From Chloroflexota bacterium (lineage in GTDB: Bacteria > Chloroflexota > UBA11872), in contig OZ253558.1 in NCBI GenBank assembly GCA_965262745.1, positions 2,015,618 to 2,079,617 of the forward strand: a stretch of 64,000 nt of DNA, read 5' to 3'. The position numbers and the translations under genes are program-made. Positions 1 through 64,000 of this stretch are shown piece after piece (within the stretch, counting starts at the first letter, position 1; each line of letters begins with the position of its first letter). The notes under the pieces were generated by a model. That model did not search any database. It was not told where the DNA came from and worked only from the letters and a program-made list of their open reading frames with translations.

Positions 1-193
1 GGCCGGCTGGCCTCCGCCCGCTCCGCCAAATCTTCGCGCTTCGACGCCCGACCCCCGGGACGCATGCTCACAGCGGCCGAACCACAAGCACCTATTCCTC
101 AGGCCGAGAGACCTACCGACGCACGCACTCGGTTACCCGCCACGCCGCATGCGGTCACCTCAGGCAACCGCCCGTGGCAAAGCTCGTTCTGCA

Positions 194-2449
194 TCAGTCT
201 TCGACCATTCGATCCTCAAGCAGCCCGAGGTTCAGATCGAAATAGTAGTCCAATATATACCGGAAATGATTGACGGAGCTGATAGACGCATATAAACCGT
301 CGCTCGCACCGTCTGGCAAATGGAACGCCGCCACAATACGATGCCGCGCGACCCCCTTTACAATATGACCGTGGTCAGCAGCTATAACAATGACAGGGTC
401 ATTGTTATAGCTGTTCAAGATCCCATCAACCATACTCAACACCAACGAATTTATATAGATAAGTTGCCCAATGAATGCGTTAGGGACGCTGGGGTCATGA
501 CGATCATTAAATGCTAGTTTTGGTTGATCTGGAGTAATATAGTTCCCATGTTGATCGAATGCTGCTGGCAAATGGGGCTTGTTTATGTGTGCAAACACAA
601 ACTTTGCCTGATCCTCCTCAACAGCGCTGGTTAGAAACTCAAACATCTTAAGCGTTCTCTGCGGATAATGAAACCCATACGGAGTGTTTATATCAAACAG
701 CAAATAGTGTCCAGCTATTGGTTTGAGAACTGTCGTTTGAATGAGTTCCCGAACGAAACTCCCCATAAATATCATATCGTGCATCGCCGTATATGGACCT
801 GTGCCTTCTTCCGTGACTTTACTGGCTATAGTGCCTGCCGGTGTAAACGAAATCAAGGTGTCAGCAAGAGGAGATTGGTCAGTGGCAATGAATCCCGAAT
901 CAAGATGTACGTACTTATATCCTAGGCGCTTTAGAATTGCACCGACGGCATGATATTGGGAAATATTGACGAGGACATCTCTCGTTACTGACGTTCGTTG
1001 TCCAAGGCCGTCGAGATACGACATGTTTAGGCTCGATGATATCGACTTGAGTGACGAATCATAGTTGCTGAATGCCTCAGATGCTACGTAGAAACCGCGA
1101 CGCTCGAGCTCACGTAGAAAGCTCGTGTTGTCGTAGTCGCCAAGTGCATCGTGTCGCGAGTACGAATCGAGGATGATGTAGTAGATGTCCGGCTGGTCGC
1201 CGACTACTGTCGGGAGACCCGCTGGCAGCAATCGGTCCACGACATCGTCCACCGCCGCGGTTTGATCCGTTGGCGGGCGGGCAAACGACGCCGCCATTCC
1301 GCCGACAAGGCTTGCGACGGGAAAGGCAAGCAAGACGGCGGCTGTGAGATTGAGGAACTGCGTCGCGCGAGCGGTCGACGCACCGGCTCGTATGGCCATG
1401 ACGGCCGCCGCGGCGCCGAGTACCATCACACCTGCGATGAGCGCTCGTTCGTCCAAATGTCCGTTGAGCACGCGCTCGATGTGGCCATACGCAAAAAAGA
1501 CCACGGTGACGGCGGCCGTGGCCGCGGCCGGCCGGTGCCAATCCTTGAGACCAACTCGCAGGCTAACGACGCTGCCAGTTACCGCGACCAGCGCGATTCC
1601 AAGCGGCACGACGGCCTCGATGGGCGCGAAATGCAGCGAGTTGCTCGTGAGGAAATGCAGGATCGGGATCGCCACGACGGGCCAGGGGTACCAGGGGATC
1701 GCCAGGGCACGCCCAATCATCGTCGGTGAGGCGTGGGCGTCCGCCGCAGCGCCAGACTCGACGCGACGCTGGCCCCAAGTGGCTGGCCAACGAGCCACGC
1801 GACGCCCGGAGGCTCCCGCTCGTTGCAGCGCTGCCGTCGCGCGGGGATGCGCAAGGATTGCCAACACGCTGAATGCGACGGCCAAGCCGAGCCGAAGACG
1901 CTCGGACGGTGCGCCAGCAACCGCAGCACGAAGCCCGCTGCCGGTTTCCAGGTGCGCAAAGGCCAGCGGTCCGCTACCGGAATCCGGGACACCATTCAGC
2001 ATCAGATTGGAGATTCCGGGCTGAGGGCCAGCGAGTCGATAAATCACGTGGGACCGTTCGGATGGGTGCACTTGGAGCTGCAGCAGCAACCGCTGGCCCT
2101 TCGGCACGACATAGCTGGTGAAGATGAGCGTGCGGGGCACGGGGATATACCCCGCCCTGGCGTCGATGTACGTCTGTCGCAGCACCTCGCGGGTGGACGC
2201 GTCAACCAGCGAGGCCCACACAGTCACGTCATCACGCTCGGTCTCGGACGAAACCCAGATCCTGAAGCGGCCCAGCGTCCCGCTCACGGGCCCGAGGTCT
2301 TGCTGCACGCCCCACCCGGGCCAGGCGATGAGCACATCGCCCGCGGGCTCGCCGCTTGAGGCCGACGTAAAGGTGACCTGGGGAAGAAGACTCGCCCACA
2401 GGCCTAGCGCCGCCAGCACAAAGGCCAGCCAGAGCGACCTAGCGAGCAC
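194..2449 (-). CDS. LtaS/sulfatase-family (alkaline-phosphatase superfamily) polyglycerol-phosphate-transferase-like protein, with a ~180-aa N-terminal extracytoplasmic domain ahead of the TM block
   Basis: 751-aa ORF. Central hydrophobic helices are followed by the sulfatase-domain motifs DIYYIILDSYSRHDALGDYDNTSF and VIVIAADHGH. The N-terminal signal-like MLARSLWLAFVLAALGLWA and ~70% protein identity to the 7781..10081 paralog support this start. Confidence 0.8.
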   Translation of the reverse strand: MLARSLWLAFVLAALGLWASLLPQVTFTSASSGEPAGDVLIAWPGWGVQQDLGPVSGTLGRFRIWVSSETERDDVTVWASLVDASTREVLRQTYIDARAGYIPVPRTLIFTSYVVPKGQRLLLQLQVHPSERSHVIYRLAGPQPGISNLMLNGVPDSGSGPLAFAHLETGSGLRAAVAGAPSERLRLGLAVAFSVLAILAHPRATAALQRAGASGRRVARWPATWGQRRVESGAAADAHASPTMIGRALAIPWYPWPVVAIPILHFLTSNSLHFAPIEAVVPLGIALVAVTGSVVSLRVGLKDWHRPAAATAAVTVVFFAYGHIERVLNGHLDERALIAGVMVLGAAAAVMAIRAGASTARATQFLNLTAAVLLAFPVASLVGGMAASFARPPTDQTAAVDDVVDRLLPAGLPTVVGDQPDIYYIILDSYSRHDALGDYDNTSFLRELERRGFYVASEAFSNYDSSLKSISSSLNMSYLDGLGQRTSVTRDVLVNISQYHAVGAILKRLGYKYVHLDSGFIATDQSPLADTLISFTPAGTIASKVTEEGTGPYTAMHDMIFMGSFVRELIQTTVLKPIAGHYLLFDINTPYGFHYPQRTLKMFEFLTSAVEEDQAKFVFAHINKPHLPAAFDQHGNYITPDQPKLAFNDRHDPSVPNAFIGQLIYINSLVLSMVDGILNSYNNDPVIVIAADHGHIVKGVARHRIVAAFHLPDGASDGLYASISSVNHFRYILDYYFDLNLGLLEDRMVED

Positions 2450-2800
2450 AGATCACCAGAAACCGCCGTGAAGCATGGAAAGCTCGATCTGCCGGGGCGG
2501 GGCGGACACGACAGGAGCAAGGCAGACCACCGGAGGTGCTGGTCTGGCACCCCTGGCGAGCGTCGTCCACAGTGGATTGGCAATGCAGGCCATTTGAGTC
2601 CACGACTATAGGGGCGAGCCATGCCCGCGAACGCCCAGCAGCCTCATACGCCGACCTCGAATAGCTCGGTTGACGGCCTGGCCATTGTGGTTCTTGGCCT
2701 TCAGCCCGCGCGGTTGATCTCCGCCCAAGTAGCCGGCCGCAGCTACATCGATCCCGGCAGCGGGAGCTTTGCGATCTTTCTAGATCATCATCGCGGCCAA
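194..2800. repeat. Diverged segmental duplication, copy A (LtaS-like gene plus ~350 bp upstream with small divergent ORF); partner at 7781..10430
   Basis: By-eye nucleotide and protein alignment to the second copy: e.g. ccagccagagcgacctagcgagca is conserved at both gene starts, and cggcagcgggagctttgcgatc is conserved at 2750-2776 and 10385-10411. Homology ends at ~2800 and ~10430. Confidence 0.6.
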
Positions 2801-2866
2801 TTCGGGCGTGAGCGACCCACAGCGTGCAGGTTAGCCCTGAGGCGCCAAGGCGGTCGAGCGCCGTGA
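2621..2866 (+). pseudogene. Decayed copy of the small membrane-protein gene (homolog of 10289..10558); TM helix and downstream coupling lost
   Basis: N-terminal 55 aa (GLAIVVLGLQPARLISAQVAGRSYIDPGSGSFAI) align with the intact copy (GLAILLLGLQAARLISAQLGGRSYIDPGSGSFAI). A 6-nt indel (tttcta at 2777-2782) is followed by unrelated sequence FLDHHRGQFG where the intact copy has the TM segment QIIIAAVLGG. Confidence 0.35.
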
Positions 2867-2961
2867 TGGCCGAAGGAGGTGCCCGACAGTTGCGCGCGTG
2901 GACTAATGCCGCAACCTTAGGTGTATTGCCAGATCTCGGAAACTGGGCCGGCCAGGCAATG

Positions 2962-3038
2962 GCCCGTGTAGCACAATGGGCAGAGGAGCGGTCTTGTAAA
3001 CCGTTAGGTGCTGGGTTCGGGTCCCACGCAGGGCTCCC
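2962..3038 (+). tRNA. Degenerate tRNA-Thr(UGU)-like relic (probable pseudo-tRNA)
   Basis: GCCCGTGTAGCACAATGGGCAGAGGAGCGGTCTTGTAAACCGTTAGGTGCTGGGTTCGGGTCCCACGCAGGGCT aligns along the canonical bacterial tRNA-Thr skeleton. The anticodon stem GCGGT/ACCGT is intact with loop CUUGUAA (anticodon TGT at 2995-2997), and there is a T-arm TGGG-TTCGGGT-CCCA. Only 4 of 7 acceptor pairs and 2 of 4 D-stem pairs form. Confidence 0.35.
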
Positions 3039-3065
3039 GTGCCCTAAAGTTGCGGGCGTATCTGA

Positions 3066-5861
3066 ATGCACATTGATCCGTCCGTAGTTCCAGGGCTGTT
3101 GCTGCTGGCGACGGAACTCCTCGTGCTGGCGGTGGTCGGTTTTGTCGTTGTGCGTGTGGCGCTTGGGCAAACCGACGACCGCCTGGCCCTGGCGCAGGGC
3201 CTGGTGGTCGGAATTGCTCTCTGGGGCCTGATCGTCAACGTTGTCGTTTACGCCATCCCAGGGCCGACCGGGGCCGTTCTAGGTTGGATCCTCACGCTTA
3301 CCATCGGCGCTGGTCTAGTATGGTATGCGCCCCATCCCATCCGGCCGCGGCTGCGCGTTGCAGTGGGGCTTTCGCTCGCGGCTCTGGCGCTGTTTTGGAT
3401 CGTGCTGGCGAGCCGCCAGCTCCTCCCAAACCCGGACGCGGCGACTCATCACGGGCTAATTGCCACCATCCGCGCTGGCGGGCCCCACCCGCCGGAGTTG
3501 CCCTGGAATCCCGGACTGGCCGCGCCCTACCACTATGGGGTTGATTTGTTGATTGCCCTGCTCACTCCACCGGTCGGCCCCGATCCGGCCTTCGTGACCG
3601 AGCTATTGGGCACATACATCTGGGTGGGCTACGCGCTTGTCGTGGGGACGCTGATTCTCCGGCAAGGATCGTGGCCGGTGGCGCTGATTCTTACGCCGCT
3701 CCTGCTTGCGCCCGGTGCGCAAACGCTGCTCTTCACGTCACCGGGTGTCCTCCAGATCCCGGTCCAGGCGGACCTTCCCGCACCCGGTCTGCGCGCCTCA
3801 CTTGCATCTATCTACGTGGAGGGCTTCGTGGAAAGCAAGGCGTCGCCCCCAGATGTTTGGAAGCCGGTCTTCGTGTTGGGCTACGCGCTGGCCTTGGTGG
3901 TGTTGGAGCGAGTTTCAAACCGCAGGGAACAGCGCTGGCTGCACTGGGGCACGCTGGCACTACTGGTCGGTTTTCTGGGTCTGATAAACGAGGCAGTTGC
4001 TCTCGTCGTGCTCACGCTGTGGGGACTTCTCGAGGCAATCTACTTCGTGCGAGCTTGGGGCGAGCGGCCGCTTGGCTGGAAACGGATGCTCGGGTCCGCC
4101 GCGGGGCCGGCCGTTGCCGCGTCCCTTCTGGCCGCCGGCGGTGGCGTCATCACGAGTATCCTAATTGCGGGGTCAGCAGGAACCCTCTCCCTTGGCTGGG
4201 TCCACGATGCGGGCGCACGGCAAGCGCTCGTGTCCTTCACCGGGCTGTCCGGCGGCCTCGGCCTGCTGGGTCTGGGACCTCTCGTCCTGGCCGGCGGCGC
4301 CATGCTGCTGGCATGGCGCAATAGCCTCAGCCTGGCATTCGCCGCTGGCAGCGGCGCGTTCCTGCTCGCCGCGCACACGCTGCAGTATCCATACGGTCAG
4401 CATGATATTACGAGACTAGATGGACACGCGCGCAACTTTGCGCTGCTGGCGTTGCTGCTCGCGCTGAGCTTGCGGCTCCCGGCCCTGCGGCCCCGCTGGC
4501 GCTACGCCGTCGCCGCCATGATCCTGGCCCTAGTGGTCTGGCCGGCCATCGTTTCGCCTGTGCGAACTCTTGGCCTGGCGGTCGGCCGCGGGATTCACCT
4601 CGCCAACGCCGAGCCAGATCAACCAGGGCGTCGGCAAGTGTTCAAGCAGTTAACGTCCGCGCGTGTCGCCGCTTATATCCGCGACTCCACGCCAGCCGAC
4701 GCACGAGTCCTCTCGCCCAATCCGATGGCCATGTCAGTCGCCACCGGCCGTCCCAACGCGGCGGGCTTCACACAAGCGCCACACTACATCTATTCCCACG
4801 GGCCCGAGTACCTCGACGCCATCCGCTATCTTGACCCTGCCGCCGTGCGGCGACTGGGCATAGCCTACGTGCACGCCACCGACGCTTGGATTGCCGGTCT
4901 GCCTGATCGAGCCCAGCGCTGGCTCAATGATCCACGGCTGTTCCAACGTCTGGTCCAGGACGGGCCCGACGCGCTCTTCCGAGTGCGGCCGGCGTACCTT
5001 GCGCTTGAGGCTGCGCCGGAGCCCGAGTCCTACGAGGCCCTGAGGAGGGCCGTACCGCCGTCCGCCAGGGTGTACATGGAGCCCACGGCCGAGGCGCTGC
5101 AATCTCTCCGCGTTGCGTCTGCGCTTGCGCACGCGCAGCTCGTTCGCAAGCTACGCCCCGGCCACTTGCATTTGCTGACCGACTTCGGGATCGAGCCGCT
5201 CGGCGCTGACCTTCCGACGCTCATTGTTGCGCCTCACTGGTTCACACCATCCATGTTCCCGCTTGCGGCGCGGCAGCCAGTTTGGTGGAACGATTTGATA
5301 GCCATCTATGCGCCGGACGGTACGGTTGATCCGATCATGCCCCGCACGCCTGCGGCATCGCCGCCACTCAGCGTGCGGGTGTCCGACGGGCATGTGGTAG
5401 ACGAGAGCGTTATCTTCACCATAACGCTCACTGACCACGCGCCGGGGAGCTGGACCGGCCAGGATTGGCTAGTCGTGCCGACGGACGCGATGCCGTGGGG
5501 TATTCCGCGCCATCCCAGTTTCGGCGGACCTTCCGCCGATCGGTGGTTCGGCGGCCAAATCGCCTCCGGGCAGAACACCACACGCCTGACGTACGAATTC
5601 GGCTTGCGCGAGGCCAGCTTGGCTGTCCGGGCTGATGACGGGAAGTTCACGGCCGTTGGCGGCTCCGGCAATACTCCGCTTGGTCCCGGGCGGTGGACGC
5701 TCGTGCTGCGCCTGACCCGCGCAGTGGATCGACGCACCTACATAGCGTATGAGGACGCCGCGTTCATTCCAGTCATGCATACCGAGTTATCGGAGGCTGG
5801 CGAGCTGTCGCAAACGGTCTATGAGGGCGATCTCAATGCGAAACTGAGGTCTCATCCGTAG
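3066..5861 (+). CDS. Large polytopic membrane protein (~14 TM) with ~350-aa C-terminal extracytoplasmic domain; putative GT-C-like glycosyltransferase or polymerase
   Basis: 931-aa ORF with many hydrophobic helices rich in Leu/Ala/Gly (e.g. LLLLATELLVLAVVGFVVV, ALLALLLALSL). The C-terminal 350 aa is hydrophilic. Amino-acid composition is protein-like rather than R/P/S-rich. No catalytic motif recognised. Confidence 0.55.
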   Translation: MHIDPSVVPGLLLLATELLVLAVVGFVVVRVALGQTDDRLALAQGLVVGIALWGLIVNVVVYAIPGPTGAVLGWILTLTIGAGLVWYAPHPIRPRLRVAVGLSLAALALFWIVLASRQLLPNPDAATHHGLIATIRAGGPHPPELPWNPGLAAPYHYGVDLLIALLTPPVGPDPAFVTELLGTYIWVGYALVVGTLILRQGSWPVALILTPLLLAPGAQTLLFTSPGVLQIPVQADLPAPGLRASLASIYVEGFVESKASPPDVWKPVFVLGYALALVVLERVSNRREQRWLHWGTLALLVGFLGLINEAVALVVLTLWGLLEAIYFVRAWGERPLGWKRMLGSAAGPAVAASLLAAGGGVITSILIAGSAGTLSLGWVHDAGARQALVSFTGLSGGLGLLGLGPLVLAGGAMLLAWRNSLSLAFAAGSGAFLLAAHTLQYPYGQHDITRLDGHARNFALLALLLALSLRLPALRPRWRYAVAAMILALVVWPAIVSPVRTLGLAVGRGIHLANAEPDQPGRRQVFKQLTSARVAAYIRDSTPADARVLSPNPMAMSVATGRPNAAGFTQAPHYIYSHGPEYLDAIRYLDPAAVRRLGIAYVHATDAWIAGLPDRAQRWLNDPRLFQRLVQDGPDALFRVRPAYLALEAAPEPESYEALRRAVPPSARVYMEPTAEALQSLRVASALAHAQLVRKLRPGHLHLLTDFGIEPLGADLPTLIVAPHWFTPSMFPLAARQPVWWNDLIAIYAPDGTVDPIMPRTPAASPPLSVRVSDGHVVDESVIFTITLTDHAPGSWTGQDWLVVPTDAMPWGIPRHPSFGGPSADRWFGGQIASGQNTTRLTYEFGLREASLAVRADDGKFTAVGGSGNTPLGPGRWTLVLRLTRAVDRRTYIAYEDAAFIPVMHTELSEAGELSQTVYEGDLNAKLRSHP

Positions 5862-7248
5862 CCTCCGCACCGGAAAAGCTGGCCGAGCGAATGTCGGACG
5901 CCCGCCGGTTAACTGGCGACGGACGCGACAGTGCGGTTGCCAACAGCAAGGCCGGGCAAAGGACAATTACCGTCAGGGTGATAGCAAGGTCTGTCGCCAG
6001 CACCGGCCAACGCCAGTCGGAGGTGAGAGTTCGCCAGACTGCACGAAGCTTGCTGAGCGTCGGCTCTGGTCTACCGTAGGCCACCAACTCAAGGTTTTGA
6101 TCGGGCCAGGTCAGCTTGCCGTTTACCCAGAGACGGCCCTCCGCGTAGCGGTTCGTCTTCGTCGCGCCAATACGGATATGGGCATCAGGTGCGACATCAG
6201 CGACAAACTGTATCGCGAGGCTCTGACCCGGCGGAACGACGACCGGCTGCTTGAAGTCGAGGGAGACCCAAATCAAGTGATCCCTCCTGGTAGGAACCGT
6301 AAAGCGCCCTTCGCGCAGAATCTCGCGTGACTCGCCGGCCAGAAGGTGCCAGCTGACTACTCCCGAACGACCATTGGGATCATGCATGCCGAGCCGGACA
6401 TCGATCTTCTCGATTGGCACCGTGAGCAGACCCAACTCCTGCATCGCGGATCTCTCGTCTTGGAGATGAACATGAAAAGCACCGACGGAAGAGTGTGCGC
6501 GGGTATCCACGAAAGGGGGTCGGAAGACAGCCATGACCACGAGCCCACCGAGTACGGTCACGGTGGCGATCGATCCAGCGAGCGTCGTGCGCCAGTGGCC
6601 ACCGAACGCGCGAGCTACTCGTGATGAGGCAGGCTCGCCCCGTAGCGCGATGACTGCGCTGAGGACGAGCAGCAGCGTACCGCTGAACTCTAGGGTCTCT
6701 TCCAGCACGACGTCGCGCCCGGGCGCTAGCCTAGCGAACAGGATCGGGGCCGCCACCTCATGCAGCACGGCCAACACCCAGGCCGTGAAGCCAAGCGCAA
6801 ACGGCATGCGCACCGCCTGCCTGCGCAGTCCCTTGCGGACAAAGACCGCCGCCGCAAGCGCGGCTGCCAGGGTCGCCATTCCCGTACTTGCAACCAAGAG
6901 AATGGCTTCGTCAACCGGCACTGCGTCTCTGAACATCAGCCGACTCAAGGCGGCTTGGGCACCGCTGTGTTGGTCCCCGAATTCGCTCCATGCCAGCATT
7001 GCCGCCGTCACGGCCAGGGCGGTCCAGCCACCGATCGTCAGCCATCCAGCAGCCTGCCTTCGACTGTTGAAGGCATTGGTCAGCGCCAAGAGTGCGAGGA
7101 CTGCCAGGGCCGCCCCGGAAACTGCGTTCGCCAAACTGCCTTCAGAATCGGAACTCATATGGCTTGCGATGCCGCTCGGGACGCGCACCTCAGGGAAGAT
7201 CAGCCTCAAAAGTTCTGGGATTACGTAGCCGCCCCACCAGAAGGCCAC
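5833..7248 (-). CDS. Membrane protein with C-terminal copy of the recurrent ~110-aa domain shared with the LtaS-like N-termini
   Basis: 471-aa ORF with N-terminal TM helices. The C-terminal segment VVSWHLLAGESREILREGRF...GQSLAIQFVADV...AHIRI...WVNGKL aligns with VTVWASLVDASTREVLRQTYI...GQRLLLQLQVHPS...HVIYRL...MLNGVP of the LtaS-like proteins. Confidence 0.5.
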   Translation of the reverse strand: MAFWWGGYVIPELLRLIFPEVRVPSGIASHMSSDSEGSLANAVSGAALAVLALLALTNAFNSRRQAAGWLTIGGWTALAVTAAMLAWSEFGDQHSGAQAALSRLMFRDAVPVDEAILLVASTGMATLAAALAAAVFVRKGLRRQAVRMPFALGFTAWVLAVLHEVAAPILFARLAPGRDVVLEETLEFSGTLLLVLSAVIALRGEPASSRVARAFGGHWRTTLAGSIATVTVLGGLVVMAVFRPPFVDTRAHSSVGAFHVHLQDERSAMQELGLLTVPIEKIDVRLGMHDPNGRSGVVSWHLLAGESREILREGRFTVPTRRDHLIWVSLDFKQPVVVPPGQSLAIQFVADVAPDAHIRIGATKTNRYAEGRLWVNGKLTWPDQNLELVAYGRPEPTLSKLRAVWRTLTSDWRWPVLATDLAITLTVIVLCPALLLATALSRPSPVNRRASDIRSASFSGAEATDETSVSH

Positions 7249-7374
7249 CGCAACCAGAAGTAGCAGGCGGCCGGCACATGCCGCCTGGCTACAGAAATCT
7301 TTCAGCAGTCCCGACCGCTTTCAACTGTGTTCTGAGAGCTGGCTCGATGCTACCAACGATGGGGCAGGGGCCAG

Positions 7375-7460
7375 GTCGAGGTGGTGAAACTGGCAGACAC
7401 GCAGTCCTCAGGAGGCTGTGAGCAACCGCTCGTGCGGGTTCGAATCCCGCCCTCGGCACC
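7375..7460 (+). tRNA. tRNA-Leu(CAG), class II with long variable arm
   Basis: GTCGAGG-TG-GTGAAACTGGCAGACAC-G-CAGTC-CTCAGGA-GGCTG, variable hairpin GAGCAACCGCTC, T-arm GCGGG-TTCGAAT-CCCGC, acceptor 3' CCTCGGC, discriminator A, then CC. Fits the cloverleaf and closely matches the E. coli tRNA-Leu architecture. Anticodon CAG. Confidence 0.9.
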
Positions 7461-7780
7461 GCGATCTGGAAGCCGCCCACGCGATGGCACGGCCCAGCAA
7501 CGCGTCCGCCGGCGTGTGCCGGATTTCCCCTTAGTCCAGTTCACCTCAGTGGTCGATCCTACCAATAGCATTCTTGCCGCACCGGCCAGCTAGTCTCCAC
7601 CGGCTGCGTCAAATCTTGGCCCTCTCGCCCACCGCCCCAGACGCATCATCACAGTGAGCGAACTACTGGCGTCTGCGACGAGCACGCGTTCATCGACCCT
7701 TCCGTCCACCGCGCGCTCGACGGGCTGTCAAGGGCGGGGCCCGCAGGACCAACGACACAACGACCGATGCGTATCCACGG

Positions 7781-10081
7781 CTATTCACGGCTTTCTGAGG
7801 TCACCTCGTGAAAATCGAGATTGAATCCGTGGTGTACGAACCTCCGGTCTTTGAGCAAACCCAGGTTAAGGCCGAAATAGAAATCAATGATGGATCGAAA
7901 CTGATTGACGGAGCTGATCGACGGATAAAGAACGCGATCCCCACCATGCGGCAAGTGAAAGGCCGCTAAGATCGCATGCGGCGTCCCCCAGCCATCGAGG
8001 CGACGGCCGTGATCGGCGGTGATCACGATGACGGGGTCGTCGTCATGGATCTGTAGGATCGCATCAACCATTTCTAGAACTCGCGAATTGATATAGATGA
8101 GCTGGCCAATATATGGGCTGGGCACGCTCGGATCGTGATCTTCGCCGAATGCGTCATGGACATTGATACCAGGGACAGCGTTGCCGTGTCGATCGAAGGT
8201 GGCAGGAGGGTGCGGCTTGACGATGTGTGCAAACACAAATTTTGGCCCAGCAACATCGATAGGCTTGGTTAGAAAGTCGAACATCTGAAGGGTCCGCTTT
8301 GGATGCCACCACGCATAGATCGCATCGCTGCCGGGTGCTAAATTATGTCCAAGGAAAGGTCGCAATGCGGTTGTTTGTATAAGCTCGCGTACGAATCTTC
8401 CGGCGAGGATCGATTCGAGCGATCTGGCTGATCTATATCCAGACTTCTCGTCACCTATTAGTACCCCCGATTGGGAAAAATTAACCACGACATCGGCTAG
8501 CGGTGATGCGTCGGTGATCGTGTGTCCAGACGTGAGGTGGACATAGGTGTAGCCGAGTTTCTTCAGGATGGATGCGACGGCATGCTGCTGACCGAGCGGT
8601 ATTACATCCTCGTACCTCGATGGCGTTCTCGGCCCCACGCTGTCGAGATACGACATGTTGAGAAGTGACGCGATTGAATGCTGCGACCACATATAGTTGC
8701 TGGTGGCCTCAGTTGCAATATAGAAACCTCGACGTTCGAGCTCGCGAAGGAAGCTCGTGTTATCGAAATCTACAAGAGCATCGTGCCGAGCATATTCATC
8801 GAGGATGATGTAGTAAATGTCAGGTCGATGATCGCTTGTCGACGGCGGGATCGACGGAAACAGGTGCGTTGTGAGGTCGTCCAGCGCCGCGATCGAGGCT
8901 GACGACGTTCGCCCAGACGAGGCCGCCGCGGCGCTTGCGAGACTAGCTACAGGAAAGGCCAGAAGCACTGCTGCCACGAGGTTGAAGAACGGCGTTTGTC
9001 GCGCAGGCGTGGCATTGGCGCGCACGGCCGCAGCGATAACCACGGCCAGGAAAACGATCGCGGCGGGAAACAGCACACGTTCATCGATCCGCCGGTCGAG
9101 CGCGTTCTCAACGTGGCCATAGGCAAAGACGACCACGGTGATGGCGGTCGTGGCGGCGGCGGATCGGTGCCAGTTCTTGAGGACCAACCAAAAGCCGACG
9201 AAGCTGCCGGTCACGCCGACAAGCGTGACTGCGAGCGGAAATATTGCCTCGCCGGCGGCAAACAGCAGGCGATTACTCGTCAAAAAATGGAGTATGGGAG
9301 CAGCGGCGATCGGCCACGGATACCAGGGGGTCGCGAGCACCCGGCCGAACAGCGTTGGGGATTCGCCGACCTCCCCCTCGGCGTGAGGCCGGACGAGACG
9401 CCGCCTCGACGTCGCTGGCAGCCGAGCGAGGCGCCATCCGGCGGTTCCCATTCGACGCAGCCCTGGCATGACGCGAGGATGCGCCAGGATCGACAGCACG
9501 CTGAACATAACGGCTAGGGCGAACCGGAGACTCCCGGATGGATCACCGAGCCATGCGGCGCGCAGCCCGCTGCCGGTTTCCAGGTGCGCGAATGCCAGCG
9601 GCCCCGCGCCGGAATCCGGGACGCCGTTCAGCATCACGTTGGCGAACCCCGGCTCAGGGGCGGCGAGTCGATAGATGACCGTGTACCGTTCGGGCAGTTG
9701 CACAAGAAGCTGCAACAGCAACCGCTGACCCGCTGGCACGACATAACTGGGAAACGTGAGGGTGCGCGCCACGGGGATATAGCTCGGCGTGGCCTCGATG
9801 AAGGTCTGGCGCAGCACCTCGCGAGTGGAGGCGTCCACCAACGAGGCCTGCACTGTCACGTCGTGTCCAGCAGGCGCGGATGAAAGCCAGATCTGAAAGC
9901 GCCCGACCGTTCCGTTCAGGTGTCCGAGATCTTGCTGCACCCCCCACCCGGGCCAGGCGACCAGCACATCACCCCCGGGCTCGCCGCTTGAGGCCGACGT
10001 ATACGTGACCTGGGGAACGAGACTCGCCCACAGGCCCAGCGCCACTAGTGCGAGAGCCAGCCAGAGCGACCTAGCGAGCAT
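7781..10081 (-). CDS. LtaS/sulfatase-family protein, paralog of 194..2449, same N-terminal domain + TM + sulfatase architecture
   Basis: 766-aa ORF with DIYYIILDEYARHDALVDFDNTSF and VIVITADHG motifs. N-terminus MLARSLWLALALVALGLWA is conserved with the paralog. Confidence 0.8.
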   Translation of the reverse strand: MLARSLWLALALVALGLWASLVPQVTYTSASSGEPGGDVLVAWPGWGVQQDLGHLNGTVGRFQIWLSSAPAGHDVTVQASLVDASTREVLRQTFIEATPSYIPVARTLTFPSYVVPAGQRLLLQLLVQLPERYTVIYRLAAPEPGFANVMLNGVPDSGAGPLAFAHLETGSGLRAAWLGDPSGSLRFALAVMFSVLSILAHPRVMPGLRRMGTAGWRLARLPATSRRRLVRPHAEGEVGESPTLFGRVLATPWYPWPIAAAPILHFLTSNRLLFAAGEAIFPLAVTLVGVTGSFVGFWLVLKNWHRSAAATTAITVVVFAYGHVENALDRRIDERVLFPAAIVFLAVVIAAAVRANATPARQTPFFNLVAAVLLAFPVASLASAAAASSGRTSSASIAALDDLTTHLFPSIPPSTSDHRPDIYYIILDEYARHDALVDFDNTSFLRELERRGFYIATEATSNYMWSQHSIASLLNMSYLDSVGPRTPSRYEDVIPLGQQHAVASILKKLGYTYVHLTSGHTITDASPLADVVVNFSQSGVLIGDEKSGYRSARSLESILAGRFVRELIQTTALRPFLGHNLAPGSDAIYAWWHPKRTLQMFDFLTKPIDVAGPKFVFAHIVKPHPPATFDRHGNAVPGINVHDAFGEDHDPSVPSPYIGQLIYINSRVLEMVDAILQIHDDDPVIVITADHGRRLDGWGTPHAILAAFHLPHGGDRVLYPSISSVNQFRSIIDFYFGLNLGLLKDRRFVHHGFNLDFHEVTSESRE

Positions 10082-10430
10082 CAGTCACCAGCAAGGGCCG
10101 GAAGCCATGGAAACCTCGATGTGGCAGTGGTGGGGCGCGCCGGACCGGATTACAGGGCCGGCGACCGGAAGTGCTGGTCTTGCGCCCGTGGGGAACGTCG
10201 TCCACAGTGTGTCGGCGATGAAGGCCATTTGAGCCCACGATGATAGCGGCGAGCCACGAACGTGACCGGTGAGGAGGCTCGAGCGCCGATGCCGAATAGA
10301 TCAGGTGGAGGCTTGGCCATTTTGCTTCTTGGTCTTCAGGCTGCGCGGCTGATCTCCGCCCAGTTGGGCGGCCGCAGCTATATCGATCCCGGCAGCGGGA
10401 GCTTTGCGATCCAGATCATCATTGCGGCTG
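7781..10430. repeat. Diverged segmental duplication, copy B (partner of 194..2800)
   Basis: See copy A. The gene, its 5' region and the start of the divergent small ORF are conserved. Confidence 0.6.
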
Positions 10431-10558
10431 TACTGGGCGGGCTGCTCTCGGCGCGGCTCTGGTTCCGGTACGTGTTGGGACGGATCATCGGGCTGGTGCG
10501 CCGGTCAACCCCCGCGGAGAATCCCTCGGCTGAGGAGGCCAACCGCGAGGACGGATGA
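10289..10558 (+). CDS. Small (≈89 aa) two-helix membrane protein, intact copy of the duplicated divergent small ORF, translationally coupled to the next gene
   Basis: Start chosen at the ATG conserved with copy A (MP.N...), with GAGGAGG 11 nt upstream. The ORF-track version starts at GTG 10262. Hydrophobic segments are GLAILLLGLQAARLI and AIQIIIAAVLGGLLSARLWF. The stop overlaps the next start (ATGA at 10555-10558). Confidence 0.5.
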   Translation: MPNRSGGGLAILLLGLQAARLISAQLGGRSYIDPGSGSFAIQIIIAAVLGGLLSARLWFRYVLGRIIGLVRRSTPAENPSAEEANREDG

Positions 10559-11946
10559 TCGCCGACCCTGACGCGCGCCTGCCGAGTTCGTTCCGCGACC
10601 CGGCGGGCTTCGTCTTCCAGCGCGACGGCACGATCTTCCGCCAAGTCAACCGGTCCTACGAGGCAACCTTTGCCACCCTGATGGATTCGGGGCTTTACGC
10701 CCGTCTCGTCGAGGACGGCCTCCTCATCCCTCACGAGACCGTCGAGTTGGGCCTCGCCCCCGCGCCCGATGCCGCGGCCGTCATCCGGCCCGCACAACTC
10801 AAGTTCGTTTCCTATCCCTTCGAGTGGTCGTTCGCGCAGCTCAAGGCCGCCGCCCTGGCAACCTTGCATGTGCAGCGGCGGGCGTTGGACTACGGCCTGT
10901 CGCTCAAGGACGCCAGCGCACGCAACATCCAACTGCATGAGGGACGTCCCAGGCTCATCGACACCTTGTCGTTCGAGCGTTACGAGCCGGGCTTTCCGTG
11001 GGTGGGCTATCGCCAGTTTTGCCAGCACTTCCTGGCGCCGCTGGCGGTCATGGCCTACACCGATGTCCGCTTGGGCACGCTACTGCAGAGCCATTTGGAC
11101 GGCGTCCCGCTCGACCTCGCGTCGCGGCTGCTCCCCTGGCGCTCGCGCCTCCGGCCCGGTCTGCTGATGCATCTGCACCTCCACAGCCGCGCTCAGGCGC
11201 GTGCCGCCACATCGACCCGGAAGCGTGCCGACCTGGCCGGCCGCATGAGCCGGCGACGACTTGACGCCTTGCTGGAGAGCCTTGAATCGGCGATAGGCCG
11301 GATTGCCTGGAACGCAGACCGCACGCCATGGGCCGGCTACGGCGACCAGACGAGCTATACGAGCAGTGCTCTGGCCGACAAGAAGCGATTGGTGGCCGAG
11401 CACCTATCCATGGTCTCGCCCGAATCCGTGTGGGACATCGGCGGCAACACGGGCGACTTCAGCCGGATCGCCGCGGCGGGCAGCATCCCGGTGGTCTCGA
11501 TCGACAGCGATCCGGGAGCGATCGATCTGAACTATCGCCGCATGGCGGCAGACGGCGAGCGAAACCTCTTCCCCATCGTGGCCGACGTCACCAGCCCCAG
11601 TCCCGCGCTGGGATGGGACAACGATGAGGTCGCCTCGCTCACGTCGCGGGGGCCGGCCGGGCTGGTGATGGCGCTGGCCCTGATCCATCATCTCGCGATT
11701 GGCAACAACACCGGATTCGACCGCCTGGCGCAGTTCTTTGCGGCGCGCGCACCAATGCTCCTCATCGAGTTCGTCCCGCCCGACGATCCAATGGTCGTGC
11801 GTCTGCTGGCGATGCGGAATCACGCGTTTCCCTGGTACACGCAGCGCGAATTCGAATCGGTGTTCAGCCAGTACTTCCACATCCAGCGGTCGGACGCGAT
11901 CACGGACTCGAACCGCCGGCTCTATCTGATGACGACGGGCAGCTAG
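10555..11946 (+). CDS. Two-domain protein with a C-terminal class-I SAM-dependent methyltransferase fold and an uncharacterised ~260-aa N-terminal domain
   Basis: 463-aa ORF. Motif I of a Rossmann MTase is VWDIGGNTGDFSRIAA, followed by an acidic loop (SIDSDPGAID) and motif-II-like FPIVADVTSP. The N-terminal half has no motif I recognise. Confidence 0.65.
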   Translation: MIADPDARLPSSFRDPAGFVFQRDGTIFRQVNRSYEATFATLMDSGLYARLVEDGLLIPHETVELGLAPAPDAAAVIRPAQLKFVSYPFEWSFAQLKAAALATLHVQRRALDYGLSLKDASARNIQLHEGRPRLIDTLSFERYEPGFPWVGYRQFCQHFLAPLAVMAYTDVRLGTLLQSHLDGVPLDLASRLLPWRSRLRPGLLMHLHLHSRAQARAATSTRKRADLAGRMSRRRLDALLESLESAIGRIAWNADRTPWAGYGDQTSYTSSALADKKRLVAEHLSMVSPESVWDIGGNTGDFSRIAAAGSIPVVSIDSDPGAIDLNYRRMAADGERNLFPIVADVTSPSPALGWDNDEVASLTSRGPAGLVMALALIHHLAIGNNTGFDRLAQFFAARAPMLLIEFVPPDDPMVVRLLAMRNHAFPWYTQREFESVFSQYFHIQRSDAITDSNRRLYLMTTGS

Positions 11947-11950
11947 ACCG

Positions 11951-13291
11951 GTGGCGCGACGATGTGGCGACTCACCGGCCCCCGCAACCCACCTCGGGAA
12001 CCACGAGCGCTGGGCGGTGGTGGCAATCATTGTGTTCGCGACACTCAGCGCGCTGTTGTGGGCGCTCATACGGATTCCGGACGGCGGCGGACCCGACGAG
12101 GCCAGCCACCTGGCCCTGATCGAACGCATTCGCGATGCGGGCGGAATCCCGCAATTCCAGGGGTTTGAGCCCAGTAAGTTCGTTGGGAAACCGGGGCGAG
12201 TCATCAACGCCTTTGAGCTGACGCCAAATATTTCGGCGCTGGCGCTGGCGGGTTTCGCCAGCGCAGCCCACCTAAGCGACCCGCTAGCGACGCTGCTGCT
12301 CGGCAGACTCTACGCCGTCAGCCTCTTTCCAGTGACGCTGCTGCTCGCCTACCTCACACTGCGCCTTCTGATTCCCACGCGGCCCGTGGAACGCGTGTGG
12401 GCGCTCACGGCCCTCGCTACCCTTCCCCAACTCATGCTGGTCCACAGCTACGTGACCAACGACACCCCAAGCATCGCGGCCGCGTCACTGGCGATCTTTC
12501 TGACCGTGCGCGGATGGACGAACGGGTTTCGACGGCGGGACGCAGCGCTGCTGGGCGTCGCGTTGGGTTTGGTTGGCCTGCACAAAGCGAACGGGCTGGT
12601 CATTGTCCCCATGGCGGGCGCCCTGATCGCCTGGCGGCTGCGGCACGACCTGCCCCAGTTAGCCCGAACTCTCGGCACTGTCGCCGTTCCGGCGCTGGCC
12701 GTGGCCGGTTGGTGGTATGTGCGCATGCTCGTCGTCTACGGCGACCCGATAGGTACGGGGACCACCAAGGCAGCGATCGAGGCCGTGGGAACGGCGGTTG
12801 CAACGCCCCATGACCAGGGACTGAGTCCGTGGGAATACGCCCATGTATCGGGATGGGTCGAGGGCGCGTTCCGGTCGTTTTGGGCCGGCTACGGCGTGCG
12901 CAAGATGACCATGCCAGACGCGGCCTACCTGGCCATGCTGGCGCTGCTGGTCGTCGGCGCGGGCGGGCTGGCCGCCAGCGCCTGGCGTACGCGCGGGCGC
13001 GCTGCAAATGATGGCGCGGTTTGGATAGCGTTCGGGCTGGTCGTCACAGGGCTGTGGGGCCTGAATCTCTGGACGAGCTGGACGCTCGACGGCGCCGCCA
13101 TGCATGGGCGATATACGTTTCCCGTGATTGTTCCCTTCGTGGCATTGCTCGCCGCCGGGCTCGGGCGCGCCCTTGCCGTTACGGGCCGTTCCCAATTCAT
13201 GTTGGCGCTGCTGGTCCCGCTCATGGTTGCGGGAAACCTGGCCTATTTCGTCCATGTCGTTATCCCGGACGTGGTGGCGCTTCGTGCTTGA
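11951..13291 (+). CDS. GT-C superfamily membrane glycosyltransferase (PMT/ArnT-like, GT39/83-type) with DE motif in first extracytoplasmic loop
   Basis: 446-aa polytopic ORF. DGGGPDEASHLALIERI lies right after TM1, which is the canonical position of the catalytic DE/DD motif of GT-C lipid-linked-sugar transferases. There are ≥10 further hydrophobic helices. Confidence 0.6.
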   Translation: MARRCGDSPAPATHLGNHERWAVVAIIVFATLSALLWALIRIPDGGGPDEASHLALIERIRDAGGIPQFQGFEPSKFVGKPGRVINAFELTPNISALALAGFASAAHLSDPLATLLLGRLYAVSLFPVTLLLAYLTLRLLIPTRPVERVWALTALATLPQLMLVHSYVTNDTPSIAAASLAIFLTVRGWTNGFRRRDAALLGVALGLVGLHKANGLVIVPMAGALIAWRLRHDLPQLARTLGTVAVPALAVAGWWYVRMLVVYGDPIGTGTTKAAIEAVGTAVATPHDQGLSPWEYAHVSGWVEGAFRSFWAGYGVRKMTMPDAAYLAMLALLVVGAGGLAASAWRTRGRAANDGAVWIAFGLVVTGLWGLNLWTSWTLDGAAMHGRYTFPVIVPFVALLAAGLGRALAVTGRSQFMLALLVPLMVAGNLAYFVHVVIPDVVALRA

Positions 13292-14126
13292 CCGCCTGAG
13301 GCAAGGGCGCGCTGCTCAGCTTGCAGGCGAGGTCTCCGTCATTCTGCTCGCGCTCAGCTGGATCATTTTTCTGCTAGTGCACCCCGTCCACATCCCCGTG
13401 CTATCACCGTCCCAGGAAGTTGAGCCCTACAACGCGCAATCCCTGACCGGCGTGCAGGGACAGACGTTTGTGGCACCGACCAGTAGGCTGAGCCGGATCG
13501 ACCTGGAACTCGACACGCGCATTCCGCCCGGCGAGTGGGTGCACGTGACATTTGAGCTCGCTCGCGGAGTACAGCCCCGTACGACGCTTGCCTCAGCGAT
13601 CGCGATCTTCGACCGTTCCCGCAAAGGCTGGCCCGTCCGCCTGTACCTCGATCCCGTCCTGACCGCGGCTGGCGACCGCCTTTATTTGCGTCTTGAGTCG
13701 GTCGTGAGCTCGCCCCGCGCGGAGGTGTTCTACCGCTACAGCCGCCAAGATTTTTACCCGCAGGGCGCCTATCTCGACCTGGATAAGTTGCGCCCGACCG
13801 ATCTGGACCTGCTCTTGACCGTCTATCGCGCTCCGCGCGTTCCCAAGCCGCTGGCGTGGATTGAAGCGTTCACCGCTCGCGCAGGTCATGCGGCCCAACT
13901 GGCCGCCCTGGCACCGGCGTGGGTGGTGACGCTGCTGAGCGTGCTCGCGCTCGCGTCCGTCCTCATCGCATTCACCGCTGGCGCCCACCTGCTGATTCGT
14001 GTCTCGACGTGGCGTTCAACAGCGCTTACGACCCCGGCGATCATTGCGCTGCTTTGCGCAGCCGCGCTTGCGCTGCTGGCTTGGGGCGAGATTCCAATCG
14101 GAAAGCTAGTTCTGGACCTCACCTGA
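13284..14126 (+). CDS. Membrane-anchored protein carrying the recurrent ~110-aa extracytoplasmic domain (N-terminal TM, domain, C-terminal TM pair)
   Basis: In-frame GTG at 13284 overlaps the upstream stop. The M-start at 13128 in the ORF track would overlap the GT-C by 160 nt. The domain segment QTFVAPTSRLSRIDLELD...VHVTFELARGVQPRTTLASAIAIFD...GDRLYLRLESVVSSPRAEVFYRY aligns with the LtaS-like N-terminal domain. Confidence 0.45.
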   Translation: MLDRLRQGRAAQLAGEVSVILLALSWIIFLLVHPVHIPVLSPSQEVEPYNAQSLTGVQGQTFVAPTSRLSRIDLELDTRIPPGEWVHVTFELARGVQPRTTLASAIAIFDRSRKGWPVRLYLDPVLTAAGDRLYLRLESVVSSPRAEVFYRYSRQDFYPQGAYLDLDKLRPTDLDLLLTVYRAPRVPKPLAWIEAFTARAGHAAQLAALAPAWVVTLLSVLALASVLIAFTAGAHLLIRVSTWRSTALTTPAIIALLCAAALALLAWGEIPIGKLVLDLT

Positions 14127-14148
14127 CCAGACGCGCCCGCTCCGATCC

Positions 14149-15318
14149 CTAGACCGGCGGGGAGAACGTGTAGCGGTAGACGGCGCCTTGCCAGAAGTGG
14201 TCCGCGACCTCGCCGATGCGGGTGAGGTAGATCTCGATATCCAGCGTCTCGCGGTCTTCGAGCACATTGAAGTTCGAGATCTGGAGTTCGGCAGGCTCGT
14301 TCGTGGCGCGGTCATCGACGAGGAGCAGGCTGTCCCGCCGAACGGCCAGGCGATCCTCGTCGATTTCGGCGATGTAGAGCGGATACCGAGGGCTGTTGCC
14401 GTCGGGAGGCTCCGGGGTGATGTTGGCCAGCCAGTACAGCGTGCCGTTGCGCGCCGAGCGGATGAACCGATGCAGGCTGGACGGGGAGTAAAAGCGTGAG
14501 CCGTCGTCGTAGCGAAGCTCTTGCAGGGGCGAGATGCAGCGGCCGCCGTCGTCGGAGACGCTGAACCACTTGCGCCCCGGAGTGGTAGCGGTATTGCTGC
14601 CGCGGACGATGGTGAGCAGGCGGCCATCGCGCAGCACGGCCACCTCCGGCTCGAGCACCCCGCGTGAGGAGCGCTCCGCACCGAGGTATTCGATGTTGGA
14701 TGCTTGCCAGACGCCCGCTGCGGGGTCGCGCCGCATGACGACCAGACCGCCGCTGGTGTGCGGGCTCTCGGGGGAACCGGCGTGCGCCACCAGCGGCAGA
14801 TATGCCGTGCCGTCCGGCGCGAAGGTGATCGACTGTCCGAGATAGGCGCGGTTGGTCGAGCAGAAGTCGGGATTGAAGGGGTTATCGGGATCGAAGTCCG
14901 GTCCCTGCTCGTACCTGAGCAGCGTTTCGGGTCCGTCGTCAACCGTGGCGAAGACGTGGTCGTTGTAGGGGTGCCGGTGCGAGCCCCAGTGGAAGGTATA
15001 AACCGGCATGCCGGGCCAGATGCGTCGCATCCGCATCTGGTAGCGGCGGGTGTGCGGGCGGTCGATAAAGATGCCGGCCGGGTAGCTGACGATGCCGCCG
15101 CCATCAAGCTGCTGCACGATGCCGGAGAGCTCTTGGCGCTCAGTCCAAGTGCGGCCGTTGTCGGGTGAGGTTCGCTCCTCGAATCCGTGGTACTCGTCGG
15201 AAGCGCCGCTGGTCTGAAAGCGTTCGAGGCGCGTGAGCCCGGCGTCGATGTAGCAGACCGACATCCACTGGGCGCGGTCCTCGCCTGCAGCGGGCAGGTA
15301 GCGTTCGCGGTGCAGCAT
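14149..15318 (-). CDS. BNR/Asp-box repeat protein, sialidase (GH33)-like beta-propeller
   Basis: 389-aa ORF with Asp-box motifs SPDNGRTWT and SVSDDGGRCIS and a beta-rich composition. The overlapping 14106..15488 ORF in another frame is R/P/S-rich and was rejected. Confidence 0.7.
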   Translation of the reverse strand: MLHRERYLPAAGEDRAQWMSVCYIDAGLTRLERFQTSGASDEYHGFEERTSPDNGRTWTERQELSGIVQQLDGGGIVSYPAGIFIDRPHTRRYQMRMRRIWPGMPVYTFHWGSHRHPYNDHVFATVDDGPETLLRYEQGPDFDPDNPFNPDFCSTNRAYLGQSITFAPDGTAYLPLVAHAGSPESPHTSGGLVVMRRDPAAGVWQASNIEYLGAERSSRGVLEPEVAVLRDGRLLTIVRGSNTATTPGRKWFSVSDDGGRCISPLQELRYDDGSRFYSPSSLHRFIRSARNGTLYWLANITPEPPDGNSPRYPLYIAEIDEDRLAVRRDSLLLVDDRATNEPAELQISNFNVLEDRETLDIEIYLTRIGEVADHFWQGAVYRYTFSPPV

Positions 15319-15360
15319 GGTTGACGTCCGCCGTGCGGCTTTGGAGAGCCTAGCGGGCGG

Positions 15361-15801
15361 CTAGGCCAGCTCGCCAGCGAGGCGGGTGAGGGCAGCCTTC
15401 CAATAGGCGCGCTTGGCCTCGACATCGGCGCGGTCCGCAAGTTTCGAGTGCTGCACCACGACCTGACTCTTCGATGGGCCTTTCCCATAGAAACTCACGT
15501 CGACGTGCGTCGCGCCATCGACCCAGGTGATGCGGAGCGACTTGTTGGGACGCGCAGTGCGGACGTGCGGCGCGTCGCCGCCGAGCCAGCGCCGGCGGAC
15601 CTCCTCCACCGTCCAGGCCTCATAGAGCGACTCGGTTGCGACAAGCAGCGTCTTGCTCACGCTCACTTGGTAACCGCGCGCGGTCTGGTGCTCCTCGCGC
15701 AGGCCGCGGATGCGCTCATAGCCGACGGTGACCTCCTGGCTCCACCACGCCGGGAGGTTGTGCTGCTCGTGCAGATAGACGGCGATGGCCTGATGGCCCA
15801 T
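15361..15801 (-). CDS. SRPBCC (Bet v1/AHSA1-like) family protein, N-terminus DUF4287-like
   Basis: 146-aa ORF with alternating beta-strand pattern (RITWVDGATHVDVSFYGKG...SQVVVQHSKL) typical of AHSA1/SRPBCC folds. Family assignment is from memory only. Confidence 0.45.
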   Translation of the reverse strand: MGHQAIAVYLHEQHNLPAWWSQEVTVGYERIRGLREEHQTARGYQVSVSKTLLVATESLYEAWTVEEVRRRWLGGDAPHVRTARPNKSLRITWVDGATHVDVSFYGKGPSKSQVVVQHSKLADRADVEAKRAYWKAALTRLAGELA

Positions 15802-16193
15802 GGTCAGGCCGCTCGCGGCGTCTAGGACCTCGCACCATTCGGCCCAGGTCTTGCCGGTCTTGGCGGCGACGGCCGCGTCGCTGACGGGAGGCTTGGCGAT
15901 GTCTTCCCCCGTAGTCGAGGAGCACTTGAGACGGCCGACCGTAGGTGCGTCCTGGCGTAGTCGTCAATGGCTGCCGCGGAGTGGGATTGCGACGCGGCGC
16001 GGGCGCCCACGAGGGGCGCCCCTACGCGGACCGGCAGCCCCGCGCGGCCGAGGTCGCACGTTCTAGATTCCTCACTGCGTTCGGCATGCCAGAGGGGGCG
16101 TTCGGAGTGAGGCGAAGAGGGGCGGATTGACGGCAGGGGCAAGTAGGTATCGAAGCGCGGCCTAGAATCGCCGCAGGTGACGCGCGAGGGAGG

Positions 16194-17156
16194 GTGGCGA
16201 TGGATTACCGGATGGCGGGGGCCACCGGAATCTCGGTGTCCGAGATCGGGATGGGCACGTGGGAATTCGGCGGCCGCGAGTGGGGCGACATTTCGGAAGA
16301 GATCTCCATCGACGTGATGCGCTATGGCTTCGAGCAGGGCATCACGTTTTTCGACACGGCGGACGCCTACGGCCCGGACGGACTGAGCGAGCGCCTGATC
16401 GGCCGCGCCTTCGCGGGACACAGCGAGAACATCGTGGTGGCGACCAAGGTGGGGTATCCGCTCGGTATGGACGGTTGGATTGCGGCAGGCGGCGAGCACC
16501 CGCCGCACGACCTCTCAAGGACACACATCCTCAGCGCCTGCGAAGACAGCCTGCGGCGCCTACAGCGCGAGCGCATCGAGTTCTACAACATGCATCGTCC
16601 ACCGCCGCCCGACGAGTGGGACGAGGCGTTCGGCGCGATGGAAACCTTGAAGCGCCAGGGCAAGATCGCGAACTACGGCGTGGCGCTGGGCGGTGTGGCG
16701 GAAGCCCTGCGAGCCGTGCGCGAGGCCGGGGCGACGGTGGTCATGCTGCCCTACAACTGTCTCGATCAGTCGCGGGCGGGCGATTTGCTGCCGGTCGCGC
16801 TCGAGTTGGGCGTCGCCGTACTGGCGCGGCAGGTGATGGCGCAAGGCTTGCTGGGCGGTCAGCTGACGGCCGAGACGGAGTTCGCCGCGAACGACTATCG
16901 GCGGACATGGGCGCGCGAGGACTATCTGGAAAACCTGCGGCGTGTTGAGCGTTTGCAGTTTCTCGTGCGCAACGACGCGGCGTCGCTGCCCCAAGCCGCG
17001 CTGCGCTTTGCACTGGCGCACCCGGCGATATCGACCGTGGTCACCGGCATGATGCGGCGCGAGGAAGTTGATCAGAACGTGAAGGCGTCGGGTGCGCCGC
17101 TGCCGGAAGCTGACGTGCAGCGGGTGCGCGAGCTGTACCAGGCGGGGTTTGCCTAG
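16194..17156 (+). CDS. Aldo/keto reductase
   Basis: 320-aa ORF with N-terminal RMAGATGISVSEIGMGTWEFGG, DTADAYG and NYGVALGG...PYN motifs of the AKR superfamily. GGAGGG RBS upstream. Confidence 0.85.
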   Translation: MAMDYRMAGATGISVSEIGMGTWEFGGREWGDISEEISIDVMRYGFEQGITFFDTADAYGPDGLSERLIGRAFAGHSENIVVATKVGYPLGMDGWIAAGGEHPPHDLSRTHILSACEDSLRRLQRERIEFYNMHRPPPPDEWDEAFGAMETLKRQGKIANYGVALGGVAEALRAVREAGATVVMLPYNCLDQSRAGDLLPVALELGVAVLARQVMAQGLLGGQLTAETEFAANDYRRTWAREDYLENLRRVERLQFLVRNDAASLPQAALRFALAHPAISTVVTGMMRREEVDQNVKASGAPLPEADVQRVRELYQAGFA

Positions 17157-17209
17157 GGGGACCCCCTCACACCAACCCTCTCCCACGGTGGGGAGAGGGG
17201 GTCGAGGCC

Positions 17210-18169
17210 CTAGATCTGGGACTGCATGATGCGGTCGACGAGGTCCATGGTCTTGACGGCGTCGGCGAACGAGGTGTCCGGTTGGCGACCGGCCTTGATA
17301 GCGTCGATGAAGTGCCGGTTCTCGGCGAAGAAGCCGAAGCGATGGATCGTATCGGACCCGCCGCCGACCTCCGCGGCATCGATCGATTCGCCCTCGTCGG
17401 CGCCGTCGCGATAGACCGTGGCGCGCCATTGATCGTCGGCGAAGGCCGAGACGCCTTGACCGTGCATCTCGAAGTAGTGGTCCCGCCGGCCGGAGCGCCG
17501 CGAGGCGGTGAGGATGGCCACGCAGCCGGTGCTGAAGGTGACGATGGCGTTGTGGTTGTTGACGAACGGCATGTCCACGGCGCGATTGTCTGCGGCGACG
17601 GCCACCACCTCGCCGCCGGCCATCCAGCGCAGTGCATCGACGGCGTGGATGATGTCGGACGTCAGGTGCGAGACGGCGCCGCGGCCGTAGCCGTAGTTGT
17701 CGGGCCCGGCCTCGAACTTGTGGAAGCCGGCGAGGCATTGGTGCAGCGGCCCCCGCTCGGTGATCGCCGCCCGGCAACGGCGCAGCATCTCGATGTACCG
17801 CCGGTTGAACCCCACCATGGTCAGGCGATCGTTGCGGCTCGCGTACCAGGCGAGCGCCTCTGTCTGATAGGTAGTGATGGCGGGTGGCTTTTCCACGAAG
17901 ACGTGCACGCCCAGCTCCAGTAGGTCCACCACGATGTTGTGCAAGTGCTGCGGCGGCATGATCACGTAGACCGCGTCGGGCTTTTCGCGTGCGACGAGCT
18001 CGCGATAGTCGCCATAGCGCCCGGCGACGCCGTACTTGTCGGCGGTCGTTTGCAACCGCTCGGCGTTCAATTCAGCGATGCCGACCAGGTCAACGTCGGG
18101 CATCGCCGCGAGCGACGGGTAGTGGGCGATGTTGGCCAGACCGCCGGCGCCCACCATTCCTATCCGCAC
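17210..18169 (-). CDS. Gfo/Idh/MocA family NAD(P)-dependent oxidoreductase
   Basis: 319-aa ORF with N-terminal MRIGMVGAGGLANIAHYPSL Rossmann motif and EKP motif (VFVEKPPA). Confidence 0.85.
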   Translation of the reverse strand: MRIGMVGAGGLANIAHYPSLAAMPDVDLVGIAELNAERLQTTADKYGVAGRYGDYRELVAREKPDAVYVIMPPQHLHNIVVDLLELGVHVFVEKPPAITTYQTEALAWYASRNDRLTMVGFNRRYIEMLRRCRAAITERGPLHQCLAGFHKFEAGPDNYGYGRGAVSHLTSDIIHAVDALRWMAGGEVVAVAADNRAVDMPFVNNHNAIVTFSTGCVAILTASRRSGRRDHYFEMHGQGVSAFADDQWRATVYRDGADEGESIDAAEVGGGSDTIHRFGFFAENRHFIDAIKAGRQPDTSFADAVKTMDLVDRIMQSQI

Positions 18170-18303
18170 CGTATCGATGAACTCGATCCTCGCAGGCGGC
18201 CAGGCAGCGGCAACGTATCACGGGACGAAGGCGCGGGCGAGACCATCTGCTAGAGTCGCTCGCCGCACCTCCAAGACGTTGGGGCACCCGCACAGGGGCG
18301 ACT

Positions 18304-19830
18304 ATGGCCTTCTCGTTTCCCACGAGCGTCAAGCGGCGCACCGATTGCCTCTCGATGATTCTGGGCGAGGACGTCGCCGAGCAGCACATGCTGGCGTGGC
18401 GGCAGGAGCTGGGCGAGTTGGATCCCAACAACCCCCTGGTGACGCCGGCCATGCCTTGGGACAGCGGCTCGGTGTTCGCTCACGGCACGTTCGCGCACGA
18501 CCCGATCGACGGATTGTGGAAGGCCTGGCAGGTCTCCACGCCGCTGACGGCGGGGTATTTCGAGAACTTCCGGCGCGTGACCTATCTGACCTCGGAAGAC
18601 GGCGTCGAGTGGACACGTCCCGAGCTTGACCTGTGCCCACAGCCCGGCTATCCGCGCACCAATATCTTGCTGGACCACGATTCGGGCGGTCCGAGCATGT
18701 ACAGCTCGGTGATGATCGTCCCGGACGCCGAGCCCGACCGCCGCTACGAGATGTTCGTGATGCGCGATCCGAGCAACACCATCGGCGGGGGACCAGGCTT
18801 CATTCGCGGGCTGCCGCCCCCACCGCCGGGCCAGAAGCAGGCGCGCGGCATGTATCGGTATTTCTCGCCGGACGGCATCAACTGGACGGCGAGCGAAGGC
18901 CCGGTTCTCGAAGTGGCGGTGCCCGGCGTCCGCCTGGTGATTCCCTATGAGAATCCCAAGCACACGGCGGACACCACGTATGTCTTCCGCGAGGCGGACG
19001 GAACGTATATGGCGACGCACAAGCTGGGAGAGCCCGCGCACCCGGGCGGCTTGGTGCCATATGACATTTTCGCCGAGGGCCGCCGGGTGATGGCGCGCCG
19101 CACGAGCCCCGACGGCTCGGACTGGAGCCCCTTCGAGACGATCATCCAGCCGGACGTCTACGACCCGCACGACGTCCAGATCATGGAGCTCTGCGTGACG
19201 CCGGTGCGGAGCGGGTACATCGGCGTAATCGCCATATACCTCAATCGCACGCAGACGATCGAGCTGCAGCTCGGCGGCAGCGCCGACGGGCGAATCTGGG
19301 ATCGGCGCGTGCGCCTACCGGCGGTCGCGACCGGAGCACTGGGCGACTACGGCGGCGGCATGCTGTGGCCCTCGCACAACCTCGTCGAGCACAACGGCCG
19401 GCACTACATGTACTTCTCGGGCACCGAGGGTTTGCACGGCGACCCGGCGTCAAAGAGTCCGTCGATCTGGCCGTTCTTCTCCGCGATTTGCCGCGCGAGT
19501 TGGGCCGTGAACCGGTATTGGGCGGCTGTGTCGGGCCCGGGCGGCGACGTCGTGGGCACACTGACCACGCACCCGTTGCCCGTGGGCGGCAAGCAACTGA
19601 TCCTCAACGCCGCAACCTCGACCGTGACCGAGGGTGAGTTGCACGCGGAGCTGCTGGACCCGGACGGCAACGTGGTGGAGGGCTTCGGCAAGGACGACTT
19701 CATCCCCTGGCAGGGAGACAGCACTGCGGCCCCGGCGCGCTGGACCGGCGGCGCGGCGTGTCCGCTGGAACAATGCGCTGTGCGGTTCCACCTGCGCCGG
19801 TCACGCTTGTACGGGTACGCCTGGGAGTAG
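18304..19830 (+). CDS. BNR/Asp-box repeat beta-propeller protein (second sialidase/glycosidase-like)
   Basis: 508-aa ORF with four Asp-box-like motifs: SEDGVEWTRP, SPDGINWTAS, SPDGSDWSPF and SADGRIWDRR. Confidence 0.6.
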   Translation: MAFSFPTSVKRRTDCLSMILGEDVAEQHMLAWRQELGELDPNNPLVTPAMPWDSGSVFAHGTFAHDPIDGLWKAWQVSTPLTAGYFENFRRVTYLTSEDGVEWTRPELDLCPQPGYPRTNILLDHDSGGPSMYSSVMIVPDAEPDRRYEMFVMRDPSNTIGGGPGFIRGLPPPPPGQKQARGMYRYFSPDGINWTASEGPVLEVAVPGVRLVIPYENPKHTADTTYVFREADGTYMATHKLGEPAHPGGLVPYDIFAEGRRVMARRTSPDGSDWSPFETIIQPDVYDPHDVQIMELCVTPVRSGYIGVIAIYLNRTQTIELQLGGSADGRIWDRRVRLPAVATGALGDYGGGMLWPSHNLVEHNGRHYMYFSGTEGLHGDPASKSPSIWPFFSAICRASWAVNRYWAAVSGPGGDVVGTLTTHPLPVGGKQLILNAATSTVTEGELHAELLDPDGNVVEGFGKDDFIPWQGDSTAAPARWTGGAACPLEQCAVRFHLRRSRLYGYAWE

Positions 19831-19835
19831 ACATC

Positions 19836-22238
19836 ATGGCCATCGACTCGCGCCGGATCCTGCACCAATTGGGCCGCGGTGAGTCGGTTGACGACGTTCG
19901 CGCCGCGGCCGGGCTGACGGAAGCCGAGTTCGAGGCCTGGTGGAACGAGGAGCTTCAGCGTCGGCTGGCGGTGATCGATGGACGGGCGTCGGGCCCTGTC
20001 GGCGCGGCGGTCGAGATCCAGCGGGACGCCAGCGGCCTGCCGCACATCTATGCCGAGACCGAGGCCGACCTTTTCGTGGGGTACGGCTACGCCATGGCCC
20101 AGGACCGGCTGTTCCAGATGGACTATCTGCGGCGGCGGGCGCTGGGGCGTCTGGCGGAAATCCTCGGGGCCGAGGCGTTCGACTACGACGTGCTGGTGCG
20201 AACGGTCGGGCTGCACCGAATCGCGGCTGACGAAACGGCGCGCCTGCCGGCCGAGACGGCGGCGCACTACGAGGCCTTCGCGACCGGCGTGAACGCTTTT
20301 ATCGAGGAGTGCCGCGACCTGCCGCCGGTCGAGTTCGACCTGCTCGACTATCGGCCCGAGGCATGGCGGCCGCTCGACTCGATTGCGCTGCTAGGTGAGT
20401 TTCGCTGGTATCTCACGGGGCGGTTTCCGGTGATTGCCGTGCCGGAGCTGGCCAGGCGCGCCCTGGGCGACGGTCCGCTGTACCGCGCCTTTATGACTCC
20501 CGAGGCGATCGACGAGACGATTCTGCATCCCGGGGAATATGCGAGCGCGGGCAGCGGCACGGATCCCGTGGAGCCGCCACTGGGCGGGATCGACGACGGC
20601 ACCGGCAGCAACAACTGGGTGATCGGCCCGAGCCGCAGCGCTTCCGGCGGGGCGCTCGTGGTCAGCGATCCGCACATCGCCTTCGGCTCGCCGTGCTGCT
20701 GGTATCAAGCCCACCTGGTCGGCGGACAGTTCAACGTGGCCGGGGCCGGGTATGCGGGGGCGCCGGGCATCATCTTCGGTCGCAACCGGCGCGTCGCCTG
20801 GGGCATCACCAACAACATCAGCTCGCAGCGCGACCTCTACCAGGAGCGCACGGACCCGGCGCATCCCGGCGCCTTTCTGTATGACGGGAAGTGGGAGCCG
20901 GCGCGCGAACGCGTGGAAGCCATCAGCGTGCGCGGCGAAGGCGTGCGCGAGGAAGTGGTGCGGTCCTCGCGCAACGGCCCGATCGTCGATGACATCCTGC
21001 CGGGATTTGCGCAAGGCACCGGGCCGGTATCGCTGCGGTGGGCCGGGACGCTGCCCTGCGCGTGGCCGACGGCGATGCTGGCGTTCAATGTGGCCGACTC
21101 GTGCGCCGAGCTCGAGGATGCCTTGCGGGGATGGGTGTCGCCGACGCTGAGCATGGTGTTCGGGGACGTGGACGGCGGCTTCGGCTATCGGGCGACGGGC
21201 CAGGTACCGATCCGAGCGCGGGCGGAACGCGGCTACCGCCGCGGATGGGACCCCGCCGACGCCTGGCAGGGCATGATTCCGTTCGAGGGCATGCCCGCGG
21301 TGCGCGACCCCGAGCGCGGCTGGGTGGCAACCGCCAACAACCTGCCGGCGCCGTCGGACTATCCGTATCCGCTGGCCAACACGTCGCCGAGCGGCTACCG
21401 TGCGCGACGCATCCGGCAGATGATCGAGTCGCGCGATGCGCTCAGCCGTGAGGACATGGCGTCGATGCACTACGACGCGCTTGCGCTGCGGGCGGTCAAT
21501 GCCGTTCAAGCATTGGCGCGGATCCTCGACGGGGGCGATGCGCGATTGCAGGCCGCTGCCGCGGCGCTGCGTGCCTGGGACTGCCGCATGGACAGCGAGA
21601 GCGGCGCGGCGGCGATCTTCGAGGCGTTCCAGCACCAATGGGACGCGGCGGTTGCCGCCGAGCGCTTCTCGGCGGACGCGGCGGCCCTGGCCGCCGGCGA
21701 CTCAGCCGCCTTCGTGGCCGGCGGGATTAGCGGTCTGTCGCTGCGCCTCCTGGCTGACGACGACGTGGGGTGGTTTGCTTCGGCGGAAGCGCGAGACGCG
21801 GCGGTGCGGTCGGCGATGTCCCGCGCCCTGGATCAACTCACCGAGCGGCTCGGCCACGACATGTCCACGTGGAGTTGGGGCGGGCTTCACACGGTGCAGC
21901 TGCCCCACCTGCTGTCGGACCGCGGCGACCTGGGACGCTTGCTGGACCGCGGGGGCGATCCCGCAAGCGGGAACGGCTTCGTCGTAGGCAATACGGGGTC
22001 GTCGCCCGATTTCAGCTCAACCGGCGGCGCCAACTATCGACTGATCGTGGACCTCGCGGAGGCGCCAGCCCGGCTGTGGTCGCTGGACGCGGCGGGGCCG
22101 TCGGGTCAGCCGGGCAGCCCGCACTACGCGAACCAGTTCGGCGACTGGCTGGCCGGCCGCTATCACCAGATCCCCCTGGAACGCGACGACGTGCACGCAA
22201 CGATCAGAACCACGCTGACGTTGCAATCACCGGAGTGA
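19836..22238 (+). CDS. Penicillin amidase / acyl-homoserine-lactone acylase family Ntn-hydrolase
   Basis: The signature EIQRDASGLPHIYAETEADLFVGYGYAMAQDRLFQMDYLRR is typical of the alpha-subunit. GSNNWVIG (Ser nucleophile after the spacer) marks the beta-subunit N-terminus. Start moved to the ATG at 19836 just after the upstream stop (19828-19830). Confidence 0.85.
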   Translation: MAIDSRRILHQLGRGESVDDVRAAAGLTEAEFEAWWNEELQRRLAVIDGRASGPVGAAVEIQRDASGLPHIYAETEADLFVGYGYAMAQDRLFQMDYLRRRALGRLAEILGAEAFDYDVLVRTVGLHRIAADETARLPAETAAHYEAFATGVNAFIEECRDLPPVEFDLLDYRPEAWRPLDSIALLGEFRWYLTGRFPVIAVPELARRALGDGPLYRAFMTPEAIDETILHPGEYASAGSGTDPVEPPLGGIDDGTGSNNWVIGPSRSASGGALVVSDPHIAFGSPCCWYQAHLVGGQFNVAGAGYAGAPGIIFGRNRRVAWGITNNISSQRDLYQERTDPAHPGAFLYDGKWEPARERVEAISVRGEGVREEVVRSSRNGPIVDDILPGFAQGTGPVSLRWAGTLPCAWPTAMLAFNVADSCAELEDALRGWVSPTLSMVFGDVDGGFGYRATGQVPIRARAERGYRRGWDPADAWQGMIPFEGMPAVRDPERGWVATANNLPAPSDYPYPLANTSPSGYRARRIRQMIESRDALSREDMASMHYDALALRAVNAVQALARILDGGDARLQAAAAALRAWDCRMDSESGAAAIFEAFQHQWDAAVAAERFSADAAALAAGDSAAFVAGGISGLSLRLLADDDVGWFASAEARDAAVRSAMSRALDQLTERLGHDMSTWSWGGLHTVQLPHLLSDRGDLGRLLDRGGDPASGNGFVVGNTGSSPDFSSTGGANYRLIVDLAEAPARLWSLDAAGPSGQPGSPHYANQFGDWLAGRYHQIPLERDDVHATIRTTLTLQSPE

Positions 22239-22243
22239 CGCAA

Positions 22244-22699
22244 ATGGATCTGACGTGCGATGTGCCGCGCAGCCCCTACGACAAGCTCGGCGGCATCGTG
22301 TTTCTGCCGCGCAGCATCGACAAGGGGCGCGCGGAGCTGGCGGGGACGCTCGGCGAGTATTTGGCCCGGCACGGACGGTCCGGGCGGTTGTTCAAGTTTC
22401 TGGGCATCTCGGCCAAGGACTTTATCGAAGCGCTGCGAGACCGCCCGACGGACGAGGACGTTTGGGCCTGGGTGGCCGAGCACATGACGCCGCGGACGCC
22501 TGAGGAGATAACCGAATTCAACCAGCAGATGTGGACCGCCGAGCCCGAGGACGGGACGGATCGCTGGACGTGGGCCGGGTTCCGAAAGTATCTGGCGAAG
22601 TGTGGACAGGCGCATCGCACCGACATCACGCGGCACTTCGACCGCCTGGACCTCGACGAGGGACGCGAGGTGCCGATGGGTGGGCGTCAGCTCTGCTAG
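22244..22699 (+). CDS. DUF5069-like small protein
   Basis: 152-aa ORF starting MDLTCDVPRSPYDKLGGIVFLPRSIDKGRAE. The longer ORF 21770..22699 is antisense to the acylase and was rejected. Confidence 0.55.
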   Translation: MDLTCDVPRSPYDKLGGIVFLPRSIDKGRAELAGTLGEYLARHGRSGRLFKFLGISAKDFIEALRDRPTDEDVWAWVAEHMTPRTPEEITEFNQQMWTAEPEDGTDRWTWAGFRKYLAKCGQAHRTDITRHFDRLDLDEGREVPMGGRQLC

Positions 22700-22753
22700 C
22701 GACCGGCCGCCGCCGGCTCTCTAGAATCAACGACACGCGTTAGGAAAGCGCCC

Positions 22754-23971
22754 ATGCGCATTGCCCTGCTGGCCGATACCTATCCCCCCGCGAACCGGGG
22801 CGGGGCGGGGGTGGTGGCGCAGCGCTTGGCGCGCGCCTTTGCCGCGCGCGGCCATGACGTGCTGGTGGTGACCACCTGGCCCGACGCGACCAGTGAGGCG
22901 TCGGACGGTGACGTGCAGGTGCAGCGCTTGCAGTCGCGGTATCCGGAGCGATTCCGCAACACGGTGGCCATGATGAATCCGGTGCTGCTCGGCGGGGTGC
23001 GCCGGGCGCTGGAGGACTTTCGGCCAGACGTGGTGCACGCGCACAACGTGCACCAGCACTTGTCGTTCGCATCGCTCGAAGTGGCGGCGTCCACGGGCGC
23101 TCCGGTGGCTTACACCGCGCACGATTTCCTGCTGTTTTGCTGCATCAAGTTCATCTGCAGCGGCGGACGGGTCGATTTTCGCCAGCGGTGGTTCAACTGC
23201 GCCAAGTGCCAGCGGTTCCGCTGGAACCCGGCGCGCAACGCGGCGATCCGCCGCCAGATGACGACGCACGTGGATCACGTCTTCGTCATCAGCCAGGCGC
23301 TGCAAACCGCGCTGCGGGCCAACGGCTACGGCGGTGCCGAGATCATGCACAACGGCGTTGACGCCGAGTGGTGGTCTCAGGGGGACGGTCCAAGGTTTCG
23401 GGCGAAGATTGGCGTGGACGGCGCGCCGTTGGCGCTGCTGGCCGCCCGGGTGAGCCGCGAGAAGGGGGCCGAAGCCGCGCTGCACGGCATGGCGAAGGCC
23501 CGCAATCCCGAGCTTCGGCTCGTGATCGCCGGCGACAATCCACGCTACGCGCCCAAGCTGCGCGCCCTGGCCCGCGAGCTGGGCGTGGCCGACCGGCTGA
23601 TCTTGCCCGGCTGGATCGACGCCGACACGCTGCGCGATGCCTACCACGCCGCGGACGTCACGCTGGCGCCTTCGACCTATCCGGACCCGTTCAACCTGAC
23701 GCTGATCGAGTCCATGGCCGCCGGCACGCCCGTGATCGCGTCGGCTCTGGGCGCCGGCCCGGAGCTTGTCCCCGACGGCGAGACGGGATTCGCGGTGCAT
23801 CCGGACGACACCATGGGCCTGGCCGACCGCATCTCGCTCATCGTGGAGGACCCGGAATATGGCCGCGCGCTTGGCATGGCTGGCCAGCAGCGCGTGGCGC
23901 GGTATTTCACGCTGGACCGGCAGGTGGACCGGACGCTGGCGCGCTACCAGGCCCTGATCGCCGCCGCATGA
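22754..23971 (+). CDS. GT4-family (GT-B) glycosyltransferase
   Basis: MRIALLADTYPPANRGGAGVVAQRLARAFAARGHDVLVVT N-terminal Rossmann domain and a C-terminal GT1/GT4 EX7E-type region (LIESMAAGTPVIAS). Confidence 0.85.
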   Translation: MRIALLADTYPPANRGGAGVVAQRLARAFAARGHDVLVVTTWPDATSEASDGDVQVQRLQSRYPERFRNTVAMMNPVLLGGVRRALEDFRPDVVHAHNVHQHLSFASLEVAASTGAPVAYTAHDFLLFCCIKFICSGGRVDFRQRWFNCAKCQRFRWNPARNAAIRRQMTTHVDHVFVISQALQTALRANGYGGAEIMHNGVDAEWWSQGDGPRFRAKIGVDGAPLALLAARVSREKGAEAALHGMAKARNPELRLVIAGDNPRYAPKLRALARELGVADRLILPGWIDADTLRDAYHAADVTLAPSTYPDPFNLTLIESMAAGTPVIASALGAGPELVPDGETGFAVHPDDTMGLADRISLIVEDPEYGRALGMAGQQRVARYFTLDRQVDRTLARYQALIAAA

Positions 23972-25167
23972 CGGCCCCGCGCCGAATCGTCCACGTTATC
24001 TCGTCGCTCGCCGTTGGCGGAGCGCAGCGCCATCTGCTGCAGCTGCTCGCGGAGCCCAGGGACAGCGTGCAGCAGGACGTGATCTATTTCCGCGACCACG
24101 ATCTGCGCCGCGACGCCGAGGACCTGGCCGGGCGGGTCCACTACTTGCCCATGGCCGGCGCTTGGGGATGGACGCGGCTGCCCCAACTGACCGCCGCCAT
24201 CATCCGCGGCCGCTACGACGTGGTGCACACGCATCTGCTGCGCGCCGACATGTACGGGGCGCCGGCGGCTCGCGCGGCTCGAGTTCCCGGGCTGGTGGCA
24301 ACCAAGCACAACCTGGAGGCTCGATTGGAGCATCCGGCCTGGCGCTGGCTCCATCGGCGCACCGCCGGGATGCCGGACGCCACCATTGGCATCTCGGACG
24401 CCGTGCGCGCGTGGGCGGTGTCCACCGGCGGCGCACCGGCTTCGAAGACCCGTGTGGTGCTCTACGGGATCGACGCCGCGCCGTTCGCGGACCTGAATCA
24501 ACCGCGCGCCCGTGCCGAGCTTGGCATCGAGCCGCGCGCCCGCGTGGTGCTGTGTCCGGCGCGGCTCGACCCGCAAAAGAACCACGGAATGCTGCTGCGC
24601 GCCTTCGAGCGCGTGCACCAAGAAATGCCGGGCACCGTGCTGCTGCTGGCGGGCGGGCGGCAGCTTGGATCGGCGATCTACGAGCGCGACTTGCGGGCCC
24701 TGGCGGATTTGATCGGCGTTGATGGCGCCGTGCGCTGGGTGGGGGTCCGCAACGACATGAGCCGCCTGCTGGCCGCCTGCGACGTGGTGGCGCTGGCCTC
24801 GGACTGGGAAGGGTTTGGACTGGCGCTCCTTGAAGCCATGGCCGCCGCTCGCCCTGTGGTGGCGACGGCCGTGGGCGGCGTGCCCGAGGTGGTGCGCGAC
24901 GGCGAGAGCGGCATCCTGGTCGAGGCGGGCGACACGTCCGCGTTCGCGGAAGCGCTCGTGCAGGTCTTGCGCAATGACGTCGACCGCAGACGCATGGGCG
25001 CAGCGGCGGCGCGGCGGGCGCGCGACACGTTCACGCTGGACCGCATGAGGGCCGCCACGCACGCCGTGTACGACGAGGTGCTCGGAGCGCGCCCGGCTGG
25101 AGGCACCACCCAGCCGCGCCGATATACTTCCGGGACGGCGCGCGGCAGGCGCGCCCCCTTCACGTAG
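23968..25167 (+). CDS. GT4-family glycosyltransferase
   Basis: ATGA overlap with the upstream stop. Starts RIVHVISSLAVGGAQRHLLQL and has the C-terminal motif LLEAMAAARPVVATAVGGVPEVV. The N-terminal extension in the ORF track (from 23368) is antisense noise. Confidence 0.8.
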   Translation: MTAPRRIVHVISSLAVGGAQRHLLQLLAEPRDSVQQDVIYFRDHDLRRDAEDLAGRVHYLPMAGAWGWTRLPQLTAAIIRGRYDVVHTHLLRADMYGAPAARAARVPGLVATKHNLEARLEHPAWRWLHRRTAGMPDATIGISDAVRAWAVSTGGAPASKTRVVLYGIDAAPFADLNQPRARAELGIEPRARVVLCPARLDPQKNHGMLLRAFERVHQEMPGTVLLLAGGRQLGSAIYERDLRALADLIGVDGAVRWVGVRNDMSRLLAACDVVALASDWEGFGLALLEAMAAARPVVATAVGGVPEVVRDGESGILVEAGDTSAFAEALVQVLRNDVDRRRMGAAAARRARDTFTLDRMRAATHAVYDEVLGARPAGGTTQPRRYTSGTARGRRAPFT

Positions 25168-25176
25168 AGACGCGAG

Positions 25177-26145
25177 ATGTCCAGCAACCTCCCGACCAGC
25201 CTCGTTACGGGAGCCTGTGGCTTCATTGGCTCCCACCTCGTCGAGCGCTTGCTCGCCGAGGGTCATCACGTGATTGGCCTGGACGGCTTCACAGACTCCT
25301 ACGACATTCAACAGAAGCGGGACAACGAGCGGCGGCTGCTGGCGAACCCGGCGTACGAAACCGTCGAGGGCCATCTGATGGACCTGGACCTGCGGCCGCT
25401 GACCGACCGGGCGCAGTTCATCTTCCACCTTGCGGCGCGCGCCGGCGTGCGCGAGGGATGGACCGGGTTGAACTACGGCCGCTACATGCGTGACAACTGC
25501 CTCTCGACGCAGCGGCTGGCGGAGGCGGCCCTGGCCTCGGGCGTCAAGCTCTTCAGCTTCGCATCGACGTCGTCAATCTATGGATTCAGCCCCAAGCTCC
25601 CGACGCCCGAGGGTCACGACCTGAGTCCCCGCGCGTTTTATGCCATGTCAAAGCTGATGGACGAGCACGTGCTCAACGGGTACCGCCAGCTCTTTGGGCT
25701 GCCGGTCGTGATCCTGCGGTACTACACGCTCTTCGGTCCCCGCCAGCGGCCGGACATGCTGGCGCACATTGGTCTGAAGGCCATTGCCGAGGGCCGGCCG
25801 ATAACGGTCTACGGCGACGGCGAGCAGACGCGCGAGCTGACCTACGTGATGGACGCCGTGGAGGCGCAGGCGCGCGTGCTGGACGTACTGCCGATCGGTG
25901 AGATCTACAACATCGGCAGCGGCCCGACGGTCTCAGTAAACGAATTCATCCGCGAGATGGAGGCCGTGGTCGGCCGCCCAGCGGAGTTGATCTACACCGA
26001 CGCCAATCCAGCGGACCAGCTCCACAGCCAGGCCGATATCAGCAAAGCCCGCCGTGAGTTGAACTTCAACCCGACAACGACCGTGCGCGAGGGTCTCGAG
26101 GCCGAGTACGCGTGGCTGCGCGAGTCGATATTGGGAGAAGGCTGA
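25177..26145 (+). CDS. NAD-dependent epimerase/dehydratase (UDP-sugar 4-epimerase-like, short-chain dehydrogenase/reductase)
   Basis: LVTGACGFIGSHLVERLL GxxGxxG motif and YAMSK catalytic YxxxK. Confidence 0.85.
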   Translation: MSSNLPTSLVTGACGFIGSHLVERLLAEGHHVIGLDGFTDSYDIQQKRDNERRLLANPAYETVEGHLMDLDLRPLTDRAQFIFHLAARAGVREGWTGLNYGRYMRDNCLSTQRLAEAALASGVKLFSFASTSSIYGFSPKLPTPEGHDLSPRAFYAMSKLMDEHVLNGYRQLFGLPVVILRYYTLFGPRQRPDMLAHIGLKAIAEGRPITVYGDGEQTRELTYVMDAVEAQARVLDVLPIGEIYNIGSGPTVSVNEFIREMEAVVGRPAELIYTDANPADQLHSQADISKARRELNFNPTTTVREGLEAEYAWLRESILGEG

Positions 26146-26180
26146 CGCCACCGAGCCGTCCCATCCGCGTCCTCCAAGTG

Positions 26181-27293
26181 ATGGAGGCCACCATCGGCGG
26201 TACAAAGCGGCATCTGTTCGACTTGACCACGTCACTGGATCCCGACGCCGTGGCGGTGGAGGTGGCCTGTCCGCTGGTGCGGTCGGAAGCCCACGGCGAT
26301 ACATCCTTCGCGCGCGACCTGAGCGAGGCGGGCGTGACGGTGCGGCCGATCCCGATGGTGCGAGCGCTGAACCCGTGGGCCGATGCCGTGACCATCAAGC
26401 GTCTGGCGCGGCTGATCCGGGCGGGCGGATACGACATCGTCCACACGCACAGCACCAAAGCCGGGCTGACCGGACGGCTCGCCGCGCAGTGGCAGGCGCG
26501 AACCGTGCACACGCCGCACGGCTTCTACTACCTGAACTTTGCCGGCCGCACAGCGCGCGCCATGGCGCGCGGACTCGAGCGAGGCTTGGGCGCCTTGACC
26601 GATCGCGTGATTGCGCTGTCCGACGGCGAGCAACGCGAGGCCGTGGGATTGCTTGGAGCCTCACGCGTCCGGCTGGTGCCCAACGGCTTTGAGCCGTTCC
26701 GAACGCTTTCGAGGGCCACGGCGCGCCAGCGGCTGGGGCTGCCGGCCGACGCGCCGGTGGTGGGCACGACTTCGCGCTTCACCGCCCAAAAGGCCCCGCT
26801 GGACATCGTCGAGGCGTTCCGCGTGATCCATGAAGCGCGGCCGGAGACTCGGTTGCTGTGGATTAACGGCGGCGAATTGCAGACGGCGGTGGAGCAGCGC
26901 CTGGCGGCGCTGGGGCTGTTGGACGCCACGGTGCGTCCGGGCTTCATGCTCGACGCGCGCGCCCTGCTCCCGGCCATGGACGTCTATCTGCACCTGGCGC
27001 GGTGGGAAGGCGTGCCGTACGCCGTGATGGAAGCCATGTGGGCCGGCGTGCCGGTCGTGGGCGCGGACGCCATCGGAACCACCGACCTGATTGCAGACGA
27101 ACACACGGGTCTCTTGGTGAGCGGCGGCGATGGGCCGGCGGCCGGCCACGCGGCGCTGCGCTTGTTGACAGAGGCACGGCTGGCTCGCAACATCACGAAG
27201 GCTGCGGCGTGCAGCATGCAGCGGCGGCAGGATCGCCGCGGCATGGCGCGCGCCACCGAAGCGGTTTACCGCGAAATCGTGCAGACAAACTGA
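26181..27293 (+). CDS. GT4-family glycosyltransferase
   Basis: Starts MEATIGGTKRHLFDLT and has GVPYAVMEAMWAGVPVVGADAIGTTDLI. Start is ambiguous (GTG 26178 or ATG 26181). The M at 26112 would overlap the epimerase by 34 nt. Confidence 0.75.
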   Translation: MEATIGGTKRHLFDLTTSLDPDAVAVEVACPLVRSEAHGDTSFARDLSEAGVTVRPIPMVRALNPWADAVTIKRLARLIRAGGYDIVHTHSTKAGLTGRLAAQWQARTVHTPHGFYYLNFAGRTARAMARGLERGLGALTDRVIALSDGEQREAVGLLGASRVRLVPNGFEPFRTLSRATARQRLGLPADAPVVGTTSRFTAQKAPLDIVEAFRVIHEARPETRLLWINGGELQTAVEQRLAALGLLDATVRPGFMLDARALLPAMDVYLHLARWEGVPYAVMEAMWAGVPVVGADAIGTTDLIADEHTGLLVSGGDGPAAGHAALRLLTEARLARNITKAAACSMQRRQDRRGMARATEAVYREIVQTN

Positions 27294-27294
27294 C

Positions 27295-28710
27295 GTGCTA
27301 AGTCGAACTCGCGCCGTCGGCAGATTCCTCGCGATCGCCGACGTGCTCTTGACCATGCTCGCGCTGCTTGCGGCCGACACGTTGCGTCACGCGCTGCCGT
27401 TCGGGTTCGGACCCGCCGAGCACCTGGACTGGCTGGGCGCGCGCGAGTACATCATCGTGGCGGCGACGTGGGCCTTCTTCCTCCGCTTCGCCAGGGTTTA
27501 CCACCACCGGCGGGTGATGCGCGTGGTGCTCGAAGCGCGCGCAATCATCTTCGCGGTGCTGCTGGCCACCGGCGCGCTCTTCGCGGCCTTCTTCGTCCTC
27601 AAGGTCGAGTTCCTCTCCCGATTGCTGTTCGTGTATTTCGTCGCGCTCGATCTGACGATCCTGATCAACTTCCGCTGGCTGCTCAACCTGGCGCTGCGCG
27701 CGCGGCACCTCTCGCCCACCAATCGGCGGCTGGTGCTGATCGCCGGGGCCGGTCCCGTGGGGGACCGCGTGTCTCGGCTCATCCTCGACCGCCCGTGGTC
27801 CGGCTACGAGGTGCTGGGATTTGCCGACGACGACGTGTTGAAGCAGGGCACGACGCTCAACGGGCGGCCGGTGCTCGGACTGGTGGCGGAGTTGCCTGCG
27901 CTCGTGGACCGCCATGCGCCCGACGAGGTGATGATCGCGCTGCCCCTGCACGCGCACGGCCTGCTGCGCGAGTCGGTGTTGGCCCTTGAGCGCGCCGACG
28001 TGCGGATTCGAGTGGTGCCCGACGTCGTCGACCTGATGCCCGGTCGCACGATGGCCGAAGACATGTGGGGCATCCCGATGATCAGCGTGCGCGCGCCCGA
28101 GATCACCGGCTTCGATCGGGTGGTCAAACGGGTGTTCGACTTGGTGCTGGGGCTCCTGACCTTGGTGGTGATAGCGCCGGTGATGGCGTTGTCCGCCTTG
28201 GCCGTTTGGCTAGAAAGCGGTCGCCCCGTGATCTTCGCCCAGCGCCGGGTGGGGGAAAACGGCCGGCTCTTCACGATGTACAAGTTCCGCACCATGGTCG
28301 CGAACGCCGAGGCCCAAATCGAAGCGGCCCGGCAGCGCGGCCAGCGGCTCGAAGACCTCTATAAGCCGGCAAACGACGCCCGCGTCACCCGGGTGGGTCG
28401 ACTTCTCCGCCGTGCCAGCCTCGATGAATTGCCCCAACTCTGGAACGTGCTGCGCGGCGATATGAGCTTGGTGGGGCCGCGGCCCGAGTTGCCCTGGGTG
28501 GTGGACCAGTACAAGTCATGGCAGCGCCAGCGGCTCTCGGTGCTCCCGGGAATCACCGGCTGGTGGCAGGTCAACGGCCGCGGGGATCTGCCCTTGGTCG
28601 AAAACGTGGAGTACGACCTGTTCTACATCCAGAACTACTCGCCGCTGTTGGATATCTCGATCCTCGCGCGCACCCTGTGGGTGGTGGCGCGTGGGCGCGG
28701 GGCGTACTAG
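27295..28710 (+). CDS. Polyprenyl-phosphate hexose-1-phosphate transferase (bacterial sugar transferase, WbaP/EpsB-like priming enzyme)
   Basis: N-terminal TM helices, a central CoA-binding-like region, and a C-terminal Bac_transf domain ([57 protein letters not shown]...[11 protein letters not shown]). Confidence 0.85.
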
Positions 28711-29468
28711 GTCAGACGACCGGGAATAGCGCCGCTGGGCCGCTCGGCCATGATGACGCGCACCGGCCACGAGAAGCGACGCACACCGGCGTCCGCGCGA
28801 GCCACGAAGGTCGTGGCTGCCGGTGGTGCTGACAGCCGACACCACAGGTCGTTGGCGAGCCGCGGGGTGCCGCCCGAGCGAGCCACCCACTGATCAACGT
28901 CCAGGGGCGAACGGCAATCCCGCTCAGCGGCGACCGTGAGCCCGGCAACGCGGAGATATCCCGCGAGCTCCGCGGCGGATAGGTTGCGCACGTGCGAAGG
29001 ATCGCGAATCGTCTCGATGTCGTTCATCTCCGCCGCCAGGCAGGGATCGTCGGGGCTTTGCGTGTCGGCGATAACCACGCGCCCGCCAGGGCGCACGACG
29101 CGAGCCATCTCGTGAATGGCGGCGAGTGGGTCGCCGAAGTGGTGCAAGGCATGGCGGCACGTGATGACGTCGTACCTGCCGCCACGAACCGGCACCTGAT
29201 CGGCGGCGGCGCGTAGCGCACGCAGCGGCGCCGGAGCGGTTGCTCGGGCATGGCGCAGCATGGGTCGTGACACGTCGAGAGCATCCACGCACGCGCCACG
29301 CTGCACCAGCGCATGCGCCGTGAAGCCAGTGCCCGTGGCGATGTCCAGCACCGAAGCGCCGGCCGATACGCCGGTCAACTCGATCACCAGCGGCAGGCTC
29401 GGCCCGGATTGGTGGCACGGCGAGACGGCATAGGCGGCCACGCGGTCGTCGAACGCGTGCTGGGTCAC
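28707..29468 (-). CDS. Class-I SAM-dependent methyltransferase
   Basis: VLDIATGTGFTAHAL motif I. GTG start chosen directly after the aminotransferase stop. The M start at 29576 would overlap it by 112 nt. Confidence 0.65.
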   Translation of the reverse strand: MTQHAFDDRVAAYAVSPCHQSGPSLPLVIELTGVSAGASVLDIATGTGFTAHALVQRGACVDALDVSRPMLRHARATAPAPLRALRAAADQVPVRGGRYDVITCRHALHHFGDPLAAIHEMARVVRPGGRVVIADTQSPDDPCLAAEMNDIETIRDPSHVRNLSAAELAGYLRVAGLTVAAERDCRSPLDVDQWVARSGGTPRLANDLWCRLSAPPAATTFVARADAGVRRFSWPVRVIMAERPSGAIPGRLT

Positions 29469-30847
29469 GCGGGCCGGTCGAACGCCTCGAGGGTCTCGGC
29501 GATGGAAGCGTCGAGGATTTCCGCCATCTCGTCGATTTCGCCATCGGTCGAGGTGAGCGGCGGGGCAAAGACCCACACATGGTCGCCGGCGCGGCCGATG
29601 AGGCCGCGAGTGCGCGCTTCGGCGCCGACGGCCCGTCCGAACGGGCGTTCGCTCGGAAAGCTGGCACGGGTGGAACGGTCGGCCACGAATTCAACGCCGA
29701 GGAGCAGGCCGTGCCCGTCAACACGCCCGACGACCTCGTAACGGTCGGCCATGTCTTCCAGGTGCCGGCGCAGGCGCTTGCTCTGACGCCGGCAATTGTC
29801 GAGCACGCCGCCGGTGGTGATCTGCCGCAGGGCGGCGAGTCCCGCGGCGCAGGAAACGGGGTTGCCGGAGTAGGTGTGGCCGGCGTTGAAGTGCACGCCC
29901 GCGTCCCGCTCGCCGAGAAACGCTTGGGCAATCTTGCCGTGAATGATCGCCGCCGCCAGCGGCGCATAGCCGCCGCTGATGCCCTTGCCCACCGTCATGA
30001 TGTCGGGATAGGTGCGGTAGACGTCCGCGCCGAAGAGCTCGCCGAGCCGGCCGAAGCCCGTGATGATCTCGTCGAAGATGAGGACCACGTTATGCCGATC
30101 GCAGATTTCGCGCAGGATCGCGAAATACTCGGGCGGCGGCACGACAAACGCTTCCGCGGACATGATGACGGGCTCGGCGATGAAGGCGGCGACCGTGTCG
30201 GGGCCCTCGTTGCGAATCACGTCATCGACGATCTCCGCGCATAGGACGCCGCAGTCGGGATAGGTGAGCTTGAAGGGGCAGTGGTAGCAGTCGGGCGGAT
30301 GGACCTTCACGAATCCCGCGGGTAGCGGCTCGTACTTGGCCTTGCGCGCCGCCCCGCCGGTTGCCGCCAGGGCCCCAAGGGTCGCCCCGTGGTAGCTGCT
30401 ATAGCGTGAGATGACCTTGAACTTGCCCGGGTTGCCGGTCTGCTTGTGGTACTGCCGAGCCATCTTGATTGCGGTCTCGTTGGCCTCGGAGCCTCCGCTG
30501 ACGAACTTGACCGTCGTGAAATCGGACGGGAAGACATCAATGAGGCGCTCGGCAAGCTCGATCGCGGGCTGGTTGGTCGCGTAGATGGGCAGGGTCAACG
30601 CGACGCGCTCGAGTTGCGCCTGCATGGCCTCGATGATGGGGCGGTTGCCATGGCCGAACTGCATCGCGGCGATGCCGGCAATACCGTCGATGTAGGACCG
30701 GCCCTGCGCGTCGGTGAGCCGCACCCCGGACCCTTCGACGATGACGAGCGGATCCTCCATGAAGGCCTGCATCTGATTGAAGTCGATCATCAGGTTGGCC
30801 AGGCCGGGATGCTGGGGACTGCTTGACCGAGAGTCGGGCTCAGGCAT
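29465..30847 (-). CDS. Class-III (omega) aminotransferase, PLP-dependent
   Basis: Class-III aminotransferase fold with a GSEANE-type segment and a conserved-lysine region TVGKGISGGYAPL. Start set at MPEPDS (30847). The 36-codon upstream extension is R/P-rich. Confidence 0.8.
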   Translation of the reverse strand: MPEPDSRSSSPQHPGLANLMIDFNQMQAFMEDPLVIVEGSGVRLTDAQGRSYIDGIAGIAAMQFGHGNRPIIEAMQAQLERVALTLPIYATNQPAIELAERLIDVFPSDFTTVKFVSGGSEANETAIKMARQYHKQTGNPGKFKVISRYSSYHGATLGALAATGGAARKAKYEPLPAGFVKVHPPDCYHCPFKLTYPDCGVLCAEIVDDVIRNEGPDTVAAFIAEPVIMSAEAFVVPPPEYFAILREICDRHNVVLIFDEIITGFGRLGELFGADVYRTYPDIMTVGKGISGGYAPLAAAIIHGKIAQAFLGERDAGVHFNAGHTYSGNPVSCAAGLAALRQITTGGVLDNCRRQSKRLRRHLEDMADRYEVVGRVDGHGLLLGVEFVADRSTRASFPSERPFGRAVGAEARTRGLIGRAGDHVWVFAPPLTSTDGEIDEMAEILDASIAETLEAFDRPA

Positions 30848-30976
30848 GGGACATATTTCGCTGCAGGTGTAACGCGGGCAGCGTACGCGCCGCCTGAAGG
30901 GTTTGTCGCGCGCCGCCGCCGCGGCAGGACGCCGAGTACGCTTGGCGGCAACCACCGTGAGATAAGCGGAGCCGCC

Positions 30977-32176
30977 ATGCCGGACACCGAACGGTTCCTG
31001 GACCTGTCGATTGACGTTGCGCGGCTCATCGCAGCAGCCGCCGAGCCTGACGTCGCCGGGTCACGCTGGCGCACGCGCACGTACTTCGGCGAGGACGCCC
31101 ATGGCACGGACGTGTTCGCGGGCTCCGCCGGTCCGGTGATTCTGCTGGCGAGCCTCTACCGCATCACGGGAGACACTCGGCATCGGGACGTGGCCGAGAG
31201 TGGGGCGCTGTGGATCGAGGCGCAGACGCGCCGCGCGCTCACGGCGCCCGACCGCGATCCGAGCCTTTATTTCGGCGTGGCGGGCGACGGCATGACCTTT
31301 CTGCACCTTTACGAGAGCACTGGTCGCGAGCGCTGGCTGAACCTGGTCGGCACGCGGGTGAAAGCGCTTCGCGGCTTCGCCTATGACGACGAGGACATCC
31401 TGGTGGGAGCGGCCGGCGCCGGGATCTTCCTGCTGCGCGCGCACCAGGTGACGGACGACGACGCCGCGCTGGACCTGGCGGTCGCGGCGGGCGAGCACCT
31501 GCTGCAGCGCGCCAGCGTCGACGACGGTGGTTGGCACTGGCCCTGGCACCGCGGATCGGGAACGTTCAATGGCGTTGGCTTCGCCCACGGAACGGCGGGC
31601 ATCGCGTACTTCCTGGCGGAACTCTCACGCTATACAAGTGACCCACGTCTGCGGGAGTCCACGCTGGGCGCCGCGCACTGGATCGACGTGGATGCCGAGA
31701 CTGGGCCGGCGTGGAGACGCTGGCCCGGCGACGAGCGGCCCGCGCGGGTGCAGTGGTGCCACGGGGCGCCGGGCATCGGTCTGTTTGCGGTCCGCGCATT
31801 TGCGGCGCTGGGGGACGACGCGCTCAAGGACCTGGCGCTGCGTGCCGCCGAAGCAACCTACGCAGCCGGAGACGCCCGGGCGAACCCCAGCCAGTGCCAC
31901 GGACTGGCCGGCAACGCCGAGCTGTTCTTGGAGCTGTGGCGGGTCCTGGGCGATGACGCGTGGCTCGGGCGAGCCGTGGAATTCGGGGAGGCGGCGGCGG
32001 CCTACCGCGAGGAGGGGCCGGACGGCGGTCGGTGGCGGGGGGACGAACCGGGCAATTACAGCCCCGACTTCATGATGGGATCGGCCGGGCTTGGGCACTT
32101 CTTCCTGCGATTGGCCCGTCCCGACGCGGTCGACATGCCCTTGATGGCGGCGCCCGTGCGAGAGGGATCCCAGTAG
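30977..32176 (+). CDS. LanC-like (lanthionine synthetase C-like) domain protein
   Basis: All three Zn-ligand motifs of the LanC (alpha/alpha)7 barrel are present in order: GFAHGTAGIAYFL, VQWCHGAPGIGLF and QCHGLAGNAELFLEL. 399 aa. Confidence 0.75.
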   Translation: MPDTERFLDLSIDVARLIAAAAEPDVAGSRWRTRTYFGEDAHGTDVFAGSAGPVILLASLYRITGDTRHRDVAESGALWIEAQTRRALTAPDRDPSLYFGVAGDGMTFLHLYESTGRERWLNLVGTRVKALRGFAYDDEDILVGAAGAGIFLLRAHQVTDDDAALDLAVAAGEHLLQRASVDDGGWHWPWHRGSGTFNGVGFAHGTAGIAYFLAELSRYTSDPRLRESTLGAAHWIDVDAETGPAWRRWPGDERPARVQWCHGAPGIGLFAVRAFAALGDDALKDLALRAAEATYAAGDARANPSQCHGLAGNAELFLELWRVLGDDAWLGRAVEFGEAAAAYREEGPDGGRWRGDEPGNYSPDFMMGSAGLGHFFLRLARPDAVDMPLMAAPVREGSQ

Positions 32177-32226
32177 TCCGCTGATCATGCGCTAGGCTGC
32201 GGCGCCGGATTCCGCGAGCCAGCCCC

Positions 32227-33375
32227 ATGCGAATCACCGACGTTCACACGATGCACTGCGGCGCGCCGGCCGCTCCCGAGGCACGGCTCGACCGGGTCTG
32301 GACGTTTGTGCGTATCGAAACCGACAGCGGACTCCACGGCGTCGGCGAGTGCAGCGTGTTCAAGCTGAACCAAGCCGTGGCGGAGGTGGTGGATCGGTTC
32401 GCCGCGTTCCTGATTGGACAGGACCCCACCCGCGTTGAGCACTTGTGGCAGCAGATGTATCGCCATCCATTCTTTCGCGGCGGTCCGATCCTGAATGCGG
32501 CGATCAGCGGAATCGACATGGCCCTATGGGACATCGCGGGCAAGGCAGCCGGGCTGCCGGTGTATCGAATGCTCGGCGGTCCGGTGCGCGATCGGATCCG
32601 CGCCTACGCGCGGGCCGACTTGGCGGGATCGCAGATCGACCAGGTGCTGGAAGCCCAGCGGCTGGGATTCACGGGGTTCAAGCTGTCGCCGCCGCACCTC
32701 GAAGGCGGCTTCAACGAATTCGCCACGGCCAAGGCTGCCGTCGAGCTGGTGGCGGCCACACGAGCCGCGGCGGGTCCGGCGCTCGACCTGATGGTGGATT
32801 TCCACGGGCGGCTCTCGCCGGCGGCGGCCGTCCGTTTTCTGGACGGCGTACGCGATCATGGCCTGCTGTTCGCGGAGGAGCTGATCCCGCCGGACAACGT
32901 GCCGGCCTATGCGCAGGTGACGGCCGCGGTGCCCGAGGTTCCCTGCGCCACCGGCGAGCGGCTGTACACGCGCTGGGGCTTCCGCGAGCTGATCGAGTCG
33001 CGCGCGGTGCACGTCATCCAGCCGGATATCTGCTACGCGGGGGGCATCTCCGAGCTGCGCCGCATCGCCGCCCACGCCGAAACGCACTACATCTCGATGG
33101 CTCCGCACAATCCCAACGGCCCCGTGGCCACGGCGGCGAACATCCACCTGGCGGCGGCGACGCCGAACTTTCTCATCCTGGAATACGCGCGCAAGCCGCC
33201 GTATTTCGAGGGCGTCCTGCAGGAGCCGCTGGCGTTTTCGGAGGGGCATTTCGCGTTGCCGGAGGCCCCTGGGCTTGGTGTCGAGTTGGACGAGGCCTAC
33301 GTCGCGGCGAACCCGCCGCATGAGCTGCAGGTTGGGTCCGACTGGTACCCCGACGGCGCGGTGGCTGACATTTAG
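32227..33375 (+). CDS. Enolase-superfamily (mandelate racemase/muconate-lactonizing enzyme-like) acid-sugar dehydratase, galactonate-dehydratase-like
   Basis: MRITDVHTMHCG...VWTFVRIETDSGLHGVGEC capping domain and a barrel region with VDFHGR and EELIPPD motifs. Confidence 0.85.
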   Translation: MRITDVHTMHCGAPAAPEARLDRVWTFVRIETDSGLHGVGECSVFKLNQAVAEVVDRFAAFLIGQDPTRVEHLWQQMYRHPFFRGGPILNAAISGIDMALWDIAGKAAGLPVYRMLGGPVRDRIRAYARADLAGSQIDQVLEAQRLGFTGFKLSPPHLEGGFNEFATAKAAVELVAATRAAAGPALDLMVDFHGRLSPAAAVRFLDGVRDHGLLFAEELIPPDNVPAYAQVTAAVPEVPCATGERLYTRWGFRELIESRAVHVIQPDICYAGGISELRRIAAHAETHYISMAPHNPNGPVATAANIHLAAATPNFLILEYARKPPYFEGVLQEPLAFSEGHFALPEAPGLGVELDEAYVAANPPHELQVGSDWYPDGAVADI

Positions 33376-34478
33376 GGCTGGCTCGGGGACTCGCTTCGAC
33401 CGTAGCCGTAGGCAGCTAGGCAGCGCTTGGCGACGGCGCTCCAGGTGAAATCGCGAATGACGCGCTCGCGGGCGCGCTGACCGCAGGCTGCGGCATGGGC
33501 GGGATCTGACGTGAACGGCAGGAGCGCCGCGCGGATGGCCTCGGAATCTCCCGGAGGCACGACGGCGCCGTAGGCCGGCTCGACGACCTCGGGAATGCCG
33601 CCGACGTCTGAGACGACCACGGCCGTGCCGCAGGCCATGGCTTCGAGCGCGGCCAGCCCGAGCAACTCGGGAAGTCGCTGGTGGTTGCCCTGGTAGTCCT
33701 CGAAGACCGAGGGCATCACCGCCACGCAGGCTCGGCTCAGCGCGCGCACGAGCTGTCGGTCGTCGGCGTCTTCGTGGAAGGTGACGGCCCGTCCCTGGGC
33801 CTCACGTCGCAGAAACGCGGCGTAGGCGGGGTCGGCGGGCCGCCCGTACACCGAGAGATGGGCGTCGTGGGGCAGCGCACGAATGGCGTGCTCGACGCCC
33901 TTGTGCGGCAGCAGGCGACCCACGAACGCGACTTCGCCGCGAGCCTTGGCCTCCAATGGCGCGAACACACGCGGGTCGACGCCGGCGTGAATAATCGTCG
34001 TGCGACGGCCGATGTAGGGCAGCGTGTCGAGCACAAACCGGCTCTGCGCCAGATGGGCGTCGACCCACCGGCCCAGACGCGCGCGGCGGATCCACCCCAC
34101 GCCGCCGCCGCCATGGTCGGTCACGAACACGCGCTTGCCGAGCGGACGCGCCAGCATGGTCGCCAGCGCCGTCAGACCGGTGCGCGCTTGGTGGCAGTGG
34201 ATCACGTCGGCCCACAAGAGGGCGGGTACGAACCCGGGTCCGATGGCGTCAGACTCTCGGCCCCTTAGGTGACGCCAGGTGCGGGAAACTTCGATGGGAA
34301 ATCCCGAGGCTTCCGCGACGGTGGGCGGTCCGCCAAAGGCGACGAGGCGGGTCGGCACGCGTTCCCGCATGGCGCGCGCCAGCTCTAGCGGATAACGCTC
34401 GCCCCCGCCAAGCACGGACGCTTCGCCGAACCACGTCGCGGAGAGGTGGAGCACACGCGGGCGGTCCCGTGCCGGCAT
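33372..34478 (-). CDS. GT4-family glycosyltransferase
   Basis: Starts ...RVLHLSATWFGEASVLGGGERYPLELARAM and has LEAMACGTAVVVSDVGGIPEVV. Start set at the M (34478) 1 nt after the upstream stop. Confidence 0.75.
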   Translation of the reverse strand: MPARDRPRVLHLSATWFGEASVLGGGERYPLELARAMRERVPTRLVAFGGPPTVAEASGFPIEVSRTWRHLRGRESDAIGPGFVPALLWADVIHCHQARTGLTALATMLARPLGKRVFVTDHGGGGVGWIRRARLGRWVDAHLAQSRFVLDTLPYIGRRTTIIHAGVDPRVFAPLEAKARGEVAFVGRLLPHKGVEHAIRALPHDAHLSVYGRPADPAYAAFLRREAQGRAVTFHEDADDRQLVRALSRACVAVMPSVFEDYQGNHQRLPELLGLAALEAMACGTAVVVSDVGGIPEVVEPAYGAVVPPGDSEAIRAALLPFTSDPAHAAACGQRARERVIRDFTWSAVAKRCLAAYGYGRSESPSQP

Positions 34479-34479
34479 G

Positions 34480-35346
34480 CTACGACGCCCCACCGCCGCC
34501 CGGCGCTTGGGCAACGATGAGATATCCGCCGGGATCGTCAACCGGACGGCGGTATGGACGCCAGAGAATGGCCGTCCACGCAGCAATCCAGGCGGCGCGC
34601 GGGACGAGTCGGCGCCGGTGCAGCGCCCGAAAAGTATCGAGGAGGCGGCGCCGACCCAGACGCCGCGTCATGAGTCCATCCAGTCGCTGCCAGGCGCGTT
34701 GCGTGCGGGCGGGCAGGTGGCCGCCGGTGGTGACGATGGCGAGGCCGCAGGCCCCAAGCATCGCGCCCCACTCGTCGAGCGAGTGGTAGTGGAAATGGCC
34801 GAGCCGGTCGTTCGTTGCGCGCAGCTCCGCCTCACCGCCGGGTCCGCCGCGAATCCGCTCGGCGAAGGCCGGCGCCGGCACGGTGATGACCAGCCGGCCG
34901 CCGGGCGCCAGGGCGCGCGCCGCCTCCCGCACGGCGGCCTGGTCGTCGGGAATGTGCTCCAGCACGCTTTGGCTAAAGACGGTGGCGTAGGCGCCCGCGG
35001 CCAGCGGCGCCCGGGTCGCGTCAGAGCGGATCACGCCGCGATAGACTCCCAAGTCACGGGCGGCGCGCGCCTCGCCGGCGAGCAATTCGAGGCCGTCGCG
35101 GGGCCAGTGTGCACGCAGTACAGCCTCGGCGACTGCGCCGCCGCCGCAGCCAAGATCGAGGACCGGCGCGCCGAACGCGACCTCACGCAACATCGCAAAC
35201 TCCGTGGCGCGCCAGAGCGCAATCGCTGGCTGATGCAGGTGCGCCTCGAGCGCCAGCCGCAAGAGCTCCCGGTCGGAGCACACCGCAAGCGCCGTGGGCA
35301 ACGGCGATGACGGACCGCCGGGCACCCTAGGAGGCCGGATCGCCAT
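34480..35346 (-). CDS. Class-I SAM-dependent methyltransferase (Methyltransf_11/25-like)
   Basis: VLDLGCGGGAVAEAVL motif I. The ORF-track N-terminal 79 aa are R/S-rich with no structure, so start set at MAIRPP (35346). Confidence 0.6.
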   Translation of the reverse strand: MAIRPPRVPGGPSSPLPTALAVCSDRELLRLALEAHLHQPAIALWRATEFAMLREVAFGAPVLDLGCGGGAVAEAVLRAHWPRDGLELLAGEARAARDLGVYRGVIRSDATRAPLAAGAYATVFSQSVLEHIPDDQAAVREAARALAPGGRLVITVPAPAFAERIRGGPGGEAELRATNDRLGHFHYHSLDEWGAMLGACGLAIVTTGGHLPARTQRAWQRLDGLMTRRLGRRRLLDTFRALHRRRLVPRAAWIAAWTAILWRPYRRPVDDPGGYLIVAQAPGGGGAS

Positions 35347-36421
35347 GCGCTCGCGCGACGAGCTGCGCCATGCGCACCGCGTAGGTGTGGTCGCGCAAGA
35401 CACGCTGGCGGCCCGCTTCGGCCAGGCGCGCGCGAGCCGCGTCATCGCCCGCGTAGCGGTGGAGGACCTCCGCCAGATCGTCGGGGCCTTCGTAGATGGC
35501 AACCTCGCGTCCGATCTCGAGCAGCTCGCCGAGCCGAGCCTTCGAATCGCAGAGCTGAAAGGCGCCAGCGGCGGGAATCTCAAACGTGCGCATGTTCACG
35601 CCTTCGCGCATCTGCGCATGGTGGGCGTTCAGCGCGATCTTGGCGCGGCGATAGGTGCGCGCGACGGCGTCGGCGGGCAGCAGCGTCAGGCCTTGGTGCT
35701 GCTGCCGCACCGGTGAGTCGGCGTCGAGCGTCTCCCACCCCCGGCCCCAAACGGCCACGCGGAGACCGCTGCGCGCCGCGGCCTCGACCAGATCCACACG
35801 CAGGCGGGTGGATGGCAGATGCCCCATGTTGTGCCGCGCATCGCCCACAAAGACCACGTCCCACTCAGACGGCACATCCGCTTCGCCGGCCGGGGGCCCC
35901 CAGGTTTCAGGATCCGCCGCATGGGTCAAGAATTCCGCCCCCACGCCGCGCCGGGCGAGGTCGGCCGCGTAGGACGGATCGGCGAGGAAGAAACGGTCGT
36001 AGAGATGGGCGGCGGCGATGATGTGGGGAAACCATGAGGGATCGTCCCCACACCATTGCACGACGGGGCCGGCCGTGAGGTCCCGCAGTCGCTCAACGGT
36101 TTCCGGCAGCAGCACCTCGCCCTTGAGGACGACGGTTAGGTCGGGGCGCTGGCGGCGGGCGGCGTCCAGCACGCGCAGGTTGTCACGGCGCATGGCCTCA
36201 AGCACGCGTCCGATGTGAAACCGATGCGGTCCCGAGAGCCGGCGGCGCAGGCGTCCCCTGAGACCAACCGGACGCGCCAGGTCACGGCCATAGAGCACCG
36301 AGACCACCTGGTGACCTCCGGCGGCCAGCCCCGCCGCGCAATAGGCGGTCCACTGGCCGGTGTCCCACTCAGGGCCGATCAGCAGGACGCGCATGCCCGC
36401 TCCAAGGATTGCCAGACGCAC
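35327..36421 (-). CDS. CgeB-family glycosyltransferase (Glyco_trans_1_2-like)
   Basis: C-terminal NMRTFEIPAAGAFQLCD...EVAIYEGPDDLAEVLHRYAGDDAARARLAEAGRQRVLRDHTYAVRMAQL matches the CgeB/YkvP C-terminal signature. Alternative start MRVLLIGPE at 36394. Confidence 0.6.
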   Translation of the reverse strand: MRLAILGAGMRVLLIGPEWDTGQWTAYCAAGLAAGGHQVVSVLYGRDLARPVGLRGRLRRRLSGPHRFHIGRVLEAMRRDNLRVLDAARRQRPDLTVVLKGEVLLPETVERLRDLTAGPVVQWCGDDPSWFPHIIAAAHLYDRFFLADPSYAADLARRGVGAEFLTHAADPETWGPPAGEADVPSEWDVVFVGDARHNMGHLPSTRLRVDLVEAAARSGLRVAVWGRGWETLDADSPVRQQHQGLTLLPADAVARTYRRAKIALNAHHAQMREGVNMRTFEIPAAGAFQLCDSKARLGELLEIGREVAIYEGPDDLAEVLHRYAGDDAARARLAEAGRQRVLRDHTYAVRMAQLVARAHGDPAS

Positions 36422-37536
36422 CGCGCCGTGCGGGTCCAGGTGAACTCCGCCGCCCGCGCAAGACCACGCGCCCGCAGGTCCTCGTGTAGTCGCTCATCGG
36501 TGGTGATGTGCAGCAGGGCCTCAGCGATTTCGTCATGGTTCCGGGGATCAACGCGAATGCCGGCATCGCCGGCGGCGTTGGCCAGCCCGCCCTCACGCGC
36601 GGCAACCACCGGCACGCCTGAGGCCATGGCCTCCAGCACCGGCATGCCGAATCCCTCATCGATCGCGACGCTCACGAAGGCCGAGGCCCCCGCAAGCAGC
36701 GGCGGCAGGTCCTCGGGATCGACGGCGCCCGTGAGTTGAATCCCCTCACTGCTCAGGCCCTTGAGTTCCGCCGCGACATCCGCGTAGCGCCAGCCGGGAG
36801 CACCCGCCAGCACGAGCGTGTGTGAGAGACCCCGCTGCCGCGCCACGGCATATGCCCGAGCCAGCGTGCCCAGGTTCTTGCGCGGCTGAAGCGTGCCCAG
36901 GAACAGCACGTACGGCGCCTTGATTCGCAGACGGCCCAGCGTTGCGGCAACGGACGCAGGATCAGCACCCGCCTGAAAGCGGTGCGGGTCAACGCCAAGC
37001 GGTATCACGTCCAGCCGCTCCGGCGGATAGCCGTAGATCCGCACGACCTCATCCCGCACCCACTCGGAGATCACCAGCAGGCGGCCGGCGCGATGGACAT
37101 TGGTAGCCGTCCAGATATCAAGATAGGCCCGGGTTTGCGGCTCATAGAATGCCCCGGCACCCGGCCGCATGAATGCCACGTCGTAGACCATAGCGACGTG
37201 GGGAGGCCCGGACTTGAACGGTGCGGGTTCGTGGGCGCTCTGCAGGTACACATCGGCGGCGCGCCACGCTCTGGCCAGAGGCACGCGGGCACGGTACCAA
37301 GGGTCGCCGCCAAACGCTTGGGTCAAGAGCCGATTACCGAACCTGAAGGGCGGCAGTACGCGAATCGCGGCATTCGCTCCCTCGAAGCCCGGGAAGCGCG
37401 ACGGGGCGTCCATGAGCAGGTCGAGTTCGTGAGGCGCCGCGGTGGCCACGAGGGCACGTGAAAGGCTGCGCATGCTTTCGCCATGCCCGTCCGGGATCAT
37501 GAGGTTGGCGTTGCGGAGATTGACGGCGGCGCGCAT
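36379..37536 (-). CDS. GT4-family glycosyltransferase
   Basis: LEAMASGVPVVAAREGGLANAAGDAGIRVDP and PYVLFLGTLQPRKN motifs. ATGA overlap with the upstream Wzx stop at 37534-37538. The 167-aa upstream extension is R/P/G-rich noise. Confidence 0.75.
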   Translation of the reverse strand: MRAAVNLRNANLMIPDGHGESMRSLSRALVATAAPHELDLLMDAPSRFPGFEGANAAIRVLPPFRFGNRLLTQAFGGDPWYRARVPLARAWRAADVYLQSAHEPAPFKSGPPHVAMVYDVAFMRPGAGAFYEPQTRAYLDIWTATNVHRAGRLLVISEWVRDEVVRIYGYPPERLDVIPLGVDPHRFQAGADPASVAATLGRLRIKAPYVLFLGTLQPRKNLGTLARAYAVARQRGLSHTLVLAGAPGWRYADVAAELKGLSSEGIQLTGAVDPEDLPPLLAGASAFVSVAIDEGFGMPVLEAMASGVPVVAAREGGLANAAGDAGIRVDPRNHDEIAEALLHITTDERLHEDLRARGLARAAEFTWTRTARCVWQSLERACASC

Positions 37537-39035
37537 CAGGAGCCTTTGCCGGGATCGGGCTCGCGACGCTGGAAGAGCAGGGCCACCTCGCGCCGGATGG
37601 TCTCGCGATCCATCAGGTAGACGAGTCCGGCATAGACAAGGACGACCACTAGCCCTCCCTGGATCAAGAGTACCCAGTCGGTCAGCAGCGGCAGCATGAC
37701 CAGACGCCCGAAGGCCCCCGCCAGCACGGCCGCGGCCAGCGGGCGCGCGAGATGCCGCAGCAGGCGGAAGTCGAAGACATCCCGGGCCAGCGGCAGCAAC
37801 ACGAGCGCGGCGGCGAACTGGGTGACCGCGAGGGTGATCGGGATGGCGAGCACGCCAAGGCCGGCGGCGCCAAGGCCAAGGGCGAGTCCCCAGGCCGCCA
37901 CCGCCCAGACGATGGCGATCACGAGGATCTCGCGCGTCCGGCCGAGGGCAGCGAGCATGGGCGTGAGCAAGCCATTGATGGGCACCAGCACGGCGCTGGC
38001 AGCCAGCGCATAAAGCGCCGGGATGGCCGGCAGCCACTGCTCGCTATAGATGTAGATCGCAATCTCCGGTGCAAAGGCCACCACGGCTGCGAATGCCGGT
38101 AGGGTGACGATGGCGTTCCACTTGAGCGTGAGCTCGGCGCCGCGCCGCACGCGCGCCAGATCGTCCTGCATGCGAGCAAACGTGGGCAGCGTGACCCTTG
38201 ACACCAGCTGCGTCAGCGTGAGCGGCTGCGAGGCGATCTTATCCGCCCAACTCAGCAATCCCGTGCCGTCGACGCCGACCGTTCGGGGCGCCAGGAGCGG
38301 GATCAGCGAGTCCTTGGCCATCAACGCGAGGCGAGCGCCTTGAAACTGCGCCCCGAAGCGGGCGTAGTGCCGCAGCCCCGCAAGCCGCCAGGACGGCAGC
38401 GGCGCCCACGGATGCACGACGAGAACGACCAGGGTGGACACGATGCTCGCGCCGACGTGGGCGATGATCAGGCTCCACGGGCCAAGGGCGCCGATGGCGA
38501 ACCCGATGCCCGCGCCGAAGTACCAGATGGTGCCGGCGATGTCAGCCGCCGCAAGGCGGCCAAACTGCAGGTGTCGCTCGAGCAGGGCCGCCGGCACGAG
38601 CCGCAAGGCCGAGAGCCAAATCGACAGCCCGAAGACCCGGATCATCCAAGGATCGGCCGTCACGCCAACCCACTCCGTCAGGATGGGTGGGCCAGCAAGG
38701 ACCACAATGGCGGTGGCGACGGTCACCAGCCCAAGATGCAATGTGAAAACCGCGCGCAAGTCGGCCGGGCCGGGATCTTCCTTCCGCTGGATCAGGCTGG
38801 GCTGCAGCCCGACATCCGTGAACTGCTTGATAAGCCCGGCGAGGAAGGCAATCGGTACAACTACGCCAAAATCGCCCAGCGTAAGCAGGCGGTAGAGCGC
38901 AATATCTCCGGCGAACGATACGAGCTTCATGCCGCCTTCGCGCACGCCCAGGGCGACCACCCCGCGCACGGCTCGATCCCCCAAGCTCGCCGCCGACTCG
39001 CGTTCGGCCACGGGATCAGGGGGCGCCGACGTCAC
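37536..39035 (-). CDS. Wzx-like oligosaccharide flippase (polysaccharide biosynthesis protein, MOP superfamily)
   Basis: 499-aa ORF with 12-14 TM helices. LVSFAGDIALYRLLTLGDFGVVVPIAFLAGLIKQFTDVGLQPSLIQ is typical of PF01943/Wzx N-termini. Confidence 0.75.
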   Translation of the reverse strand: MTSAPPDPVAERESAASLGDRAVRGVVALGVREGGMKLVSFAGDIALYRLLTLGDFGVVVPIAFLAGLIKQFTDVGLQPSLIQRKEDPGPADLRAVFTLHLGLVTVATAIVVLAGPPILTEWVGVTADPWMIRVFGLSIWLSALRLVPAALLERHLQFGRLAAADIAGTIWYFGAGIGFAIGALGPWSLIIAHVGASIVSTLVVLVVHPWAPLPSWRLAGLRHYARFGAQFQGARLALMAKDSLIPLLAPRTVGVDGTGLLSWADKIASQPLTLTQLVSRVTLPTFARMQDDLARVRRGAELTLKWNAIVTLPAFAAVVAFAPEIAIYIYSEQWLPAIPALYALAASAVLVPINGLLTPMLAALGRTREILVIAIVWAVAAWGLALGLGAAGLGVLAIPITLAVTQFAAALVLLPLARDVFDFRLLRHLARPLAAAVLAGAFGRLVMLPLLTDWVLLIQGGLVVVLVYAGLVYLMDRETIRREVALLFQRREPDPGKGS

Positions 39036-39036
39036 G

Positions 39037-40167
39037 TCACGTCCGTTGCCGGATGGGCCGGTCGAGCGCTTGCTCGTACACCTCGATGAGCCGGGCCGTC
39101 GATTGCTCCCAGGTCATGGCCGCGGCGCGGGCCCGGCCGCCGTCGGCCAACCGCCGACGTTCGTCCGGGGACGTCAGGAGCCTGGCGATCGCCGACTCGA
39201 GCGCCGCTGCATCGCCCGGCGGCACCAGCAAGCCGCTCTCGCCATGCGCCACGATCTCCTCCGCGGCCGAATCGCGCGAGCTGATCACGGGTACGCCGCA
39301 GGCGCCCGCCTCGAGCAGCACCAAGCCGAATCCCTCGAAGTCGCGTCCGACCGATCGGTAGGGCATGACGACCACCGACGCGCGGGAATACCAGCGCAGC
39401 AGCTCATCGTGGCTCACGGCTCCCGTGAGCGTGACGGCTTCCTGTAGACCCAGCGCGCGGATGCGTGCATTGAGCCGGGCAACGAACGGCGAGCGCGGCG
39501 AATACGGCCCGACGATGACGAAGCGCGACTGCGGCAGGCGCGCGTGCACGGCCGCGAATGCTTCCAACGCCACGTCGGATCCTTTGCGCGGCTTGGGTTC
39601 GCCAACCGCGAGCACAAGCCCAGGTTCGCGAGCGACCGGAGGGTCGGGGACCGCAAATTCAGCCGCCCGCACCGCCAGCGGTACGACCGTGGTGTGCGTG
39701 AATCCGGTGTCACGGCGCACCCGCTGCTCGGTATAGCGGCTGATGGCGATCAGACGCCGCGCGCGTCGCATGGCCGCGCGAAGCATGCGCGATTCCAGCC
39801 AGTCGCGGCTGGACGGCACCGCATAGGTGCCGACGAGCGAGACAAAGAGCGGCCGGCGGCCGGCAGCGAGAGCAACGGCGGGGGCGTAGGGCTCGACCAT
39901 GCAATGGACGGCGTCCACGCCCCGCAGCGCGCGCCACAGCGGCCGGACGCTCCGCGCGAGCAAACGCGCAAAATGCGGCGTGCCCCGGCGAAACGAGGGG
40001 ATTGCCGCGTGGTCGGCATGGGCGCGAAGGTCGCCGGGCATCGCGGCGCCAGGGGTCACCAGGCGCACGTCGACGCCCGCCGCGATGAGACCTCGCGCCA
40101 GCTCGCCGGCATAGCGGCCCCACCCATTGCTGGGGTCCAACTCGTCGGCCACGATGGCCAGCTTCAC
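39037..40167 (-). CDS. GT4-family glycosyltransferase
   Basis: VKLAIVADELDPSNGWGRYAGELARGL and LLEAGACGVPVISSRDSAAEEIV motifs. GTG start in GTGA overlap with the YfhO stop. The upstream 130 aa in the ORF track are R/G-rich. Confidence 0.7.
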   Translation of the reverse strand: MKLAIVADELDPSNGWGRYAGELARGLIAAGVDVRLVTPGAAMPGDLRAHADHAAIPSFRRGTPHFARLLARSVRPLWRALRGVDAVHCMVEPYAPAVALAAGRRPLFVSLVGTYAVPSSRDWLESRMLRAAMRRARRLIAISRYTEQRVRRDTGFTHTTVVPLAVRAAEFAVPDPPVAREPGLVLAVGEPKPRKGSDVALEAFAAVHARLPQSRFVIVGPYSPRSPFVARLNARIRALGLQEAVTLTGAVSHDELLRWYSRASVVVMPYRSVGRDFEGFGLVLLEAGACGVPVISSRDSAAEEIVAHGESGLLVPPGDAAALESAIARLLTSPDERRRLADGGRARAAAMTWEQSTARLIEVYEQALDRPIRQRT

Positions 40168-42776
40168 CGCCGCTGCCTCCAGAGGCTCATCGCCAGCAGC
40201 GGTACCAGAAGACCTGTTGCCACCAGCGATGCGATCACGCCCGCCGAATATCCCGGCGGATCGAACCGCATGCTGATGTCGTGTGCGCCTGCCGGCAGCG
40301 CGAGGCCACGCGACACCAGGTTGACGGTCAGAATCTCCGCGGGGCGGCCGTTCACCTCGGCCGTCCAGCCGGGATAGGGCGCCTCGTTCAGCACGAGCAG
40401 ACCCGGGGCCGCAAGATCGACGCTGAGCTCGATCCGATCCGCACCGCGGACTACAGGACCAATGACATCCGTTCCGATCAGGGTTTGCCCGGGTTCGATG
40501 CCCGGATCGCTCGACACCAGCGCACGGTCGGGCCTTGAGGCCACCCATTCGAGTGGCAGCCACACGTCATCAACCGCACCCCACTGGCGTGCAACCCAGA
40601 CGGCCGGGCGCCAGTCCGCGATCTCATAGACGTACAGCGGTTGCTCCACGCCAGCCCATTCGGGCAGCTGGATCGAGCCGGCATGCAGCTCGCGCAGCCC
40701 ATCAATCGGCAGAGGAGTCCCCGACGTGATGTAGCGCACATTGGCCGCCGCAAGCGCGCCCAGACGTGACCGCAAGACGTCCAGACGGGCATCCGCGTCG
40801 AGCGAGGCGTCCGTGGCGAATCCGGGCAGCGTGGCTCGCTCGCTGCCCACAAACGCCAGATACGCCGCCGTGCTTTGCGGCATCAGGTTTTCATAGCCAT
40901 CGATCGTTGCAGGTCCGCCGTCCAGCGCGAGGTTGGGCGCGAGGGTGGCGGTGAGGAATACCCACTCAAGGAGGTCGCGCTGCTCCTGCGACAGGCGGTC
41001 CCCGGTTGCCGTTGACAACTCGAATTTCTGTGCGAGCGGACGATAGGAGAACAGGCGGCCCCCGCGATCATCGGCGGACGCGGTGATCGCCGGCGAAGGG
41101 CGGGCGTGCCACTGGTCCGGGACCGTGGGCACGGTGTGGCCGGGCGCCAAGAGCAGGTCGGCCACAAGTACGGCGCCTAGGCCCATTTGCGCGTGCACGC
41201 CCCGAAGCGCGCCGCGCCGATACCCCCAAATCAGCAACGCACCGACAACGGCCGTGACCAGCAAGAGGCGAGGCGTGGGACCCGCCAAGCTGAACGCTGA
41301 CTCGAGCCTCGCGTAGAGCTGGTCGAACGTTCGGTAGTAGCGCTCGGCGGTGAGAAAGCGATCCTCGGACCCGACAATCACGCGGTCGATGTAGTCGTAT
41401 CCATAAGGCACGACCAAGAACGCAAAGCCGGTGAGCGTGATCGTGGCGGCCAGGGTGCCCGCCGCGATGAGGCCCGCCAGCCACGTCCAGGCACGCACGA
41501 GCCAGCCAACCGCCCGCGCGGCGGCCAGGTCGGGCCGGGGCAGCAGCTCGAATCCGAACGCCGCGAGAAAGCTCAAGCCGAACGTGGCCACCAGACCGAA
41601 CCGCGCGGGCTGTCGGAAGAAGCCGAACAGCGGCAGCTTGTGGAGGAGGGGAAATCCAAGGCTGTACGAGCCCATGGCCAGCACCCAGGCAACGACGACG
41701 AGCACGGCGAGAAAGCGCACGACGCGATGGCGGCGCGCGGCCACGAGGGCCAGCAGGGCGAGCACGGGCGTGAGGATTCCGAGATACAGCAGTTCCTCGG
41801 CGTTGAGCGTTTCGTCGAGCACGCGCGGGATTTCGAACGATGGGTAGAGGTAGCCGAGCACCAGGCTCCAGGGCGGGATCGAGCCCTGCGCCGCGGTGGC
41901 GAATTCGAGGCCTCCCGCGCGGCCTGAAAGCGCCGTGGTTTGGAGCGTCGGCAGGAACCGCACGGCACCGAGCGCAAGGCCCACACCGAGGGCCGCGATC
42001 AGCCAGGCTCCAAGGCAACACGCCGGCGACCGTCCGCTGTCGCGCCACGTCCACGCGAGGCGGAACACGGCGTATACCAGCCACACCGAAGCAAACAGCA
42101 ACGCGATCTGCGGGTGTCCGGCCAGGCCGGTGATGCCGGTGATGACGGCGAGGCCGACGGCCCAATGCCGGCGGCCCTGCGCGATCCGTTCGATGGCGGC
42201 AAGGCCAGCGGGAAGGACGAAGAATATGTCGGCGTAGTTGAGGAAGCGGGACGTGGCGAAGACGAAGGGGCTGTAGGCATAAAGAAACGCCGCGAGAAAG
42301 GCGCTGCGCCGTGACAGGCCCCACACGCGGCCGAGGCCGTAGGCCGCGGCCGCCGCCAGGACCAATCCCAGGGAGGTCTCGATGAAGTAGGCGCGCAGCG
42401 GGTCGAAGACGCGCAGCAGGCCCCACGTCAAGGGATAGAACCAGCCGAACTCGGAGAAGGCCACGGGGAATCCTCCGAGGATCCCGTCCGTCCACAGCGG
42501 AATTTGGCCCTCCGCCAGACCTGCCGCCAGCAGCCGATAGCGCGGTTGGTAGCTGAGGAGCACGTCGAAGTCGAGCCAGGGCTCGCCCGCGACCAGCACG
42601 CCTCGATACAGGATCAGCAGCGGAGCGAGGAGGCCAACGGTCACCAGCAGGCGATGCCAGTTTGCGCCGGCGTGCTCGAGGCGCTCTTCCGCTCGCCCGA
42701 TAAGGGCGGCGGCGCGCGTCAGGCTGGCTGCGGCAGGTCGAGGAAGTCCACGATCCTGGCCGCGCGTCGATTCCAT
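40164..42776 (-). CDS. YfhO-family polytopic membrane protein (GT-C-like lipid-linked glycosyltransferase)
   Basis: 870-aa ORF with an N-terminal block of ~13 TM helices including the YfhO-like segment QIPLWTDGILGGFPVAFSEFGWFYPLTW. The ~300-aa C-terminal extracytoplasmic beta-rich domain ends in GWTAEVNGRPAEI. The 58-nt overlap with the next gene suggests the start may be a little later. Confidence 0.6.
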   Translation of the reverse strand: MESTRGQDRGLPRPAAASLTRAAALIGRAEERLEHAGANWHRLLVTVGLLAPLLILYRGVLVAGEPWLDFDVLLSYQPRYRLLAAGLAEGQIPLWTDGILGGFPVAFSEFGWFYPLTWGLLRVFDPLRAYFIETSLGLVLAAAAAYGLGRVWGLSRRSAFLAAFLYAYSPFVFATSRFLNYADIFFVLPAGLAAIERIAQGRRHWAVGLAVITGITGLAGHPQIALLFASVWLVYAVFRLAWTWRDSGRSPACCLGAWLIAALGVGLALGAVRFLPTLQTTALSGRAGGLEFATAAQGSIPPWSLVLGYLYPSFEIPRVLDETLNAEELLYLGILTPVLALLALVAARRHRVVRFLAVLVVVAWVLAMGSYSLGFPLLHKLPLFGFFRQPARFGLVATFGLSFLAAFGFELLPRPDLAAARAVGWLVRAWTWLAGLIAAGTLAATITLTGFAFLVVPYGYDYIDRVIVGSEDRFLTAERYYRTFDQLYARLESAFSLAGPTPRLLLVTAVVGALLIWGYRRGALRGVHAQMGLGAVLVADLLLAPGHTVPTVPDQWHARPSPAITASADDRGGRLFSYRPLAQKFELSTATGDRLSQEQRDLLEWVFLTATLAPNLALDGGPATIDGYENLMPQSTAAYLAFVGSERATLPGFATDASLDADARLDVLRSRLGALAAANVRYITSGTPLPIDGLRELHAGSIQLPEWAGVEQPLYVYEIADWRPAVWVARQWGAVDDVWLPLEWVASRPDRALVSSDPGIEPGQTLIGTDVIGPVVRGADRIELSVDLAAPGLLVLNEAPYPGWTAEVNGRPAEILTVNLVSRGLALPAGAHDISMRFDPPGYSAGVIASLVATGLLVPLLAMSLWRQRR

Positions 42777-43930
42777 GTGCAGTCCGCTACCTCGTTTCGA
42801 GCCGTGCGCGCCAAACGTGCGGCGAGTTCATGGTCGCTCAACAGGCGCTCGATGGCGGCCGCGAGCGCCGCATTATCGTCGGGCGGCACGAGAAGTGCGT
42901 TGTGCTCGTGGCGCAGCACTTCGCGCAGCGAAGGTAGATCGCTGGCCACGATGGGGACGCCGGCGGCCATGTACTCGAACAGCTTCAGCGGCGAGGTGTG
43001 CTCGCGCGCAATGATCGTAGCGCCGCTGAAGGGAATCACCGCCACGTCCGCCGCGGCGAGGTAGCGCCGGGCCTCGGCCGGTGAGCGGTGGCCCGTGACT
43101 CGCACGTTGCTCATGCCGCGCGCGCGATGGCGCACGCGGTCAAGGTCCGGCGGCACGCCCCCAACGATGGCGAATTGCACCGTGTCGGGAAGCTGGGCTG
43201 CGGCCGCGACGAGCGTGCCGACTCCCTTCCAGGGGTAGAGATGGCCGACATAGCAGACAAGCGGCGCATCCGGCGGGAGATCGAGCGCCCGGCGCGCGGC
43301 GGCCCGCGGCTCGAGGTCAAACGCGGCCGATGGGGCGGCGTCGTGCGCCACGAGCACGCGCTCGGGCGGCAAGCCGCGGCTGAGGTACCAGCGGCGCAGC
43401 GCCGCCGATATCACCACCACGCGATCCACGCGGCGCACCGCCCAAAGATGCAGCCGCTGCGACAACGACGAACGCGGCAGCGTGTGCCCCTCGAAGCACG
43501 TGCGGACGCCGCGGCGCCGGCGCAGGGTCGTGAGCGTCAGCGGAAACAGGTCACGGCTGTAAATGATGCGGCCCTTTAGACGGCGCGTCACCACGAGAGC
43601 GCTGAGCGTGAACGTCACCAGTTGGAGCAGGTGGGCCAGCAAGCGAATGGCGCCGCGGTTGCACACGGGCCAATCGATCGTGACGCGCTTGATCAGATCG
43701 AGGCAGGGCAGGCCGATGATCGCGAACGCAGCCGCGACGCCGTAATAGGCAAAGGGGTTGTCGACGTGCCGCATGGCGTCGGTGTTGTCGCGACGCGCAT
43801 GGAGCACGACCACTTCCAGGCGCTGGGCCGCGAAGGCCTCGGCCATGTGCATGATCTGCAGCGGGTGGGCTTTCTCACTGGGAATGCGCGCATTTGCCAG
43901 GAATATCAGACGCACGGAACCCGATCTCAA
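42719..43930 (-). CDS. GT4-family glycosyltransferase
   Basis: MRSGSVRLIFLANARIPSEKAHPLQIMHMAEAF N-terminus and C-terminal FEYMAAGVPIVASDLPSLREVL. Confidence 0.8.
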   Translation of the reverse strand: MRSGSVRLIFLANARIPSEKAHPLQIMHMAEAFAAQRLEVVVLHARRDNTDAMRHVDNPFAYYGVAAAFAIIGLPCLDLIKRVTIDWPVCNRGAIRLLAHLLQLVTFTLSALVVTRRLKGRIIYSRDLFPLTLTTLRRRRGVRTCFEGHTLPRSSLSQRLHLWAVRRVDRVVVISAALRRWYLSRGLPPERVLVAHDAAPSAAFDLEPRAAARRALDLPPDAPLVCYVGHLYPWKGVGTLVAAAAQLPDTVQFAIVGGVPPDLDRVRHRARGMSNVRVTGHRSPAEARRYLAAADVAVIPFSGATIIAREHTSPLKLFEYMAAGVPIVASDLPSLREVLRHEHNALLVPPDDNAALAAAIERLLSDHELAARLARTARNEVADCTWNRRAARIVDFLDLPQPA

Positions 43931-45708
43931 ATCTCGTAGTGGATTGTCGCCGAGACGCCGGCGCCGAGCGGTCCGAAATGCACCTGGTTGTCCCGCACGC
44001 GCCAGCTCGTCGGCGCGTCAACCTCGAACGACTCGACGCCCCGCGGGTAGCGATACGCGAGACCCGTGATCGGCTGTGCGACGTTCACGCCATCGGCGAC
44101 CAGTAGCCGGTCGTCGCGCCACTGGTATCGCCGCTCGGTGCGGAGGGCGGGATGCGGCTGGCCGTCCCGCCGCGCCAGCCATGAGGCAATCTTGACGCCG
44201 TCGCCCTTGGGCGTTACCCGGCCATCGAGTGCGTGGATCGAGGCGTATTGGGAGGCGGCCGCCCACGCGGGCGGGCCGAGGAAGCGATAGAGCATGCGGA
44301 GGGCATACCAGCGGCGGCCCGCGCGCCAATGCCTCCGCGCAACGCGCACGCGAAACCAGGCGGTCGCGTCGAGTGCGTCCGGCCGCGGCCGATCCGGGGG
44401 CGTGAGCAGCCACGTGCCTTCGGGCATCCAAGGCTCGCAGACTTGCGCCAAGGCATTGGCCCAGCCGCGTTCCGCGTTGCCGACGTAGACGAGCCCGCCT
44501 CCGCCCACCCGACCGCCCACGAGGCCGCTCGCCGGCCGCTTGCGGACGCGCAGCATGGCGCAGGCGCGCCGGGTCTGGATGCGGACCACGCCGGCATCGG
44601 CGCAGTGGATTGGCGGTGTCTGCGCGAGCGATGGGGGATTGGTCGGCAGGTCGTCCAGCTCGGCTGCTGCGTGGGCGCGGGCGAGCCAGGCGAGATCGGC
44701 GGTGTGAACCACGCGGCAAATGGAGGTCGGAGCGGTCGGGCAGGCGTCGACCAGCCCCTCGGGACCCACGGCCTGGGCCGAACGCGCCGCGACGGTCCCC
44801 GCCAGCCGGAGCGCCACCGGGCGCCCATCCGTCGCCAGGGCGTAGGCATCGTATGGCGCCGAGCCGACCTCGGTGTCTGCGTCCCAGCACCAGCGCTGGC
44901 CCTCGAGGGCCAGCGGCTTCACCCCGTCGGGCCGCAGGACATCGATGAGGAAGTCCACTCCTCGTTGCAGCTCGGCCGCGTGCGAATCCGGTTCGCCGAT
45001 GCGGGCCAGGGCGTAGCGGGCGAACGCGAGCATCCGGCCGTGCTCAGAGACCGCGAGGTCGGCGATGCCCTCATGTTCGCCGATGGCCGCTGCATCGGTG
45101 ACGTAGGGAAAGGAGCCGTCAGGACGCATCTCACCAAGCGCGCTGGCCACCGCATCCCGCACGGCGTCGGTCCAGCCGGGTTCTTGGAGGACCGCGGCCG
45201 CGCTGGCGAGCCCCATCGCGCCCCAGAGACGCTGGCTGATGACCGGCGTGCCGAGCACGTTCGGCGCCAAGTAGGTCTGGGCGCAGAGGCGGACCGCCTC
45301 CTCAATGCGCTCGCGATCGATTTCAGGCAGCCGATCGCCAGCCACCTTGAGCAGAGTGGCGAGCGCATCCACGCATTCGCCGCAATCGACGACGTGCGTC
45401 GAGACGTTCTGTGGGTGGTGCGGCCCGGGAAAGAACACCCAGGCCCCGCCCGCCGCGTCATCCTGGCTGAGGCGACCGGTGATGGCGCGCGCCACGCGTA
45501 GGGCGCGTCCGATGAAGCGGTCGTCCTCGGATTCGGAGGCCAGGGCGCAATTGAGCACGATGGCGCGCGCGGTCTTGCCGGTGTGGTCGACGCCATGCTC
45601 GGGGCAGCGGGCATAGCCGTCGCGCCCGAGGAGCCGCTCGAAGGCGTCGGAGGCCCGCTCGATGGCCCAGCGGGCACGGGGTGTGAGGCGCGCAGGCCCA
45701 CTAGCCAT
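43927..45708 (-). CDS. Hypothetical protein; possibly heparinase II/III-like (alpha/alpha-toroid plus beta-sandwich) polysaccharide-modifying enzyme
   Basis: 594 aa from MASGPARL (ATG 45708, 2 nt after the upstream TAG). Helix-rich N-terminal half and beta-rich C-terminal half. Family call is tentative and not motif-based. Confidence 0.4.
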   Translation of the reverse strand: MASGPARLTPRARWAIERASDAFERLLGRDGYARCPEHGVDHTGKTARAIVLNCALASESEDDRFIGRALRVARAITGRLSQDDAAGGAWVFFPGPHHPQNVSTHVVDCGECVDALATLLKVAGDRLPEIDRERIEEAVRLCAQTYLAPNVLGTPVISQRLWGAMGLASAAAVLQEPGWTDAVRDAVASALGEMRPDGSFPYVTDAAAIGEHEGIADLAVSEHGRMLAFARYALARIGEPDSHAAELQRGVDFLIDVLRPDGVKPLALEGQRWCWDADTEVGSAPYDAYALATDGRPVALRLAGTVAARSAQAVGPEGLVDACPTAPTSICRVVHTADLAWLARAHAAAELDDLPTNPPSLAQTPPIHCADAGVVRIQTRRACAMLRVRKRPASGLVGGRVGGGGLVYVGNAERGWANALAQVCEPWMPEGTWLLTPPDRPRPDALDATAWFRVRVARRHWRAGRRWYALRMLYRFLGPPAWAAASQYASIHALDGRVTPKGDGVKIASWLARRDGQPHPALRTERRYQWRDDRLLVADGVNVAQPITGLAYRYPRGVESFEVDAPTSWRVRDNQVHFGPLGAGVSATIHYEI

Positions 45709-46846
45709 GCTCGCCTCCCGTTGCGGCGGACGCGGTCTGTGGGAACGGCGGCTCCCGACGCTCGCGCAAGGCCGTGAACACCTCAACGAGCCGACCCGCC
45801 AGGCGGCTCGCGCCATGGCCGTCGACGACCGTTTGCCGGAGTTGTTCGATGGCGGCAGTGCGCAAGCTTGGATGGAGCGCGAGTGCCCGCCGCAGGCCAT
45901 CCGTCAAGGCCGCCGTCGACGATTGGACCAGGAAGTCGCCGGCGAACGCGCCAAGCGTCGCGCGATAGGCGACGTTGTTGGTAACGAGCAGCGTGCCGGC
46001 GGCGAGGGCTTCCAATCCGGTCTTATCGAGCGAAGTACCGCTGCGCCAGGCGACGAAAGCATCGAGGCCGGCGTAGAACTCCGGCATGTTCGTGCTGGGC
46101 AGGCCGCCCAGAAAGGTGACGTGCTCTGTGAGCTCCGCCTGACGCACGTGCTCGTGAATACCGGCGAGGTAGGCGTGATCCGAGGGATAGAAGGGCTCGC
46201 CGGCGACGCGCAGCTCGACGGGCACGCCGTCGTCGCGAAGCTGCGCGACGGCCTCGATCACCGTGGACAGCCCCTTCAGCGGCGTGATGCGCCCGGCGAC
46301 GCCGATGACCGGCCGCACCGGCGGCGCCGACCGGATGGGCGCGGCCGCGAGCCGGGCCGTGTCGATGCCCTGGCCTAGGATGAACGCTCCCGGCGATCGT
46401 AGCGGGTAGCTCTCCGGAGCCGAGGTGATGGTCGCGCTGGCCAGCCTGACACCGACGCGCAGCGCTCGCGTGCGGCCGTGGCTGGCGTACCAGAGCACGA
46501 GGGGGATCCGCCGGGCGATGCACGCGGGGGCGGCGGCGATGGCATAGGCCGGGACCATGTGCGCCAGCACGCCGTCCACGCGACCTCCGCCGATCAACTG
46601 AAGGCACCGGCCAAGCAGCAGCGACCTTCGGGACGCGCGCCCGCGACCGCGCTCCTTGCCCAGCCCGTGCACGGCGACGTTGCGCGGCAGATCCACGGTG
46701 CCCGTGGCGGTGGCAATGACGTGCAACTGCTCGACCAGCGGCGCAAGCTCTTGCGCCCAAAGATGGGCGAATCCCAGGATGGAACTGTCGGTCGCAAGTT
46801 CCTGGGTGATCATGAGCAGCCGCAGTCCTCGTCCGCCCTCGCTCAC
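45701..46846 (-). CDS. GT4-family glycosyltransferase
   Basis: RLLMITQELATDSSILGFAHLW N-terminus and TGLEALAAGTLLVTNNVA C-terminal motif. Confidence 0.75.
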   Translation of the reverse strand: MSEGGRGLRLLMITQELATDSSILGFAHLWAQELAPLVEQLHVIATATGTVDLPRNVAVHGLGKERGRGRASRRSLLLGRCLQLIGGGRVDGVLAHMVPAYAIAAAPACIARRIPLVLWYASHGRTRALRVGVRLASATITSAPESYPLRSPGAFILGQGIDTARLAAAPIRSAPPVRPVIGVAGRITPLKGLSTVIEAVAQLRDDGVPVELRVAGEPFYPSDHAYLAGIHEHVRQAELTEHVTFLGGLPSTNMPEFYAGLDAFVAWRSGTSLDKTGLEALAAGTLLVTNNVAYRATLGAFAGDFLVQSSTAALTDGLRRALALHPSLRTAAIEQLRQTVVDGHGASRLAGRLVEVFTALRERREPPFPQTASAATGGEHG

Positions 46847-47973
46847 GGCAACGACTCCGCCGCCAGATCGCGATAGGCCCTGGCATAGGCGCTGAGAATC
46901 TTGTCACGGGTGAAGGGCGCGGTTGCCCGGCGCGCAGCCGCGCCGGCGTCGGCCAGGGCGCCGCGATCGGCCCGCACCCGCGCGACCAGGCCCGCGCCGG
47001 CCGAAACGTCCCAGGGCAGGAGCCAGCCATTGACGCCGTGGTCGATGATCTCGGGCATCAGGCCCACCGGCGTACTGAACACCGGTATGCCACAGGCCAT
47101 GGCCTCCAAGCACACGCGGGGACCTCCCTCACTGCGCGACGGGCACACCAAGGCATCCATCTGCCGATAGAGGGCCGCCAGATCGTCGGGGCCGTCGACC
47201 CAAGGGATGCGGTTGACCCGGTCCGCAAGCCCCGCGGCCGATAGTCGGCGCTGCAACGAGCCGGCTTCGGGCCCGTCGCCCACCACTAGGAACCGTGCGT
47301 CAGGCGCGGCAGCCGCGACGGCGGCAAAGATCTTGATTAGATAGTCAAGGCCCTTGTTGGCGACCAAGCGCCCCACAAATCCCAGCGCGTATGACCGGGG
47401 CGCGTCGCTCGGATGGAACACCGCTCGATCGACGTGCGCCGACGGCAGGACCAGGACTTTCTCTCGCGGCACGTCCCACCGCTCCAGCAAGTCGGGCACC
47501 TGCCGGCGATTGACAACCCGGATGGCGCGGGCGCGCTTGGCGGCGAACGTCACGTAGGCCCGGTAGCCGAGCTTGGCCGCCGGCTCCCACCACTGCGCGC
47601 GGCGCGGATGGGCCGGGATGTGATGGATTTCGCTGACGTACGGCACGTCCAACCGCCGGCTGAGGCGCGCGGCGGCGATGCCGTTCGAGAAGATGCCGTA
47701 GTCATGGCTCACGATGAGGTGGTAGCGCCGCTCGGCAGCCAGGGCACCCGCTCGGCGGATGAGCCAGCGCGCGTGCCAGAGTCGGCCGCCCGGCGACGGG
47801 TGGACGTGCACGCCACGATGGAGCGTACGCGGCGAGGCGTTGGCGATGCCAGGCGTCAGCACGTCAATCTGGGCGAACTCCTTCGATAGGCCCTCAAGTG
47901 TGTAGTAGAACGGGCCTTGCCGCCCCGCCGCTACGTCGCGATCGCCGCTGAGCATCAGCAGGCTGGGTTTCAT
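46843..47973 (-). CDS. GT4-family glycosyltransferase
   Basis: MKPSLLMLSGDRDVAAGRQGPFYYTLEGL N-terminus, CLEAMACGIPVFSTPVGLMPEII. ATGA-type overlaps on both sides. Confidence 0.8.
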   Translation of the reverse strand: MKPSLLMLSGDRDVAAGRQGPFYYTLEGLSKEFAQIDVLTPGIANASPRTLHRGVHVHPSPGGRLWHARWLIRRAGALAAERRYHLIVSHDYGIFSNGIAAARLSRRLDVPYVSEIHHIPAHPRRAQWWEPAAKLGYRAYVTFAAKRARAIRVVNRRQVPDLLERWDVPREKVLVLPSAHVDRAVFHPSDAPRSYALGFVGRLVANKGLDYLIKIFAAVAAAAPDARFLVVGDGPEAGSLQRRLSAAGLADRVNRIPWVDGPDDLAALYRQMDALVCPSRSEGGPRVCLEAMACGIPVFSTPVGLMPEIIDHGVNGWLLPWDVSAGAGLVARVRADRGALADAGAAARRATAPFTRDKILSAYARAYRDLAAESLP

Positions 47974-49142
47974 GCGGCCGCGCGGGCGGCTCCCGGCCGG
48001 CGATCAATGGCATCGTGCAGCACGTCGAGCGTCTGATCGACGAGGCGGTCCCAGCGAAAGTGCTCGAGGCCCGTCTGCGCGGCGCCGGCCAGGCGTGCCC
48101 CGTAGGCGGGATCGTTCAGCACGCGATTCACGGCTTGCACGAAGGCGTCATCGTCGCCGAACGGCACCAGCAGCGCGGAGTGCCCGTGGCGCAGAATTTC
48201 GCGGTTACCGCCAATATCGGTCGTCACGATGGGCGTGCCGACATGGCGGGCCTCCACCAGCGTGTGCGAGAGACCCTCGTACTGGGTGTTGAGCACGCAC
48301 ACCTGGGACGCTCGCAAGTATGTCGCCACACGATCGTGCGGCACATCGCCCGTGAAGACCACGCGGTCGGCGACCCCAACCTCCTGCGCCAGGCGCTCCA
48401 ACCGGGGGAGTTCCGGTCCGCCGCCGACGACGAGCAGCGCGGCGGCGTTTTCGAACCGCGGCACCATTCGCACGAGCGCGTCGACGTGTTTCCAGGGGTA
48501 GAGCCGAGAGACGTTGCAGACCACGGGGCCGCGCAGGCCGAGGGACTGCCGTACGGCCTCGGGCTCCTCGTCCGGACGCGGCGTGCTGGTCAGCGCGTTT
48601 TGGATCACCTGCGTCTGTCCGGCGTCGACGCCCCAGCCCGCGACCAGCGATCCCACGTAGGCGCTGGGCACGACAACGACGCTGGCGAGCCGGCAGTAGA
48701 AGCGCTGGATGGCGCGGAACATCCGAGTCTTTACGCCGTGCGCGGCGTTTTGGAACGGCTCGATTCCCAGGGTCGTCAGTTCGCGGCGAATGGCCGATTC
48801 CCAGGCCCAGTCACCTACCACCTTGAGCACGCGCGGACGGCCGGCCAGCAGCGCTCCGATGCTCGCGGGGAGCTCGATGCCGTTGATGTACACGACATCG
48901 GAGCGCAGGGCCGCGCGCCAGGTGTGCCACATGACCCGCAGATAGCGCAGCGGAACGGGCATGCTCCACGACACCCGCACGAGGGGGTAGGGCACCTTGA
49001 CCACGCCCTCGGGATCGTCGGTGCCGGCAACGACGCGCACCGCGTGACCACGCTGATGCAGCGCCTCGGCCAGGTGATACACGTGCGTCGCCGGGCCGCC
49101 GACGGCGGGCGGAAAGATGTTGGACACCAGCGTCAGACGCAT
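47970..49142 (-). CDS. GT4-family glycosyltransferase
   Basis: MRLTLVSNIFPPAVGGPATHVYHLAEALHQRGHAVRVV N-terminus, LVEARHVGTPIVTTDIGGNREIL. Confidence 0.8.
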   Translation of the reverse strand: MRLTLVSNIFPPAVGGPATHVYHLAEALHQRGHAVRVVAGTDDPEGVVKVPYPLVRVSWSMPVPLRYLRVMWHTWRAALRSDVVYINGIELPASIGALLAGRPRVLKVVGDWAWESAIRRELTTLGIEPFQNAAHGVKTRMFRAIQRFYCRLASVVVVPSAYVGSLVAGWGVDAGQTQVIQNALTSTPRPDEEPEAVRQSLGLRGPVVCNVSRLYPWKHVDALVRMVPRFENAAALLVVGGGPELPRLERLAQEVGVADRVVFTGDVPHDRVATYLRASQVCVLNTQYEGLSHTLVEARHVGTPIVTTDIGGNREILRHGHSALLVPFGDDDAFVQAVNRVLNDPAYGARLAGAAQTGLEHFRWDRLVDQTLDVLHDAIDRRPGAARAAA

Positions 49143-49214
49143 GTTCGCGACGCTAGCACCGACCGCTGAGCGCCACAACCAGACCGGTCCAACGACTCCC
49201 GCCCCCGCGAGGAT

Positions 49215-50303
49215 TTATCCAGCGTGGCCGTTCGTGCGACCGTTCTGCAGCACCGGCAGCGGGTCAGAGGTAGCGACCGACCGCGCACCCGCAAAGGCCC
49301 GCCACAGCGGCGTGTCCTCCTGCCACTTGGCGTCGCATCCGGCGCACAGCGGATAGTCCGCCAGCTGGCCTTGGGTGTGCGCCTCGCGAATGGCCCGATA
49401 GGCGTCGCTGTTCCAGACATCTTGGATTGATTGCGTGCGGAGGTCGCCCATGATCTGGTCTTCGGCGAAGTCGGCACAGCACGACGGCACGCGGCCGTCC
49501 CAATAGACCGCCATGGATTTCCACAGCCAGTTGCAGGGGTAGTAGACCGGACCGTGCGGGCGCGCCGTGTAGAAATCGGAGTCCGTAAGCGTGCCCGCCC
49601 ACCCGTGGGCCCAGAAGGTGTCCCACTCGTCGACGGGCAAGCCGGCAAATCGATCCTTGAAGTCCGCGGGGACCACCGGGCGCGCGCCGACGCCAAACGA
49701 CTTCTCCCAGAGCTGAATCACTTGCATGACGACGTAGGGCTTCGGGCCAGCGAGGCGCTTGCGCGCCTCGAGAAACCGCAAGACGCGCTCAAGCACTCGG
49801 TCGAAGTTGGCGCCCTTGCGCATCTGCTCGTAAGTCTCGGGTTCGCCGGAGTCGAAGCTAATGGTCACTTTGGAGGGCCGCGCCTCCAACAGCTTGGCGA
49901 TGGCGTCGTCACGCCACAGTGTGGCGTTGGTGTTGATGTGCGCCGCGATCCCGGCACGCTCGCATATCTCGATCATCTCGTAGATGCCCTGGTGCATGAG
50001 CGACTCGCCGCGGAAGAACAGATTGATCTCCCGGGTGAAGTGGCGGGCCTCGTCGATGATCTTGTTGAACAGGTCCATCTCCATGAACCCGTTGGTGGCG
50101 TTGGCCCCGACGCTCTGCGGGCACATGGGGCAGCGCAGATTGCAGAAGCTGGTGGGTTCCACATGCATCTTGATCGGCCCGTAGGGCAACTCGCTGCTGC
50201 CACGCATCCAGTGGTAGGCGAAGCGCGCCAAGCGAGGGTGCGCCACCGCCTTGTGCCGACGGAAGTTGAGCACCAGGTCCTTGGCTTGCGTAACCGAGTT
50301 CAC
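49215..50303 (-). CDS. Radical SAM enzyme with C-terminal SPASM/twitch-like Cys-rich domain
   Basis: CNLRCPMCPQ (CxxxCxxC radical-SAM cluster motif). A C-terminal auxiliary-cluster Cys constellation runs from YYPCNWLW through PSCCADF to LCAGCD. 362 aa. Confidence 0.8.
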   Translation of the reverse strand: MNSVTQAKDLVLNFRRHKAVAHPRLARFAYHWMRGSSELPYGPIKMHVEPTSFCNLRCPMCPQSVGANATNGFMEMDLFNKIIDEARHFTREINLFFRGESLMHQGIYEMIEICERAGIAAHINTNATLWRDDAIAKLLEARPSKVTISFDSGEPETYEQMRKGANFDRVLERVLRFLEARKRLAGPKPYVVMQVIQLWEKSFGVGARPVVPADFKDRFAGLPVDEWDTFWAHGWAGTLTDSDFYTARPHGPVYYPCNWLWKSMAVYWDGRVPSCCADFAEDQIMGDLRTQSIQDVWNSDAYRAIREAHTQGQLADYPLCAGCDAKWQEDTPLWRAFAGARSVATSDPLPVLQNGRTNGHAG

Positions 50304-50524
50304 GGAGTGGCCTGGGCCGAATCCTGCGGCGAGATTGCCTCATCCCAGAGCATGTTGGGGATGCCGTCCTCAACCGTGTAGGCGTACCCACAGACGGTGC
50401 AGACGAGCGCAGTCCCGGCGATACGCAAAACCCCATCGTCGCGCTCATGCGCGTCGTTCACGCAGCGCAGAATGGCGAGAAAGTCGGCCGGGATCAGATC
50501 AGAATCTGGGGAATCGGACATCAA
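50300..50524 (-). CDS. Trm112-like (UPF0434/YcaR-like) zinc-ribbon mini-protein with degenerate first CxxC
   Basis: 74-aa ORF. LLAILRCVNDAHE....ALVCTVCGYAYTVEDGIPNMLWDEA matches the Trm112 family consensus (LL.IL.CP.C...L.......L.C..C...Y.I.DGIP.ML.DEA), but the first CPxC is RCVND. Its stop overlaps the radical-SAM start (4-nt overlap). Confidence 0.65.
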   Translation of the reverse strand: MMSDSPDSDLIPADFLAILRCVNDAHERDDGVLRIAGTALVCTVCGYAYTVEDGIPNMLWDEAISPQDSAQATP

Positions 50525-50541
50525 TATGCCTCAGTTCGACG

Positions 50542-52818
50542 CTAGAGCATGAAATGGAGCGTGTCAAAAGTGATCAGGACGGCCCCGTAGACGCCGACGA
50601 TGGACATGCGCCACCAGGCGGCATGACGCCCGGCCGGCCAGAGCCGGTGCGCGACCGCGGCGAGCGCCCCGACGGAGATCACTTGCAGCCCGATGAGGAC
50701 CGCGCCGGTCAACGCCAGGACGACCGGATAGGCCAGGTAGTACTCGATCAACGTCATGGACCAGAAGTCGAGACCCAGGCCGTTTTCGGGGCGTTCCGGA
50801 CGCACCTCGATTCCGAAGCGGGACCACGGCGAGCGCGCTAGGGCGTCCTCTAGCAGGTCTGTCCTATCCGGCGCCAGCAGGTTCGTCGCATCGGCGCGCA
50901 GGAGCCAGGCATGCGCTAGTAGGGGAGAGAACTGGTGCGCATAGAGCACGGCGACGAAGTCGCCCTCCGGCTGGATGGACGACCAGGGCTGGTACGCCGC
51001 TCCGCCGTACACGGCGCCGTCCTCGGGGAGCTGCTGGACCACCTGCTGCTGATAGAGATCGAGATACGAGCCAAAGTCCTTGCTCACGCCCATGACCTGG
51101 ACCCCCACGCTGGCCAGGAGCACGACGGCGAATGCCGCCCGCAGTAATGCGCGGCGGCCTTTCCCGGCCAGCCACTCGACCACCGGCGCGGCCATGATGA
51201 CGAGGAACGGCAGCGCCGGCATGAGATAGCGCGGACCCCAGGCATTGCCGCCGTACCAGACTTCTTTCTTGCTGTAGAGCAGCACGTATCCGATGGGGAT
51301 GGCGATGAAGATGAATGCCCGCCATCCGTGGCGCCGGATGAACCAGGGAATCGCGGGAATGGCCACGAAGAGCACGGGGTTGTACCAGAGCAAGCCCTTG
51401 CCCCAGCTTGAAATCAGCCCATGAACCCCAAGCTCGATCGGAAGGCCCAGCCACCCGCGGCTGATTCCCCCCCACAGCTCCCGGACGTAAAGCAGTTGCA
51501 CGTCAAATACGAGCGCGGCCACCACCAGGCCCGCAGGGACCACGGCGATGATGGGCGCGGCGAAGGCGAGCGTCGGCGCGAGGCCCTGACGCGCTACCAC
51601 GCGCCAGGTGCGTCCGGACTTGTGGCTCAGGAATATCGCCGCCACAAGCAGCGGCATGACGATGACGGTGACGTACTTGGTGGCGGCCGCGGCGAGCGCA
51701 ACCATCCCCGCGAGCACCAGATAGCGGCGCATCGGCGTCCGCTGATAGATCAAGAGCAACCACACGCTCGTGAGCACGAGCGCGGTCACCAGCGGTTCCG
51801 CGAAGTCGAAAACGGCGTAAGGCCAGGCCATGGTGGCGAGTGCGTACACGAGACCGATGGCCAGGGCGATGCCCAAGCCATAGTCCAGCCGCCGAACGAT
51901 GCGATACACGACGACCGTGCCGAAGGCGGTGATCAGCGCGTTGACGAGCGGCACCCAAATGCGGCGGAAGAAGTCGACGGTCTGGCGCTCGGACCACAAC
52001 CGGCCAATACCGGGCCCGTCTACCCAGGTCCCGTCAACGCGCCGAGCCGCGACGCCATCAACGTAAAGATTGCCGTCCGGCACCAGGTATTCCAGCCGCG
52101 CCGACGCAAGGTCGACGGGCTCGGCAAAGTCCCAGTCCGCCAGGAAGTAGTACGCCCGCGCGTTGCCGATCTGACGCCCGGCGGGCGGCGGGCGCTCATG
52201 CTGGATCATGGCCCGGACGTCGCCGCGGTCATAGGCCCACTCCGCCGTCTCCACTCCGACGCGCAGGGGTCGCACGACAGCGTCCCCACCGGCAGCCGTA
52301 ACGACGAGTCGCGCCACCTCGAGACCCTGGGGCAGAGCCGCGCTGAGACCCGTGTGGGTGAGCAGCGCAAGCCGGTCATAGCGTCCCGGCTTCAGCCCTA
52401 GGTCCAGCACCTCGGTGGAGTTGGGCTGTGGCATGCCGCCGAGCGGCGCGTAGTTGACGAGCAGAATCTCATGCTCACCGATTGGGATCCGGTCGCGCTG
52501 CGGCGCGAGATGCGCGGACGATTCGGCAGCAGCAACCACCGGCATCAGCGCCAGGGGCAAGCCCACGCCCCAGCGCGAGAAGTTGTGGCCGTGCCGGCGC
52601 AGGTATTTGTGGTCGGGATCGACGACGACGCTCTTGGCCATCTCGAAGGCGAACGTTCCATCGGCGCTGTAGCCGACGCCATTGCGACTCACGCCGGCCG
52701 TGAGCAGATAGACGGTGACAGCGAGGAGAAACAGCGCGAGCGCCGGACGGCGCACGGCCCACGCCGGCATGCGCAGCCGCATCAGACACGCACCGGATCG
52801 AAGCGCTGTAGCGGCCAC
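50542..52818 (-). CDS. Large polytopic membrane protein, putative GT-C-like glycosyltransferase/polymerase, with ~200-aa extracytoplasmic insert after TM1
   Basis: 758-aa ORF with N-terminal TM (ALALFLLAVTVYLL), a soluble beta-rich segment (aa ~60-260), then ≥10 TM helices. Confidence 0.5.
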   Translation of the reverse strand: MAATALRSGACLMRLRMPAWAVRRPALALFLLAVTVYLLTAGVSRNGVGYSADGTFAFEMAKSVVVDPDHKYLRRHGHNFSRWGVGLPLALMPVVAAAESSAHLAPQRDRIPIGEHEILLVNYAPLGGMPQPNSTEVLDLGLKPGRYDRLALLTHTGLSAALPQGLEVARLVVTAAGGDAVVRPLRVGVETAEWAYDRGDVRAMIQHERPPPAGRQIGNARAYYFLADWDFAEPVDLASARLEYLVPDGNLYVDGVAARRVDGTWVDGPGIGRLWSERQTVDFFRRIWVPLVNALITAFGTVVVYRIVRRLDYGLGIALAIGLVYALATMAWPYAVFDFAEPLVTALVLTSVWLLLIYQRTPMRRYLVLAGMVALAAAATKYVTVIVMPLLVAAIFLSHKSGRTWRVVARQGLAPTLAFAAPIIAVVPAGLVVAALVFDVQLLYVRELWGGISRGWLGLPIELGVHGLISSWGKGLLWYNPVLFVAIPAIPWFIRRHGWRAFIFIAIPIGYVLLYSKKEVWYGGNAWGPRYLMPALPFLVIMAAPVVEWLAGKGRRALLRAAFAVVLLASVGVQVMGVSKDFGSYLDLYQQQVVQQLPEDGAVYGGAAYQPWSSIQPEGDFVAVLYAHQFSPLLAHAWLLRADATNLLAPDRTDLLEDALARSPWSRFGIEVRPERPENGLGLDFWSMTLIEYYLAYPVVLALTGAVLIGLQVISVGALAAVAHRLWPAGRHAAWWRMSIVGVYGAVLITFDTLHFML

Positions 52819-52821
52819 GGT

Positions 52822-54420
52822 CTAGGCGGCGGGTGCAGCGGGAAACCCGAGCTCATCAACGAGTGCATTGAGACGCTGAGCAAAGGCTGCGACGTTGAAC
52901 CGCTGGCTCGCGGCCTGCGCGGCCTGGGACATGCGGTGGCGCAGGTCGGCATCGTGCACGAGCGCCAAGGTGTGGGCGCGCAGCTCACCGGTCGTCGACC
53001 AGCCGAAGCCGTCGACGCCGTGGGTGATGATCTCGGGCAACCCGCCTTGGTCAAGCACCACCGGCACCGCGCCGCTCGCCATGGCCTCGACCACGGTGAT
53101 GCCGAAGTGCTCGAATCTGACCGGATTGCGCGACTCGCGCTCGCCATGGCCGGCGGCGTGCCAATAGATGGGGGCTTCTCCGTATAGCCGTTGGAGCTCA
53201 GCGAAGGGCGCGTCCACGTGGAACTCGATGGGGTGTCCGGCAGCCCGACGCTTCAGGTCGCGGGTGTATTCGACGTCAATCTCGCGTTCGCTCTGCTGGC
53301 CCACCAGATGCAGTGTCCAGCCCTCGAGCCCCTCGCGCTGCATGCGGATGAACTGGTCGATCATCACCCGGTGCTTCTTCTCGTGCGTGCCGCGGAAGAA
53401 CCGGCCCACGCCCAGAATCGACTTGCCACGGCGACCAGGCGCCGCCCACGAGGTGTCGACCGGCGGGAACAGCAACGGACCATCCCGGTCCCAGTAGTAG
53501 CGCATCCAGCGTCGGCTGAACTCGGAGATGGGCGCGATGAGGTCGTAAGCCTCCAAAAAGTCGAGCGAGCCATAGGTTGGCAGGCCCTCCAGCCGGATGC
53601 CCGCTTCGGGAAGAAGACGGCGGAACAAGAGCTCATACATGAGCCGGCGCGGGTTGCGCATGCGTACATCGGTGACGGCCAACCCAACCTCGCGGTTGTC
53701 GGCTTCCCCGAGAGTCTCGGCGGGGTTGTAGACGGGCGACTCGAGCGTGAGTTCGAGCGGGCCGTTCGTCCCGGGCGGTCGACTTACGCGCACGGGCCAG
53801 CGCTCGAATTCCCCGGGACGCGGCTCGAAGATGCGCTCGGCAATCAGGTCGCCATCGAGAAGGCACCGGACGGGCAGCGGCACATCGCTGCGGAAGTTTC
53901 CGGCGATGATCTCGACGACCCCCGACGTGCGCCCCGGCGGAAGCGGAACGCCCACGACAGCGCGATCCGTGGTGTACCTGAACCAGCCCCGGCCCAGCGG
54001 ATGCACGTCGTAGAAGCCATCGAGCCATTCCGGCAAGAGAAACTGCCGAATCAGGATTTCCCCGACCTTGCGGCGCAGACGCGCGCGCCAGCCACGATCG
54101 ATGGGCGACGGGAAGAGCACCAGCATCATGCTGCGGTGAGCCGCCGACGGCTGGGAAGTCATGAACGACGCGTTCACGAAGAGATCGAACTGCGAGGTGA
54201 ACTGGGCGAAGCGGTTCGGCGGCAAGGCCGGGATGACCTCGATCTCGACCTGGGACAGGTCGATGTTGAGAGCGGCTTCCAAATCTTCGCGCGCAATGCC
54301 GCGATGGGTGATGAGGCGCGTGTCGTCGAAGCGTTGGGCCAACACGGCGGCGGCCATGGCCGCGTGGCGCTCGCCGCCGCCGCGCTGGTGCAGCCAGCGG
54401 TTGTAGACGGCAGCCTTCAT
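52822..54420 (-). CDS. GT4/GT1-family glycosyltransferase with N-terminal extension
   Basis: C-terminal FGITVVEAMASGAVPVVLDQGGLPEII and HLVGQQSEREIDVEY motifs. 532 aa. Confidence 0.75.
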   Translation of the reverse strand: MKAAVYNRWLHQRGGGERHAAMAAAVLAQRFDDTRLITHRGIAREDLEAALNIDLSQVEIEVIPALPPNRFAQFTSQFDLFVNASFMTSQPSAAHRSMMLVLFPSPIDRGWRARLRRKVGEILIRQFLLPEWLDGFYDVHPLGRGWFRYTTDRAVVGVPLPPGRTSGVVEIIAGNFRSDVPLPVRCLLDGDLIAERIFEPRPGEFERWPVRVSRPPGTNGPLELTLESPVYNPAETLGEADNREVGLAVTDVRMRNPRRLMYELLFRRLLPEAGIRLEGLPTYGSLDFLEAYDLIAPISEFSRRWMRYYWDRDGPLLFPPVDTSWAAPGRRGKSILGVGRFFRGTHEKKHRVMIDQFIRMQREGLEGWTLHLVGQQSEREIDVEYTRDLKRRAAGHPIEFHVDAPFAELQRLYGEAPIYWHAAGHGERESRNPVRFEHFGITVVEAMASGAVPVVLDQGGLPEIITHGVDGFGWSTTGELRAHTLALVHDADLRHRMSQAAQAASQRFNVAAFAQRLNALVDELGFPAAPAA

Positions 54421-55871
54421 TCGGGCTCGAAGAAGGGCTGCAACTCACGCGCGTCCAAGGGCCCCAGGCGTTGTTCAATGCGTCGCAGCCGCAGCGTGGC
54501 CGGCATGGCCCGCAGCGCAGCGCCAAGCGCCGATGCCCGCGCCCGGGCTCGCGCGAGCGCCCGCGCGTCGCCCACGGCCAGACCGCGGCGCATCTCACGC
54601 CCGCCGTGGATCACCGCGAGTGCCGCGTGGTGGCCGGCAAGTTTCCCGGGCGCGTTCTTGGCCAGCATGCGCAGCTTGCCGAATTCGACGTTGCGGATGA
54701 ACGACGGGGACCACTCGCCGCTGAACGCCGCGTGGGCGTGGCGAACAACCGACGCCGGCTCGTACCAAAAGCGCCAGCCGCGGCGGCGGGCGCGCCAGGC
54801 AAGGTCCGCGTCTTCGTAGTACATGAAGATGCCCGGATCGAGGAAGTCAAGCGATTCGAGCATCGAGCGGCGGAAGAGCGCCGCCCCGCCCTTGACGGCG
54901 AACACTTCGCGCGGCTCGCTAAAGTCCGGGCCATCCCACGCCTGCCAGACGTTGCCGTGGGTCACGAAGGTTCCGCGATCGCGCATGGAGCCGTCGGGGA
55001 GCGGCTTGATGCCCGCATTCTCGATGACGGGCCGGGCGAGCTCGCGGACAGCATCCTCAGGGATATCAAGCTCGTGACGAGTGCGATCCGGCGTGACGGG
55101 CAGTGTCGCGAGTTCCCGTCCACCGACGGTGACGGAGAGCTCGACGTCGTCGCGGCCGGGGCCGGCGGCGACGTCGAGCGCCACCCGGGCCTTGCCGTCG
55201 ACGGCGGGAACGGCCAGCGTGGCCGTGGCGGCGGTCCAGCGAAACATCTCGCCTTGCTGGTCGAGCTCCGCGCCATAGGCGCCGCGGTTGATGACGACCG
55301 GCGCTAGTTCAGCCCCGTCGGCATAGAGCCGGACGGCCGGCGCTGCTTCAGCCCCGACGGCATAGAGCCGCACGCCAAGCTCGCGCGCGTCGCCGCCGCC
55401 GGGCACGAAGGTCGGCGCGCGCAGGTCCACGGCAATACGATCATGCAGATACAGAATCTTTGCTGCGGCGCCCCCGGCCACGGGGTCCGCTTGCATGCGT
55501 TCCACCAGTGGCCGCAGCCATCCGGGATCGACCTCCGTGTCGGGATTGAGAAGCGCGACGAGCGGGGCGGTCGCATCCCGCATGGCCAGGTTGTTGCCAC
55601 GCGAGAAGCCGAGGTTTGCCCCAGCCTCCATGAGCGCGACTTCCGGAAAGTCACGGCCCAGGTTGCGTAGGGATCCATCCGTGGAGGCGTTGTCGACGAC
55701 GATGACTTCAAAGCTTGGATAGTCCGTGGCAAGCACGGCGCTGAGACACCGATCAATGAACGCCCCGGGGTTGTAGGTGAGGACGACGATACAGACGCGC
55801 GGCAGACTGCGAGACCGAGGTGCTCGCCGAGCCGGCGGACGCGGCGCCTCGGCCGCGATGGCGTCTGTCAT
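54417..55871 (-). CDS. GT2-family glycosyltransferase (GT-A fold) with internal tandem duplication and C-terminal extension
   Basis: VCIVVLTYNPGAFIDRCLSAVLATDYPSFEVIVVDNASTDGS plus DxD-type and QxxRW-like regions (PDTEV...YYEDADLAWRARRRGW). Confidence 0.8.
   Translation of the reverse strand: MTDAIAAEAPRPPARRAPRSRSLPRVCIVVLTYNPGAFIDRCLSAVLATDYPSFEVIVVDNASTDGSLRNLGRDFPEVALMEAGANLGFSRGNNLAMRDATAPLVALLNPDTEVDPGWLRPLVERMQADPVAGGAAAKILYLHDRIAVDLRAPTFVPGGGDARELGVRLYAVGAEAAPAVRLYADGAELAPVVINRGAYGAELDQQGEMFRWTAATATLAVPAVDGKARVALDVAAGPGRDDVELSVTVGGRELATLPVTPDRTRHELDIPEDAVRELARPVIENAGIKPLPDGSMRDRGTFVTHGNVWQAWDGPDFSEPREVFAVKGGAALFRRSMLESLDFLDPGIFMYYEDADLAWRARRRGWRFWYEPASVVRHAHAAFSGEWSPSFIRNVEFGKLRMLAKNAPGKLAGHHAALAVIHGGREMRRGLAVGDARALARARARASALGAALRAMPATLRLRRIEQRLGPLDARELQPFFEPE
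55301..55378. repeat. 39-bp x2 in-frame tandem direct repeat inside the GT2 gene (duplicates 13 aa: VRLYAVGAEAAPA / VRLYADGAELAPV)
   Basis: gcgctagttcagccccgtcggcatagagccggacggccg followed by gcgctgcttcagccccgacggcatagagccgcacgccaa, ~85% identical head-to-tail. Confidence 0.7.
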
Positions 55872-57583
55872 TCCACGCTGATCGAGCGCACGGCCAGCCC
55901 GAGGACGCGAGTGTCATCGTCGATGCCCGCGGCCGCGGGGACGAACGGCGCGTCAACGGTGATCTCGAGCTGCAACGTCGTGGGCTCGGTCACCGGATCG
56001 AGCGGCACGATCACGTCCTCGAAATCCATTTGCCGCACGGTAAACGTCGCCACGTGCCGCCCGTTGAGACGAACCTGGGCGCTTGCGCCATCGATGTCGT
56101 GGAACGGGCGGCACACCGACAGCCGCACCGCGCCCTGCCCCACGGATTGGGTGACATAGGCCACGGCGCGATCAGTCGTCCAGCGGAGTCGGGGCGGCCA
56201 CTCCTCCGGGGGATGCCAGCCTTCGCCAAGCCAGTCGTCATCTCCCTCACCAAGGCGGAGCTCGGCGGGCGGGTTACGCCAGATCTGGCGCGGCGGCTCG
56301 CTGATCATATCCGGCTGCGCCACCGGAGCATCGCTGCGCTCGAGCGGCGGATGGTCTCGCGAGAGGCCGGCGCGCCATTGGGCCGGGAGCACGACCGCAC
56401 CCCGCTGGAAGGCCGTGAACTTGCCCACGAAGAGCGTCAGCGCATTGTCCCAACAGTGGTAGGGCTGGTGGCGCTTCTGCTCCGGCCATGCACTGAGGGA
56501 GACGTTGTAGGTACCGACGCCGAGTGGCAGCGGCCCGAGGCGGCAGGTGACGACGGTGCGGCCGGGCGCCACCTCCAGCGGGCCGATGGTGGCTTCCGTG
56601 GTCGACTCGGCGACCAGCAGGCCATCGCTGCGATGCAGGGCGCACCCAACGATCACGTCGGTCAAGTGCGACTTGGCTTCCAGCTCGGCCGCCACGGTGA
56701 CGGTGTCACCCGGAAGCACGCTGTACTGCTCGGGTCCATCGGCACTTTCCCGCAAGACGGCCGCCCGAATTCGCAGGTCGGTGGGGCCACGTGCCGCGCG
56801 CTGCGCGGTTGCCACATCGCCGGGCGTCAAGCCGCCCTGCATGTGCTGGACATAGTCTTGAATGACCTTGCGCGGGTCGCCTGCCAGGCGCACCTTGCCG
56901 CGGTCCAGCCAGACCACACGGTCGCAGAACCGTCGCACCTGAATGGGGTCGTGTGAGACGAGCACCATCGTGCGGCCACGGCGCTTGACGCGAGCCAGGG
57001 CTGCGTAGCACTTGGCCGCGAAGCTCGCATCGCCTACGGCCAGGACCTCGTCAATGAGCAGGATCTCGGGGTCCACGTGGACGGCGATGGCAAACCCCAG
57101 CCGCATGAACATGCCGGATGAGTAGTGCTTGACCGGCGTATCGATAAATTTCTCAAGCTCGGCAAAGGCGACGATGTCGTCGTACATCGCTTGAATCGAG
57201 CGCCGGTCGAGGCCGAGAAACGATCCGTTGAGGAAGACGTTCTCGCGGCCGGTGAGGTCCGGATGCATGCCAGCGCCAAGCTCGAGGAGTCCAAACACGC
57301 GGCCGCGGGCGGTGACCTGGCCTTCGGTAGCCTGGATCGTCCCGGCGAGCAACTTGAGAATGGTGCTCTTGCCCGACCCGTTTGGGCCGATGATGCCGAG
57401 CGTCTCACCGGGCGCGACGGACAGATTCACGCCATCGAGCGCCCAGAACTCCTCGTTTTCCATCGGCCGCCGCCCGAGCATAGCCAGGGCCATCCCTTGA
57501 AACGTGCGGGCCGCTTCGTGGCGAATGACAAACCGCTTGCGCACGTCGCGAAGCTCAATGGCGGGTGGCGAGTGGTCAGGCAC
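55868..57583 (-). CDS. ABC transporter ATP-binding protein, Wzt/TagH-like polysaccharide exporter ATPase with ~300-aa C-terminal (carbohydrate-binding-type) extension
   Basis: Walker A GIIGPNGSGKST, ABC signature LSGGM-like and Walker B ILLIDE. The C-terminal half after the NBD is beta-rich, like Wzt C-terminal domains. Confidence 0.85.
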   Translation of the reverse strand: MPDHSPPAIELRDVRKRFVIRHEAARTFQGMALAMLGRRPMENEEFWALDGVNLSVAPGETLGIIGPNGSGKSTILKLLAGTIQATEGQVTARGRVFGLLELGAGMHPDLTGRENVFLNGSFLGLDRRSIQAMYDDIVAFAELEKFIDTPVKHYSSGMFMRLGFAIAVHVDPEILLIDEVLAVGDASFAAKCYAALARVKRRGRTMVLVSHDPIQVRRFCDRVVWLDRGKVRLAGDPRKVIQDYVQHMQGGLTPGDVATAQRAARGPTDLRIRAAVLRESADGPEQYSVLPGDTVTVAAELEAKSHLTDVIVGCALHRSDGLLVAESTTEATIGPLEVAPGRTVVTCRLGPLPLGVGTYNVSLSAWPEQKRHQPYHCWDNALTLFVGKFTAFQRGAVVLPAQWRAGLSRDHPPLERSDAPVAQPDMISEPPRQIWRNPPAELRLGEGDDDWLGEGWHPPEEWPPRLRWTTDRAVAYVTQSVGQGAVRLSVCRPFHDIDGASAQVRLNGRHVATFTVRQMDFEDVIVPLDPVTEPTTLQLEITVDAPFVPAAAGIDDDTRVLGLAVRSISVE

Positions 57584-57589
57584 GTCGCG

Positions 57590-58444
57590 CTACAGCTCCT
57601 CGGCGAAGCGATGGGCATAGCGCCGAAAGATCCACCAACCGAAGCCGAGCGCGACCACCGCGACGACGATGGTGGCGATGGTGTGGCGGATGGGGAAGGA
57701 CCCAAACATGATTGCGTAGCGGTAGTCGGTTGTCAGCGTGGCCATGGGATTGAGCATGAAGACCCAGCGGTGCACATCCAGCCCGAGGAAGGTCACGTTT
57801 GGCACGACCGAAATAGAATAGAACACGGGTGTGAGGAAAAACCAGGCCAGCATGCCAACCTCCACCAAATGCTCCGTATCGCGGAAAAAAACATTGGCCA
57901 TCGCGAGGATGAGACTGAGACCCATCACTAACGTAAGCTGCAATAGCATAATCAGCGGTACCATCAGCATCGCGCGAGTATTACCGACACCAAAAATGAG
58001 ACCGATTACCCAGAATATAAAAAATGCCAGCAGAAAGTTTACAAAGCTCGCCAGCACTGCGCTCATCGGTAGCAATTCACGAGGAAAGTAAACCTTCTTG
58101 ATAAGTTGCGCGTTACTCGTGATGCTCCGCATCGCCGTGGTGAGCGCCTGCTGGGTGAACAACCATGGAACGAGCGCCGCCATGAGAAACAAGGGATACA
58201 GTTGGATATCGTCGTATTGCGCCAAGACCTGAAACACGAGCGTGAACACTGCCATCATGAGCAACGGATTGAGCAGCGACCACGCGAAGCCAAAAATGGA
58301 CCCGCGATAGCGCACCTTGAGGTCGCGAACCACCAGGTTGCGCAACAGGTCGGTGTAGTCCGCGATCTCGCGGACGGCGCCCCACACGCGGCGCAGCATC
58401 AATGGCGAAACCGAGGCGGCGGCACGTGCCATGCGGTGCTCCAT
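57590..58444 (-). CDS. ABC-2 type transporter permease, Wzm/TagG-like
   Basis: 284-aa ORF with 6 TM helices and an N-terminal VVRDLKVRYRGSIFGFAWSLLNPLLMM ABC-2 signature. Confidence 0.8.
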   Translation of the reverse strand: MEHRMARAAASVSPLMLRRVWGAVREIADYTDLLRNLVVRDLKVRYRGSIFGFAWSLLNPLLMMAVFTLVFQVLAQYDDIQLYPLFLMAALVPWLFTQQALTTAMRSITSNAQLIKKVYFPRELLPMSAVLASFVNFLLAFFIFWVIGLIFGVGNTRAMLMVPLIMLLQLTLVMGLSLILAMANVFFRDTEHLVEVGMLAWFFLTPVFYSISVVPNVTFLGLDVHRWVFMLNPMATLTTDYRYAIMFGSFPIRHTIATIVVAVVALGFGWWIFRRYAHRFAEEL

Positions 58445-58554
58445 GCGGGTGCTATGCGGCTCGTGGGCGCATCTAACGCCCGGCCTGCATCCTGCCCCAT
58501 GCTACAATCCGGCGGTCTTGGGGTTGCCCCAAATGCAGGCACCATTGGAGGGGG
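58445..58554. promoter_or_regulatory. Divergent promoter region between the wzm-headed minus-strand operon and the MBL/pyrG/purA plus-strand genes; contains an 8-bp perfect inverted repeat and a TACAAT -10-like box
   Basis: GCCTGCAT (58479-58486) ... ATGCAGGC (58529-58536) inverted repeat. TACAAT at 58503-58508. GGAGGGGGA RBS before ATG 58555. Confidence 0.3.
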
Positions 58555-59190
58555 ATGGACGTCACGTGGATCGGAGGCGGCTGCTTTCGCCTCCGCGGAC
58601 GCGACGCAACCGTCCTCATTGACCCCCACACCAGCGGCATCAGGCAGCGCTCGGCCATTCCCAAGGCCGACGTGGTGACGGTGAGCGGAAGCTCCGGCAG
58701 TCGCTGGACCAATGCGCCGTCGCGTCGCACCGACCCTGACCGCCGAGCCTTCGTCGCCACGGGACCCGGCGAATATGAGGTCGCGGGCGTATATGTCCAT
58801 GGCGTGCCGGCACCCGTCGCCGCCGAACTCCGAACCACGCTGTTTACCGTCGATGTCGACGGCGTCTCGGTGGGACACGTTCCCGAGCTCACCGGCGTTC
58901 CAGTCGATGCGCTATTGGATGATTTAGGCACGATACACGTCCTATTGATTGGCATACCCAGCGGCCCGGATTTCCTTCTCCCTGACCAGATCATCAAGAC
59001 CGTCACTCGCATCGAGCCAAACATTGTCATTCCCTACGGCGAGGACGATGCCGTCGAGGCTGAGGCAGCCTGGCGTCTCGTGGCGCGCGAACTGTCCGGC
59101 ACGGTCCCCGTGGCGGACGGCAACCTTATCGCCAACCGCCGACAGCTGCCCGACCCCATTGACGTGCGTATGCTCGAACGCAGGACCTAG
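58555..59190 (+). CDS. MBL-fold metallo-hydrolase (UPF0173-like)
   Basis: MDVTWIGGGCFRLRGRDATVLIDPH; the start of the HxHxDH region is visible as IDPHTSG. Confidence 0.65.
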   Translation: MDVTWIGGGCFRLRGRDATVLIDPHTSGIRQRSAIPKADVVTVSGSSGSRWTNAPSRRTDPDRRAFVATGPGEYEVAGVYVHGVPAPVAAELRTTLFTVDVDGVSVGHVPELTGVPVDALLDDLGTIHVLLIGIPSGPDFLLPDQIIKTVTRIEPNIVIPYGEDDAVEAEAAWRLVARELSGTVPVADGNLIANRRQLPDPIDVRMLERRT

Positions 59191-59196
59191 GCAATC

Positions 59197-60879
59197 GTGA
59201 CGACCGACGGACCTGTGGGAAGCGCGCGGCCCGTGCACCGCTACGTCTTCGTCACCGGCGGGGTCGTGTCGGCCATTGGCAAGGGCGTGACGGCCGCCAG
59301 CATCGGCCGCATGTTCAAGAGCCGCGGGCTTCGCGTGTCGATCATGAAGCTCGATCCGTACATCAACGTCGACCCCGGCACGATGAGCCCGCTCCAGCAC
59401 GGGGAGGTGTTCGTCACGGTGGACGGCGCCGAGACGGACTTGGATTTGGGGCACTACGAACGGTTTGTGGACGAAAGCCTCACCGGGGCCAGCAATCTCA
59501 CAACCGGCGCCGTCTATGACCGCGTGATCACGCGTGAACGGCGAGGGGATTTCCTCGGCGGCACGATCCAGGTGATCCCGCACGTGACCGACGAAATCAA
59601 GGCGCGCATCCGGGCCGTCGGCGACCGGAACGACCCCGACGTGGTGATCGTCGAGGTGGGCGGCACCGTGGGCGACATCGAGAACATCCCATACCTGGAG
59701 GCGCTGCGACAGATGCGCCGCGAGGTCGGCGTGCGCAACGTGCTGTTCGTGCACGTGACGCTGGTGCCGCGGATTGGGTCCACGATGGAGCTCAAGACCA
59801 AGCCCACCCAACACAGCGTGCGAGAGCTGCGGAGCATCGGCATCCAGCCCGACGTGGTGGTCTGCCGATCGGATGAGCCCCTGCCACCGGAGCTTGTCGA
59901 CAAGATCGCCCTCTTTGCCGACGTCGACCGGCGAGCCGTGATTTCAAACCCGGACGTGGAATCGATCTACGAAGTTCCCCTGGTGCTGGAGGAGGCGGGG
60001 CTCGGCGCGTTTATCAACCAGCACTTCGACCTGGGCGACGTGACGCCGGATCTTGACGAGTGGCAGGACACCGTGGATGCGCTGCTGAACCCATCCTTGC
60101 CCGAGCTTGAGATTGCCATCGTGGGCAAGTACATCTCCCTGCCCGACTCCTATTTGAGCGTCATCGAGGCCGTGCGCCACGCGGGCATCGCGTGGCAGGC
60201 GCGTCCAGTCATCCGCTGGGTTGATTCGGAAGAGCTCGAAGATCGCGACCCGCATGACCTGCTCGCGGGCGTCGCCGGCATCATCGTGCCGGGCGGGTTC
60301 GGCCCGCGGGGTATCGAGGGCAAGATCATGGCGGCGCACTACGCCCGAACGCAAAGAGTTCCCTATCTGGGACTCTGCCTGGGCATGCAGGTGGCCGTGA
60401 TCGAGTTCGCGCGGAAGGTGCTGGGCACCGACGACTGCACGAGTATCGAGTTCAACCCAGACACGGCGCATCCGGTGATCCATCCGATGCCCGAGTACTA
60501 TGACGTGGCCAACAAGGGCGGATCGATGCGCCTAGGGGCATGGCCCTCCGATCTGGTGGCCGGCACGCAGGCGCGGCGTGTGTACGGTGCCGCCAGCATC
60601 GAAGAACGCCACCGCCACCGCATGGAGGTCAACAACAAATACCGCGATATCCTGCGCTCGCAGGGCATGACCCTGAGCGGTCTCTCGCCGGATGGGGCAC
60701 TGGTGGAAATCGTGGAGTTGGATCACCATCCGTGGTTTGTTGGGTGCCAGTTCCACCCCGAGTTCGCCTCGCGGCCGACTCGCCCGCATCCGCTGTTCTG
60801 GGGCTTCCTGGAAGCTGCGGTGCGGCACGTCGAGGGGCGGCTGCCGGTGCCCGAATCCGTGCCCGAGGTGACTGGTTGA
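59197..60879 (+). CDS. pyrG: CTP synthase
   Basis: YVFVTGGVVSAIGKGVTAASIGRM synthetase-domain motif and a C-terminal glutamine-amidotransferase domain with GLCLGMQ (catalytic Cys). Confidence 0.9.
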   Translation: MTTDGPVGSARPVHRYVFVTGGVVSAIGKGVTAASIGRMFKSRGLRVSIMKLDPYINVDPGTMSPLQHGEVFVTVDGAETDLDLGHYERFVDESLTGASNLTTGAVYDRVITRERRGDFLGGTIQVIPHVTDEIKARIRAVGDRNDPDVVIVEVGGTVGDIENIPYLEALRQMRREVGVRNVLFVHVTLVPRIGSTMELKTKPTQHSVRELRSIGIQPDVVVCRSDEPLPPELVDKIALFADVDRRAVISNPDVESIYEVPLVLEEAGLGAFINQHFDLGDVTPDLDEWQDTVDALLNPSLPELEIAIVGKYISLPDSYLSVIEAVRHAGIAWQARPVIRWVDSEELEDRDPHDLLAGVAGIIVPGGFGPRGIEGKIMAAHYARTQRVPYLGLCLGMQVAVIEFARKVLGTDDCTSIEFNPDTAHPVIHPMPEYYDVANKGGSMRLGAWPSDLVAGTQARRVYGAASIEERHRHRMEVNNKYRDILRSQGMTLSGLSPDGALVEIVELDHHPWFVGCQFHPEFASRPTRPHPLFWGFLEAAVRHVEGRLPVPESVPEVTG

Positions 60880-60972
60880 GGGTCGCCGCCGCTCGACCCC
60901 GCTAAGACAGCCCATGCATTGCAGGACCCGGCGCTCGTGGCATGGCGCGCGCCGCCCGCGAGAGGACACTCG

Positions 60973-62271
60973 ATGAGCACCATGGCAGTGATCGGCGCGC
61001 AATGGGGCGACGAAGGCAAGGGCAAGATCGTTGACCACCTGGCCGAGGGCGCCGACCTCGTCATTCGATTTCAAGGCGGCAACAACGCCGGCCACACGAT
61101 CGTCAACGACTACGGCACGTTTGCCCTGCACCTGCTGCCGGCCGGCATCTTCCATGCCGGGACGGTGAACCTGCTGGGGCCGGGCACGGTCGTGAATCCA
61201 CCGGCGCTGCTCGCCGAAATGCAGGAGATCGGCACGGCGACCGGCATCACGTTCGAGACCTTTAAGATCGCCGAGCGCGCGCATGTGGTGATGCCCTATC
61301 ACCTCGCGCTCGATGCCGCCGAGGAGCAGCAGCGCGGCGATCTGGTTCAGGGCACGACGCTGCGCGGCATCGGGCCGGCCTATGCCGACAAGGCCGCGCG
61401 ATCCGGCGTGCGGGTCGGCGACCTGCTGAATGCCGACTACCTGGCGACGTGGCTTCCGAGCATCCTCGAGCCGAAGAATCGGCTGCTGACCGAGGTCTAC
61501 GGTCTGCCGTCCATGGATCCGAGCGCCCTCGTCGAGCAGGCCCTTGCATGGGGCGAGGCCTTACGCCCCCACGTGGTGGACTCGCTGCCGCTGGTATCCG
61601 AAGCGCTGCGCGAGAAGCGCAACATCGTGCTCGAAGGGCAACTGGGCGTGATGCGCGACCTGGATTGGGGTCACTATCCCTACGTCACATCGTCGAGCCC
61701 ATCAGCCGCGGGCGCCTGCATCGGCGCGGGGATTCCCCCGCAAGCGCTGGACAAGGTGCTGGGCATCGCGAAGGCGTTTACGTCATCGGTCGGCGAGGGT
61801 CCGTTCCCCACGGAACTCACCGACAGCACCGGCGACCGCTTGCGCAACGTCGGCGCCGGCGAATACGGCGCGTCCACCGGCCGTCCCCGGCGCTGCGGCT
61901 GGTTCGACGCGGTGCCGGTGCGCACCGCCGGCGCCTTGAGTGGGGTCGACGCTCTGGCGCTGACCAAGATCGACGCGCTCGACGGGTTCGAGCAGCTCCG
62001 CGTCTGCGAGGCATACATGGTCGATGGCCGGCGCGTCGACTTGGCGCCGGACACCCACGCCCTGGACCGTGCGCGCCCGATCTACCGAGACGTGCCCGGC
62101 TGGCTGTCCTCGACCGCCGGCGTGCGCGACTACGATGCGTTGCCGCCGAACGCCCAGCGGTACGTGCGCACCATTGAAGAGATCACGGGCATTCCCGTGG
62201 CGCTGGTGGGCACGGGCCAACATCGGACGGCCGTCGCCGCGCGCGACGCCGCGTTCAGTCTGTCGCGCTAG
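60973..62271 (+). CDS. purA: Adenylosuccinate synthetase
   Basis: AVIGAQWGDEGKGKIVD P-loop, GGNNAGHT and TKIDALDG motifs. Start at the ATG with a GAGAGGA RBS. The ORF-track start at 60919 is 18 codons longer. Confidence 0.9.
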   Translation: MSTMAVIGAQWGDEGKGKIVDHLAEGADLVIRFQGGNNAGHTIVNDYGTFALHLLPAGIFHAGTVNLLGPGTVVNPPALLAEMQEIGTATGITFETFKIAERAHVVMPYHLALDAAEEQQRGDLVQGTTLRGIGPAYADKAARSGVRVGDLLNADYLATWLPSILEPKNRLLTEVYGLPSMDPSALVEQALAWGEALRPHVVDSLPLVSEALREKRNIVLEGQLGVMRDLDWGHYPYVTSSSPSAAGACIGAGIPPQALDKVLGIAKAFTSSVGEGPFPTELTDSTGDRLRNVGAGEYGASTGRPRRCGWFDAVPVRTAGALSGVDALALTKIDALDGFEQLRVCEAYMVDGRRVDLAPDTHALDRARPIYRDVPGWLSSTAGVRDYDALPPNAQRYVRTIEEITGIPVALVGTGQHRTAVAARDAAFSLSR

Positions 62272-62329
62272 GCAACGCACAGCCCGGCGACGATCTCCGC
62301 AGCGGTCCTCGGTCCGGAGCAGGCTATAC

Positions 62330-62430
62330 TCAAGGGCCCTTTAATCCGTTCCAGCGAGACGGAAAGCGGCATACCGTCGGCACCGTGGGTGTCGAGCACG
62401 GACATAGGGCCCTCTGAGGCCCTTTTTTTG
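62330..62430 (+). ncRNA. PyrR-binding pyrimidine attenuator leader (anti-antiterminator/antiterminator/terminator)
   Basis: A PyrR binding-loop-like hairpin CCGT-UCCAGCGAG-ACGG (62347-62363) resembles the conserved UCCAGAGAGG loop. The upstream self-complementary GGGCCC (62334-62339) can pair with the terminator 5' arm GGGCCC (62407-62412). Lies immediately upstream of pyrR. Confidence 0.6.
62407..62429 (+). terminator. Rho-independent terminator of the pyr attenuator (GGGCC-CUCUGA-GGCCC + U7)
   Basis: GGGCCCTCTGAGGCCC followed by TTTTTTT at 62423-62429. Confidence 0.65.
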
Positions 62431-62478
62431 TGCCTCGGGAACGCGGGGGCCGGAGGATGAAGACATAGGGAGGTTGTC

Positions 62479-63054
62479 GTGGCAGCGGCGCAGCGCCGCT
62501 TGGTGATGTCCGCGGCCGACATGGGCCGCGCGTTAACCCGCATCACTCACGAGATCATCGAGCGCAACCGCGGCGCGGCGACGCTGGTTCTTGTCGGTGT
62601 GCCGCGGCCGGGCCCGGTGCTCGCACAGCGCCTGGCCGGGCTGATCGAAAAGATCGAGGGCATTCAAGTGCCGACCGGGGCCGTGGACACCACGATGCAC
62701 CGTGACGATCTGGACCGCCGGTCGATCGGTCCGCCGGTGCATCCCAGCCACATTCCGGTCGACGTGACCGATCGCAACGTCGTCTTGGTGGACGACGTGC
62801 TCTATACCGGCCGCACGCTGCGCGCGGCTCTGGATGCGCTCAACGACTTCGGCCGACCTCGCACGATTCAATTCGCGGTGATCGTCGACCGGGGCCATCG
62901 CGAGCTGCCGGTGCGCGCCGACTTTGTCGGCAAGAACCTTCCGACCGCGGATGACGAACGGGTGATCGTGCAGCTCCAGGAACTCGACGGCGAGGATGCC
63001 GTGCATATCGAGCGCATGACGCTCGGCGCGCAGGGGGCCACGACTGCAGCGTAA
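62479..63054 (+). CDS. pyrR: Bifunctional pyrimidine operon regulator / uracil phosphoribosyltransferase
   Basis: [22 protein letters not shown] and [23 protein letters not shown]-binding motif. GTG start with GGGAGG 7 nt upstream. Confidence 0.9.
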
Positions 63055-63061
63055 ACACCTC

Positions 63062-63982
63062 TTGGACGTGAGCGACTTCACGCGCGACGAGTTCGCGGAA
63101 GTCCTGGACACCACCGAGAAAATGCACGCGGTGCTGGAGCGACCGATCCGGCGCGTTCCCACGCTGCGCGGGACCACGATTGCCAACGTGTTCTACGAGC
63201 CAAGCACCCGAACGCGCGTGTCGTTTGAGCTGGCCGGCAAGAACCTGAGCGCGGACGTTGTGAACATCGCCGCCTCGGGCAGCAGCGTGGAAAAGGGCGA
63301 GTCGCTGATCGACACCTTCCAGACGATTCAGGCGCTTGGCGCGGACATCGTGGTGGTGCGCCACTCGCGCGCCGGCGCGCCGGAGCTGGCGTCACGGCAT
63401 CTCACCTGCGGCGTGATCAACGCGGGCGACGGCGCTCGCGGTCACCCCACACAGGCCCTGCTGGACCTCTATACGGTCCAGCGCCGCCTGGGCAGCGTGG
63501 AAGGCCGCACGATCGTCATCGTGGGGGACATCCTGCACAGCCGGGTGGCGCGGTCGGGCATCTGGGCGTTCGCACGCATGGGGGCGCAGGTGGTCTTGAG
63601 CGGTCCGCCGTCGCTGCTGCCCGACACCATGGCAGCCATCACCAACGGCACCGGCGAGGTGCGCATTGTGCATGACCTTGATCGCGCCATCCGTGGCGCC
63701 GACGTCGTGATGGCCCTGCGCGTGCAGCGCGAGCGCATGCAGGCCGGCCTGCTGCCCGACCTGCGGGAATACGCCCGTCGTTGGTCGATTACACCCGCGC
63801 GGCTGCAGCACGCACAGCGCCACGCCCTGGTGATGCACCCTGGACCAATGAATCAGGGTGTCGAAATCTCACCGGCCGTGGCCTACAGCGAGCAGTCGGT
63901 CATTGAAGAGCAAGTCGCCAATGGCGTGGCGGTGCGCATGGCCGTGCTCTATCTCTTGCTGTCTGGGGAGGGTCGACGATGA
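63062..63982 (+). CDS. pyrB: Aspartate carbamoyltransferase catalytic subunit
   Basis: STRTRVSFE carbamoyl-phosphate-binding motif, HPTQALLD, and HPGP near the C-terminus. TTG start as given by the ORF track (start uncertain). Confidence 0.9.
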   Translation: MDVSDFTRDEFAEVLDTTEKMHAVLERPIRRVPTLRGTTIANVFYEPSTRTRVSFELAGKNLSADVVNIAASGSSVEKGESLIDTFQTIQALGADIVVVRHSRAGAPELASRHLTCGVINAGDGARGHPTQALLDLYTVQRRLGSVEGRTIVIVGDILHSRVARSGIWAFARMGAQVVLSGPPSLLPDTMAAITNGTGEVRIVHDLDRAIRGADVVMALRVQRERMQAGLLPDLREYARRWSITPARLQHAQRHALVMHPGPMNQGVEISPAVAYSEQSVIEEQVANGVAVRMAVLYLLLSGEGRR

Positions 63983-64000
63983 GCGGCTATGCGGGATCGG
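63979..64000 (+). CDS. 5' end of next pyr-operon gene (likely dihydroorotase-like), truncated by window end
   Basis: ATGA overlap with the pyrB stop. Only 7 codons are visible (MSGYAGS). Confidence 0.3.

Follow-up and report, generated by a model that had tools for sequence, protein, structure and literature searches.

Beta-sandwich accessory domains are a well-known general theme among enzymes that act on glycans. CBMs are normally soluble appendages of secreted enzymes, and the C-terminal domain of Wzt recognizes the polymer. Lipid-linked donors serve both GT-C enzymes and the membrane-anchored sulfatase-fold transferases (LtaS/EptA type); LtaS, EptA/MCR-1 and OpgB combine about five transmembrane (TM) segments with an extracellular sulfatase-fold domain, and to our knowledge neither LtaS nor EptA has been described with an N-terminal cassette consisting of a TM segment, a sandwich and another TM segment. 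In mycobacteria, the GT-C arabinosyltransferase EmbC has a lectin-like CBM at its C-terminus that has been proposed to hold the acceptor polymer (PMC3044687), and the phage 812 baseplate contains, according to the paper describing it, ten-stranded sandwiches of the CBM16/61 type that are thought to bind cell-wall glycans.

The window analyzed here, a stretch of 64,000 nucleotides from the genome of a Chloroflexota bacterium, encodes four proteins (A, D, C and G) that, by profile comparison, have in common one domain of approximately 135-150 residues. Homology of the copies, a beta-sandwich fold and the grafting of the domain onto different proteins are, taken jointly, very probable. The relevant features are the following:

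194..2449, minus strand: gene A, an ORF of 751 aa, 60% identical to D over its full length
1916..2377, minus strand: predicted beta-sandwich of A, residues 25-178 (HHalign versus the C domain 96.2%, P 2.7e-9; merged profile P 1.1e-28)
5833..7248, minus strand: gene C, 471 aa, a polytopic membrane protein with no curated annotation
6064..6516, minus strand: predicted beta-sandwich of C, residues ~245-395 (strands 257-392; AF2, domain pLDDT ~95)
7781..10081, minus strand: gene D, 766 aa, paralogous to A and built on the same architecture
9548..10009, minus strand: predicted beta-sandwich of D, residues 25-178 (merged profile P 5e-29; 75% identical to the A domain)
11951..13291, plus strand: gene F, 446 aa, a PMT-type GT-C glycosyltransferase (PF02366 23.5 bits, cut-off 22.7)
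13254..14126, plus strand: gene G, 290 aa if translation starts at the ATG at 13254 and 280 aa if it starts at the GTG at 13284
13392..13838, plus strand: predicted beta-sandwich of G, residues ~37-185 in the 280-aa numbering (merged A+C profile 90.7%, P 1.2e-6)

The initial annotation had placed a single domain in both LtaS-like paralogs (A and D), in the 471-aa protein C and in the protein encoded by 13284..14126 (G), and HHalign comparisons of family profiles agree with it. The A and C families aligned over 137-138 columns with a probability of 95.8-96.2% (P 7e-9 to 2.7e-9), C and G with P 1e-3 to 2e-4, and A and G with P 0.0035; when the A and C profiles were merged, the match to G extended over 136 columns, and the reciprocal comparison gave 81% (P 1.2e-5). 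The observed scores (57-60 for A-C, 44.5 for A+C versus G, 28 for C-G) exceed those of 100 column shuffles per comparison that preserved composition, which were 13-14 +/- 2.5 with a maximum of 22.3. In pairwise BLASTP of single sequences of seven cluster proteins, A-D alone was significant (A-C, E 0.45); judged by the BLAST check that the initial annotation suggested, the homology would have been dismissed wrongly, so profiles were needed. The merged profile matched only A, D, C and G among the 91 ORFs of at least 200 aa in the window, and in HMM rankings of 5,490 ORFs the best non-self matches of each family were the other domain families, in register. It also recovered, at E 1e-9 to 1e-14, three extra proteins that were absent from profile building and have the same TM-sandwich-TM layout. 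From the profiles, the A, D, C and G copies are judged to be homologous.

The copies in the window are only 17-23% identical to one another (A/D versus C versus G). The one residue kept across all three families is a Gln in strand 2; Trp, Tyr, Asp, Gln, Asn and Arg residues are conserved in each of them, and the remaining conserved patches are specific to each family. The anchor motifs picked out by the initial annotation correspond to aligning columns of the profiles (Q-x-L/F, R-I-D/R, RE-x-LR and GQ/D-x-L-x-L). The flanking TM segments of A, C and G have no mutual similarity (P >=0.05); the sandwich is the sole part that these proteins share, and the TM domain of C likewise has no similarity to B (a neighboring 931-aa protein), to F or to the core of A.

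Structure was modeled with AF2 for C (pLDDT 86.4) and G (pLDDT 82.5). In both models a compact all-beta domain of about ten strands lies between transmembrane helices: the sandwich of C is placed between a TM helix at 219-241 and helices at 398-410 and 413-440, and that of G, which accounts for most of this small protein, is preceded by one TM segment and followed by an amphipathic helix and two more. Compared through the sequence alignment, the secondary structure (DSSP) of the two independent models agrees at 84% of positions, as against 31-74% for shifted alignments, and the order of strands is identical; as profiles, the A/D, C and G types match over the whole domain, with matching secondary structure in C and G. 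By the positive-inside rule, with Arg-rich segments on the far side of both flanking helices, the domain is predicted to face outward, in keeping with the extracytoplasmic location proposed for it earlier.

Both models have the beta-sandwich/jelly-roll architecture expected of a CBM, and their Foldseek match lists overlap in phage 812 baseplate chains (9eui_Q, 9euj_G), CBM61 (2xon/2xom), PHR domains and IBDV VP2; further matches are a porphyran-binding CBM and GH43-associated domains. These matches are weak (E 1e-5 to 1e-2, TM-score 0.39 to 0.5), and viral capsid jelly rolls are among them; the CBM label accordingly denotes a resemblance of fold class only. The domain falls outside every Pfam, NCBIfam and PDB-sequence family. 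Pfam and NCBIfam scans of the whole proteins, the 99 members of the C family, the isolated domains and the new members at locus L046 left it uncovered, and Pfam at E up to 10 returned no CBM or other model for eight isolated domains; sequence membership of a described CBM family was rejected on the Pfam results for the whole proteins, the 99 C members and the eight domains. PDB sequences, queried with A itself and with profiles of the A, B and C families, returned nothing for the domain and only weak sulfatase/EptA matches for the catalytic part.

In the predicted layout of A, an N-terminal TM segment or signal anchor is followed by the beta-sandwich, a TM segment, an Arg-rich cytoplasmic linker, about five TM segments and a sulfatase-fold (alkaline-phosphatase superfamily) ectodomain; hydropathy indicates four or five TM segments at residues ~250-390, ahead of the soluble domain. 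The closest relatives of A align only from residue ~250 onward, and relatives without the module start at this TM block. The position of the domain ahead of the TM block had been called atypical, and it is: the module is present in 14 of the 126 closest complete representatives of A/D, and in the 112 that lack it the catalytic domain begins ~230 residues earlier. The addition amounts to ~230 N-terminal residues, comprising a TM segment, the sandwich, a second TM segment and the linker. Only a small subclade has it, within a very large family whose members consist of ~5 TM segments and the catalytic domain, and by this sequence comparison the domain is one that was grafted onto sulfatase-fold enzymes. 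D is missing from two loci (L001 and L002) that are otherwise near-identical.

The description of A and D as LtaS-like holds at the level of the Sulfatase/alkaline-phosphatase superfamily, to which the family is assigned by PF00884 together with metal-binding Asp/Asp-His motifs. PF00884 is matched by 49 of 70 A-family members (best 1.3e-10); D scores E 1.4e-4 and 21.7 bits, under the 25-bit gathering cut-off of Pfam Sulfatase, and A does not match that model. Invariant residues of the family include D421, D428, H621, H626 and D692, with H693 and G694 nearly invariant (DHG motif), and an invariant Asp lies within a conserved PDIYYIILD segment. The closer identification as LtaS was not supported: A has no match among PDB sequences at E up to 0.01, the 70-sequence A-family profile matches only sulfatases and EptA-type proteins (4kav, 5fgn) there, at E >=0.015, with no LtaS among them, and no NCBIfam model matches the A/D enzymes.

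The family of C (99 homologs), which has no match in Pfam or among PDB sequences, is multi-copy in Chloroflexota, occurring at 73 loci in MAGs, often as tandem arrays and adjoining B-type genes; some genomes have at least eight C-type copies. The genes neighboring these loci are enriched for B-type and GT-C-like membrane proteins; beyond C-type, B-type and GT-C-like genes, they are unrelated housekeeping genes. Members of the C family and divergent C-like proteins are multi-copy polytopic membrane proteins whose ectodomain is formed by the sandwich, and the domain, which occurs in many Chloroflexota MAGs, is not specific to this organism. Conservation within the C family peaks in the last third of the sandwich domain, and conserved residues of the family include W374, W381, D383 and Q384. 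G (35 homologs) overlaps the 3' end of F and is always directly downstream of a PMT/PMT_2 gene; the F-G pair is present in six of six loci (L006, L034, L076/77, L078, L079), PF13231 or PF02366 is present in the genes that precede G homologs, and F, which scores above the curated Pfam cut-off for PMT/PMT_2, is a conserved partner that does not itself have the domain. Recurrence of the domain on differing membrane scaffolds in envelope-glycan contexts, as first annotated, stands.

Two further carriers named in the initial annotation were rejected. For the C-terminal region of the 931-aa protein B, a 13-sequence profile reached P 0.3-0.56 against the profiles of A, C and G and against the merged profile. 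The soluble insert of the 758-aa GT-C-like protein, encoded at 50542..52818 beyond the coordinates given in the initial annotation, gave a marginal full-length alignment as a single sequence (P 0.018-0.05), and a 12-sequence profile made from metagenome homologs weakened the match to P 0.06-0.7. Both are beta-rich ectodomains from the same genome and serve as negative controls at P 0.06-0.7.

The closest structural likeness is to sandwiches of the CBM61/CBM16 type (TmCBM61, 2XON/2XOM), which both models match (C to 2xon_L at TMt 0.39, G to 2xom_A at TMt 0.43), and to the phage 812 baseplate (9EUI/9EUJ), of which 9eui_Q and 9euj_G are the first two matches of G and the fourth and ninth of C. 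Like the window domain, these are all-beta, with some ten strands in 130-150 residues. The window domain differs from both in having no sequence relationship to them, no match to a Pfam/CBM model and TM-scores <0.5, and it is tethered by transmembrane helices on both sides whereas CBMs are usually soluble. In having a beta-sandwich, predicted here to be extracytoplasmic, on or beside a membrane-embedded envelope-glycan enzyme, the system resembles EmbC as described (PMC3044687). In EmbC, however, the CBM is soluble and forms the C-terminus of the GT-C enzyme, whereas in the window F, the GT-C protein, lacks the domain, a separate small membrane protein (G) carries it, and other copies are on sulfatase-fold enzymes and an uncharacterized polytopic family. 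The cores of A and D, several predicted TM segments and then a domain with the PF00884 signature, resemble LtaS, EptA/MCR-1 and OpgB; the differences are the absence of significant matches noted above and the N-terminal TM-sandwich-TM cassette, which 112 of the 126 close relatives also lack. A Wzt C-terminal domain (PF14524, Pfam E 7e-12) is encoded in the same window at 55868..57583. It too is a beta-sandwich module, joined to a polysaccharide-pathway component that associates with the membrane, but this Wzt_C domain is cytoplasmic and part of an ABC-transporter ATPase, and the merged domain profile did not place the Wzt protein of the window among its best matches. Seipin and GOLD-domain proteins have a comparable layout (TM, lumenal or external beta-sandwich, membrane-associated helix, TM), but are eukaryotic proteins of lipid droplets or Golgi with near-noise matches and no sequence relationship.

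The explanation proposed here is that A, D, C and G each contain a single copy of an unannotated jelly-roll/CBM-like beta-sandwich of about ten strands that would serve as a membrane-proximal ligand-binding module, a reading that we regard as evenly balanced. The sandwich would hold an acceptor glycan or polymer, or a lipid-linked precursor, at the membrane surface beside the active site of an enzyme, one that is fused to it in A and D and that would be a partner protein in the cases of G (F) and C (the neighboring GT-C-like proteins). Carbohydrate or polymer binding is plausible from the fold class, with weak matches and TM-scores <0.5, and binding of a glycan or acceptor by the domain is put forward tentatively, as somewhat less than evenly balanced. 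That C, B and the sulfatase-fold enzymes may act on a glycan is suggested by gene context. Within the C and G families no segment is more conserved than the domain, which is thus not a variable specificity module, and between A and D it is 75% identical as compared with 60% for the entire proteins; such strong conservation would be just as compatible with catalysis or with contacts to other proteins.

That the resemblance is mere analogy, between unrelated beta-rich ectodomains of a GC-rich genome with a common strand periodicity and composition, is very improbable and already disfavored: identities of 17-23%, insignificant single-sequence BLASTP and the modest direct profile scores for A-G and C-G speak for it, but it does not account for full-length matches in register at P 2.7e-9 (A-C) and 1.2e-6 (A+C versus G), for composition-preserving shuffles that never came near the observed scores, for the failure of two beta-rich controls from the same genome, for the recovery of independent members by the merged profile at E 1e-14, or for the identical strand order of the C and G models. 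Granting homology, the sandwich could be a protein-protein assembly module that docks its carriers to each other or to partner membrane enzymes (G to F, C to B-type proteins) and so builds a complex instead of binding a glycan. The strictly conserved F-G pair with its overlapping genes, the adjacency of C-type genes to B-type or other C-type genes, the concentration of conservation in the domain of C and G, as expected of a fixed interface, and the structural phage and capsid proteins among the best fold matches are consistent with docking; fusion of the domain to the enzyme itself in A and D, which makes a docking partner unneeded, and conserved patches that differ among families make it unlikely.

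Capture of a lipid is considered quite unlikely. The sandwich would in that case bind lipids or lipid carriers at the membrane surface, in the manner of seipin or NPC2, and supply the attached enzyme with polyprenyl-phosphate-linked or glycerolipid donors drawn from the outer leaflet. The succession of TM segment, sandwich, amphipathic helix and TM segment would keep the domain against the membrane, the carriers and partners belong to enzyme types that all use lipid-linked donors, and the G model has weak Foldseek matches to seipin (7rsl_A, E 7e-3) and the GOLD-domain protein TMEM87A; these are, however, near noise (probability 0.25-0.72, TM-score 0.17-0.27), and the better matches are CBM-like. 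The ligand-binding reading may be extended to one in which the TM-tethered sandwich would be a cassette for recognizing acceptors, particular to the lineage of marine Chloroflexota and shuffled onto at least four or five scaffolds (sulfatase-fold transferases, two polytopic families and two stand-alone GT-C-like partners) and amplified to at least eight copies per genome as the organizing principle of a diversifiable surface-polymer system; this extension is doubtful.

The domain constitutes a new family of a familiar kind. Absent from all curated libraries searched, it now has coordinates, a profile and two confident models (C and G), and it would still be useful as a domain of unknown function if it did not bind a ligand. 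The family ties abundant uncharacterized membrane-protein families of uncultured Chloroflexota to envelope-glycan enzymes: G may be an accessory subunit of a minimal PMT-type GT-C enzyme, a subclade of sulfatase-fold transferases may have gained an acceptor-binding cassette, and the arrays of C-type paralogs may be part of the same system. If binding is true, a CBM-like protein tethered to the membrane would provide GT-C enzymes with substrate recognition in trans, and if the cassette has indeed been shuffled among scaffolds, these proteins would be a new class of membrane-anchored readers of glycans or lipid-linked glycans, acting in trans to GT-C enzymes.

Seven credible genes, A to G, are recognized among the ORFs of positions 194-14126, and one protein from outside this region also enters the comparison.

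Genes compared (window positions, strand, product)
A: 194..2449, minus strand, 751-aa sulfatase-fold protein
B: 3066..5861, plus strand, 931-aa membrane protein
C: 5833..7248, minus strand, 471-aa membrane protein
D: 7781..10081, minus strand, 766-aa sulfatase-fold paralog of A
E: 10555..11946, plus strand, 463-aa protein
F: 11951..13291, plus strand, 446-aa PMT-type GT-C glycosyltransferase
G: 13284..14126, plus strand, 280-aa membrane protein (290 aa from an ATG at 13254, the form in public gene calls)
758-aa GT-C-like protein: 50542..52818, minus strand, outside the region

By Pfam, the PMT match of F is barely over the threshold and the Sulfatase match of D is under it; the domain proposed to be shared has no Pfam match, and A-D and G have no NCBIfam match. 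The convergent genes B and C overlap at their 3' ends by 29 nt (5833..5861), identically in the related public locus L001. Between F and G the overlap is 8 nt with the GTG start of G or 38 nt with its ATG start, which suggests translational coupling. E has faint methyltransferase signatures, and in locus L079 a 462-aa ORF without a family match occupies the same position, between D-like and F-like genes.

The initial annotation had read one domain by eye in A, D, C and G, with weaker resemblances in B and the 758-aa protein. Single-protein BLASTP detected only the paralogy of A and D (60% identity over the full length; A versus C, E 0.45), and therefore family profiles were built. C contributed 99 homologs (37-54% identity) and G contributed 35; for the N-terminus of A, a 90%-cluster search gave none but close homologs, often with frameshifts. 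HHalign of the excised domains with these first profiles matched A with C (95.8% probability, P 7e-9, 138 columns), C with G (P 1e-3) and A with G (P 0.045). The observed scores were 57.3 (A-C) and 28.1 (C-G), whereas 100 column shuffles per comparison scored 13.5-13.8 +/- 2.4-2.8 and never went above 22.3; for A-G, nine of the 100 shuffles reached the observed 18.1. An exhaustive search with full-length A added divergent carriers of the module (34-53% identity) to the A profile, which then matched C with 96.2% probability (P 2.7e-9) and G with a P of 0.0035, a level reached in none of 100 shuffles. The A-C match justified merging the two profiles, and the merged profile matched G with 90.7% probability (P 1.2e-6, 136 columns) and, in the reciprocal comparison, 81% (P 1.2e-5), with shuffles at 13.0 +/- 2.2 and a maximum of 18.9.

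In a HMMER comparison of 5,490 ORFs from the window and 75 related loci, the best non-self matches of each family were the other families, in register. Of the 91 ORFs in the window that reach 200 aa, the merged profile matched A, C, D and G only, and it found three proteins of locus L046 that were absent from its building (521 aa, E 1.5e-14; 499 aa, E 3.5e-10; 386 aa, E 1.2e-9), in all of which the domain lies between TM helices. The anchors read by eye are the columns aligned by the profiles. The domains of A, D, C and G are homologous, each a beta-sandwich anchored through TM helices, and they represent a new domain family and a new architecture.

Of the six or seven copies proposed, four are real, and the initial observation is confirmed in part; B and the 758-aa protein fall away. 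Against each of the domain profiles, a 13-sequence profile of B gave P 0.3-0.56. For the 758-aa protein, the insert (residues 95-288) was marginal as a single sequence (P 0.018-0.05) and gave P 0.06-0.7 as a 12-sequence profile from metagenome homologs. Both are beta-rich ectodomains of the same genome and double as negative controls for composition and periodicity. The insert, in which the motif ETAEWAY(D/E)R is conserved, is a distinct domain, likewise unannotated. The gene encoding it belongs to a second envelope-glycan cluster (50542..57583 and 40164..42776) comprising this DUF2079/LA_3751-like membrane protein, a GT1, a GT2 and an ABC-transporter ATPase bearing a Wzt_C domain for glycan recognition (E 7e-12). 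Further upstream is the gene for a YfhO-like protein of 870 aa.

AlphaFold2 models built with family alignments place the strands of C (257-392; pLDDT 86.4, pTM 0.80) between a TM helix at 219-241 and helices at 398-410 and 413-440, and those of G (37-182; pLDDT 82.5, pTM 0.77) between a helix at 2-32 and helices at 190-207 and 212-240. When the DSSP strings of these independent models are paired through the sequence-only HH alignment, they agree at 84% of positions with every strand in register, versus 31-74% for alignments offset by 1-12 residues, so the structural comparison bears out the common domain. Hydrophobic helices flank the sandwich in every carrier, and as read from the sequence, Arg-rich segments lie beyond them (A 206-250; C 204-221 and the C-terminal tail; the N-terminus and 241-248 of G). 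By the positive-inside rule, the sandwich is thus predicted to be extracytoplasmic, and, if the linker of A and D is followed by five TM helices, it would share the side of their sulfatase-fold domain. The TM segments that flank it show no similarity between A, C and G; the unit common to them is the sandwich alone.

A search with full-length A returned 9,486 representatives (E up to 1e-3), so the core family is very large. Among the best 150 of these, the catalytic domain is complete in 126: the N-terminal sandwich is present in 14, with the catalytic domain starting near residue 404 and lengths of 627-801 aa, whereas the 112 that lack it have a catalytic start near residue 174 and a median length of 522 aa. 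Thus, in a small subclade the N-terminus has been extended by about 230 residues, which make up the module, its second TM helix and the linker. The Pfam Sulfatase model matches 49 of 70 members of the A/D family (best 1.3e-10), and Asp and His residues are invariant, including D692, which is followed by the nearly invariant H693-G694 of a DHG motif. The weak PDB matches of the family are to sulfatases and EptA-type proteins, with LtaS absent from them, so the description of A and D as LtaS-like holds at the level of superfamily and architecture and no further. Most public homologs of the A N-terminus (P0001-P0019) are short fragments whose tails are out of frame (P0002 and P0006 among them); these look like frameshift errors of long-read metagenome assemblies and not real short proteins. 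Within 1..10000, A and D lie in sequence of markedly lower G+C content (57-62%, versus 65-72% elsewhere in the window), which hints at a compositionally distinct, possibly acquired segment.

C has no relative in Pfam or among PDB sequences. Within the GTDB species scan its family is confined to Chloroflexota MAGs, where it is amplified to at least eight copies in single genomes and forms tandem arrays. Beside C-type genes, the most frequent neighbours are again of the C type (28 of 182), then of the B type (13) and of a GT-C-like family (5). In a survey of loci L003-L075 (for example, OZ253578.1 and OZ244593.1), tandem triplets of C-type genes occur in L005, L009 and L053; C-type and 930-aa B-type membrane proteins often come in alternation, the latter being themselves tandem in L023 and L064. 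Two more carrier types were found with the merged profile in L046: a tandem pair of divergent C-like polytopic proteins (11687..15008; 499 and 521 aa), both missed by C in phmmer, and a stand-alone TM-sandwich-TM-TM protein (19609..20769) beside a 636-aa B-like membrane protein. In each of the six loci examined, G immediately follows a PMT/PMT_2 gene, and L079 has a contiguous block of D-like, E-like, F-like and G-like genes. The cluster varies between strains, because the near-identical public contigs L001 and L002, with C, B, A and E genes identical to those of the window, lack D, F and G (compared over 7249..10554 and 11947..14148) and include an IS481-family transposase not present in the window; in them, E abuts a BNR-like gene and a 78-aa ORF stands in place of D.

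Identity among the window copies is 17-23%, and one Gln in strand 2 is the sole residue kept in all three families; that their resemblance, with strands in register, is mere analogy is scarcely credible. Foldseek returned only weak PDB matches for the C and G models (E-values 1.5e-5 to about 1e-2, TM-scores up to 0.5 on the target), and the match lists overlap. Targets common to both are phage 812 baseplate chains (9eui_Q, 9euj_G), IBDV VP2, CBM61 (2xon/2xom), the PHR domain 3no8 and a laminin LF domain; Cwp84 is among the matches of G. For the phage 812 tripod protein, sandwiches of the CBM16/61 type with ten strands are described together with a lectin domain like that of Cwp84, and binding to cell-wall glycans is proposed (PMC13433997). 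A role of the sandwich as a protein-assembly interface is unlikely, and a role in binding the lipid carrier is quite improbable.

The domain is strongly constrained and is not a hypervariable specificity element: columns at least 90% conserved make up 42% of the last third of the sandwich in the C family, its most conserved segment, versus 17% of the TM part; the sandwich is also the most conserved region of the G family (36% versus 13-24%), and A and D are 75% identical in the domain versus 60% overall. Residues conserved in the C family include T363, K364, R372, W374, W381, D383 and Q384. By analogy with EmbC, in which a lectin-like CBM on a GT-C enzyme is a precedent (PMC3044687), the sandwich may, tentatively, bind an acceptor polymer or lipid-linked precursor; this binding would take place at the surface of the membrane and serve the enzyme to which the sandwich is fused or with which it is partnered. 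The initial interpretation as a substrate-recognition module is partly supported. In one lineage, this sandwich occurs in combination with different membrane scaffolds, and GT-C and sulfatase-fold enzymes are among its contexts.

Follow-up and report, generated by a model that had tools for sequence, protein, structure and literature searches.

A Chloroflexota locus that probably joins a conserved NoeA unit to an independently conserved GT-C glycosyltransferase pair

What unites four genes that are packed as tightly as those of a single operon? In the window analysed here, a 64-kb stretch of a Chloroflexota genome, genes for a microprotein, a NoeA-like methyltransferase, a GT-C glycosyltransferase and a 280-aa membrane protein follow one another on the same strand (Table 1), divergent from the sulfatase-like gene of an LtaS-like protein, paralog B. 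Their order, divergence and close coupling stand as given in a preliminary description: the first junction is an ATGA overlap (10555-10558), the NoeA-like stop and GT-C start codons are separated by 4 nt (ACCG), and the last two genes overlap by 8 nt (GTGCTTGA). As all four products have conserved homologues, all four are real genes, and their spacing suggests that they may be co-translated. The microprotein has 89 residues when read from the ATG, which is preceded by GGAGG 12 nt 5', and 98 if the upstream GTG is the start. Promoters are presumed, from position, to lie in the divergent intergenic region, where no sigma-70-type consensus was found.

Table 1. Features of the locus and of the duplicated segment (window coordinates)
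Feature	Position	Strand	Basis or remark
NoeB-like paralog A, 751 aa, 60% identical to paralog B	194..2449	-	in segmental duplication
Frameshifted remnant of a second microprotein gene	2669..2866	+	six-frame motif scan and blastn
NoeB-like membrane enzyme of alkaline-phosphatase/LtaS/EptA fold, 766 aa (LtaS-like paralog B)	7781..10081	-	homology, neighbourhood counts
Divergent intergenic region, NoeB-like gene/microprotein gene	10082..10288		207-nt spacer; position only
Microprotein gene	10289..10558	+	ATG start, alternative GTG at 10262
NoeA-like gene, 463 aa	10555..11946	+	TAG stop at 11944-11946
Predicted atypical protein-kinase-like domain, NoeA-like aa 1-262	10555..11340	+	AF2 model, Foldseek, conserved residues
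Class I SAM-dependent methyltransferase domain, NoeA-like aa 263-463	11341..11946	+	AF2 model, Pfam
Left direct repeat, 14 nt, CTAGACCGGTGGCG	11943..11956		cassette edge
GT39/PMT-type GT-C glycosyltransferase gene, 446 aa, cassette gene 1	11951..13291	+	GTG start; Pfam, DE motif, hydropathy
280-aa membrane protein gene	13284..14126	+	GTG start; synteny with GT-C, hydropathy
Right direct repeat, CTAGACCGGCGGGG, 12/14 identical to left	14149..14162		cassette edge

What is the 463-aa product of the second gene? It aligns end to end with Sinorhizobium NoeA (35% identity over 459 aa, E=8e-78), and a tblastn search against plasmids matched the annotated noeA over residues 7-457 (E=6e-61). Its C-terminal half is indeed the Rossmann methyltransferase recognised earlier: motif I reads WDxGxNxG (residues 293-300), the acidic residues D317 and D319 are present, and the AF2 model of the full-length protein (pLDDT 89.6, pTM 0.90) matches DnrK, WbdD-MTase, Hen1 and ChlM with E about 1e-8. 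Pfam contributes a weak match to Methyltransf_23, and source annotations name homologues 'class I SAM-dependent methyltransferase'. The N-terminal 260 residues, previously called a novel domain, have no sequence match in Pfam, NCBIfam or PDB, and no sequence profile connects them with known kinases. When the AF2 model of this domain (pLDDT 91.2) was compared with the PDB by Foldseek, the top 50 matches were all kinase folds, at E about 1e-4 and modest TM-scores of 0.34-0.42. As in the core of a kinase, the model places a catalytic Asp/Asn/Asp set behind a long helix with a short strand and about a pair of short strands. These residues, D119, N124 and D136, are the equivalents of D166, N171 and D184 of PKA; the D-to-N and N-to-D distances are 5 and 12 residues (PKA: 5 and 13); R29 falls at the position of K72, an Arg replacing the ATP-binding Lys, and homologues of the protein conserve no alpha-C Glu. 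All four residues are kept in the pairwise alignment with NoeA and are invariant among 47 homologues, the invariance of D119, N124 and D136 extending over archaea and upwards of 20 phyla whose sequences are about 50% identical overall. We confidently predict a protein-kinase-like fold for this region, and not the known dimerisation domain that had been envisaged as the alternative.

With an atypical kinase-like domain as its N-terminal half, the protein thus belongs to the NoeA family; it is a new member of a widespread group, NoeA/Lani_1194, that has already been described. A bioinformatic study of 2022 reported this kinase-methyltransferase family with the same Arg for K72 and missing ion-pair Glu, with 94% of homologues fused to the methyltransferase, and with Lani_1193 (65%) and Lani_1195/NoeB, an AP-fold protein (38%), as the two neighbours that are conserved (Sci Rep, PMC9758233). 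NoeA homologues occur in archaea too (L022, L055). The Arg-for-Lys exchange and the missing alpha-C Glu could signify non-kinase chemistry or a pseudokinase.

Both neighbours have their equivalents in the window. The microprotein has no Pfam family above threshold. Its N-terminus, optional, is hydrophobic and resembles a signal peptide; the invariant motif YIDPGSGS, a single TM helix and a tail that is first basic and then acidic make up the rest. Small ORFs with Y[IL]DPG[ST]GS end about -6 to +35 nt from the methyltransferase start at 80 of 91 loci, and such a microprotein lies beside the NoeA-like gene at 56 of 63 fully flanked loci, in many phyla including archaea; the motif is also found on S. 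medicae pSymA and a Singulisphaera plasmid. The microprotein is a conserved partner of NoeA-like enzymes, the counterpart of Lani_1193 and of the unnamed 71-aa ORF between nodL and noeA.

The second neighbour is paralog B, which had been seen as a mere neighbour but completes the conserved NoeA system as its third member. It matches S. medicae NoeB (E=3e-9) and, at 29% identity (E=8e-39), a Singulisphaera 'LTA synthase family protein' encoded 3' of a NoeA homologue. NoeB-like homologues lie within 6 kb of the NoeA-like gene at 38 of the 63 fully flanked loci, 28 of them on the same strand and immediately 3'. Paralog B conserves D428, S/T466, H619, H624 and D690, reaches a Pfam Sulfatase score of 21.7, under the threshold of 25, and is extended at its N-terminus by a lineage-specific stretch of about 280 aa. 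Part of this arrangement has been duplicated, window positions 989-2797 matching 8621-10428 at 73% (blastn). Divergent from paralog A, the second microprotein gene survives as a remnant that reads ...RSYIDPGSGSFAI and then runs out of frame, with no second NoeA gene after it. The 'recurrent domain' that paralog B was thought to share with the 280-aa protein is unproven: BLASTP gave E values of 0.11 to 1.9, and hhalign did not match the two families to each other directly; what each of them matches, and weakly (P 2e-4 and 5e-5, probability 21-39%), is the C-terminal half of a 471-aa protein at 5833-7248.

Do the remaining two genes belong to the same system? The GT-C, with about 9-10 TM helices by hydropathy, scores 23.5 bits against Pfam PMT (cut-off 22.7), and its homologues carry PF02366/PF13231 and are named 'glycosyltransferase family 39'. 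The DE motif on which it had been classified holds: D49-E50, situated in the first loop, does not vary among 20 homologues, and the preceding G47-P48 and the nearby H53 are likewise invariant. Members of this small, largely Chloroflexota subfamily (51 matches) are always followed by a membrane protein of 265-298 aa. Here this is the 280-aa protein, which has no Pfam family and whose beta-rich extracytoplasmic domain (about 150 aa) lies between one TM helix at the N-terminus and two to three at the C-terminus; homologues of 35-68% identity lie directly 3' of the GT-C in L010, L011, L015, L095 and L097. The 280-aa protein is an obligate partner of the GT-C subfamily. In L095 and L097 the pair occurs without NoeA. 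Conversely, the four closest genomes (L001, L013, L002, L014) lack it, as does every NoeA locus below 70% identity, the GT-C being present at only 5 of 89 NoeA loci. The two genes are also bounded physically. The left repeat includes the methyltransferase stop and GT-C start codons, the right one overlaps the stop codon of a convergent BNR-like gene, and the 9-mer CTAGACCGG occurs in the 64-kb window only twice, once per cassette edge. The closest genome, L001, has one repeat copy and no cassette, and blastn against it yields a clean indel with limits at 11967-14154. The GT-C and 280-aa genes form a separate, variable two-gene module, here a 2.2-kb cassette flanked by a 14-nt direct repeat. 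The four genes are not the single functional unit that had been proposed; what is deeply conserved is the set of microprotein, NoeA-like enzyme and NoeB-like enzyme. Their order recurs in the related Chloroflexota L010 and L012, and in L011 and L015 with intervening DNA; as the cassette thus adjoins the noeA-like gene in four or five related genomes, in two very tightly, there may be a lineage-specific functional link.

The explanation we favour, and regard as reasonably probable, is that the locus joins a conserved NoeA unit, whose mechanism we infer, to an independently conserved GT-C pair. By homology, the first module comprises the YIDPGSGS microprotein, the NoeA-family kinase-like/methyltransferase protein and the divergent NoeB-like enzyme, a trio that Sinorhizobium carries as (orf71)-noeA-noeB in its nod-box n5 operon and Legionella as Lani_1193-1195. 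Soluble NoeA would sit at the cytoplasmic face of the membrane, tethered by the charged tail that the microprotein exposes to the cytoplasm, and would modify a single substrate, membrane-bound or lipid-linked, in two steps, phosphorylation with ATP and then methylation with SAM, in parallel to the unrelated kinase-methyltransferase WbdD on a lipid-linked glycan. The polytopic NoeB-like enzyme, its AP-fold domain facing outward, would transfer or trim the phospho-group on the outer face. The roles of the microprotein as tether and of NoeB as acting on the NoeA product are suggested by co-occurrence and predicted topology. The second module, by homology and synteny, is a separate surface-glycosylation pair in which the 280-aa membrane protein accompanies the GT39-type GT-C, and its tight spacing to the noeA-like gene would reflect a lineage-specific arrangement in a variable envelope island rather than a common pathway.

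Should the four genes nevertheless be read as one pathway, the NoeA-like protein would methylate a sugar donor linked to lipid, or the product of that donor, which the GT-C would then transfer to a polymer made by the LtaS-like enzyme, with the 280-aa protein as an accessory. The very tight spacing and the repeated gene order speak for this, as do the glycosyltransferase, epimerase and NDP-sugar genes moderately frequent near NoeA homologues. We consider it distinctly unlikely, given how rare the GT-C is at NoeA loci, its absence at the exact same site in the four closest genomes, the conservation of the pair without NoeA and a kinase-like domain left unexplained. Donor methylation, as suggested in the preliminary description, finds no comparative support because the GT-C pair is often absent and also occurs without NoeA.

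Two other readings concern the NoeA-like protein itself. It could be a methyltransferase only, N- or O-methylating the microprotein or another envelope protein, with its N-terminal domain as pseudokinase or substrate-binding scaffold. A conserved xPSPxxGW segment after beta-4 points this way, resembling, if loosely, the (D/N)PP(Y/F/W) motif of N-methyltransferases, as do JGI labels of some homologues as PrmA-like and the exchanged Lys and missing Glu (also PMC9758233). However, the invariance of D119, N124 and D136 is hard to explain without phosphoryl transfer or nucleotide and Mg binding, and we hold this reading to be unlikely. Quite unlikely, in our estimate, is that NoeA is a small-molecule or lipid head-group kinase and methyltransferase that regenerates the NoeB donor, in one version by re-phosphorylating diacylglycerol from an EptA/LtaS-type transferase and methylating the phosphate or head group. 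Diacylglycerol is released by EptA/LtaS-type enzymes, and dgkA is a frequent companion of eptA/mcr-3 genes. The NoeB-like protein retains EptA/LtaS-type catalytic residues, an HHpred match to EptA is given for a NoeB-type protein (supplement of PMC9758233), and the microprotein would put NoeA at the membrane. Against this stand the archaeal members of the family, whose hosts have ether lipids, and the absence of NoeB from about 40% of neighbourhoods.

How does the locus compare with known systems? The GT-C resembles GT39/PMT_2/ArnT-like enzymes in its multiple TM helices, its invariant DE in the first extracytoplasmic loop and a Pfam PMT score just over the gathering cut-off, but its constant membrane partner is not known from characterised GT39 systems. 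With LtaS, EptA (MCR-1) and YejM, the NoeB-like enzyme shares a polytopic membrane region towards the N-terminus and, outside the cytoplasm, a sulfatase-fold domain that conserves the metal-ligand Asp, a nucleophile position filled by Ser/Thr, and His/Asp residues; unlike these, it has an extra N-terminal beta-rich domain, and its genetic tie is with NoeA, not with genes for lipid A or teichoic acids. [quoted passage not shown] Like the NoeA-like protein it carries a class I methyltransferase and a kinase fold of eukaryotic-like type on a single polypeptide, and the two methyltransferases superpose (4azs, E=3e-8); its cytoplasmic membrane-associated site and envelope glycan substrate have proposed counterparts here. 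WbdD, however, has the reverse order, methyltransferase-kinase-coiled coil, the coiled coil being absent from the NoeA-like protein; no sequence homology between the two is detectable, the locus lacks an ABC-transporter O-antigen context, and WbdD and Lani_1194/NoeA have been handled as separate families (PMC9758233). With nodL-noeA-noeB of Sinorhizobium meliloti/medicae the locus shares full-length homology, the kinase-like-then-methyltransferase order, the Arg-for-Lys and D/N/D signature, an overlapping upstream microprotein (YLDPGTGS there) and the AP-fold NoeB-like partner. In contrast to Sinorhizobium, the host is a member of the Chloroflexota and has no nod genes, the NoeB-like gene lies upstream in divergent orientation instead of following downstream, encodes about 280 extra N-terminal residues and is duplicated, and a GT39 GT-C cassette is attached to the 3' end of the operon. 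Rhizobial NoeA is a much more distant relative of the NoeA-like protein than are the members of a large clade of uncultured anaerobes, which share about 50% identity with it.

What kind of protein stands at the centre of this locus? The annotated noeA gene of pSymA plasmids aligns with residues 7-457 of the 463-aa protein (tblastn, 34.6% identity, E=6e-61), and NoeA of S. medicae is 35% identical to it over 459 residues (BLASTP, E=8e-78). Homologues number at least 7989 in a word-indexed search; they are full length at 455-470 aa and are named in their sources 'class I SAM-dependent methyltransferase' or 'PrmA'. Sinorhizobium NoeA is a member of the Lani_1194 family, defined in section 8 of 'Pan-kinome of Legionella', in which 94% of about 2000 homologues carry a fused class I methyltransferase, a small hypothetical protein, Lani_1193, is a neighbour in 65%, and Lani_1195/NoeB, with an alkaline-phosphatase fold and an HHpred match to EptA, adjoins in 38% (PMC9758233). 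Papers citing Ardourel et al. (1995) describe nodL-noeA-noeB as host-range genes required to nodulate particular Medicago species. It is very probable, both parts of the statement taken jointly, that the 463-aa protein belongs to the NoeA/Lani_1194 family and that the locus has a two-module architecture.

The family reaches far. At least 584 species genomes hold a NoeA match, and the N-domain alone matches 3827 clusters at 50% identity. Proteins about 50% identical to that of the window come from Chloroflexota, Actinomycetota, Omnitrophota, Acidobacteriota, Planctomycetota, Clostridia, Desulfobacterota and Gammaproteobacteria, from a CPR lineage, Chlamydiota, Ignavibacteria and Krumholzibacteria, and from the archaeal Altiarchaeota and Methanobacteriota. 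For comparison we sampled 80 NoeA loci from species genomes and 12 through exact-protein look-ups; loci from other genomes are designated L001-L097, L001 being from the closest genome. In bacteria of more than 20 phyla and archaea of two lineages (L013-L092; L022, L055), mostly uncultured, identity to the window protein stays at about 48-54%, which is unusually even for such a phylogenetic spread and suggests, as far as sequence comparison goes, strong constraint together with horizontal transfer. A preprint of 2026 describing new kinase-like families mentions neither NoeA nor methyltransferase fusions.

The domain calls of the preliminary description were mostly right, except that its 'novel' N-terminal domain is the published atypical kinase domain of NoeA/Lani_1194. 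These 260 residues match nothing in Pfam or NCBIfam, and their fold was identified by structure comparison only: Pfam returned nothing relevant for the N-domain on 22 family members, a 22-sequence profile found no match in the PDB at E<=10, and the whole protein obtained a single chance match there by phmmer (E=0.66). Searched against the PDB with Foldseek, the AlphaFold2 model of the domain (pLDDT 91.2) has kinase folds only among its top 50 hits (PknG, PAK1, MYT1, RNase L, AceK), at E about 1e-4 and probability 0.99-1.0, with modest TM scores of 0.34-0.42. An alignment of 47 homologues shows as invariant SFRDPxG (12-18), R29, D119, N124 and D136, the last three within LKDASAYNIQ...LIDTLSFE; R29, D119, N124 and D136 are all retained in the pairwise alignment with S. 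medicae NoeA. R29 takes the position of K72 in PKA, while the equivalents of D166, N171 and D184 are retained as D119, N124 and D136, spaced by 5 and 12 residues as against 5 and 13 in PKA. A long helix and a short strand precede D119/N124 and two short strands precede D136, a motif geometry that, in the model, fits a kinase core. Fold and active-site signature are, so far as modelled, consistent with those of an ATP-using phosphotransferase, and a dimerisation domain, which had been considered for the N-terminus, is rejected on account of the kinase fold and the invariant D/N/D. What had seemed unassignable is a known atypical kinase fold that is invisible to sequence profiles.

The best phmmer matches to the N-domain are nearly all 450-470 aa long. 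The full-length AlphaFold2 model (pLDDT 89.6, pTM 0.90) indicates confident packing of the two domains and matches class I methyltransferases, among them the methyltransferase domain of WbdD, at E about 1e-8 (Foldseek); in Pfam, Methyltransf_23 reaches E=0.099. The SAM-binding Rossmann domain is intact.

All-against-all clustering of the ORFs around NoeA loci returned, besides out-of-frame and antisense ORFs inside the methyltransferase gene, two widely recurrent neighbour families. The more faithful partner is a microprotein, of 89 aa in the window, for which the published family description lists a hypothetical protein only (PMC9758233). A small ORF ends about -6 to +35 nt from the methyltransferase start in 80 of 91 loci, and the microprotein is present in 56 of the 63 loci having at least 2.5 kb on both flanks. 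It carries the invariant Y[IL]DPG[ST]GS, followed by a TM helix, a basic stretch and an acidic tail. On pSymA this microprotein is an unnamed ORF of 71 aa that lies between nodL and noeA (MPIIMSVLGFLILSIVPAHAYLDPGTGSML...), and another copy stands upstream of the NoeA homologue on a Singulisphaera plasmid. A full-text literature search for the DPGTGS motif returned no relevant paper. Many microproteins (L007, L024, L027-L029, L047, L093 and others) have a signal-peptide-like N-terminus with AxA directly before YLDPGTGS, so that cleavage would make the motif the mature N-terminus; some (L045, L066, L082) begin at M-YLDPGTGS.

NoeB-like proteins make up the second recurrent family; a typical member has about 520 aa, 4-5 TM helices and a domain of the sulfatase fold. 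Of the 63 loci with flanks of that length, 38 contain one, and 28 genes of the family lie directly downstream of NoeA on the same strand. The 766-aa protein of the window belongs to this cluster. It matches S. medicae NoeB (E=3e-9) and, at 29% identity (E=8e-39), the product annotated 'LTA synthase family protein' whose gene comes after the NoeA homologue of Singulisphaera, and 50 of its homologues conserve D428, Ser/Thr 466, H619, H624 and D690, position 466 being that of the nucleophile in LtaS/EptA-type enzymes. Because of this homology and these residues, the protein previously described as an LtaS-like paralog is, by its sequence, NoeB-like and the third member of a conserved trio. In the clade of the window (8 loci), and only there, the NoeB-like gene is divergent and upstream, with an added N-terminal extension of about 280 aa.

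Around these genes we made some further observations. A conserved membrane protein of 332-334 aa, without a Pfam family, lies directly downstream of NoeA on the same strand in 13 loci, some of which have no NoeB-like gene after NoeA; it could be an alternative NoeA partner. In the window, a segmental duplication took in the NoeB-like gene (as paralog A), the divergent promoter region and the start of the microprotein gene. Paralog A has no second NoeA copy beside it, only the frameshifted microprotein remnant, and what follows this remnant is a tRNA-Thr, not a NoeA gene. Between the two NoeB-like paralogs lie two polytopic membrane proteins, of 931 and 471 aa, and a tRNA-Leu, which give the first 14 kb of the window the look of a variable envelope island.

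Features of the locus (positions in the window unless a comparison locus is named)
Feature	Position	Strand	Remarks
NoeB-like paralog A	194-2449	-	
Segmental duplication	989-2797 and 8621-10428		73% identity over 1.8 kb
Microprotein remnant	about 2669-2866	+	reads ...RSYIDPGSGSFAI, then frameshifts
tRNA-Thr	2961-3037		
931-aa membrane protein	3066-5861	+	at least 10 hydrophobic segments; no Pfam match
471-aa membrane protein	5833-7248	-	about 6 TM helices and a beta-rich domain; no Pfam match
tRNA-Leu	7375-7460		
766-aa NoeB-like gene	7781-10081	-	sulfatase-like
Microprotein ORF	10289-10558	+	ATG with GGAGG before it; other possible start GTG 10262
NoeA-like ORF	10555-11946	+	
GT-C ORF	11951-13291	+	start GTG
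280-aa protein ORF	13284-14126	+	start GTG
Direct repeat, left copy (14 nt)	11943-11956		CTAGACCGGTGGCG; holds methyltransferase stop codon and GT-C start codon
Direct repeat, right copy	14149-14162		CTAGACCGGCGGGG; overlaps stop codon of convergent BNR-like gene
389-aa BNR-like gene	14149-15318	-	3' end abuts cassette
Collinear with L001	8643-11966 and 14155-17179		
Segment lacking in L001	11967-14154		exactly the GT-C and 280-aa genes
IS110-family and DDE transposases	L001 4077-4529, 14665-15612; L002 11432-12403		flank the syntenic region
332-334-aa membrane protein, examples	L025 9499-10497; L092 9468-10472; L008 9438-10436		about 10 other Anaerolineae loci

Do the four genes on the forward strand act as one pathway, as first proposed? 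The ORFs and their spacings are real, as described: the microprotein ORF overlaps the NoeA-like start by 4 nt (ATGA), a 4-nt spacer runs from TAG to the GTG of the GT-C gene, the last two genes overlap by 8 nt, and a spacer of 207 nt separates the block from the divergent sulfatase-like gene. Scanned for sigma-70 promoters and terminators, the stretch 9900-14400 yielded nothing beyond what is expected from shuffled sequence, and the interior of the block is without intrinsic terminator or sigma-70 consensus. Since the junctions are this tight and such signals are absent within the block, co-transcription and translational coupling are plausible. Pfam and NCBIfam find marginal matches only, PMT on the GT-C (23.5 bits against a cut-off of 22.7) and Sulfatase on the 766-aa protein (21.7 bits, below its cut-off of 25). 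The GT-C, with about 9-10 hydrophobic segments, has homologues named GT39 and falls in a small GT39/PMT_2 subfamily of only 51 matches; its G47-P48-D49-E50 is invariant, D49-E50 being the acidic DE motif of the first extracytoplasmic loop. A domain said to recur in the 280-aa and sulfatase-like proteins would have to link the beta-rich domain of the former with the N-terminal extension of the 766-aa protein. BLASTP of the 280-aa protein against the N-terminal region of the sulfatase-like proteins is not significant (E=1.9) and against the 471-aa protein gives E=0.11; hhalign finds no direct match between the 280-aa and 766-aa families, though each weakly matches the 471-aa protein in its C-terminal half, at a probability of 21-39%.

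Comparison of genomes gives the single-pathway model no support. Against L001, whose NoeA is 94% identical, blastn reveals a clean indel that covers the GT-C and 280-aa genes; the region in which the operon lies is 84% identical, the right flank 94-95%. The pair is likewise missing from L013, L002 and L014, whose right-hand BNR-like flank is that of the window, and from L003, whose flanks match those of L010 and L011. It lies downstream of NoeA in L010, in L012 (whose contig breaks off within the GT-C gene), in L011 (with one gene between) and in L015 (3.5 kb away), and is lacking from all NoeA loci below 70% identity. In L095 and L097, with no NoeA nearby, GT-C homologues at 44-45% identity stand directly before genes homologous to that of the 280-aa protein, at 35-39% identity (E=6e-43 and 3e-56). 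As the pair is absent from relatives and present without NoeA elsewhere, the four-gene operon joins two modules of two genes each, conserved independently of one another, and the proposed action of the methyltransferase with the GT-C depends on the part of the locus that is conserved least. Direct repeats identical at 12 of 14 positions bound the cassette; their exact 9-mer core, CTAGACCGG, is found nowhere else in the 64-kb window; L001 has one copy, and its methyltransferase reads through to end 7 residues longer. Such a boundary fits insertion or deletion by short-homology recombination. A mobile-element origin is unsupported: there is no transposase or integrase inside 11957-14148, and the direct repeat is short. 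In the closest relatives the syntenic region has transposases on its flanks, and in the window it has none there, which fits a rearrangement-prone neighbourhood. The convergent gene beyond the cassette, 81-94% identical in the four closest genomes, encodes weak BNR/sialidase-like repeats (BNR_2, 24.4 bits, below cut-off).

What, then, might the trio do? NoeA has no TM helix and no signal peptide and is hence probably cytoplasmic; the positive-inside rule would put the basic tail of the microprotein in the cytoplasm and its motif at or beyond the outer face; and the NoeB-like catalytic domain would, by analogy with LtaS and EptA, be extracytoplasmic. In the most economical, though tentative, view, NoeA would phosphorylate and methylate, inside the cell, a substrate that is membrane-bound or lipid-linked; the microprotein would tether NoeA at the membrane, and the NoeB-like protein would deal with the phospho-group outside. 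A less probable rival, a pseudokinase joined to a methyltransferase, would dispense with the phosphorylation: helix 33-53 holds no conserved Glu in the 47 homologues and NoeA, and the Lani_1194 family has Arg at the K72 position and lacks the ion-pair Glu, while keeping the equivalents of D166, N171 and D184 (PMC9758233). Other less probable rivals are NoeA as a lipid head-group or donor-recycling enzyme, and the single pathway first proposed for the four genes. The explanation as a whole, with NoeA and its partners as one module and the GT-C pair as another, we regard as somewhat better than even.

A bolder extension, which we think improbable, sees in microprotein, NoeA and NoeB a hitherto unrecognised trans-membrane relay. 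On the inner face, NoeA would use ATP and SAM to make a methyl-phospho or similarly modified phospho head group on a membrane lipid or on a lipid-linked carrier; both faces would be coupled by the microprotein, its cytoplasmic tail binding NoeA and its invariant extracytoplasmic YLDPGTGS docking to NoeB or being modified by it; and NoeB would hand the head group on to a secreted signal or a glycan of the cell surface, the acceptor in the Chloroflexota lineage of the window being the glycan of the adjacent GT39 GT-C. If true, this would account for the cassette having docked repeatedly beside noeA and open a first chemical way into the question of NoeA/NoeB function, which is 30 years old.

Among characterized proteins, a WbdD-type O-antigen chain terminator was considered and rejected. 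WbdD is ordered methyltransferase, kinase and C-terminal coiled coil, whereas the NoeA-like protein has the reverse order and ends after the methyltransferase; the WbdD entries 4azs and 4ax8 in the PDB are unmatched by it (phmmer), the generic methyltransferase fold being all that is shared; and no ABC-transporter gene occurs among the Pfam-scanned neighbours at 194-22238 or in the recurrent neighbour clusters. In function WbdD is the closest analogy, from a separate family. Two by-products of our analysis are the most useful: the microprotein motif, which is strikingly conserved, and the reach of the family, shown here to extend far past rhizobia and Legionella into many phyla and archaea; in one Chloroflexota lineage a variable envelope island houses the NoeA system, with a swappable GT-C cassette beside it. 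Family breadth, microprotein and cassette context could steer experiments on NoeA/NoeB function. NoeA and NoeB entered the genetic literature in 1995 as host-range nodulation genes and were described in 2022 as a widespread pair of a kinase-like/methyltransferase and an alkaline-phosphatase-fold protein; this locus, with little new in kind, is a further example of their system.

Follow-up and report, generated by a model that had tools for sequence, protein, structure and literature searches.

The glycan locus of an uncultured Chloroflexota bacterium raises the question of how an ABC exporter and a Wzx flippase come to be encoded in one gene cluster, and whether they serve one surface glycan or two. 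The locus lies within a 64,000-nucleotide stretch of DNA, referred to here as the window. The original prediction described a megacluster of ~36 kb and favored a teichoic-type polymer of a monoderm cell wall; Chloroflexota are usually regarded as single-membraned, which agrees with the latter guess. Gene calls based on GC3 frame bias together with Pfam and NCBIfam matches establish that both exporters are present (ABC2_membrane; ABC_tran plus Wzt_C; Polysacc_synt_3) and that the glycan cluster is real and tightly packed, but it is not continuous, as the interval 28707-33375 is metabolic, and it is a mosaic rather than one ancestral unit.

From 58444 down to 33372, 19 minus-strand genes, rather than the ~22 first counted, form an unbroken chain with a coding fraction of ~100% and gaps too small for terminators. 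Eleven of the 18 junctions overlap. The eight start/stop overlaps originally quoted are all literally present in the sequence, namely ATGA at 55868-55871, 54417-54420 and 47970-47973, GTGA at 50300-50303, 46843-46846 and 40164-40167, TTGA at 43927-43930, and TGATG at 37534-37538, and an additional 8-nt overlap is found at 45701-45708. The largest gap is the seam between the two cassettes of the chain, A and B. It measures 36 nt, the predicted maximum, if gene B1 starts at TTG 49178, but 72 nt if B1 starts at ATG 49142. The latter start is more likely, since it gives the N-terminus MRLTLVSNIFPP and agrees with the gene call on a near-identical contig (L001). When the 58444-33372 sequence was scanned, terminator-like and promoter-like sites did not occur in an excess that would split the chain, so a single long transcript is still plausible. 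The tight packing is not due to chance: relatives whose proteins are 54-66% identical share the gene order and the 4-nt overlaps. We infer co-transcription of the 19 genes, including across the A/B seam (49143-49214), although relatives have 167 nt or an opposite-strand gene at this point.

Cassette A (49215-58444) is of the ABC-exporter type and contains the following genes.

57590-58444 (-), A1: Wzm, ABC-2 permease, first gene of the chain (Pfam ABC2_membrane 46.2 bits, cutoff 26.9)
55868-57583 (-), A2: Wzt, ATPase with C-terminal carbohydrate-binding domain (Pfam ABC_tran + Wzt_C)
54417-55871 (-), A3: GT2 glycosyltransferase, 484 aa (Pfam Glycos_transf_2, E 8.5e-22); ATGA overlap with wzt
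52822-54420 (-), A4: GT4-like glycosyltransferase, 532 aa (Glycos_transf_1 at residues 343-502 only)
50542-52818 (-), A5: GT-C membrane glycosyltransferase, PMT/ArnT-like, ~13 predicted transmembrane segments
50300-50521 (-), A6: Trm112-like zinc-ribbon protein, 73 aa (NCBIfam Trm112_arch, E 2e-7; weak Pfam Trm112p)
49215-50303 (-), A7: radical SAM/SPASM enzyme (Pfam Radical_SAM + SPASM)

Wzm, with ~6 predicted transmembrane segments, shows weak similarity to NCBIfam's galactan Wzm/RfbD model, and a 110-nt divergent region separates its gene from an MBL-fold gene at 58555. In Wzt, the Wzt_C domain scores 46 bits (cutoff 30.4) and residues 35-402 align at E 7e-71 with PDB chain 8dku/7k2t (404 aa, deposited as 'ABC transporter'), of which 8dku is the Aquifex aeolicus O-antigen Wzt including its binding domain; ~170 extra C-terminal residues lie beyond the ATPase and binding domain. 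No transmembrane segments are predicted in the A3 GT2. An N-terminal region of ~330 aa in A4 lies outside the Glycos_transf_1 match, and this gene comes after the GT2 gene in five relatives (L002, L003, L006, L007 and L049). Orthologues of A5 match PF13231 and PF02366, and its invariant Asp41 and CBM-like beta-sandwich (residues 98-255 in the first external loop, resembling CBM16/CBM32 in Foldseek) are set in a protein whose AlphaFold2 model has a mean pLDDT of 89. A7, translationally coupled to A6 through the GTGA overlap, fits no named NCBIfam family (best 104 bits, cutoff 380), while A6 orthologues in L006, L007 and L049 match PF03966. The cassette A of the window lacks the methyltransferase that these same three loci carry between the GT4-like and GT-C genes, and no WecA/TagO-type initiator for it was seen in the window.

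Cassette B (33372-49142) is of the Wzx type, with eight GT-B glycosyltransferases, a lyase/epimerase-fold protein, YfhO, Wzx and a methyltransferase.

47970-49142 (-), B1: GT4 glycosyltransferase, first gene after the seam, 390 aa as called in L001 (Pfam)
46843-47973 (-), B2: GT4 glycosyltransferase (Pfam); ATGA overlap
45701-46846 (-), B3: GT4 glycosyltransferase (Pfam); GTGA overlap
43927-45708 (-), B4: predicted cytoplasmic protein of uronate-lyase/dermatan-sulfate-epimerase fold, 593 aa (fold matches)
42719-43930 (-), B5: GT4 glycosyltransferase (Pfam)
40164-42776 (-), B6: YfhO-family GT-C membrane glycosyltransferase, 870 aa (Pfam YfhO 48.3 bits, cutoff 28.5)
39037-40167 (-), B7: GT4 glycosyltransferase (Pfam); GTGA overlap
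37536-39035 (-), B8: Wzx-type MOP flippase (Polysacc_synt_3, E 7.5e-49)
36379-37536 (-), B9: GT4 glycosyltransferase (Pfam)
35327-36394 (-), B10: Glyco_trans_1_2-only (CgeB-like) glycosyltransferase (Pfam, E 2.9e-34)
34480-35325 (-), B11: SAM-dependent methyltransferase (Pfam Methyltransf_11 + Methyltransf_23)
33372-34478 (-), B12: GT4 glycosyltransferase, last gene of the chain (Pfam)

The flippase has ~11 predicted transmembrane segments and no MurJ/MVIN match in Pfam, which answers the concern that it might be MurJ-like; its best NCBIfam matches are MOP flippase (WzxC-like), O-glycosylation flippase and TuaB. YfhO, with at least 9 predicted transmembrane segments, is present in every cassette B locus compared. 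B4 is soluble and is not a GT-C enzyme: it has no Pfam match, predicted transmembrane segment or predicted signal peptide, and its AlphaFold2 model (mean pLDDT 93.5) matches 6hzn, 2x03 and PL8/12/15/17/33 lyases in Foldseek at E ~1e-9. It is kept in cassette B loci down to 34-36% identity. By synteny, cassette B loci that are more distant lack B9, and the stop codon of B12 overlaps the convergent stop codon of a dehydratase gene, which belongs to the intervening block D. Beyond that block lies unit C.

22754-23971 (+), C1: GT4 glycosyltransferase (Pfam)
23968-25167 (+), C2: GT4 glycosyltransferase (Pfam); ATGA overlap with C1
25177-26145 (+), C3: NAD-dependent sugar-nucleotide epimerase or dehydratase (Pfam Epimerase)
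26112-27293 (+), C4: GT4 glycosyltransferase (Pfam)
27295-28710 (+), C5: polytopic phosphoglycosyltransferase, WbaP/WcaJ class (Bac_transf + CoA_binding_3)
28707-33375, block D: four genes, for a methyltransferase, a class III aminotransferase, a LanC-like protein and a galactonate dehydratase

The best NCBIfam matches of C3, GalE and TviC, both fall below their cutoffs. C5 scores 423 bits against TIGR03025 (cutoff 295.6) and is assigned as the priming enzyme of the Wzx pathway. By their predicted functions, the block D genes are metabolic passengers outside the glycan machinery. The cluster encodes 13 Leloir-type glycosyltransferases (11 Glycos_transf_1/GT4, one Glyco_trans_1_2-only and one GT2). 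The count of at least 16 glycosyltransferases holds only if the single phosphoglycosyltransferase and the two GT-C enzymes, YfhO and the PMT/ArnT-like A5, are added to these. The GT-C pair points to transfer steps outside the membrane. Wzm, A5, YfhO, Wzx and the priming transferase are the cluster's only predicted polytopic membrane proteins. Pfam and NCBIfam gave no match in the cluster to Wzy, Wzz, LCP or Tag-type proteins. Wzy proteins are divergent, and one could be encoded elsewhere in the genome.

We consider it fairly probable that the locus is composite, housing two self-contained lipid-carrier glycan pathways that are co-expressed and whose products are perhaps joined. In cassette A, the GT2 and GT4-like enzymes would assemble a cytoplasmic polymer attached to a polyprenyl carrier, the Wzt carbohydrate-binding domain would recognize the chain end, and Wzm/Wzt would export the chain; A5, with its CBM-like insert, may act on, or together with, the exported chain outside the membrane, and A6 and A7 may provide a modification. 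In the B/C line, C5 would prime the carrier, up to 11 GT-B enzymes would assemble a large oligosaccharide, the epimerase, the methyltransferase and B4 would tailor it, and Wzx would flip it over the membrane. As the cluster encodes no Wzy, Wzz, WaaL or LCP, YfhO is the most likely candidate to transfer the B/C glycan onto an acceptor. Its position among GT4 genes and adjoining Wzx suggests an oligosaccharide rather than a monosaccharide donor. Characterized YfhO enzymes add single sugar residues, drawing on C55-P-sugar donors that CsbB-type GT2 enzymes supply (PMC8035078), and the cluster contains neither a membrane-anchored CsbB-type GT2 nor a GtrA flippase, so en-bloc oligosaccharide transfer by YfhO would be without precedent. 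The substrates of both lines, and the role of YfhO as terminal transferase, are proposed from gene content. Least certain is the analogy with dual-chain wall polysaccharides by which the A polymer may be the acceptor for the B/C glycan.

Comparison with ~40 related Chloroflexota loci demonstrates that the cassettes are separable. In L006 and L049, cassette A occurs alone and its last gene is the one for the radical SAM enzyme; in L049 it also occupies the purA-pyrG-MBL position that it has in the window. L004 and L005 have cassette B with cell-division genes (FtsEX, peptidases) upstream in place of A. In L002 the two are adjacent. In L018-L022 and L039, B12 is immediately followed by C1-C5 in the same orientation; the C1-to-D4 block is inverted in the close relatives of the window (L009, L011-L017), and L010 has the same inverted order as far as its contig reaches. 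By this synteny, the megacluster is a lineage-specific fusion of two separable cassettes, B having been joined downstream of A so that the two form a translationally coupled chain of 25 kb. Unit C belongs with cassette B, from which it has been inverted away in this lineage. With A and B apart in relatives, their products need not be joined.

It is possible, if less probable than the composite pathway, that the locus makes two independent glycoconjugates, with A producing an exported polymer and B/C a separate oligo- or polysaccharide, the genes being adjacent and perhaps co-transcribed but the products not covalently joined. Consistent with this are the separate occurrence of A and B, both of which encode an exporter and a GT-C of their own, and the seam, the largest gap of the chain, at which L003 has a gene on the opposite strand. 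Against this, the A-B fusion is kept as an overlapping chain in relatives down to ~54-60% identity, which suggests selection for co-expression, and neither cassette has a recognizable ligase to peptidoglycan or lipid.

Protein glycosylation, in which YfhO or the PMT/STT3-like GT-C would transfer the B/C oligosaccharide or the A chain to a surface or S-layer protein, is unlikely. The flippase does match the NCBIfam 'O-glycosylation flippase' model (E 2e-29, below its cutoff), the missing Wzy recalls en-bloc protein glycosylation, and A5 orthologues are named GT39 or 'phospholipid carrier-dependent glycosyltransferase' in their sources. The best fold matches of A5 in Foldseek, which also gave ArnT and Emb, are the oligosaccharyltransferases STT3 and PglB, plus Pmt4, but these are weak (E ~1e-4, TM-score ~0.27) and generic for the GT-C fold, its CBM-like insert suggests a glycan as acceptor, and no candidate acceptor protein was found within the locus. 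A teichoic or lipoteichoic acid-type polymer, with TagGH-like export, decoration outside and two nearby LtaS paralogs, is highly improbable, and the genes present largely refute it. The ATPase domain of Wzt is similar to TagH models (E 1e-54 to 1e-57) but far under their cutoffs (195 versus 538 and 184.5 versus 320) and is joined to an O-polysaccharide-type Wzt_C domain, YfhO enzymes do glycosylate teichoic acids in Firmicutes (PMC8035078) but the cluster has no TagB/TagF/TagD-type or glycerol/ribitol-phosphate genes by Pfam, and the supposed LtaS paralogs (194-2449 and 7781-10081, membrane proteins 60% identical to each other with a C-terminal domain weakly like the sulfatase/LtaS superfamily) lie 13-22 kb from the cluster with unrelated genes between, one having a sub-threshold Sulfatase match (21.7 bits, cutoff 25) and the other no Pfam match, and 7781-10081 no NCBIfam or PDB sequence match, so that without Wzy, Wzz, LCP, TagF or a confirmed LtaS the teichoic reading is unsupported.

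The composite pathway has counterparts in known systems. Wzx and ABC export had been regarded as normally alternatives, but an ABC exporter, Wzx and GT-C in one wall-polysaccharide locus have already been described and are not unusual in Gram-positive cocci (PMC9574508, PMC8035078). [quoted passage not shown] In contrast to these, the Chloroflexota locus, of another phylum and with two demonstrably separable arms, has no rml genes or recognizable rhamnosyltransferases, no WpsI/WpsH-type polymerase pair and no LCP ligase; its WbaP/WcaJ-class priming gives a diphosphate link, unlike the monophosphate link of GacI/GacJ or WpsA/WpsB, its Wzx arm has ~11 glycosyltransferases rather than ~four to five and a YfhO-family GT-C, and the radical SAM/Trm112-like pair and the cytoplasmic lyase/epimerase-fold protein are extra. 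Cassette A resembles Wzm/Wzt O-polysaccharide export of the E. coli O9a and Aquifex aeolicus type in its ABC-2 permease, its ATPase with C-terminal Wzt_C (ATPase and binding domains aligning with 8dku and 7k2t) and its directly downstream glycosyltransferase genes. It differs in its C-terminally longer Wzt, in having a GT-C and a radical SAM enzyme within the cassette, in the lack of a capping methyltransferase or kinase, though relatives have one, and in a presumably single-membraned host with no WaaL or Lpt. The CsbB-GtcA-YfhO systems of Bacillus, Listeria and Staphylococcus teichoic acids share a YfhO-family GT-C, presumably extracytoplasmic with a lipid-linked donor, but have a CsbB/GtrB-type GT2 partner, a GtrA-family flippase and teichoic acid genes that are not found here. 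Gram-negative three-component decoration of ABC-dependent O antigens also combines an ABC-exported glycan with a GT-C in the same locus (PMC11127046), but adds single pentofuranose residues from polyprenyl-phosphate donors, in place of the full Wzx/phosphoglycosyltransferase pathway with many glycosyltransferases. The mix of exporters is thus one known from Gram-positive cell-wall polysaccharide loci, carried here by cassettes that have been joined in a Chloroflexota lineage.

The locus comprises two exporter cassettes that occur separately in relatives and stand here in one tightly packed chain. Genes were called by GC3 frame bias and then confirmed with Pfam and NCBIfam; raw ORF lists were noisy because the G+C content of the window is ~68%. 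The resulting chain of minus-strand genes runs from 58444 down to 33372 and is divided at a seam (49143-49214) into cassette A (A1-A7) and cassette B (B1-B12). It is followed by a block of four genes (D) and the plus-strand unit C (C1-C5), arranged as follows.

57590-58444, minus: wzm, first gene of the chain
55868-57583, minus: wzt, with ABC_tran and Wzt_C domains
54417-55871, minus: GT2 (A3, 484 aa)
52822-54420, minus: GT4-like protein, 532 aa
50542-52818, minus: polytopic membrane protein (A5), 746-758 aa
50300-50521, minus: Trm112-like protein, 73 aa
49215-50303, minus: radical SAM/SPASM enzyme
47970-49142, 46843-47973 and 45701-46846, minus: three GT4 genes
43927-45708, minus: B4, 593-aa protein without a Pfam match
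42719-43930, minus: GT4
40164-42776, minus: YfhO
39037-40167, minus: GT4
37536-39035, minus: Wzx
36379-37536, minus: GT4
35327-36394, minus: glycosyltransferase with a Glyco_trans_1_2 match only
34480-35325, minus: methyltransferase (B11)
33372-34478, minus: GT4, end of the chain
Between unit C and the chain: block D, with a methyltransferase, a class III aminotransferase, a stand-alone LanC-like protein and a galactonate dehydratase (D4)
22754-28710, plus: unit C, in order GT4, GT4, NAD-dependent epimerase, GT4 and polytopic phosphoglycosyltransferase

The chain is ~100% coding, and all eight start/stop overlaps of the original prediction are literally present in the sequence. When each gene is given the start codon nearest the upstream stop, overlaps occur at 11 of the 18 junctions, and eight are of the 4-nt [ATG]TGA type. 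The gene number had been put at about 22, and we count 19. Gaps of at most 36 nt hold only if a TTG start is accepted at the seam; the largest gap becomes 72 nt because the ATG at 49142, which gives a typical GT4 N-terminus and agrees with the gene call on the near-identical contig L001 (390 aa), is the better start. Likewise, a total of at least 16 glycosyltransferases is reached only when the priming transferase and both GT-C proteins are included. In consensus scans, which are weak evidence in a non-model phylum, terminator-like and promoter-like sites in the chain did not exceed those of shuffled sequence and none was intergenic, and an Rfam scan returned nothing relevant, only tRNA. Upstream of wzm, a plus-strand gene for an MBL-fold protein (Lactamase_B_3, 58555-59190) takes up most of an apparent spacer of 750 nt, leaving a divergent promoter region of ~110 nt. 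This divergent arrangement is kept with cassette A in the related loci L006 and L049, and in L049 the pair adjoins pyrG and purA; the MBL-fold gene and the glycan operon may share a regulatory region. At the other end of the locus, a small plus-strand ORF (22245-22700) occupies most of the apparent spacer between a penicillin amidase gene and C1, so that only ~54 nt remain upstream of C1.

The composite origin of the chain is evident from its relatives. All window proteins were mapped by local tblastn onto the fetched loci, and the gene calls around the homologues were read. Homologues of B4 and the related loci come almost entirely from Chloroflexota metagenome-assembled genomes, several with isolate names (COS3_bin, RHO3_bin) that may denote marine sponge symbionts. 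In L006 and L049, cassette A is complete, reads wzm, wzt, GT2, GT4-like, methyltransferase, GT-C, Trm112-like and radical SAM, and stops after the radical SAM gene, with unrelated genes beyond. The neighbours of the L049 cassette, purA, pyrG and the MBL-fold gene, are exactly those of the window, and the two cassettes occupy the orthologous chromosomal position. Conversely, L004 and L005 carry cassette B without A, and upstream of it are FtsEX, a PcsB-like peptidase and an S41 peptidase. The two cassettes are adjacent only in the wider clade of the window (L001, L002, L003), where the seam spans 167 nt in L002 and, in L003, contains an amidohydrolase gene on the opposite strand.

Unit C belongs with cassette B. 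It follows B12 directly and on the same strand in L018 (~60% identity) and in L019-L022 and L039 (45-50%), whereas in the close relatives L009 and L011-L017 (78-94%) the C1-D4 block is inverted as in the window; L010 keeps the window-like order up to its contig end. One inversion explains this arrangement. The breakpoints, near 22.7 kb and 33.4 kb, showed no convincing inverted repeats, and one of them falls where two convergent stop codons overlap by 4 nt (33372-33375). Since C1-C5 follow B12 on the same strand in relatives, gene order assigns the priming transferase to the Wzx cassette and makes the four D genes passengers. Block D (28707-33375) was rejected as a part of the glycan pathway on two grounds: D4 is a galactonate dehydratase above cutoff (NCBIfam, 328.7 bits versus 311), and the block is missing beside C5 in the relatives at 45-50% identity. 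Within it, the methyltransferase and class III aminotransferase (28707-32176) resemble tailoring enzymes of daptide-type RiPPs weakly and below threshold, and stand back-to-back with the LanC-like gene. They could form a small peptide-modification unit apart from the glycan genes.

The exporter of cassette A is of a recognizable type. Wzm matches ABC2_membrane (46.2 bits versus a cutoff of 26.9) and Wzt, encoded 6 nt away, matches ABC_tran (76.9 versus 25) and Wzt_C (Pfam, 46 versus 30.4). Residues 35-402 of Wzt align with the full-length 404-aa PDB chains 8dku and 7k2t (E 7e-71), which carry only the depositors' name "ABC transporter" and which correspond to Wzt of the Aquifex aeolicus O-antigen system, with the carbohydrate-binding domain included. 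Because of this alignment, the Wzt_C match and NCBIfam TagH scores far under cutoff, Wzt is of the O-polysaccharide exporter type rather than a TagH. In O9a-type systems the binding domain of Wzt reads the chain end, and the domain marks the subclass of exporters that recognise capped chains. Cassette A of the window encodes no capping methyltransferase or kinase, and its GT4-like and GT-C genes are 3 nt apart; in L006, L007 and L049 a methyltransferase of 410-418 aa lies between these two genes. B11, the sole methyltransferase of the chain, lies in cassette B.

Neither A5 nor YfhO gave a usable match in PDB sequence searches, and for A5 a fold search was needed instead. The A5 structure model (mean pLDDT 89) weakly resembles the GT-C enzymes STT3, PglB, Pmt4, ArnT, AftB and Emb (E ~1e-4), and its orthologues carry PMT and PMT_2 domains; together these support a GT-C fold. 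In the same model, residues 98-255, the first external loop, form a beta-sandwich like CBM16 and CBM32. Asp41, just past the first transmembrane helix, is invariant and adjoins this insert in the first extracytoplasmic loop.

Cassette A ends in every relative seen with the Trm112-like and radical SAM/SPASM genes, which are translationally coupled by a GTGA overlap (49215-50521, minus). No named family fits the radical SAM/SPASM enzyme. In L008, a radical SAM gene of 39% identity is part of an LPS-core-like cluster with heptosyltransferases, a Kdo kinase and an EptA-like protein, and a Trm112p gene is found 6 kb away. The position of the pair at the close of cassette A, together with the L008 context, suggests that the radical SAM enzyme is dedicated to glycans. 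The small ORF preceding the radical SAM/SPASM gene is not a RiPP precursor but a Trm112-like zinc ribbon, the orthologues of which match Pfam Trm112p. An apparent radical SAM-GT4 "Rosetta stone" fusion, P0173 (L048, 10001-12513), was also set aside: a low-complexity linker joins its parts, and the division of the GT4 between two ORFs points to a frameshift in an error-prone assembly as its likely origin.

The second export route centers on Wzx, which matches Polysacc_synt_3 (E 7.5e-49), Polysacc_synt (E 3.9e-10) and the NCBIfam MOP flippase and TuaB models. The alternative that this ORF is a MurJ-like lipid II flippase was examined and is not borne out, because the Polysacc_synt_3 match comes without a MurJ/MVIN signature at E up to 0.01. 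Kept synteny with glycosyltransferases and the priming transferase supports the predicted Wzx role. The priming transferase, C5, matches TIGR03025 at 423 bits (cutoff 295.6), and YfhO is above its Pfam cutoff (48.3 versus 28.5). No Wzy_C or Wzz match was found in the cluster, nor a WaaL or LCP gene in the locus, and the polytopic proteins of the cluster are Wzm, A5, YfhO, Wzx and the priming transferase only. B4 was rejected as a GT-C or Wzy protein, since it is soluble with a lyase-type fold. The distant cassette B locus L004 encodes two unannotated membrane proteins of 7-8 transmembrane segments, neither of which occurs in the window.

B4 has neither a signal peptide nor a transmembrane segment. 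Its model (mean pLDDT 93.5) combines an alpha-helical toroid with a beta-sandwich, and in the fold search it comes closest to human dermatan sulfate epimerase 1 and to uronic-acid polysaccharide lyases of families PL8, PL12, PL15, PL17 and PL33 (E ~1e-9). The modeled fold hints that the glycan of the Wzx arm has uronic acids, epimerised or cleaved in the cytoplasm. A near-invariant Cys35/His38/His42/Cys112 cluster in B4 might bind metal.

The original prediction pointed out that Wzx and ABC-exporter loci are normally alternatives, and it considered a teichoic-type polymer. The first point has precedent: the same combination, with a GT-C enzyme, is established in the wall-polysaccharide loci of Gram-positive cocci (PMC9574508, PMC8035078) and is thus not anomalous, and O antigens with an ABC exporter and GT-C decoration are also known (PMC11127046). 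The teichoic reading finds no basis in the cluster, which has no TagF/TagB-type transferase, TagD or LtaS match. Neither of the two supposed LtaS paralogs nearby is supported as such: the 7781-10081 product reaches 21.7 bits for Sulfatase (cutoff 25), with no PDB sequence or NCBIfam match, and the 194-2449 product has no Pfam match. These two minus-strand genes encode paralogous membrane proteins (766 and 751 aa, respectively; 60% identical) with a C-terminal domain that faintly resembles the sulfatase/alkaline-phosphatase superfamily. Both sit in stretches of lower GC (~57%) near tRNA-Thr (2961-3037) and tRNA-Leu (7375-7460), with unannotated polytopic proteins between or beside them (3066-5861, 5833-7248 and 11951-13291).

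Other known systems fit in part. The locus has the Wzm/Wzt pair and Wzt_C domain of the ABC-dependent pathway but lacks a capping enzyme in the same cassette. No PF00953-type match, which would mark a WecA/TagO-type initiator, was found among the scanned ORFs of the window; such a gene may lie elsewhere in the genome. The locus has the Wzx and priming enzyme of the classical Wzx/Wzy pathway without Wzy or Wzz. As in CsbB-GtcA-YfhO or multi-component glycosylation, polytopic GT-C proteins are present, but a GT2 that makes C55-P-sugar is absent: A3, the only GT2, shows no predicted transmembrane segment or GtrB-type match. A GacI/GacJ pair is also missing, as the cluster has no small GacJ-like membrane protein. 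Unlike dual-chain Rha-CWPS loci, the locus yields no Rml match above cutoff, and neither rmlABCD nor a rhamnosyltransferase could be assigned; the top scores of C3 in NCBIfam, GalE and a dTDP-glucose dehydratase model, are both sub-cutoff. By their defining features, then, the locus falls outside the teichoic, rhamnan, classical Wzx/Wzy and CsbB-GtcA-YfhO families. It is a hybrid of a known kind in another phylum, with several uncharacterised accessory enzymes, and does not overturn current pathway models.

In the most likely model, each cassette combines cytoplasmic glycosyltransferases, an exporter and an outward-facing GT-C enzyme. Cassette A would synthesise a polymer for export, with the Wzt binding domain reading the end of the chain. 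In the B/C arm, the phosphoglycosyltransferase would prime and up to 11 GT-B enzymes assemble a large oligosaccharide, which Wzx would then flip. YfhO is the best candidate for the terminal transferase, because Wzy, Wzz, WaaL and LCP genes are missing and every other polytopic protein has an assigned role. The YfhO enzymes characterised so far transfer single sugars, with C55-P-sugar made by CsbB-type enzymes as the donor (PMC8035078), and the locus encodes no such partners. Fusion into one coupled chain suggests that A and B are co-expressed, and joined products have precedent in lactococci and streptococci, in their rhamnose-rich wall polysaccharides (PMC9574508); against such joining, the cassettes are found apart in relatives. 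In its most specific form, which we regard as improbable, the model has a YfhO-family GT-C protein replacing the Wzy/WaaL/LCP step. That enzyme would act en bloc on a ~12-sugar, phosphoglycosyltransferase-primed, Wzx-flipped unit, transferring or polymerising it onto a capped, Wzm/Wzt-exported polymer. That polymer would be handled by the CBM-bearing, PMT-like GT-C enzyme and modified by the previously uncharacterised radical SAM/Trm112-like pair, and uronic acids would be tailored by the cytoplasmic dermatan-sulfate-epimerase-like enzyme.

Chloroflexota envelopes are poorly characterised, and the relatives found here are mostly uncultured, metagenome-assembled genomes. The comparison shows large "megaclusters" arising from joined separable cassettes and yields clean module boundaries for heterologous expression. 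Of biochemical interest are the radical SAM/Trm112-like pair, which recurs in glycan loci, the cytoplasmic lyase/epimerase-fold protein and a YfhO without its usual partners. The 30-kb locus is conserved and has two export routes as well as two GT-C proteins, which makes it a good candidate for producing the main surface glycopolymer of these bacteria; this could also determine host or phage recognition. If the specific model were true, the main wall glycopolymer would be made by a route particular to this phylum, in a cell envelope that is poorly understood.
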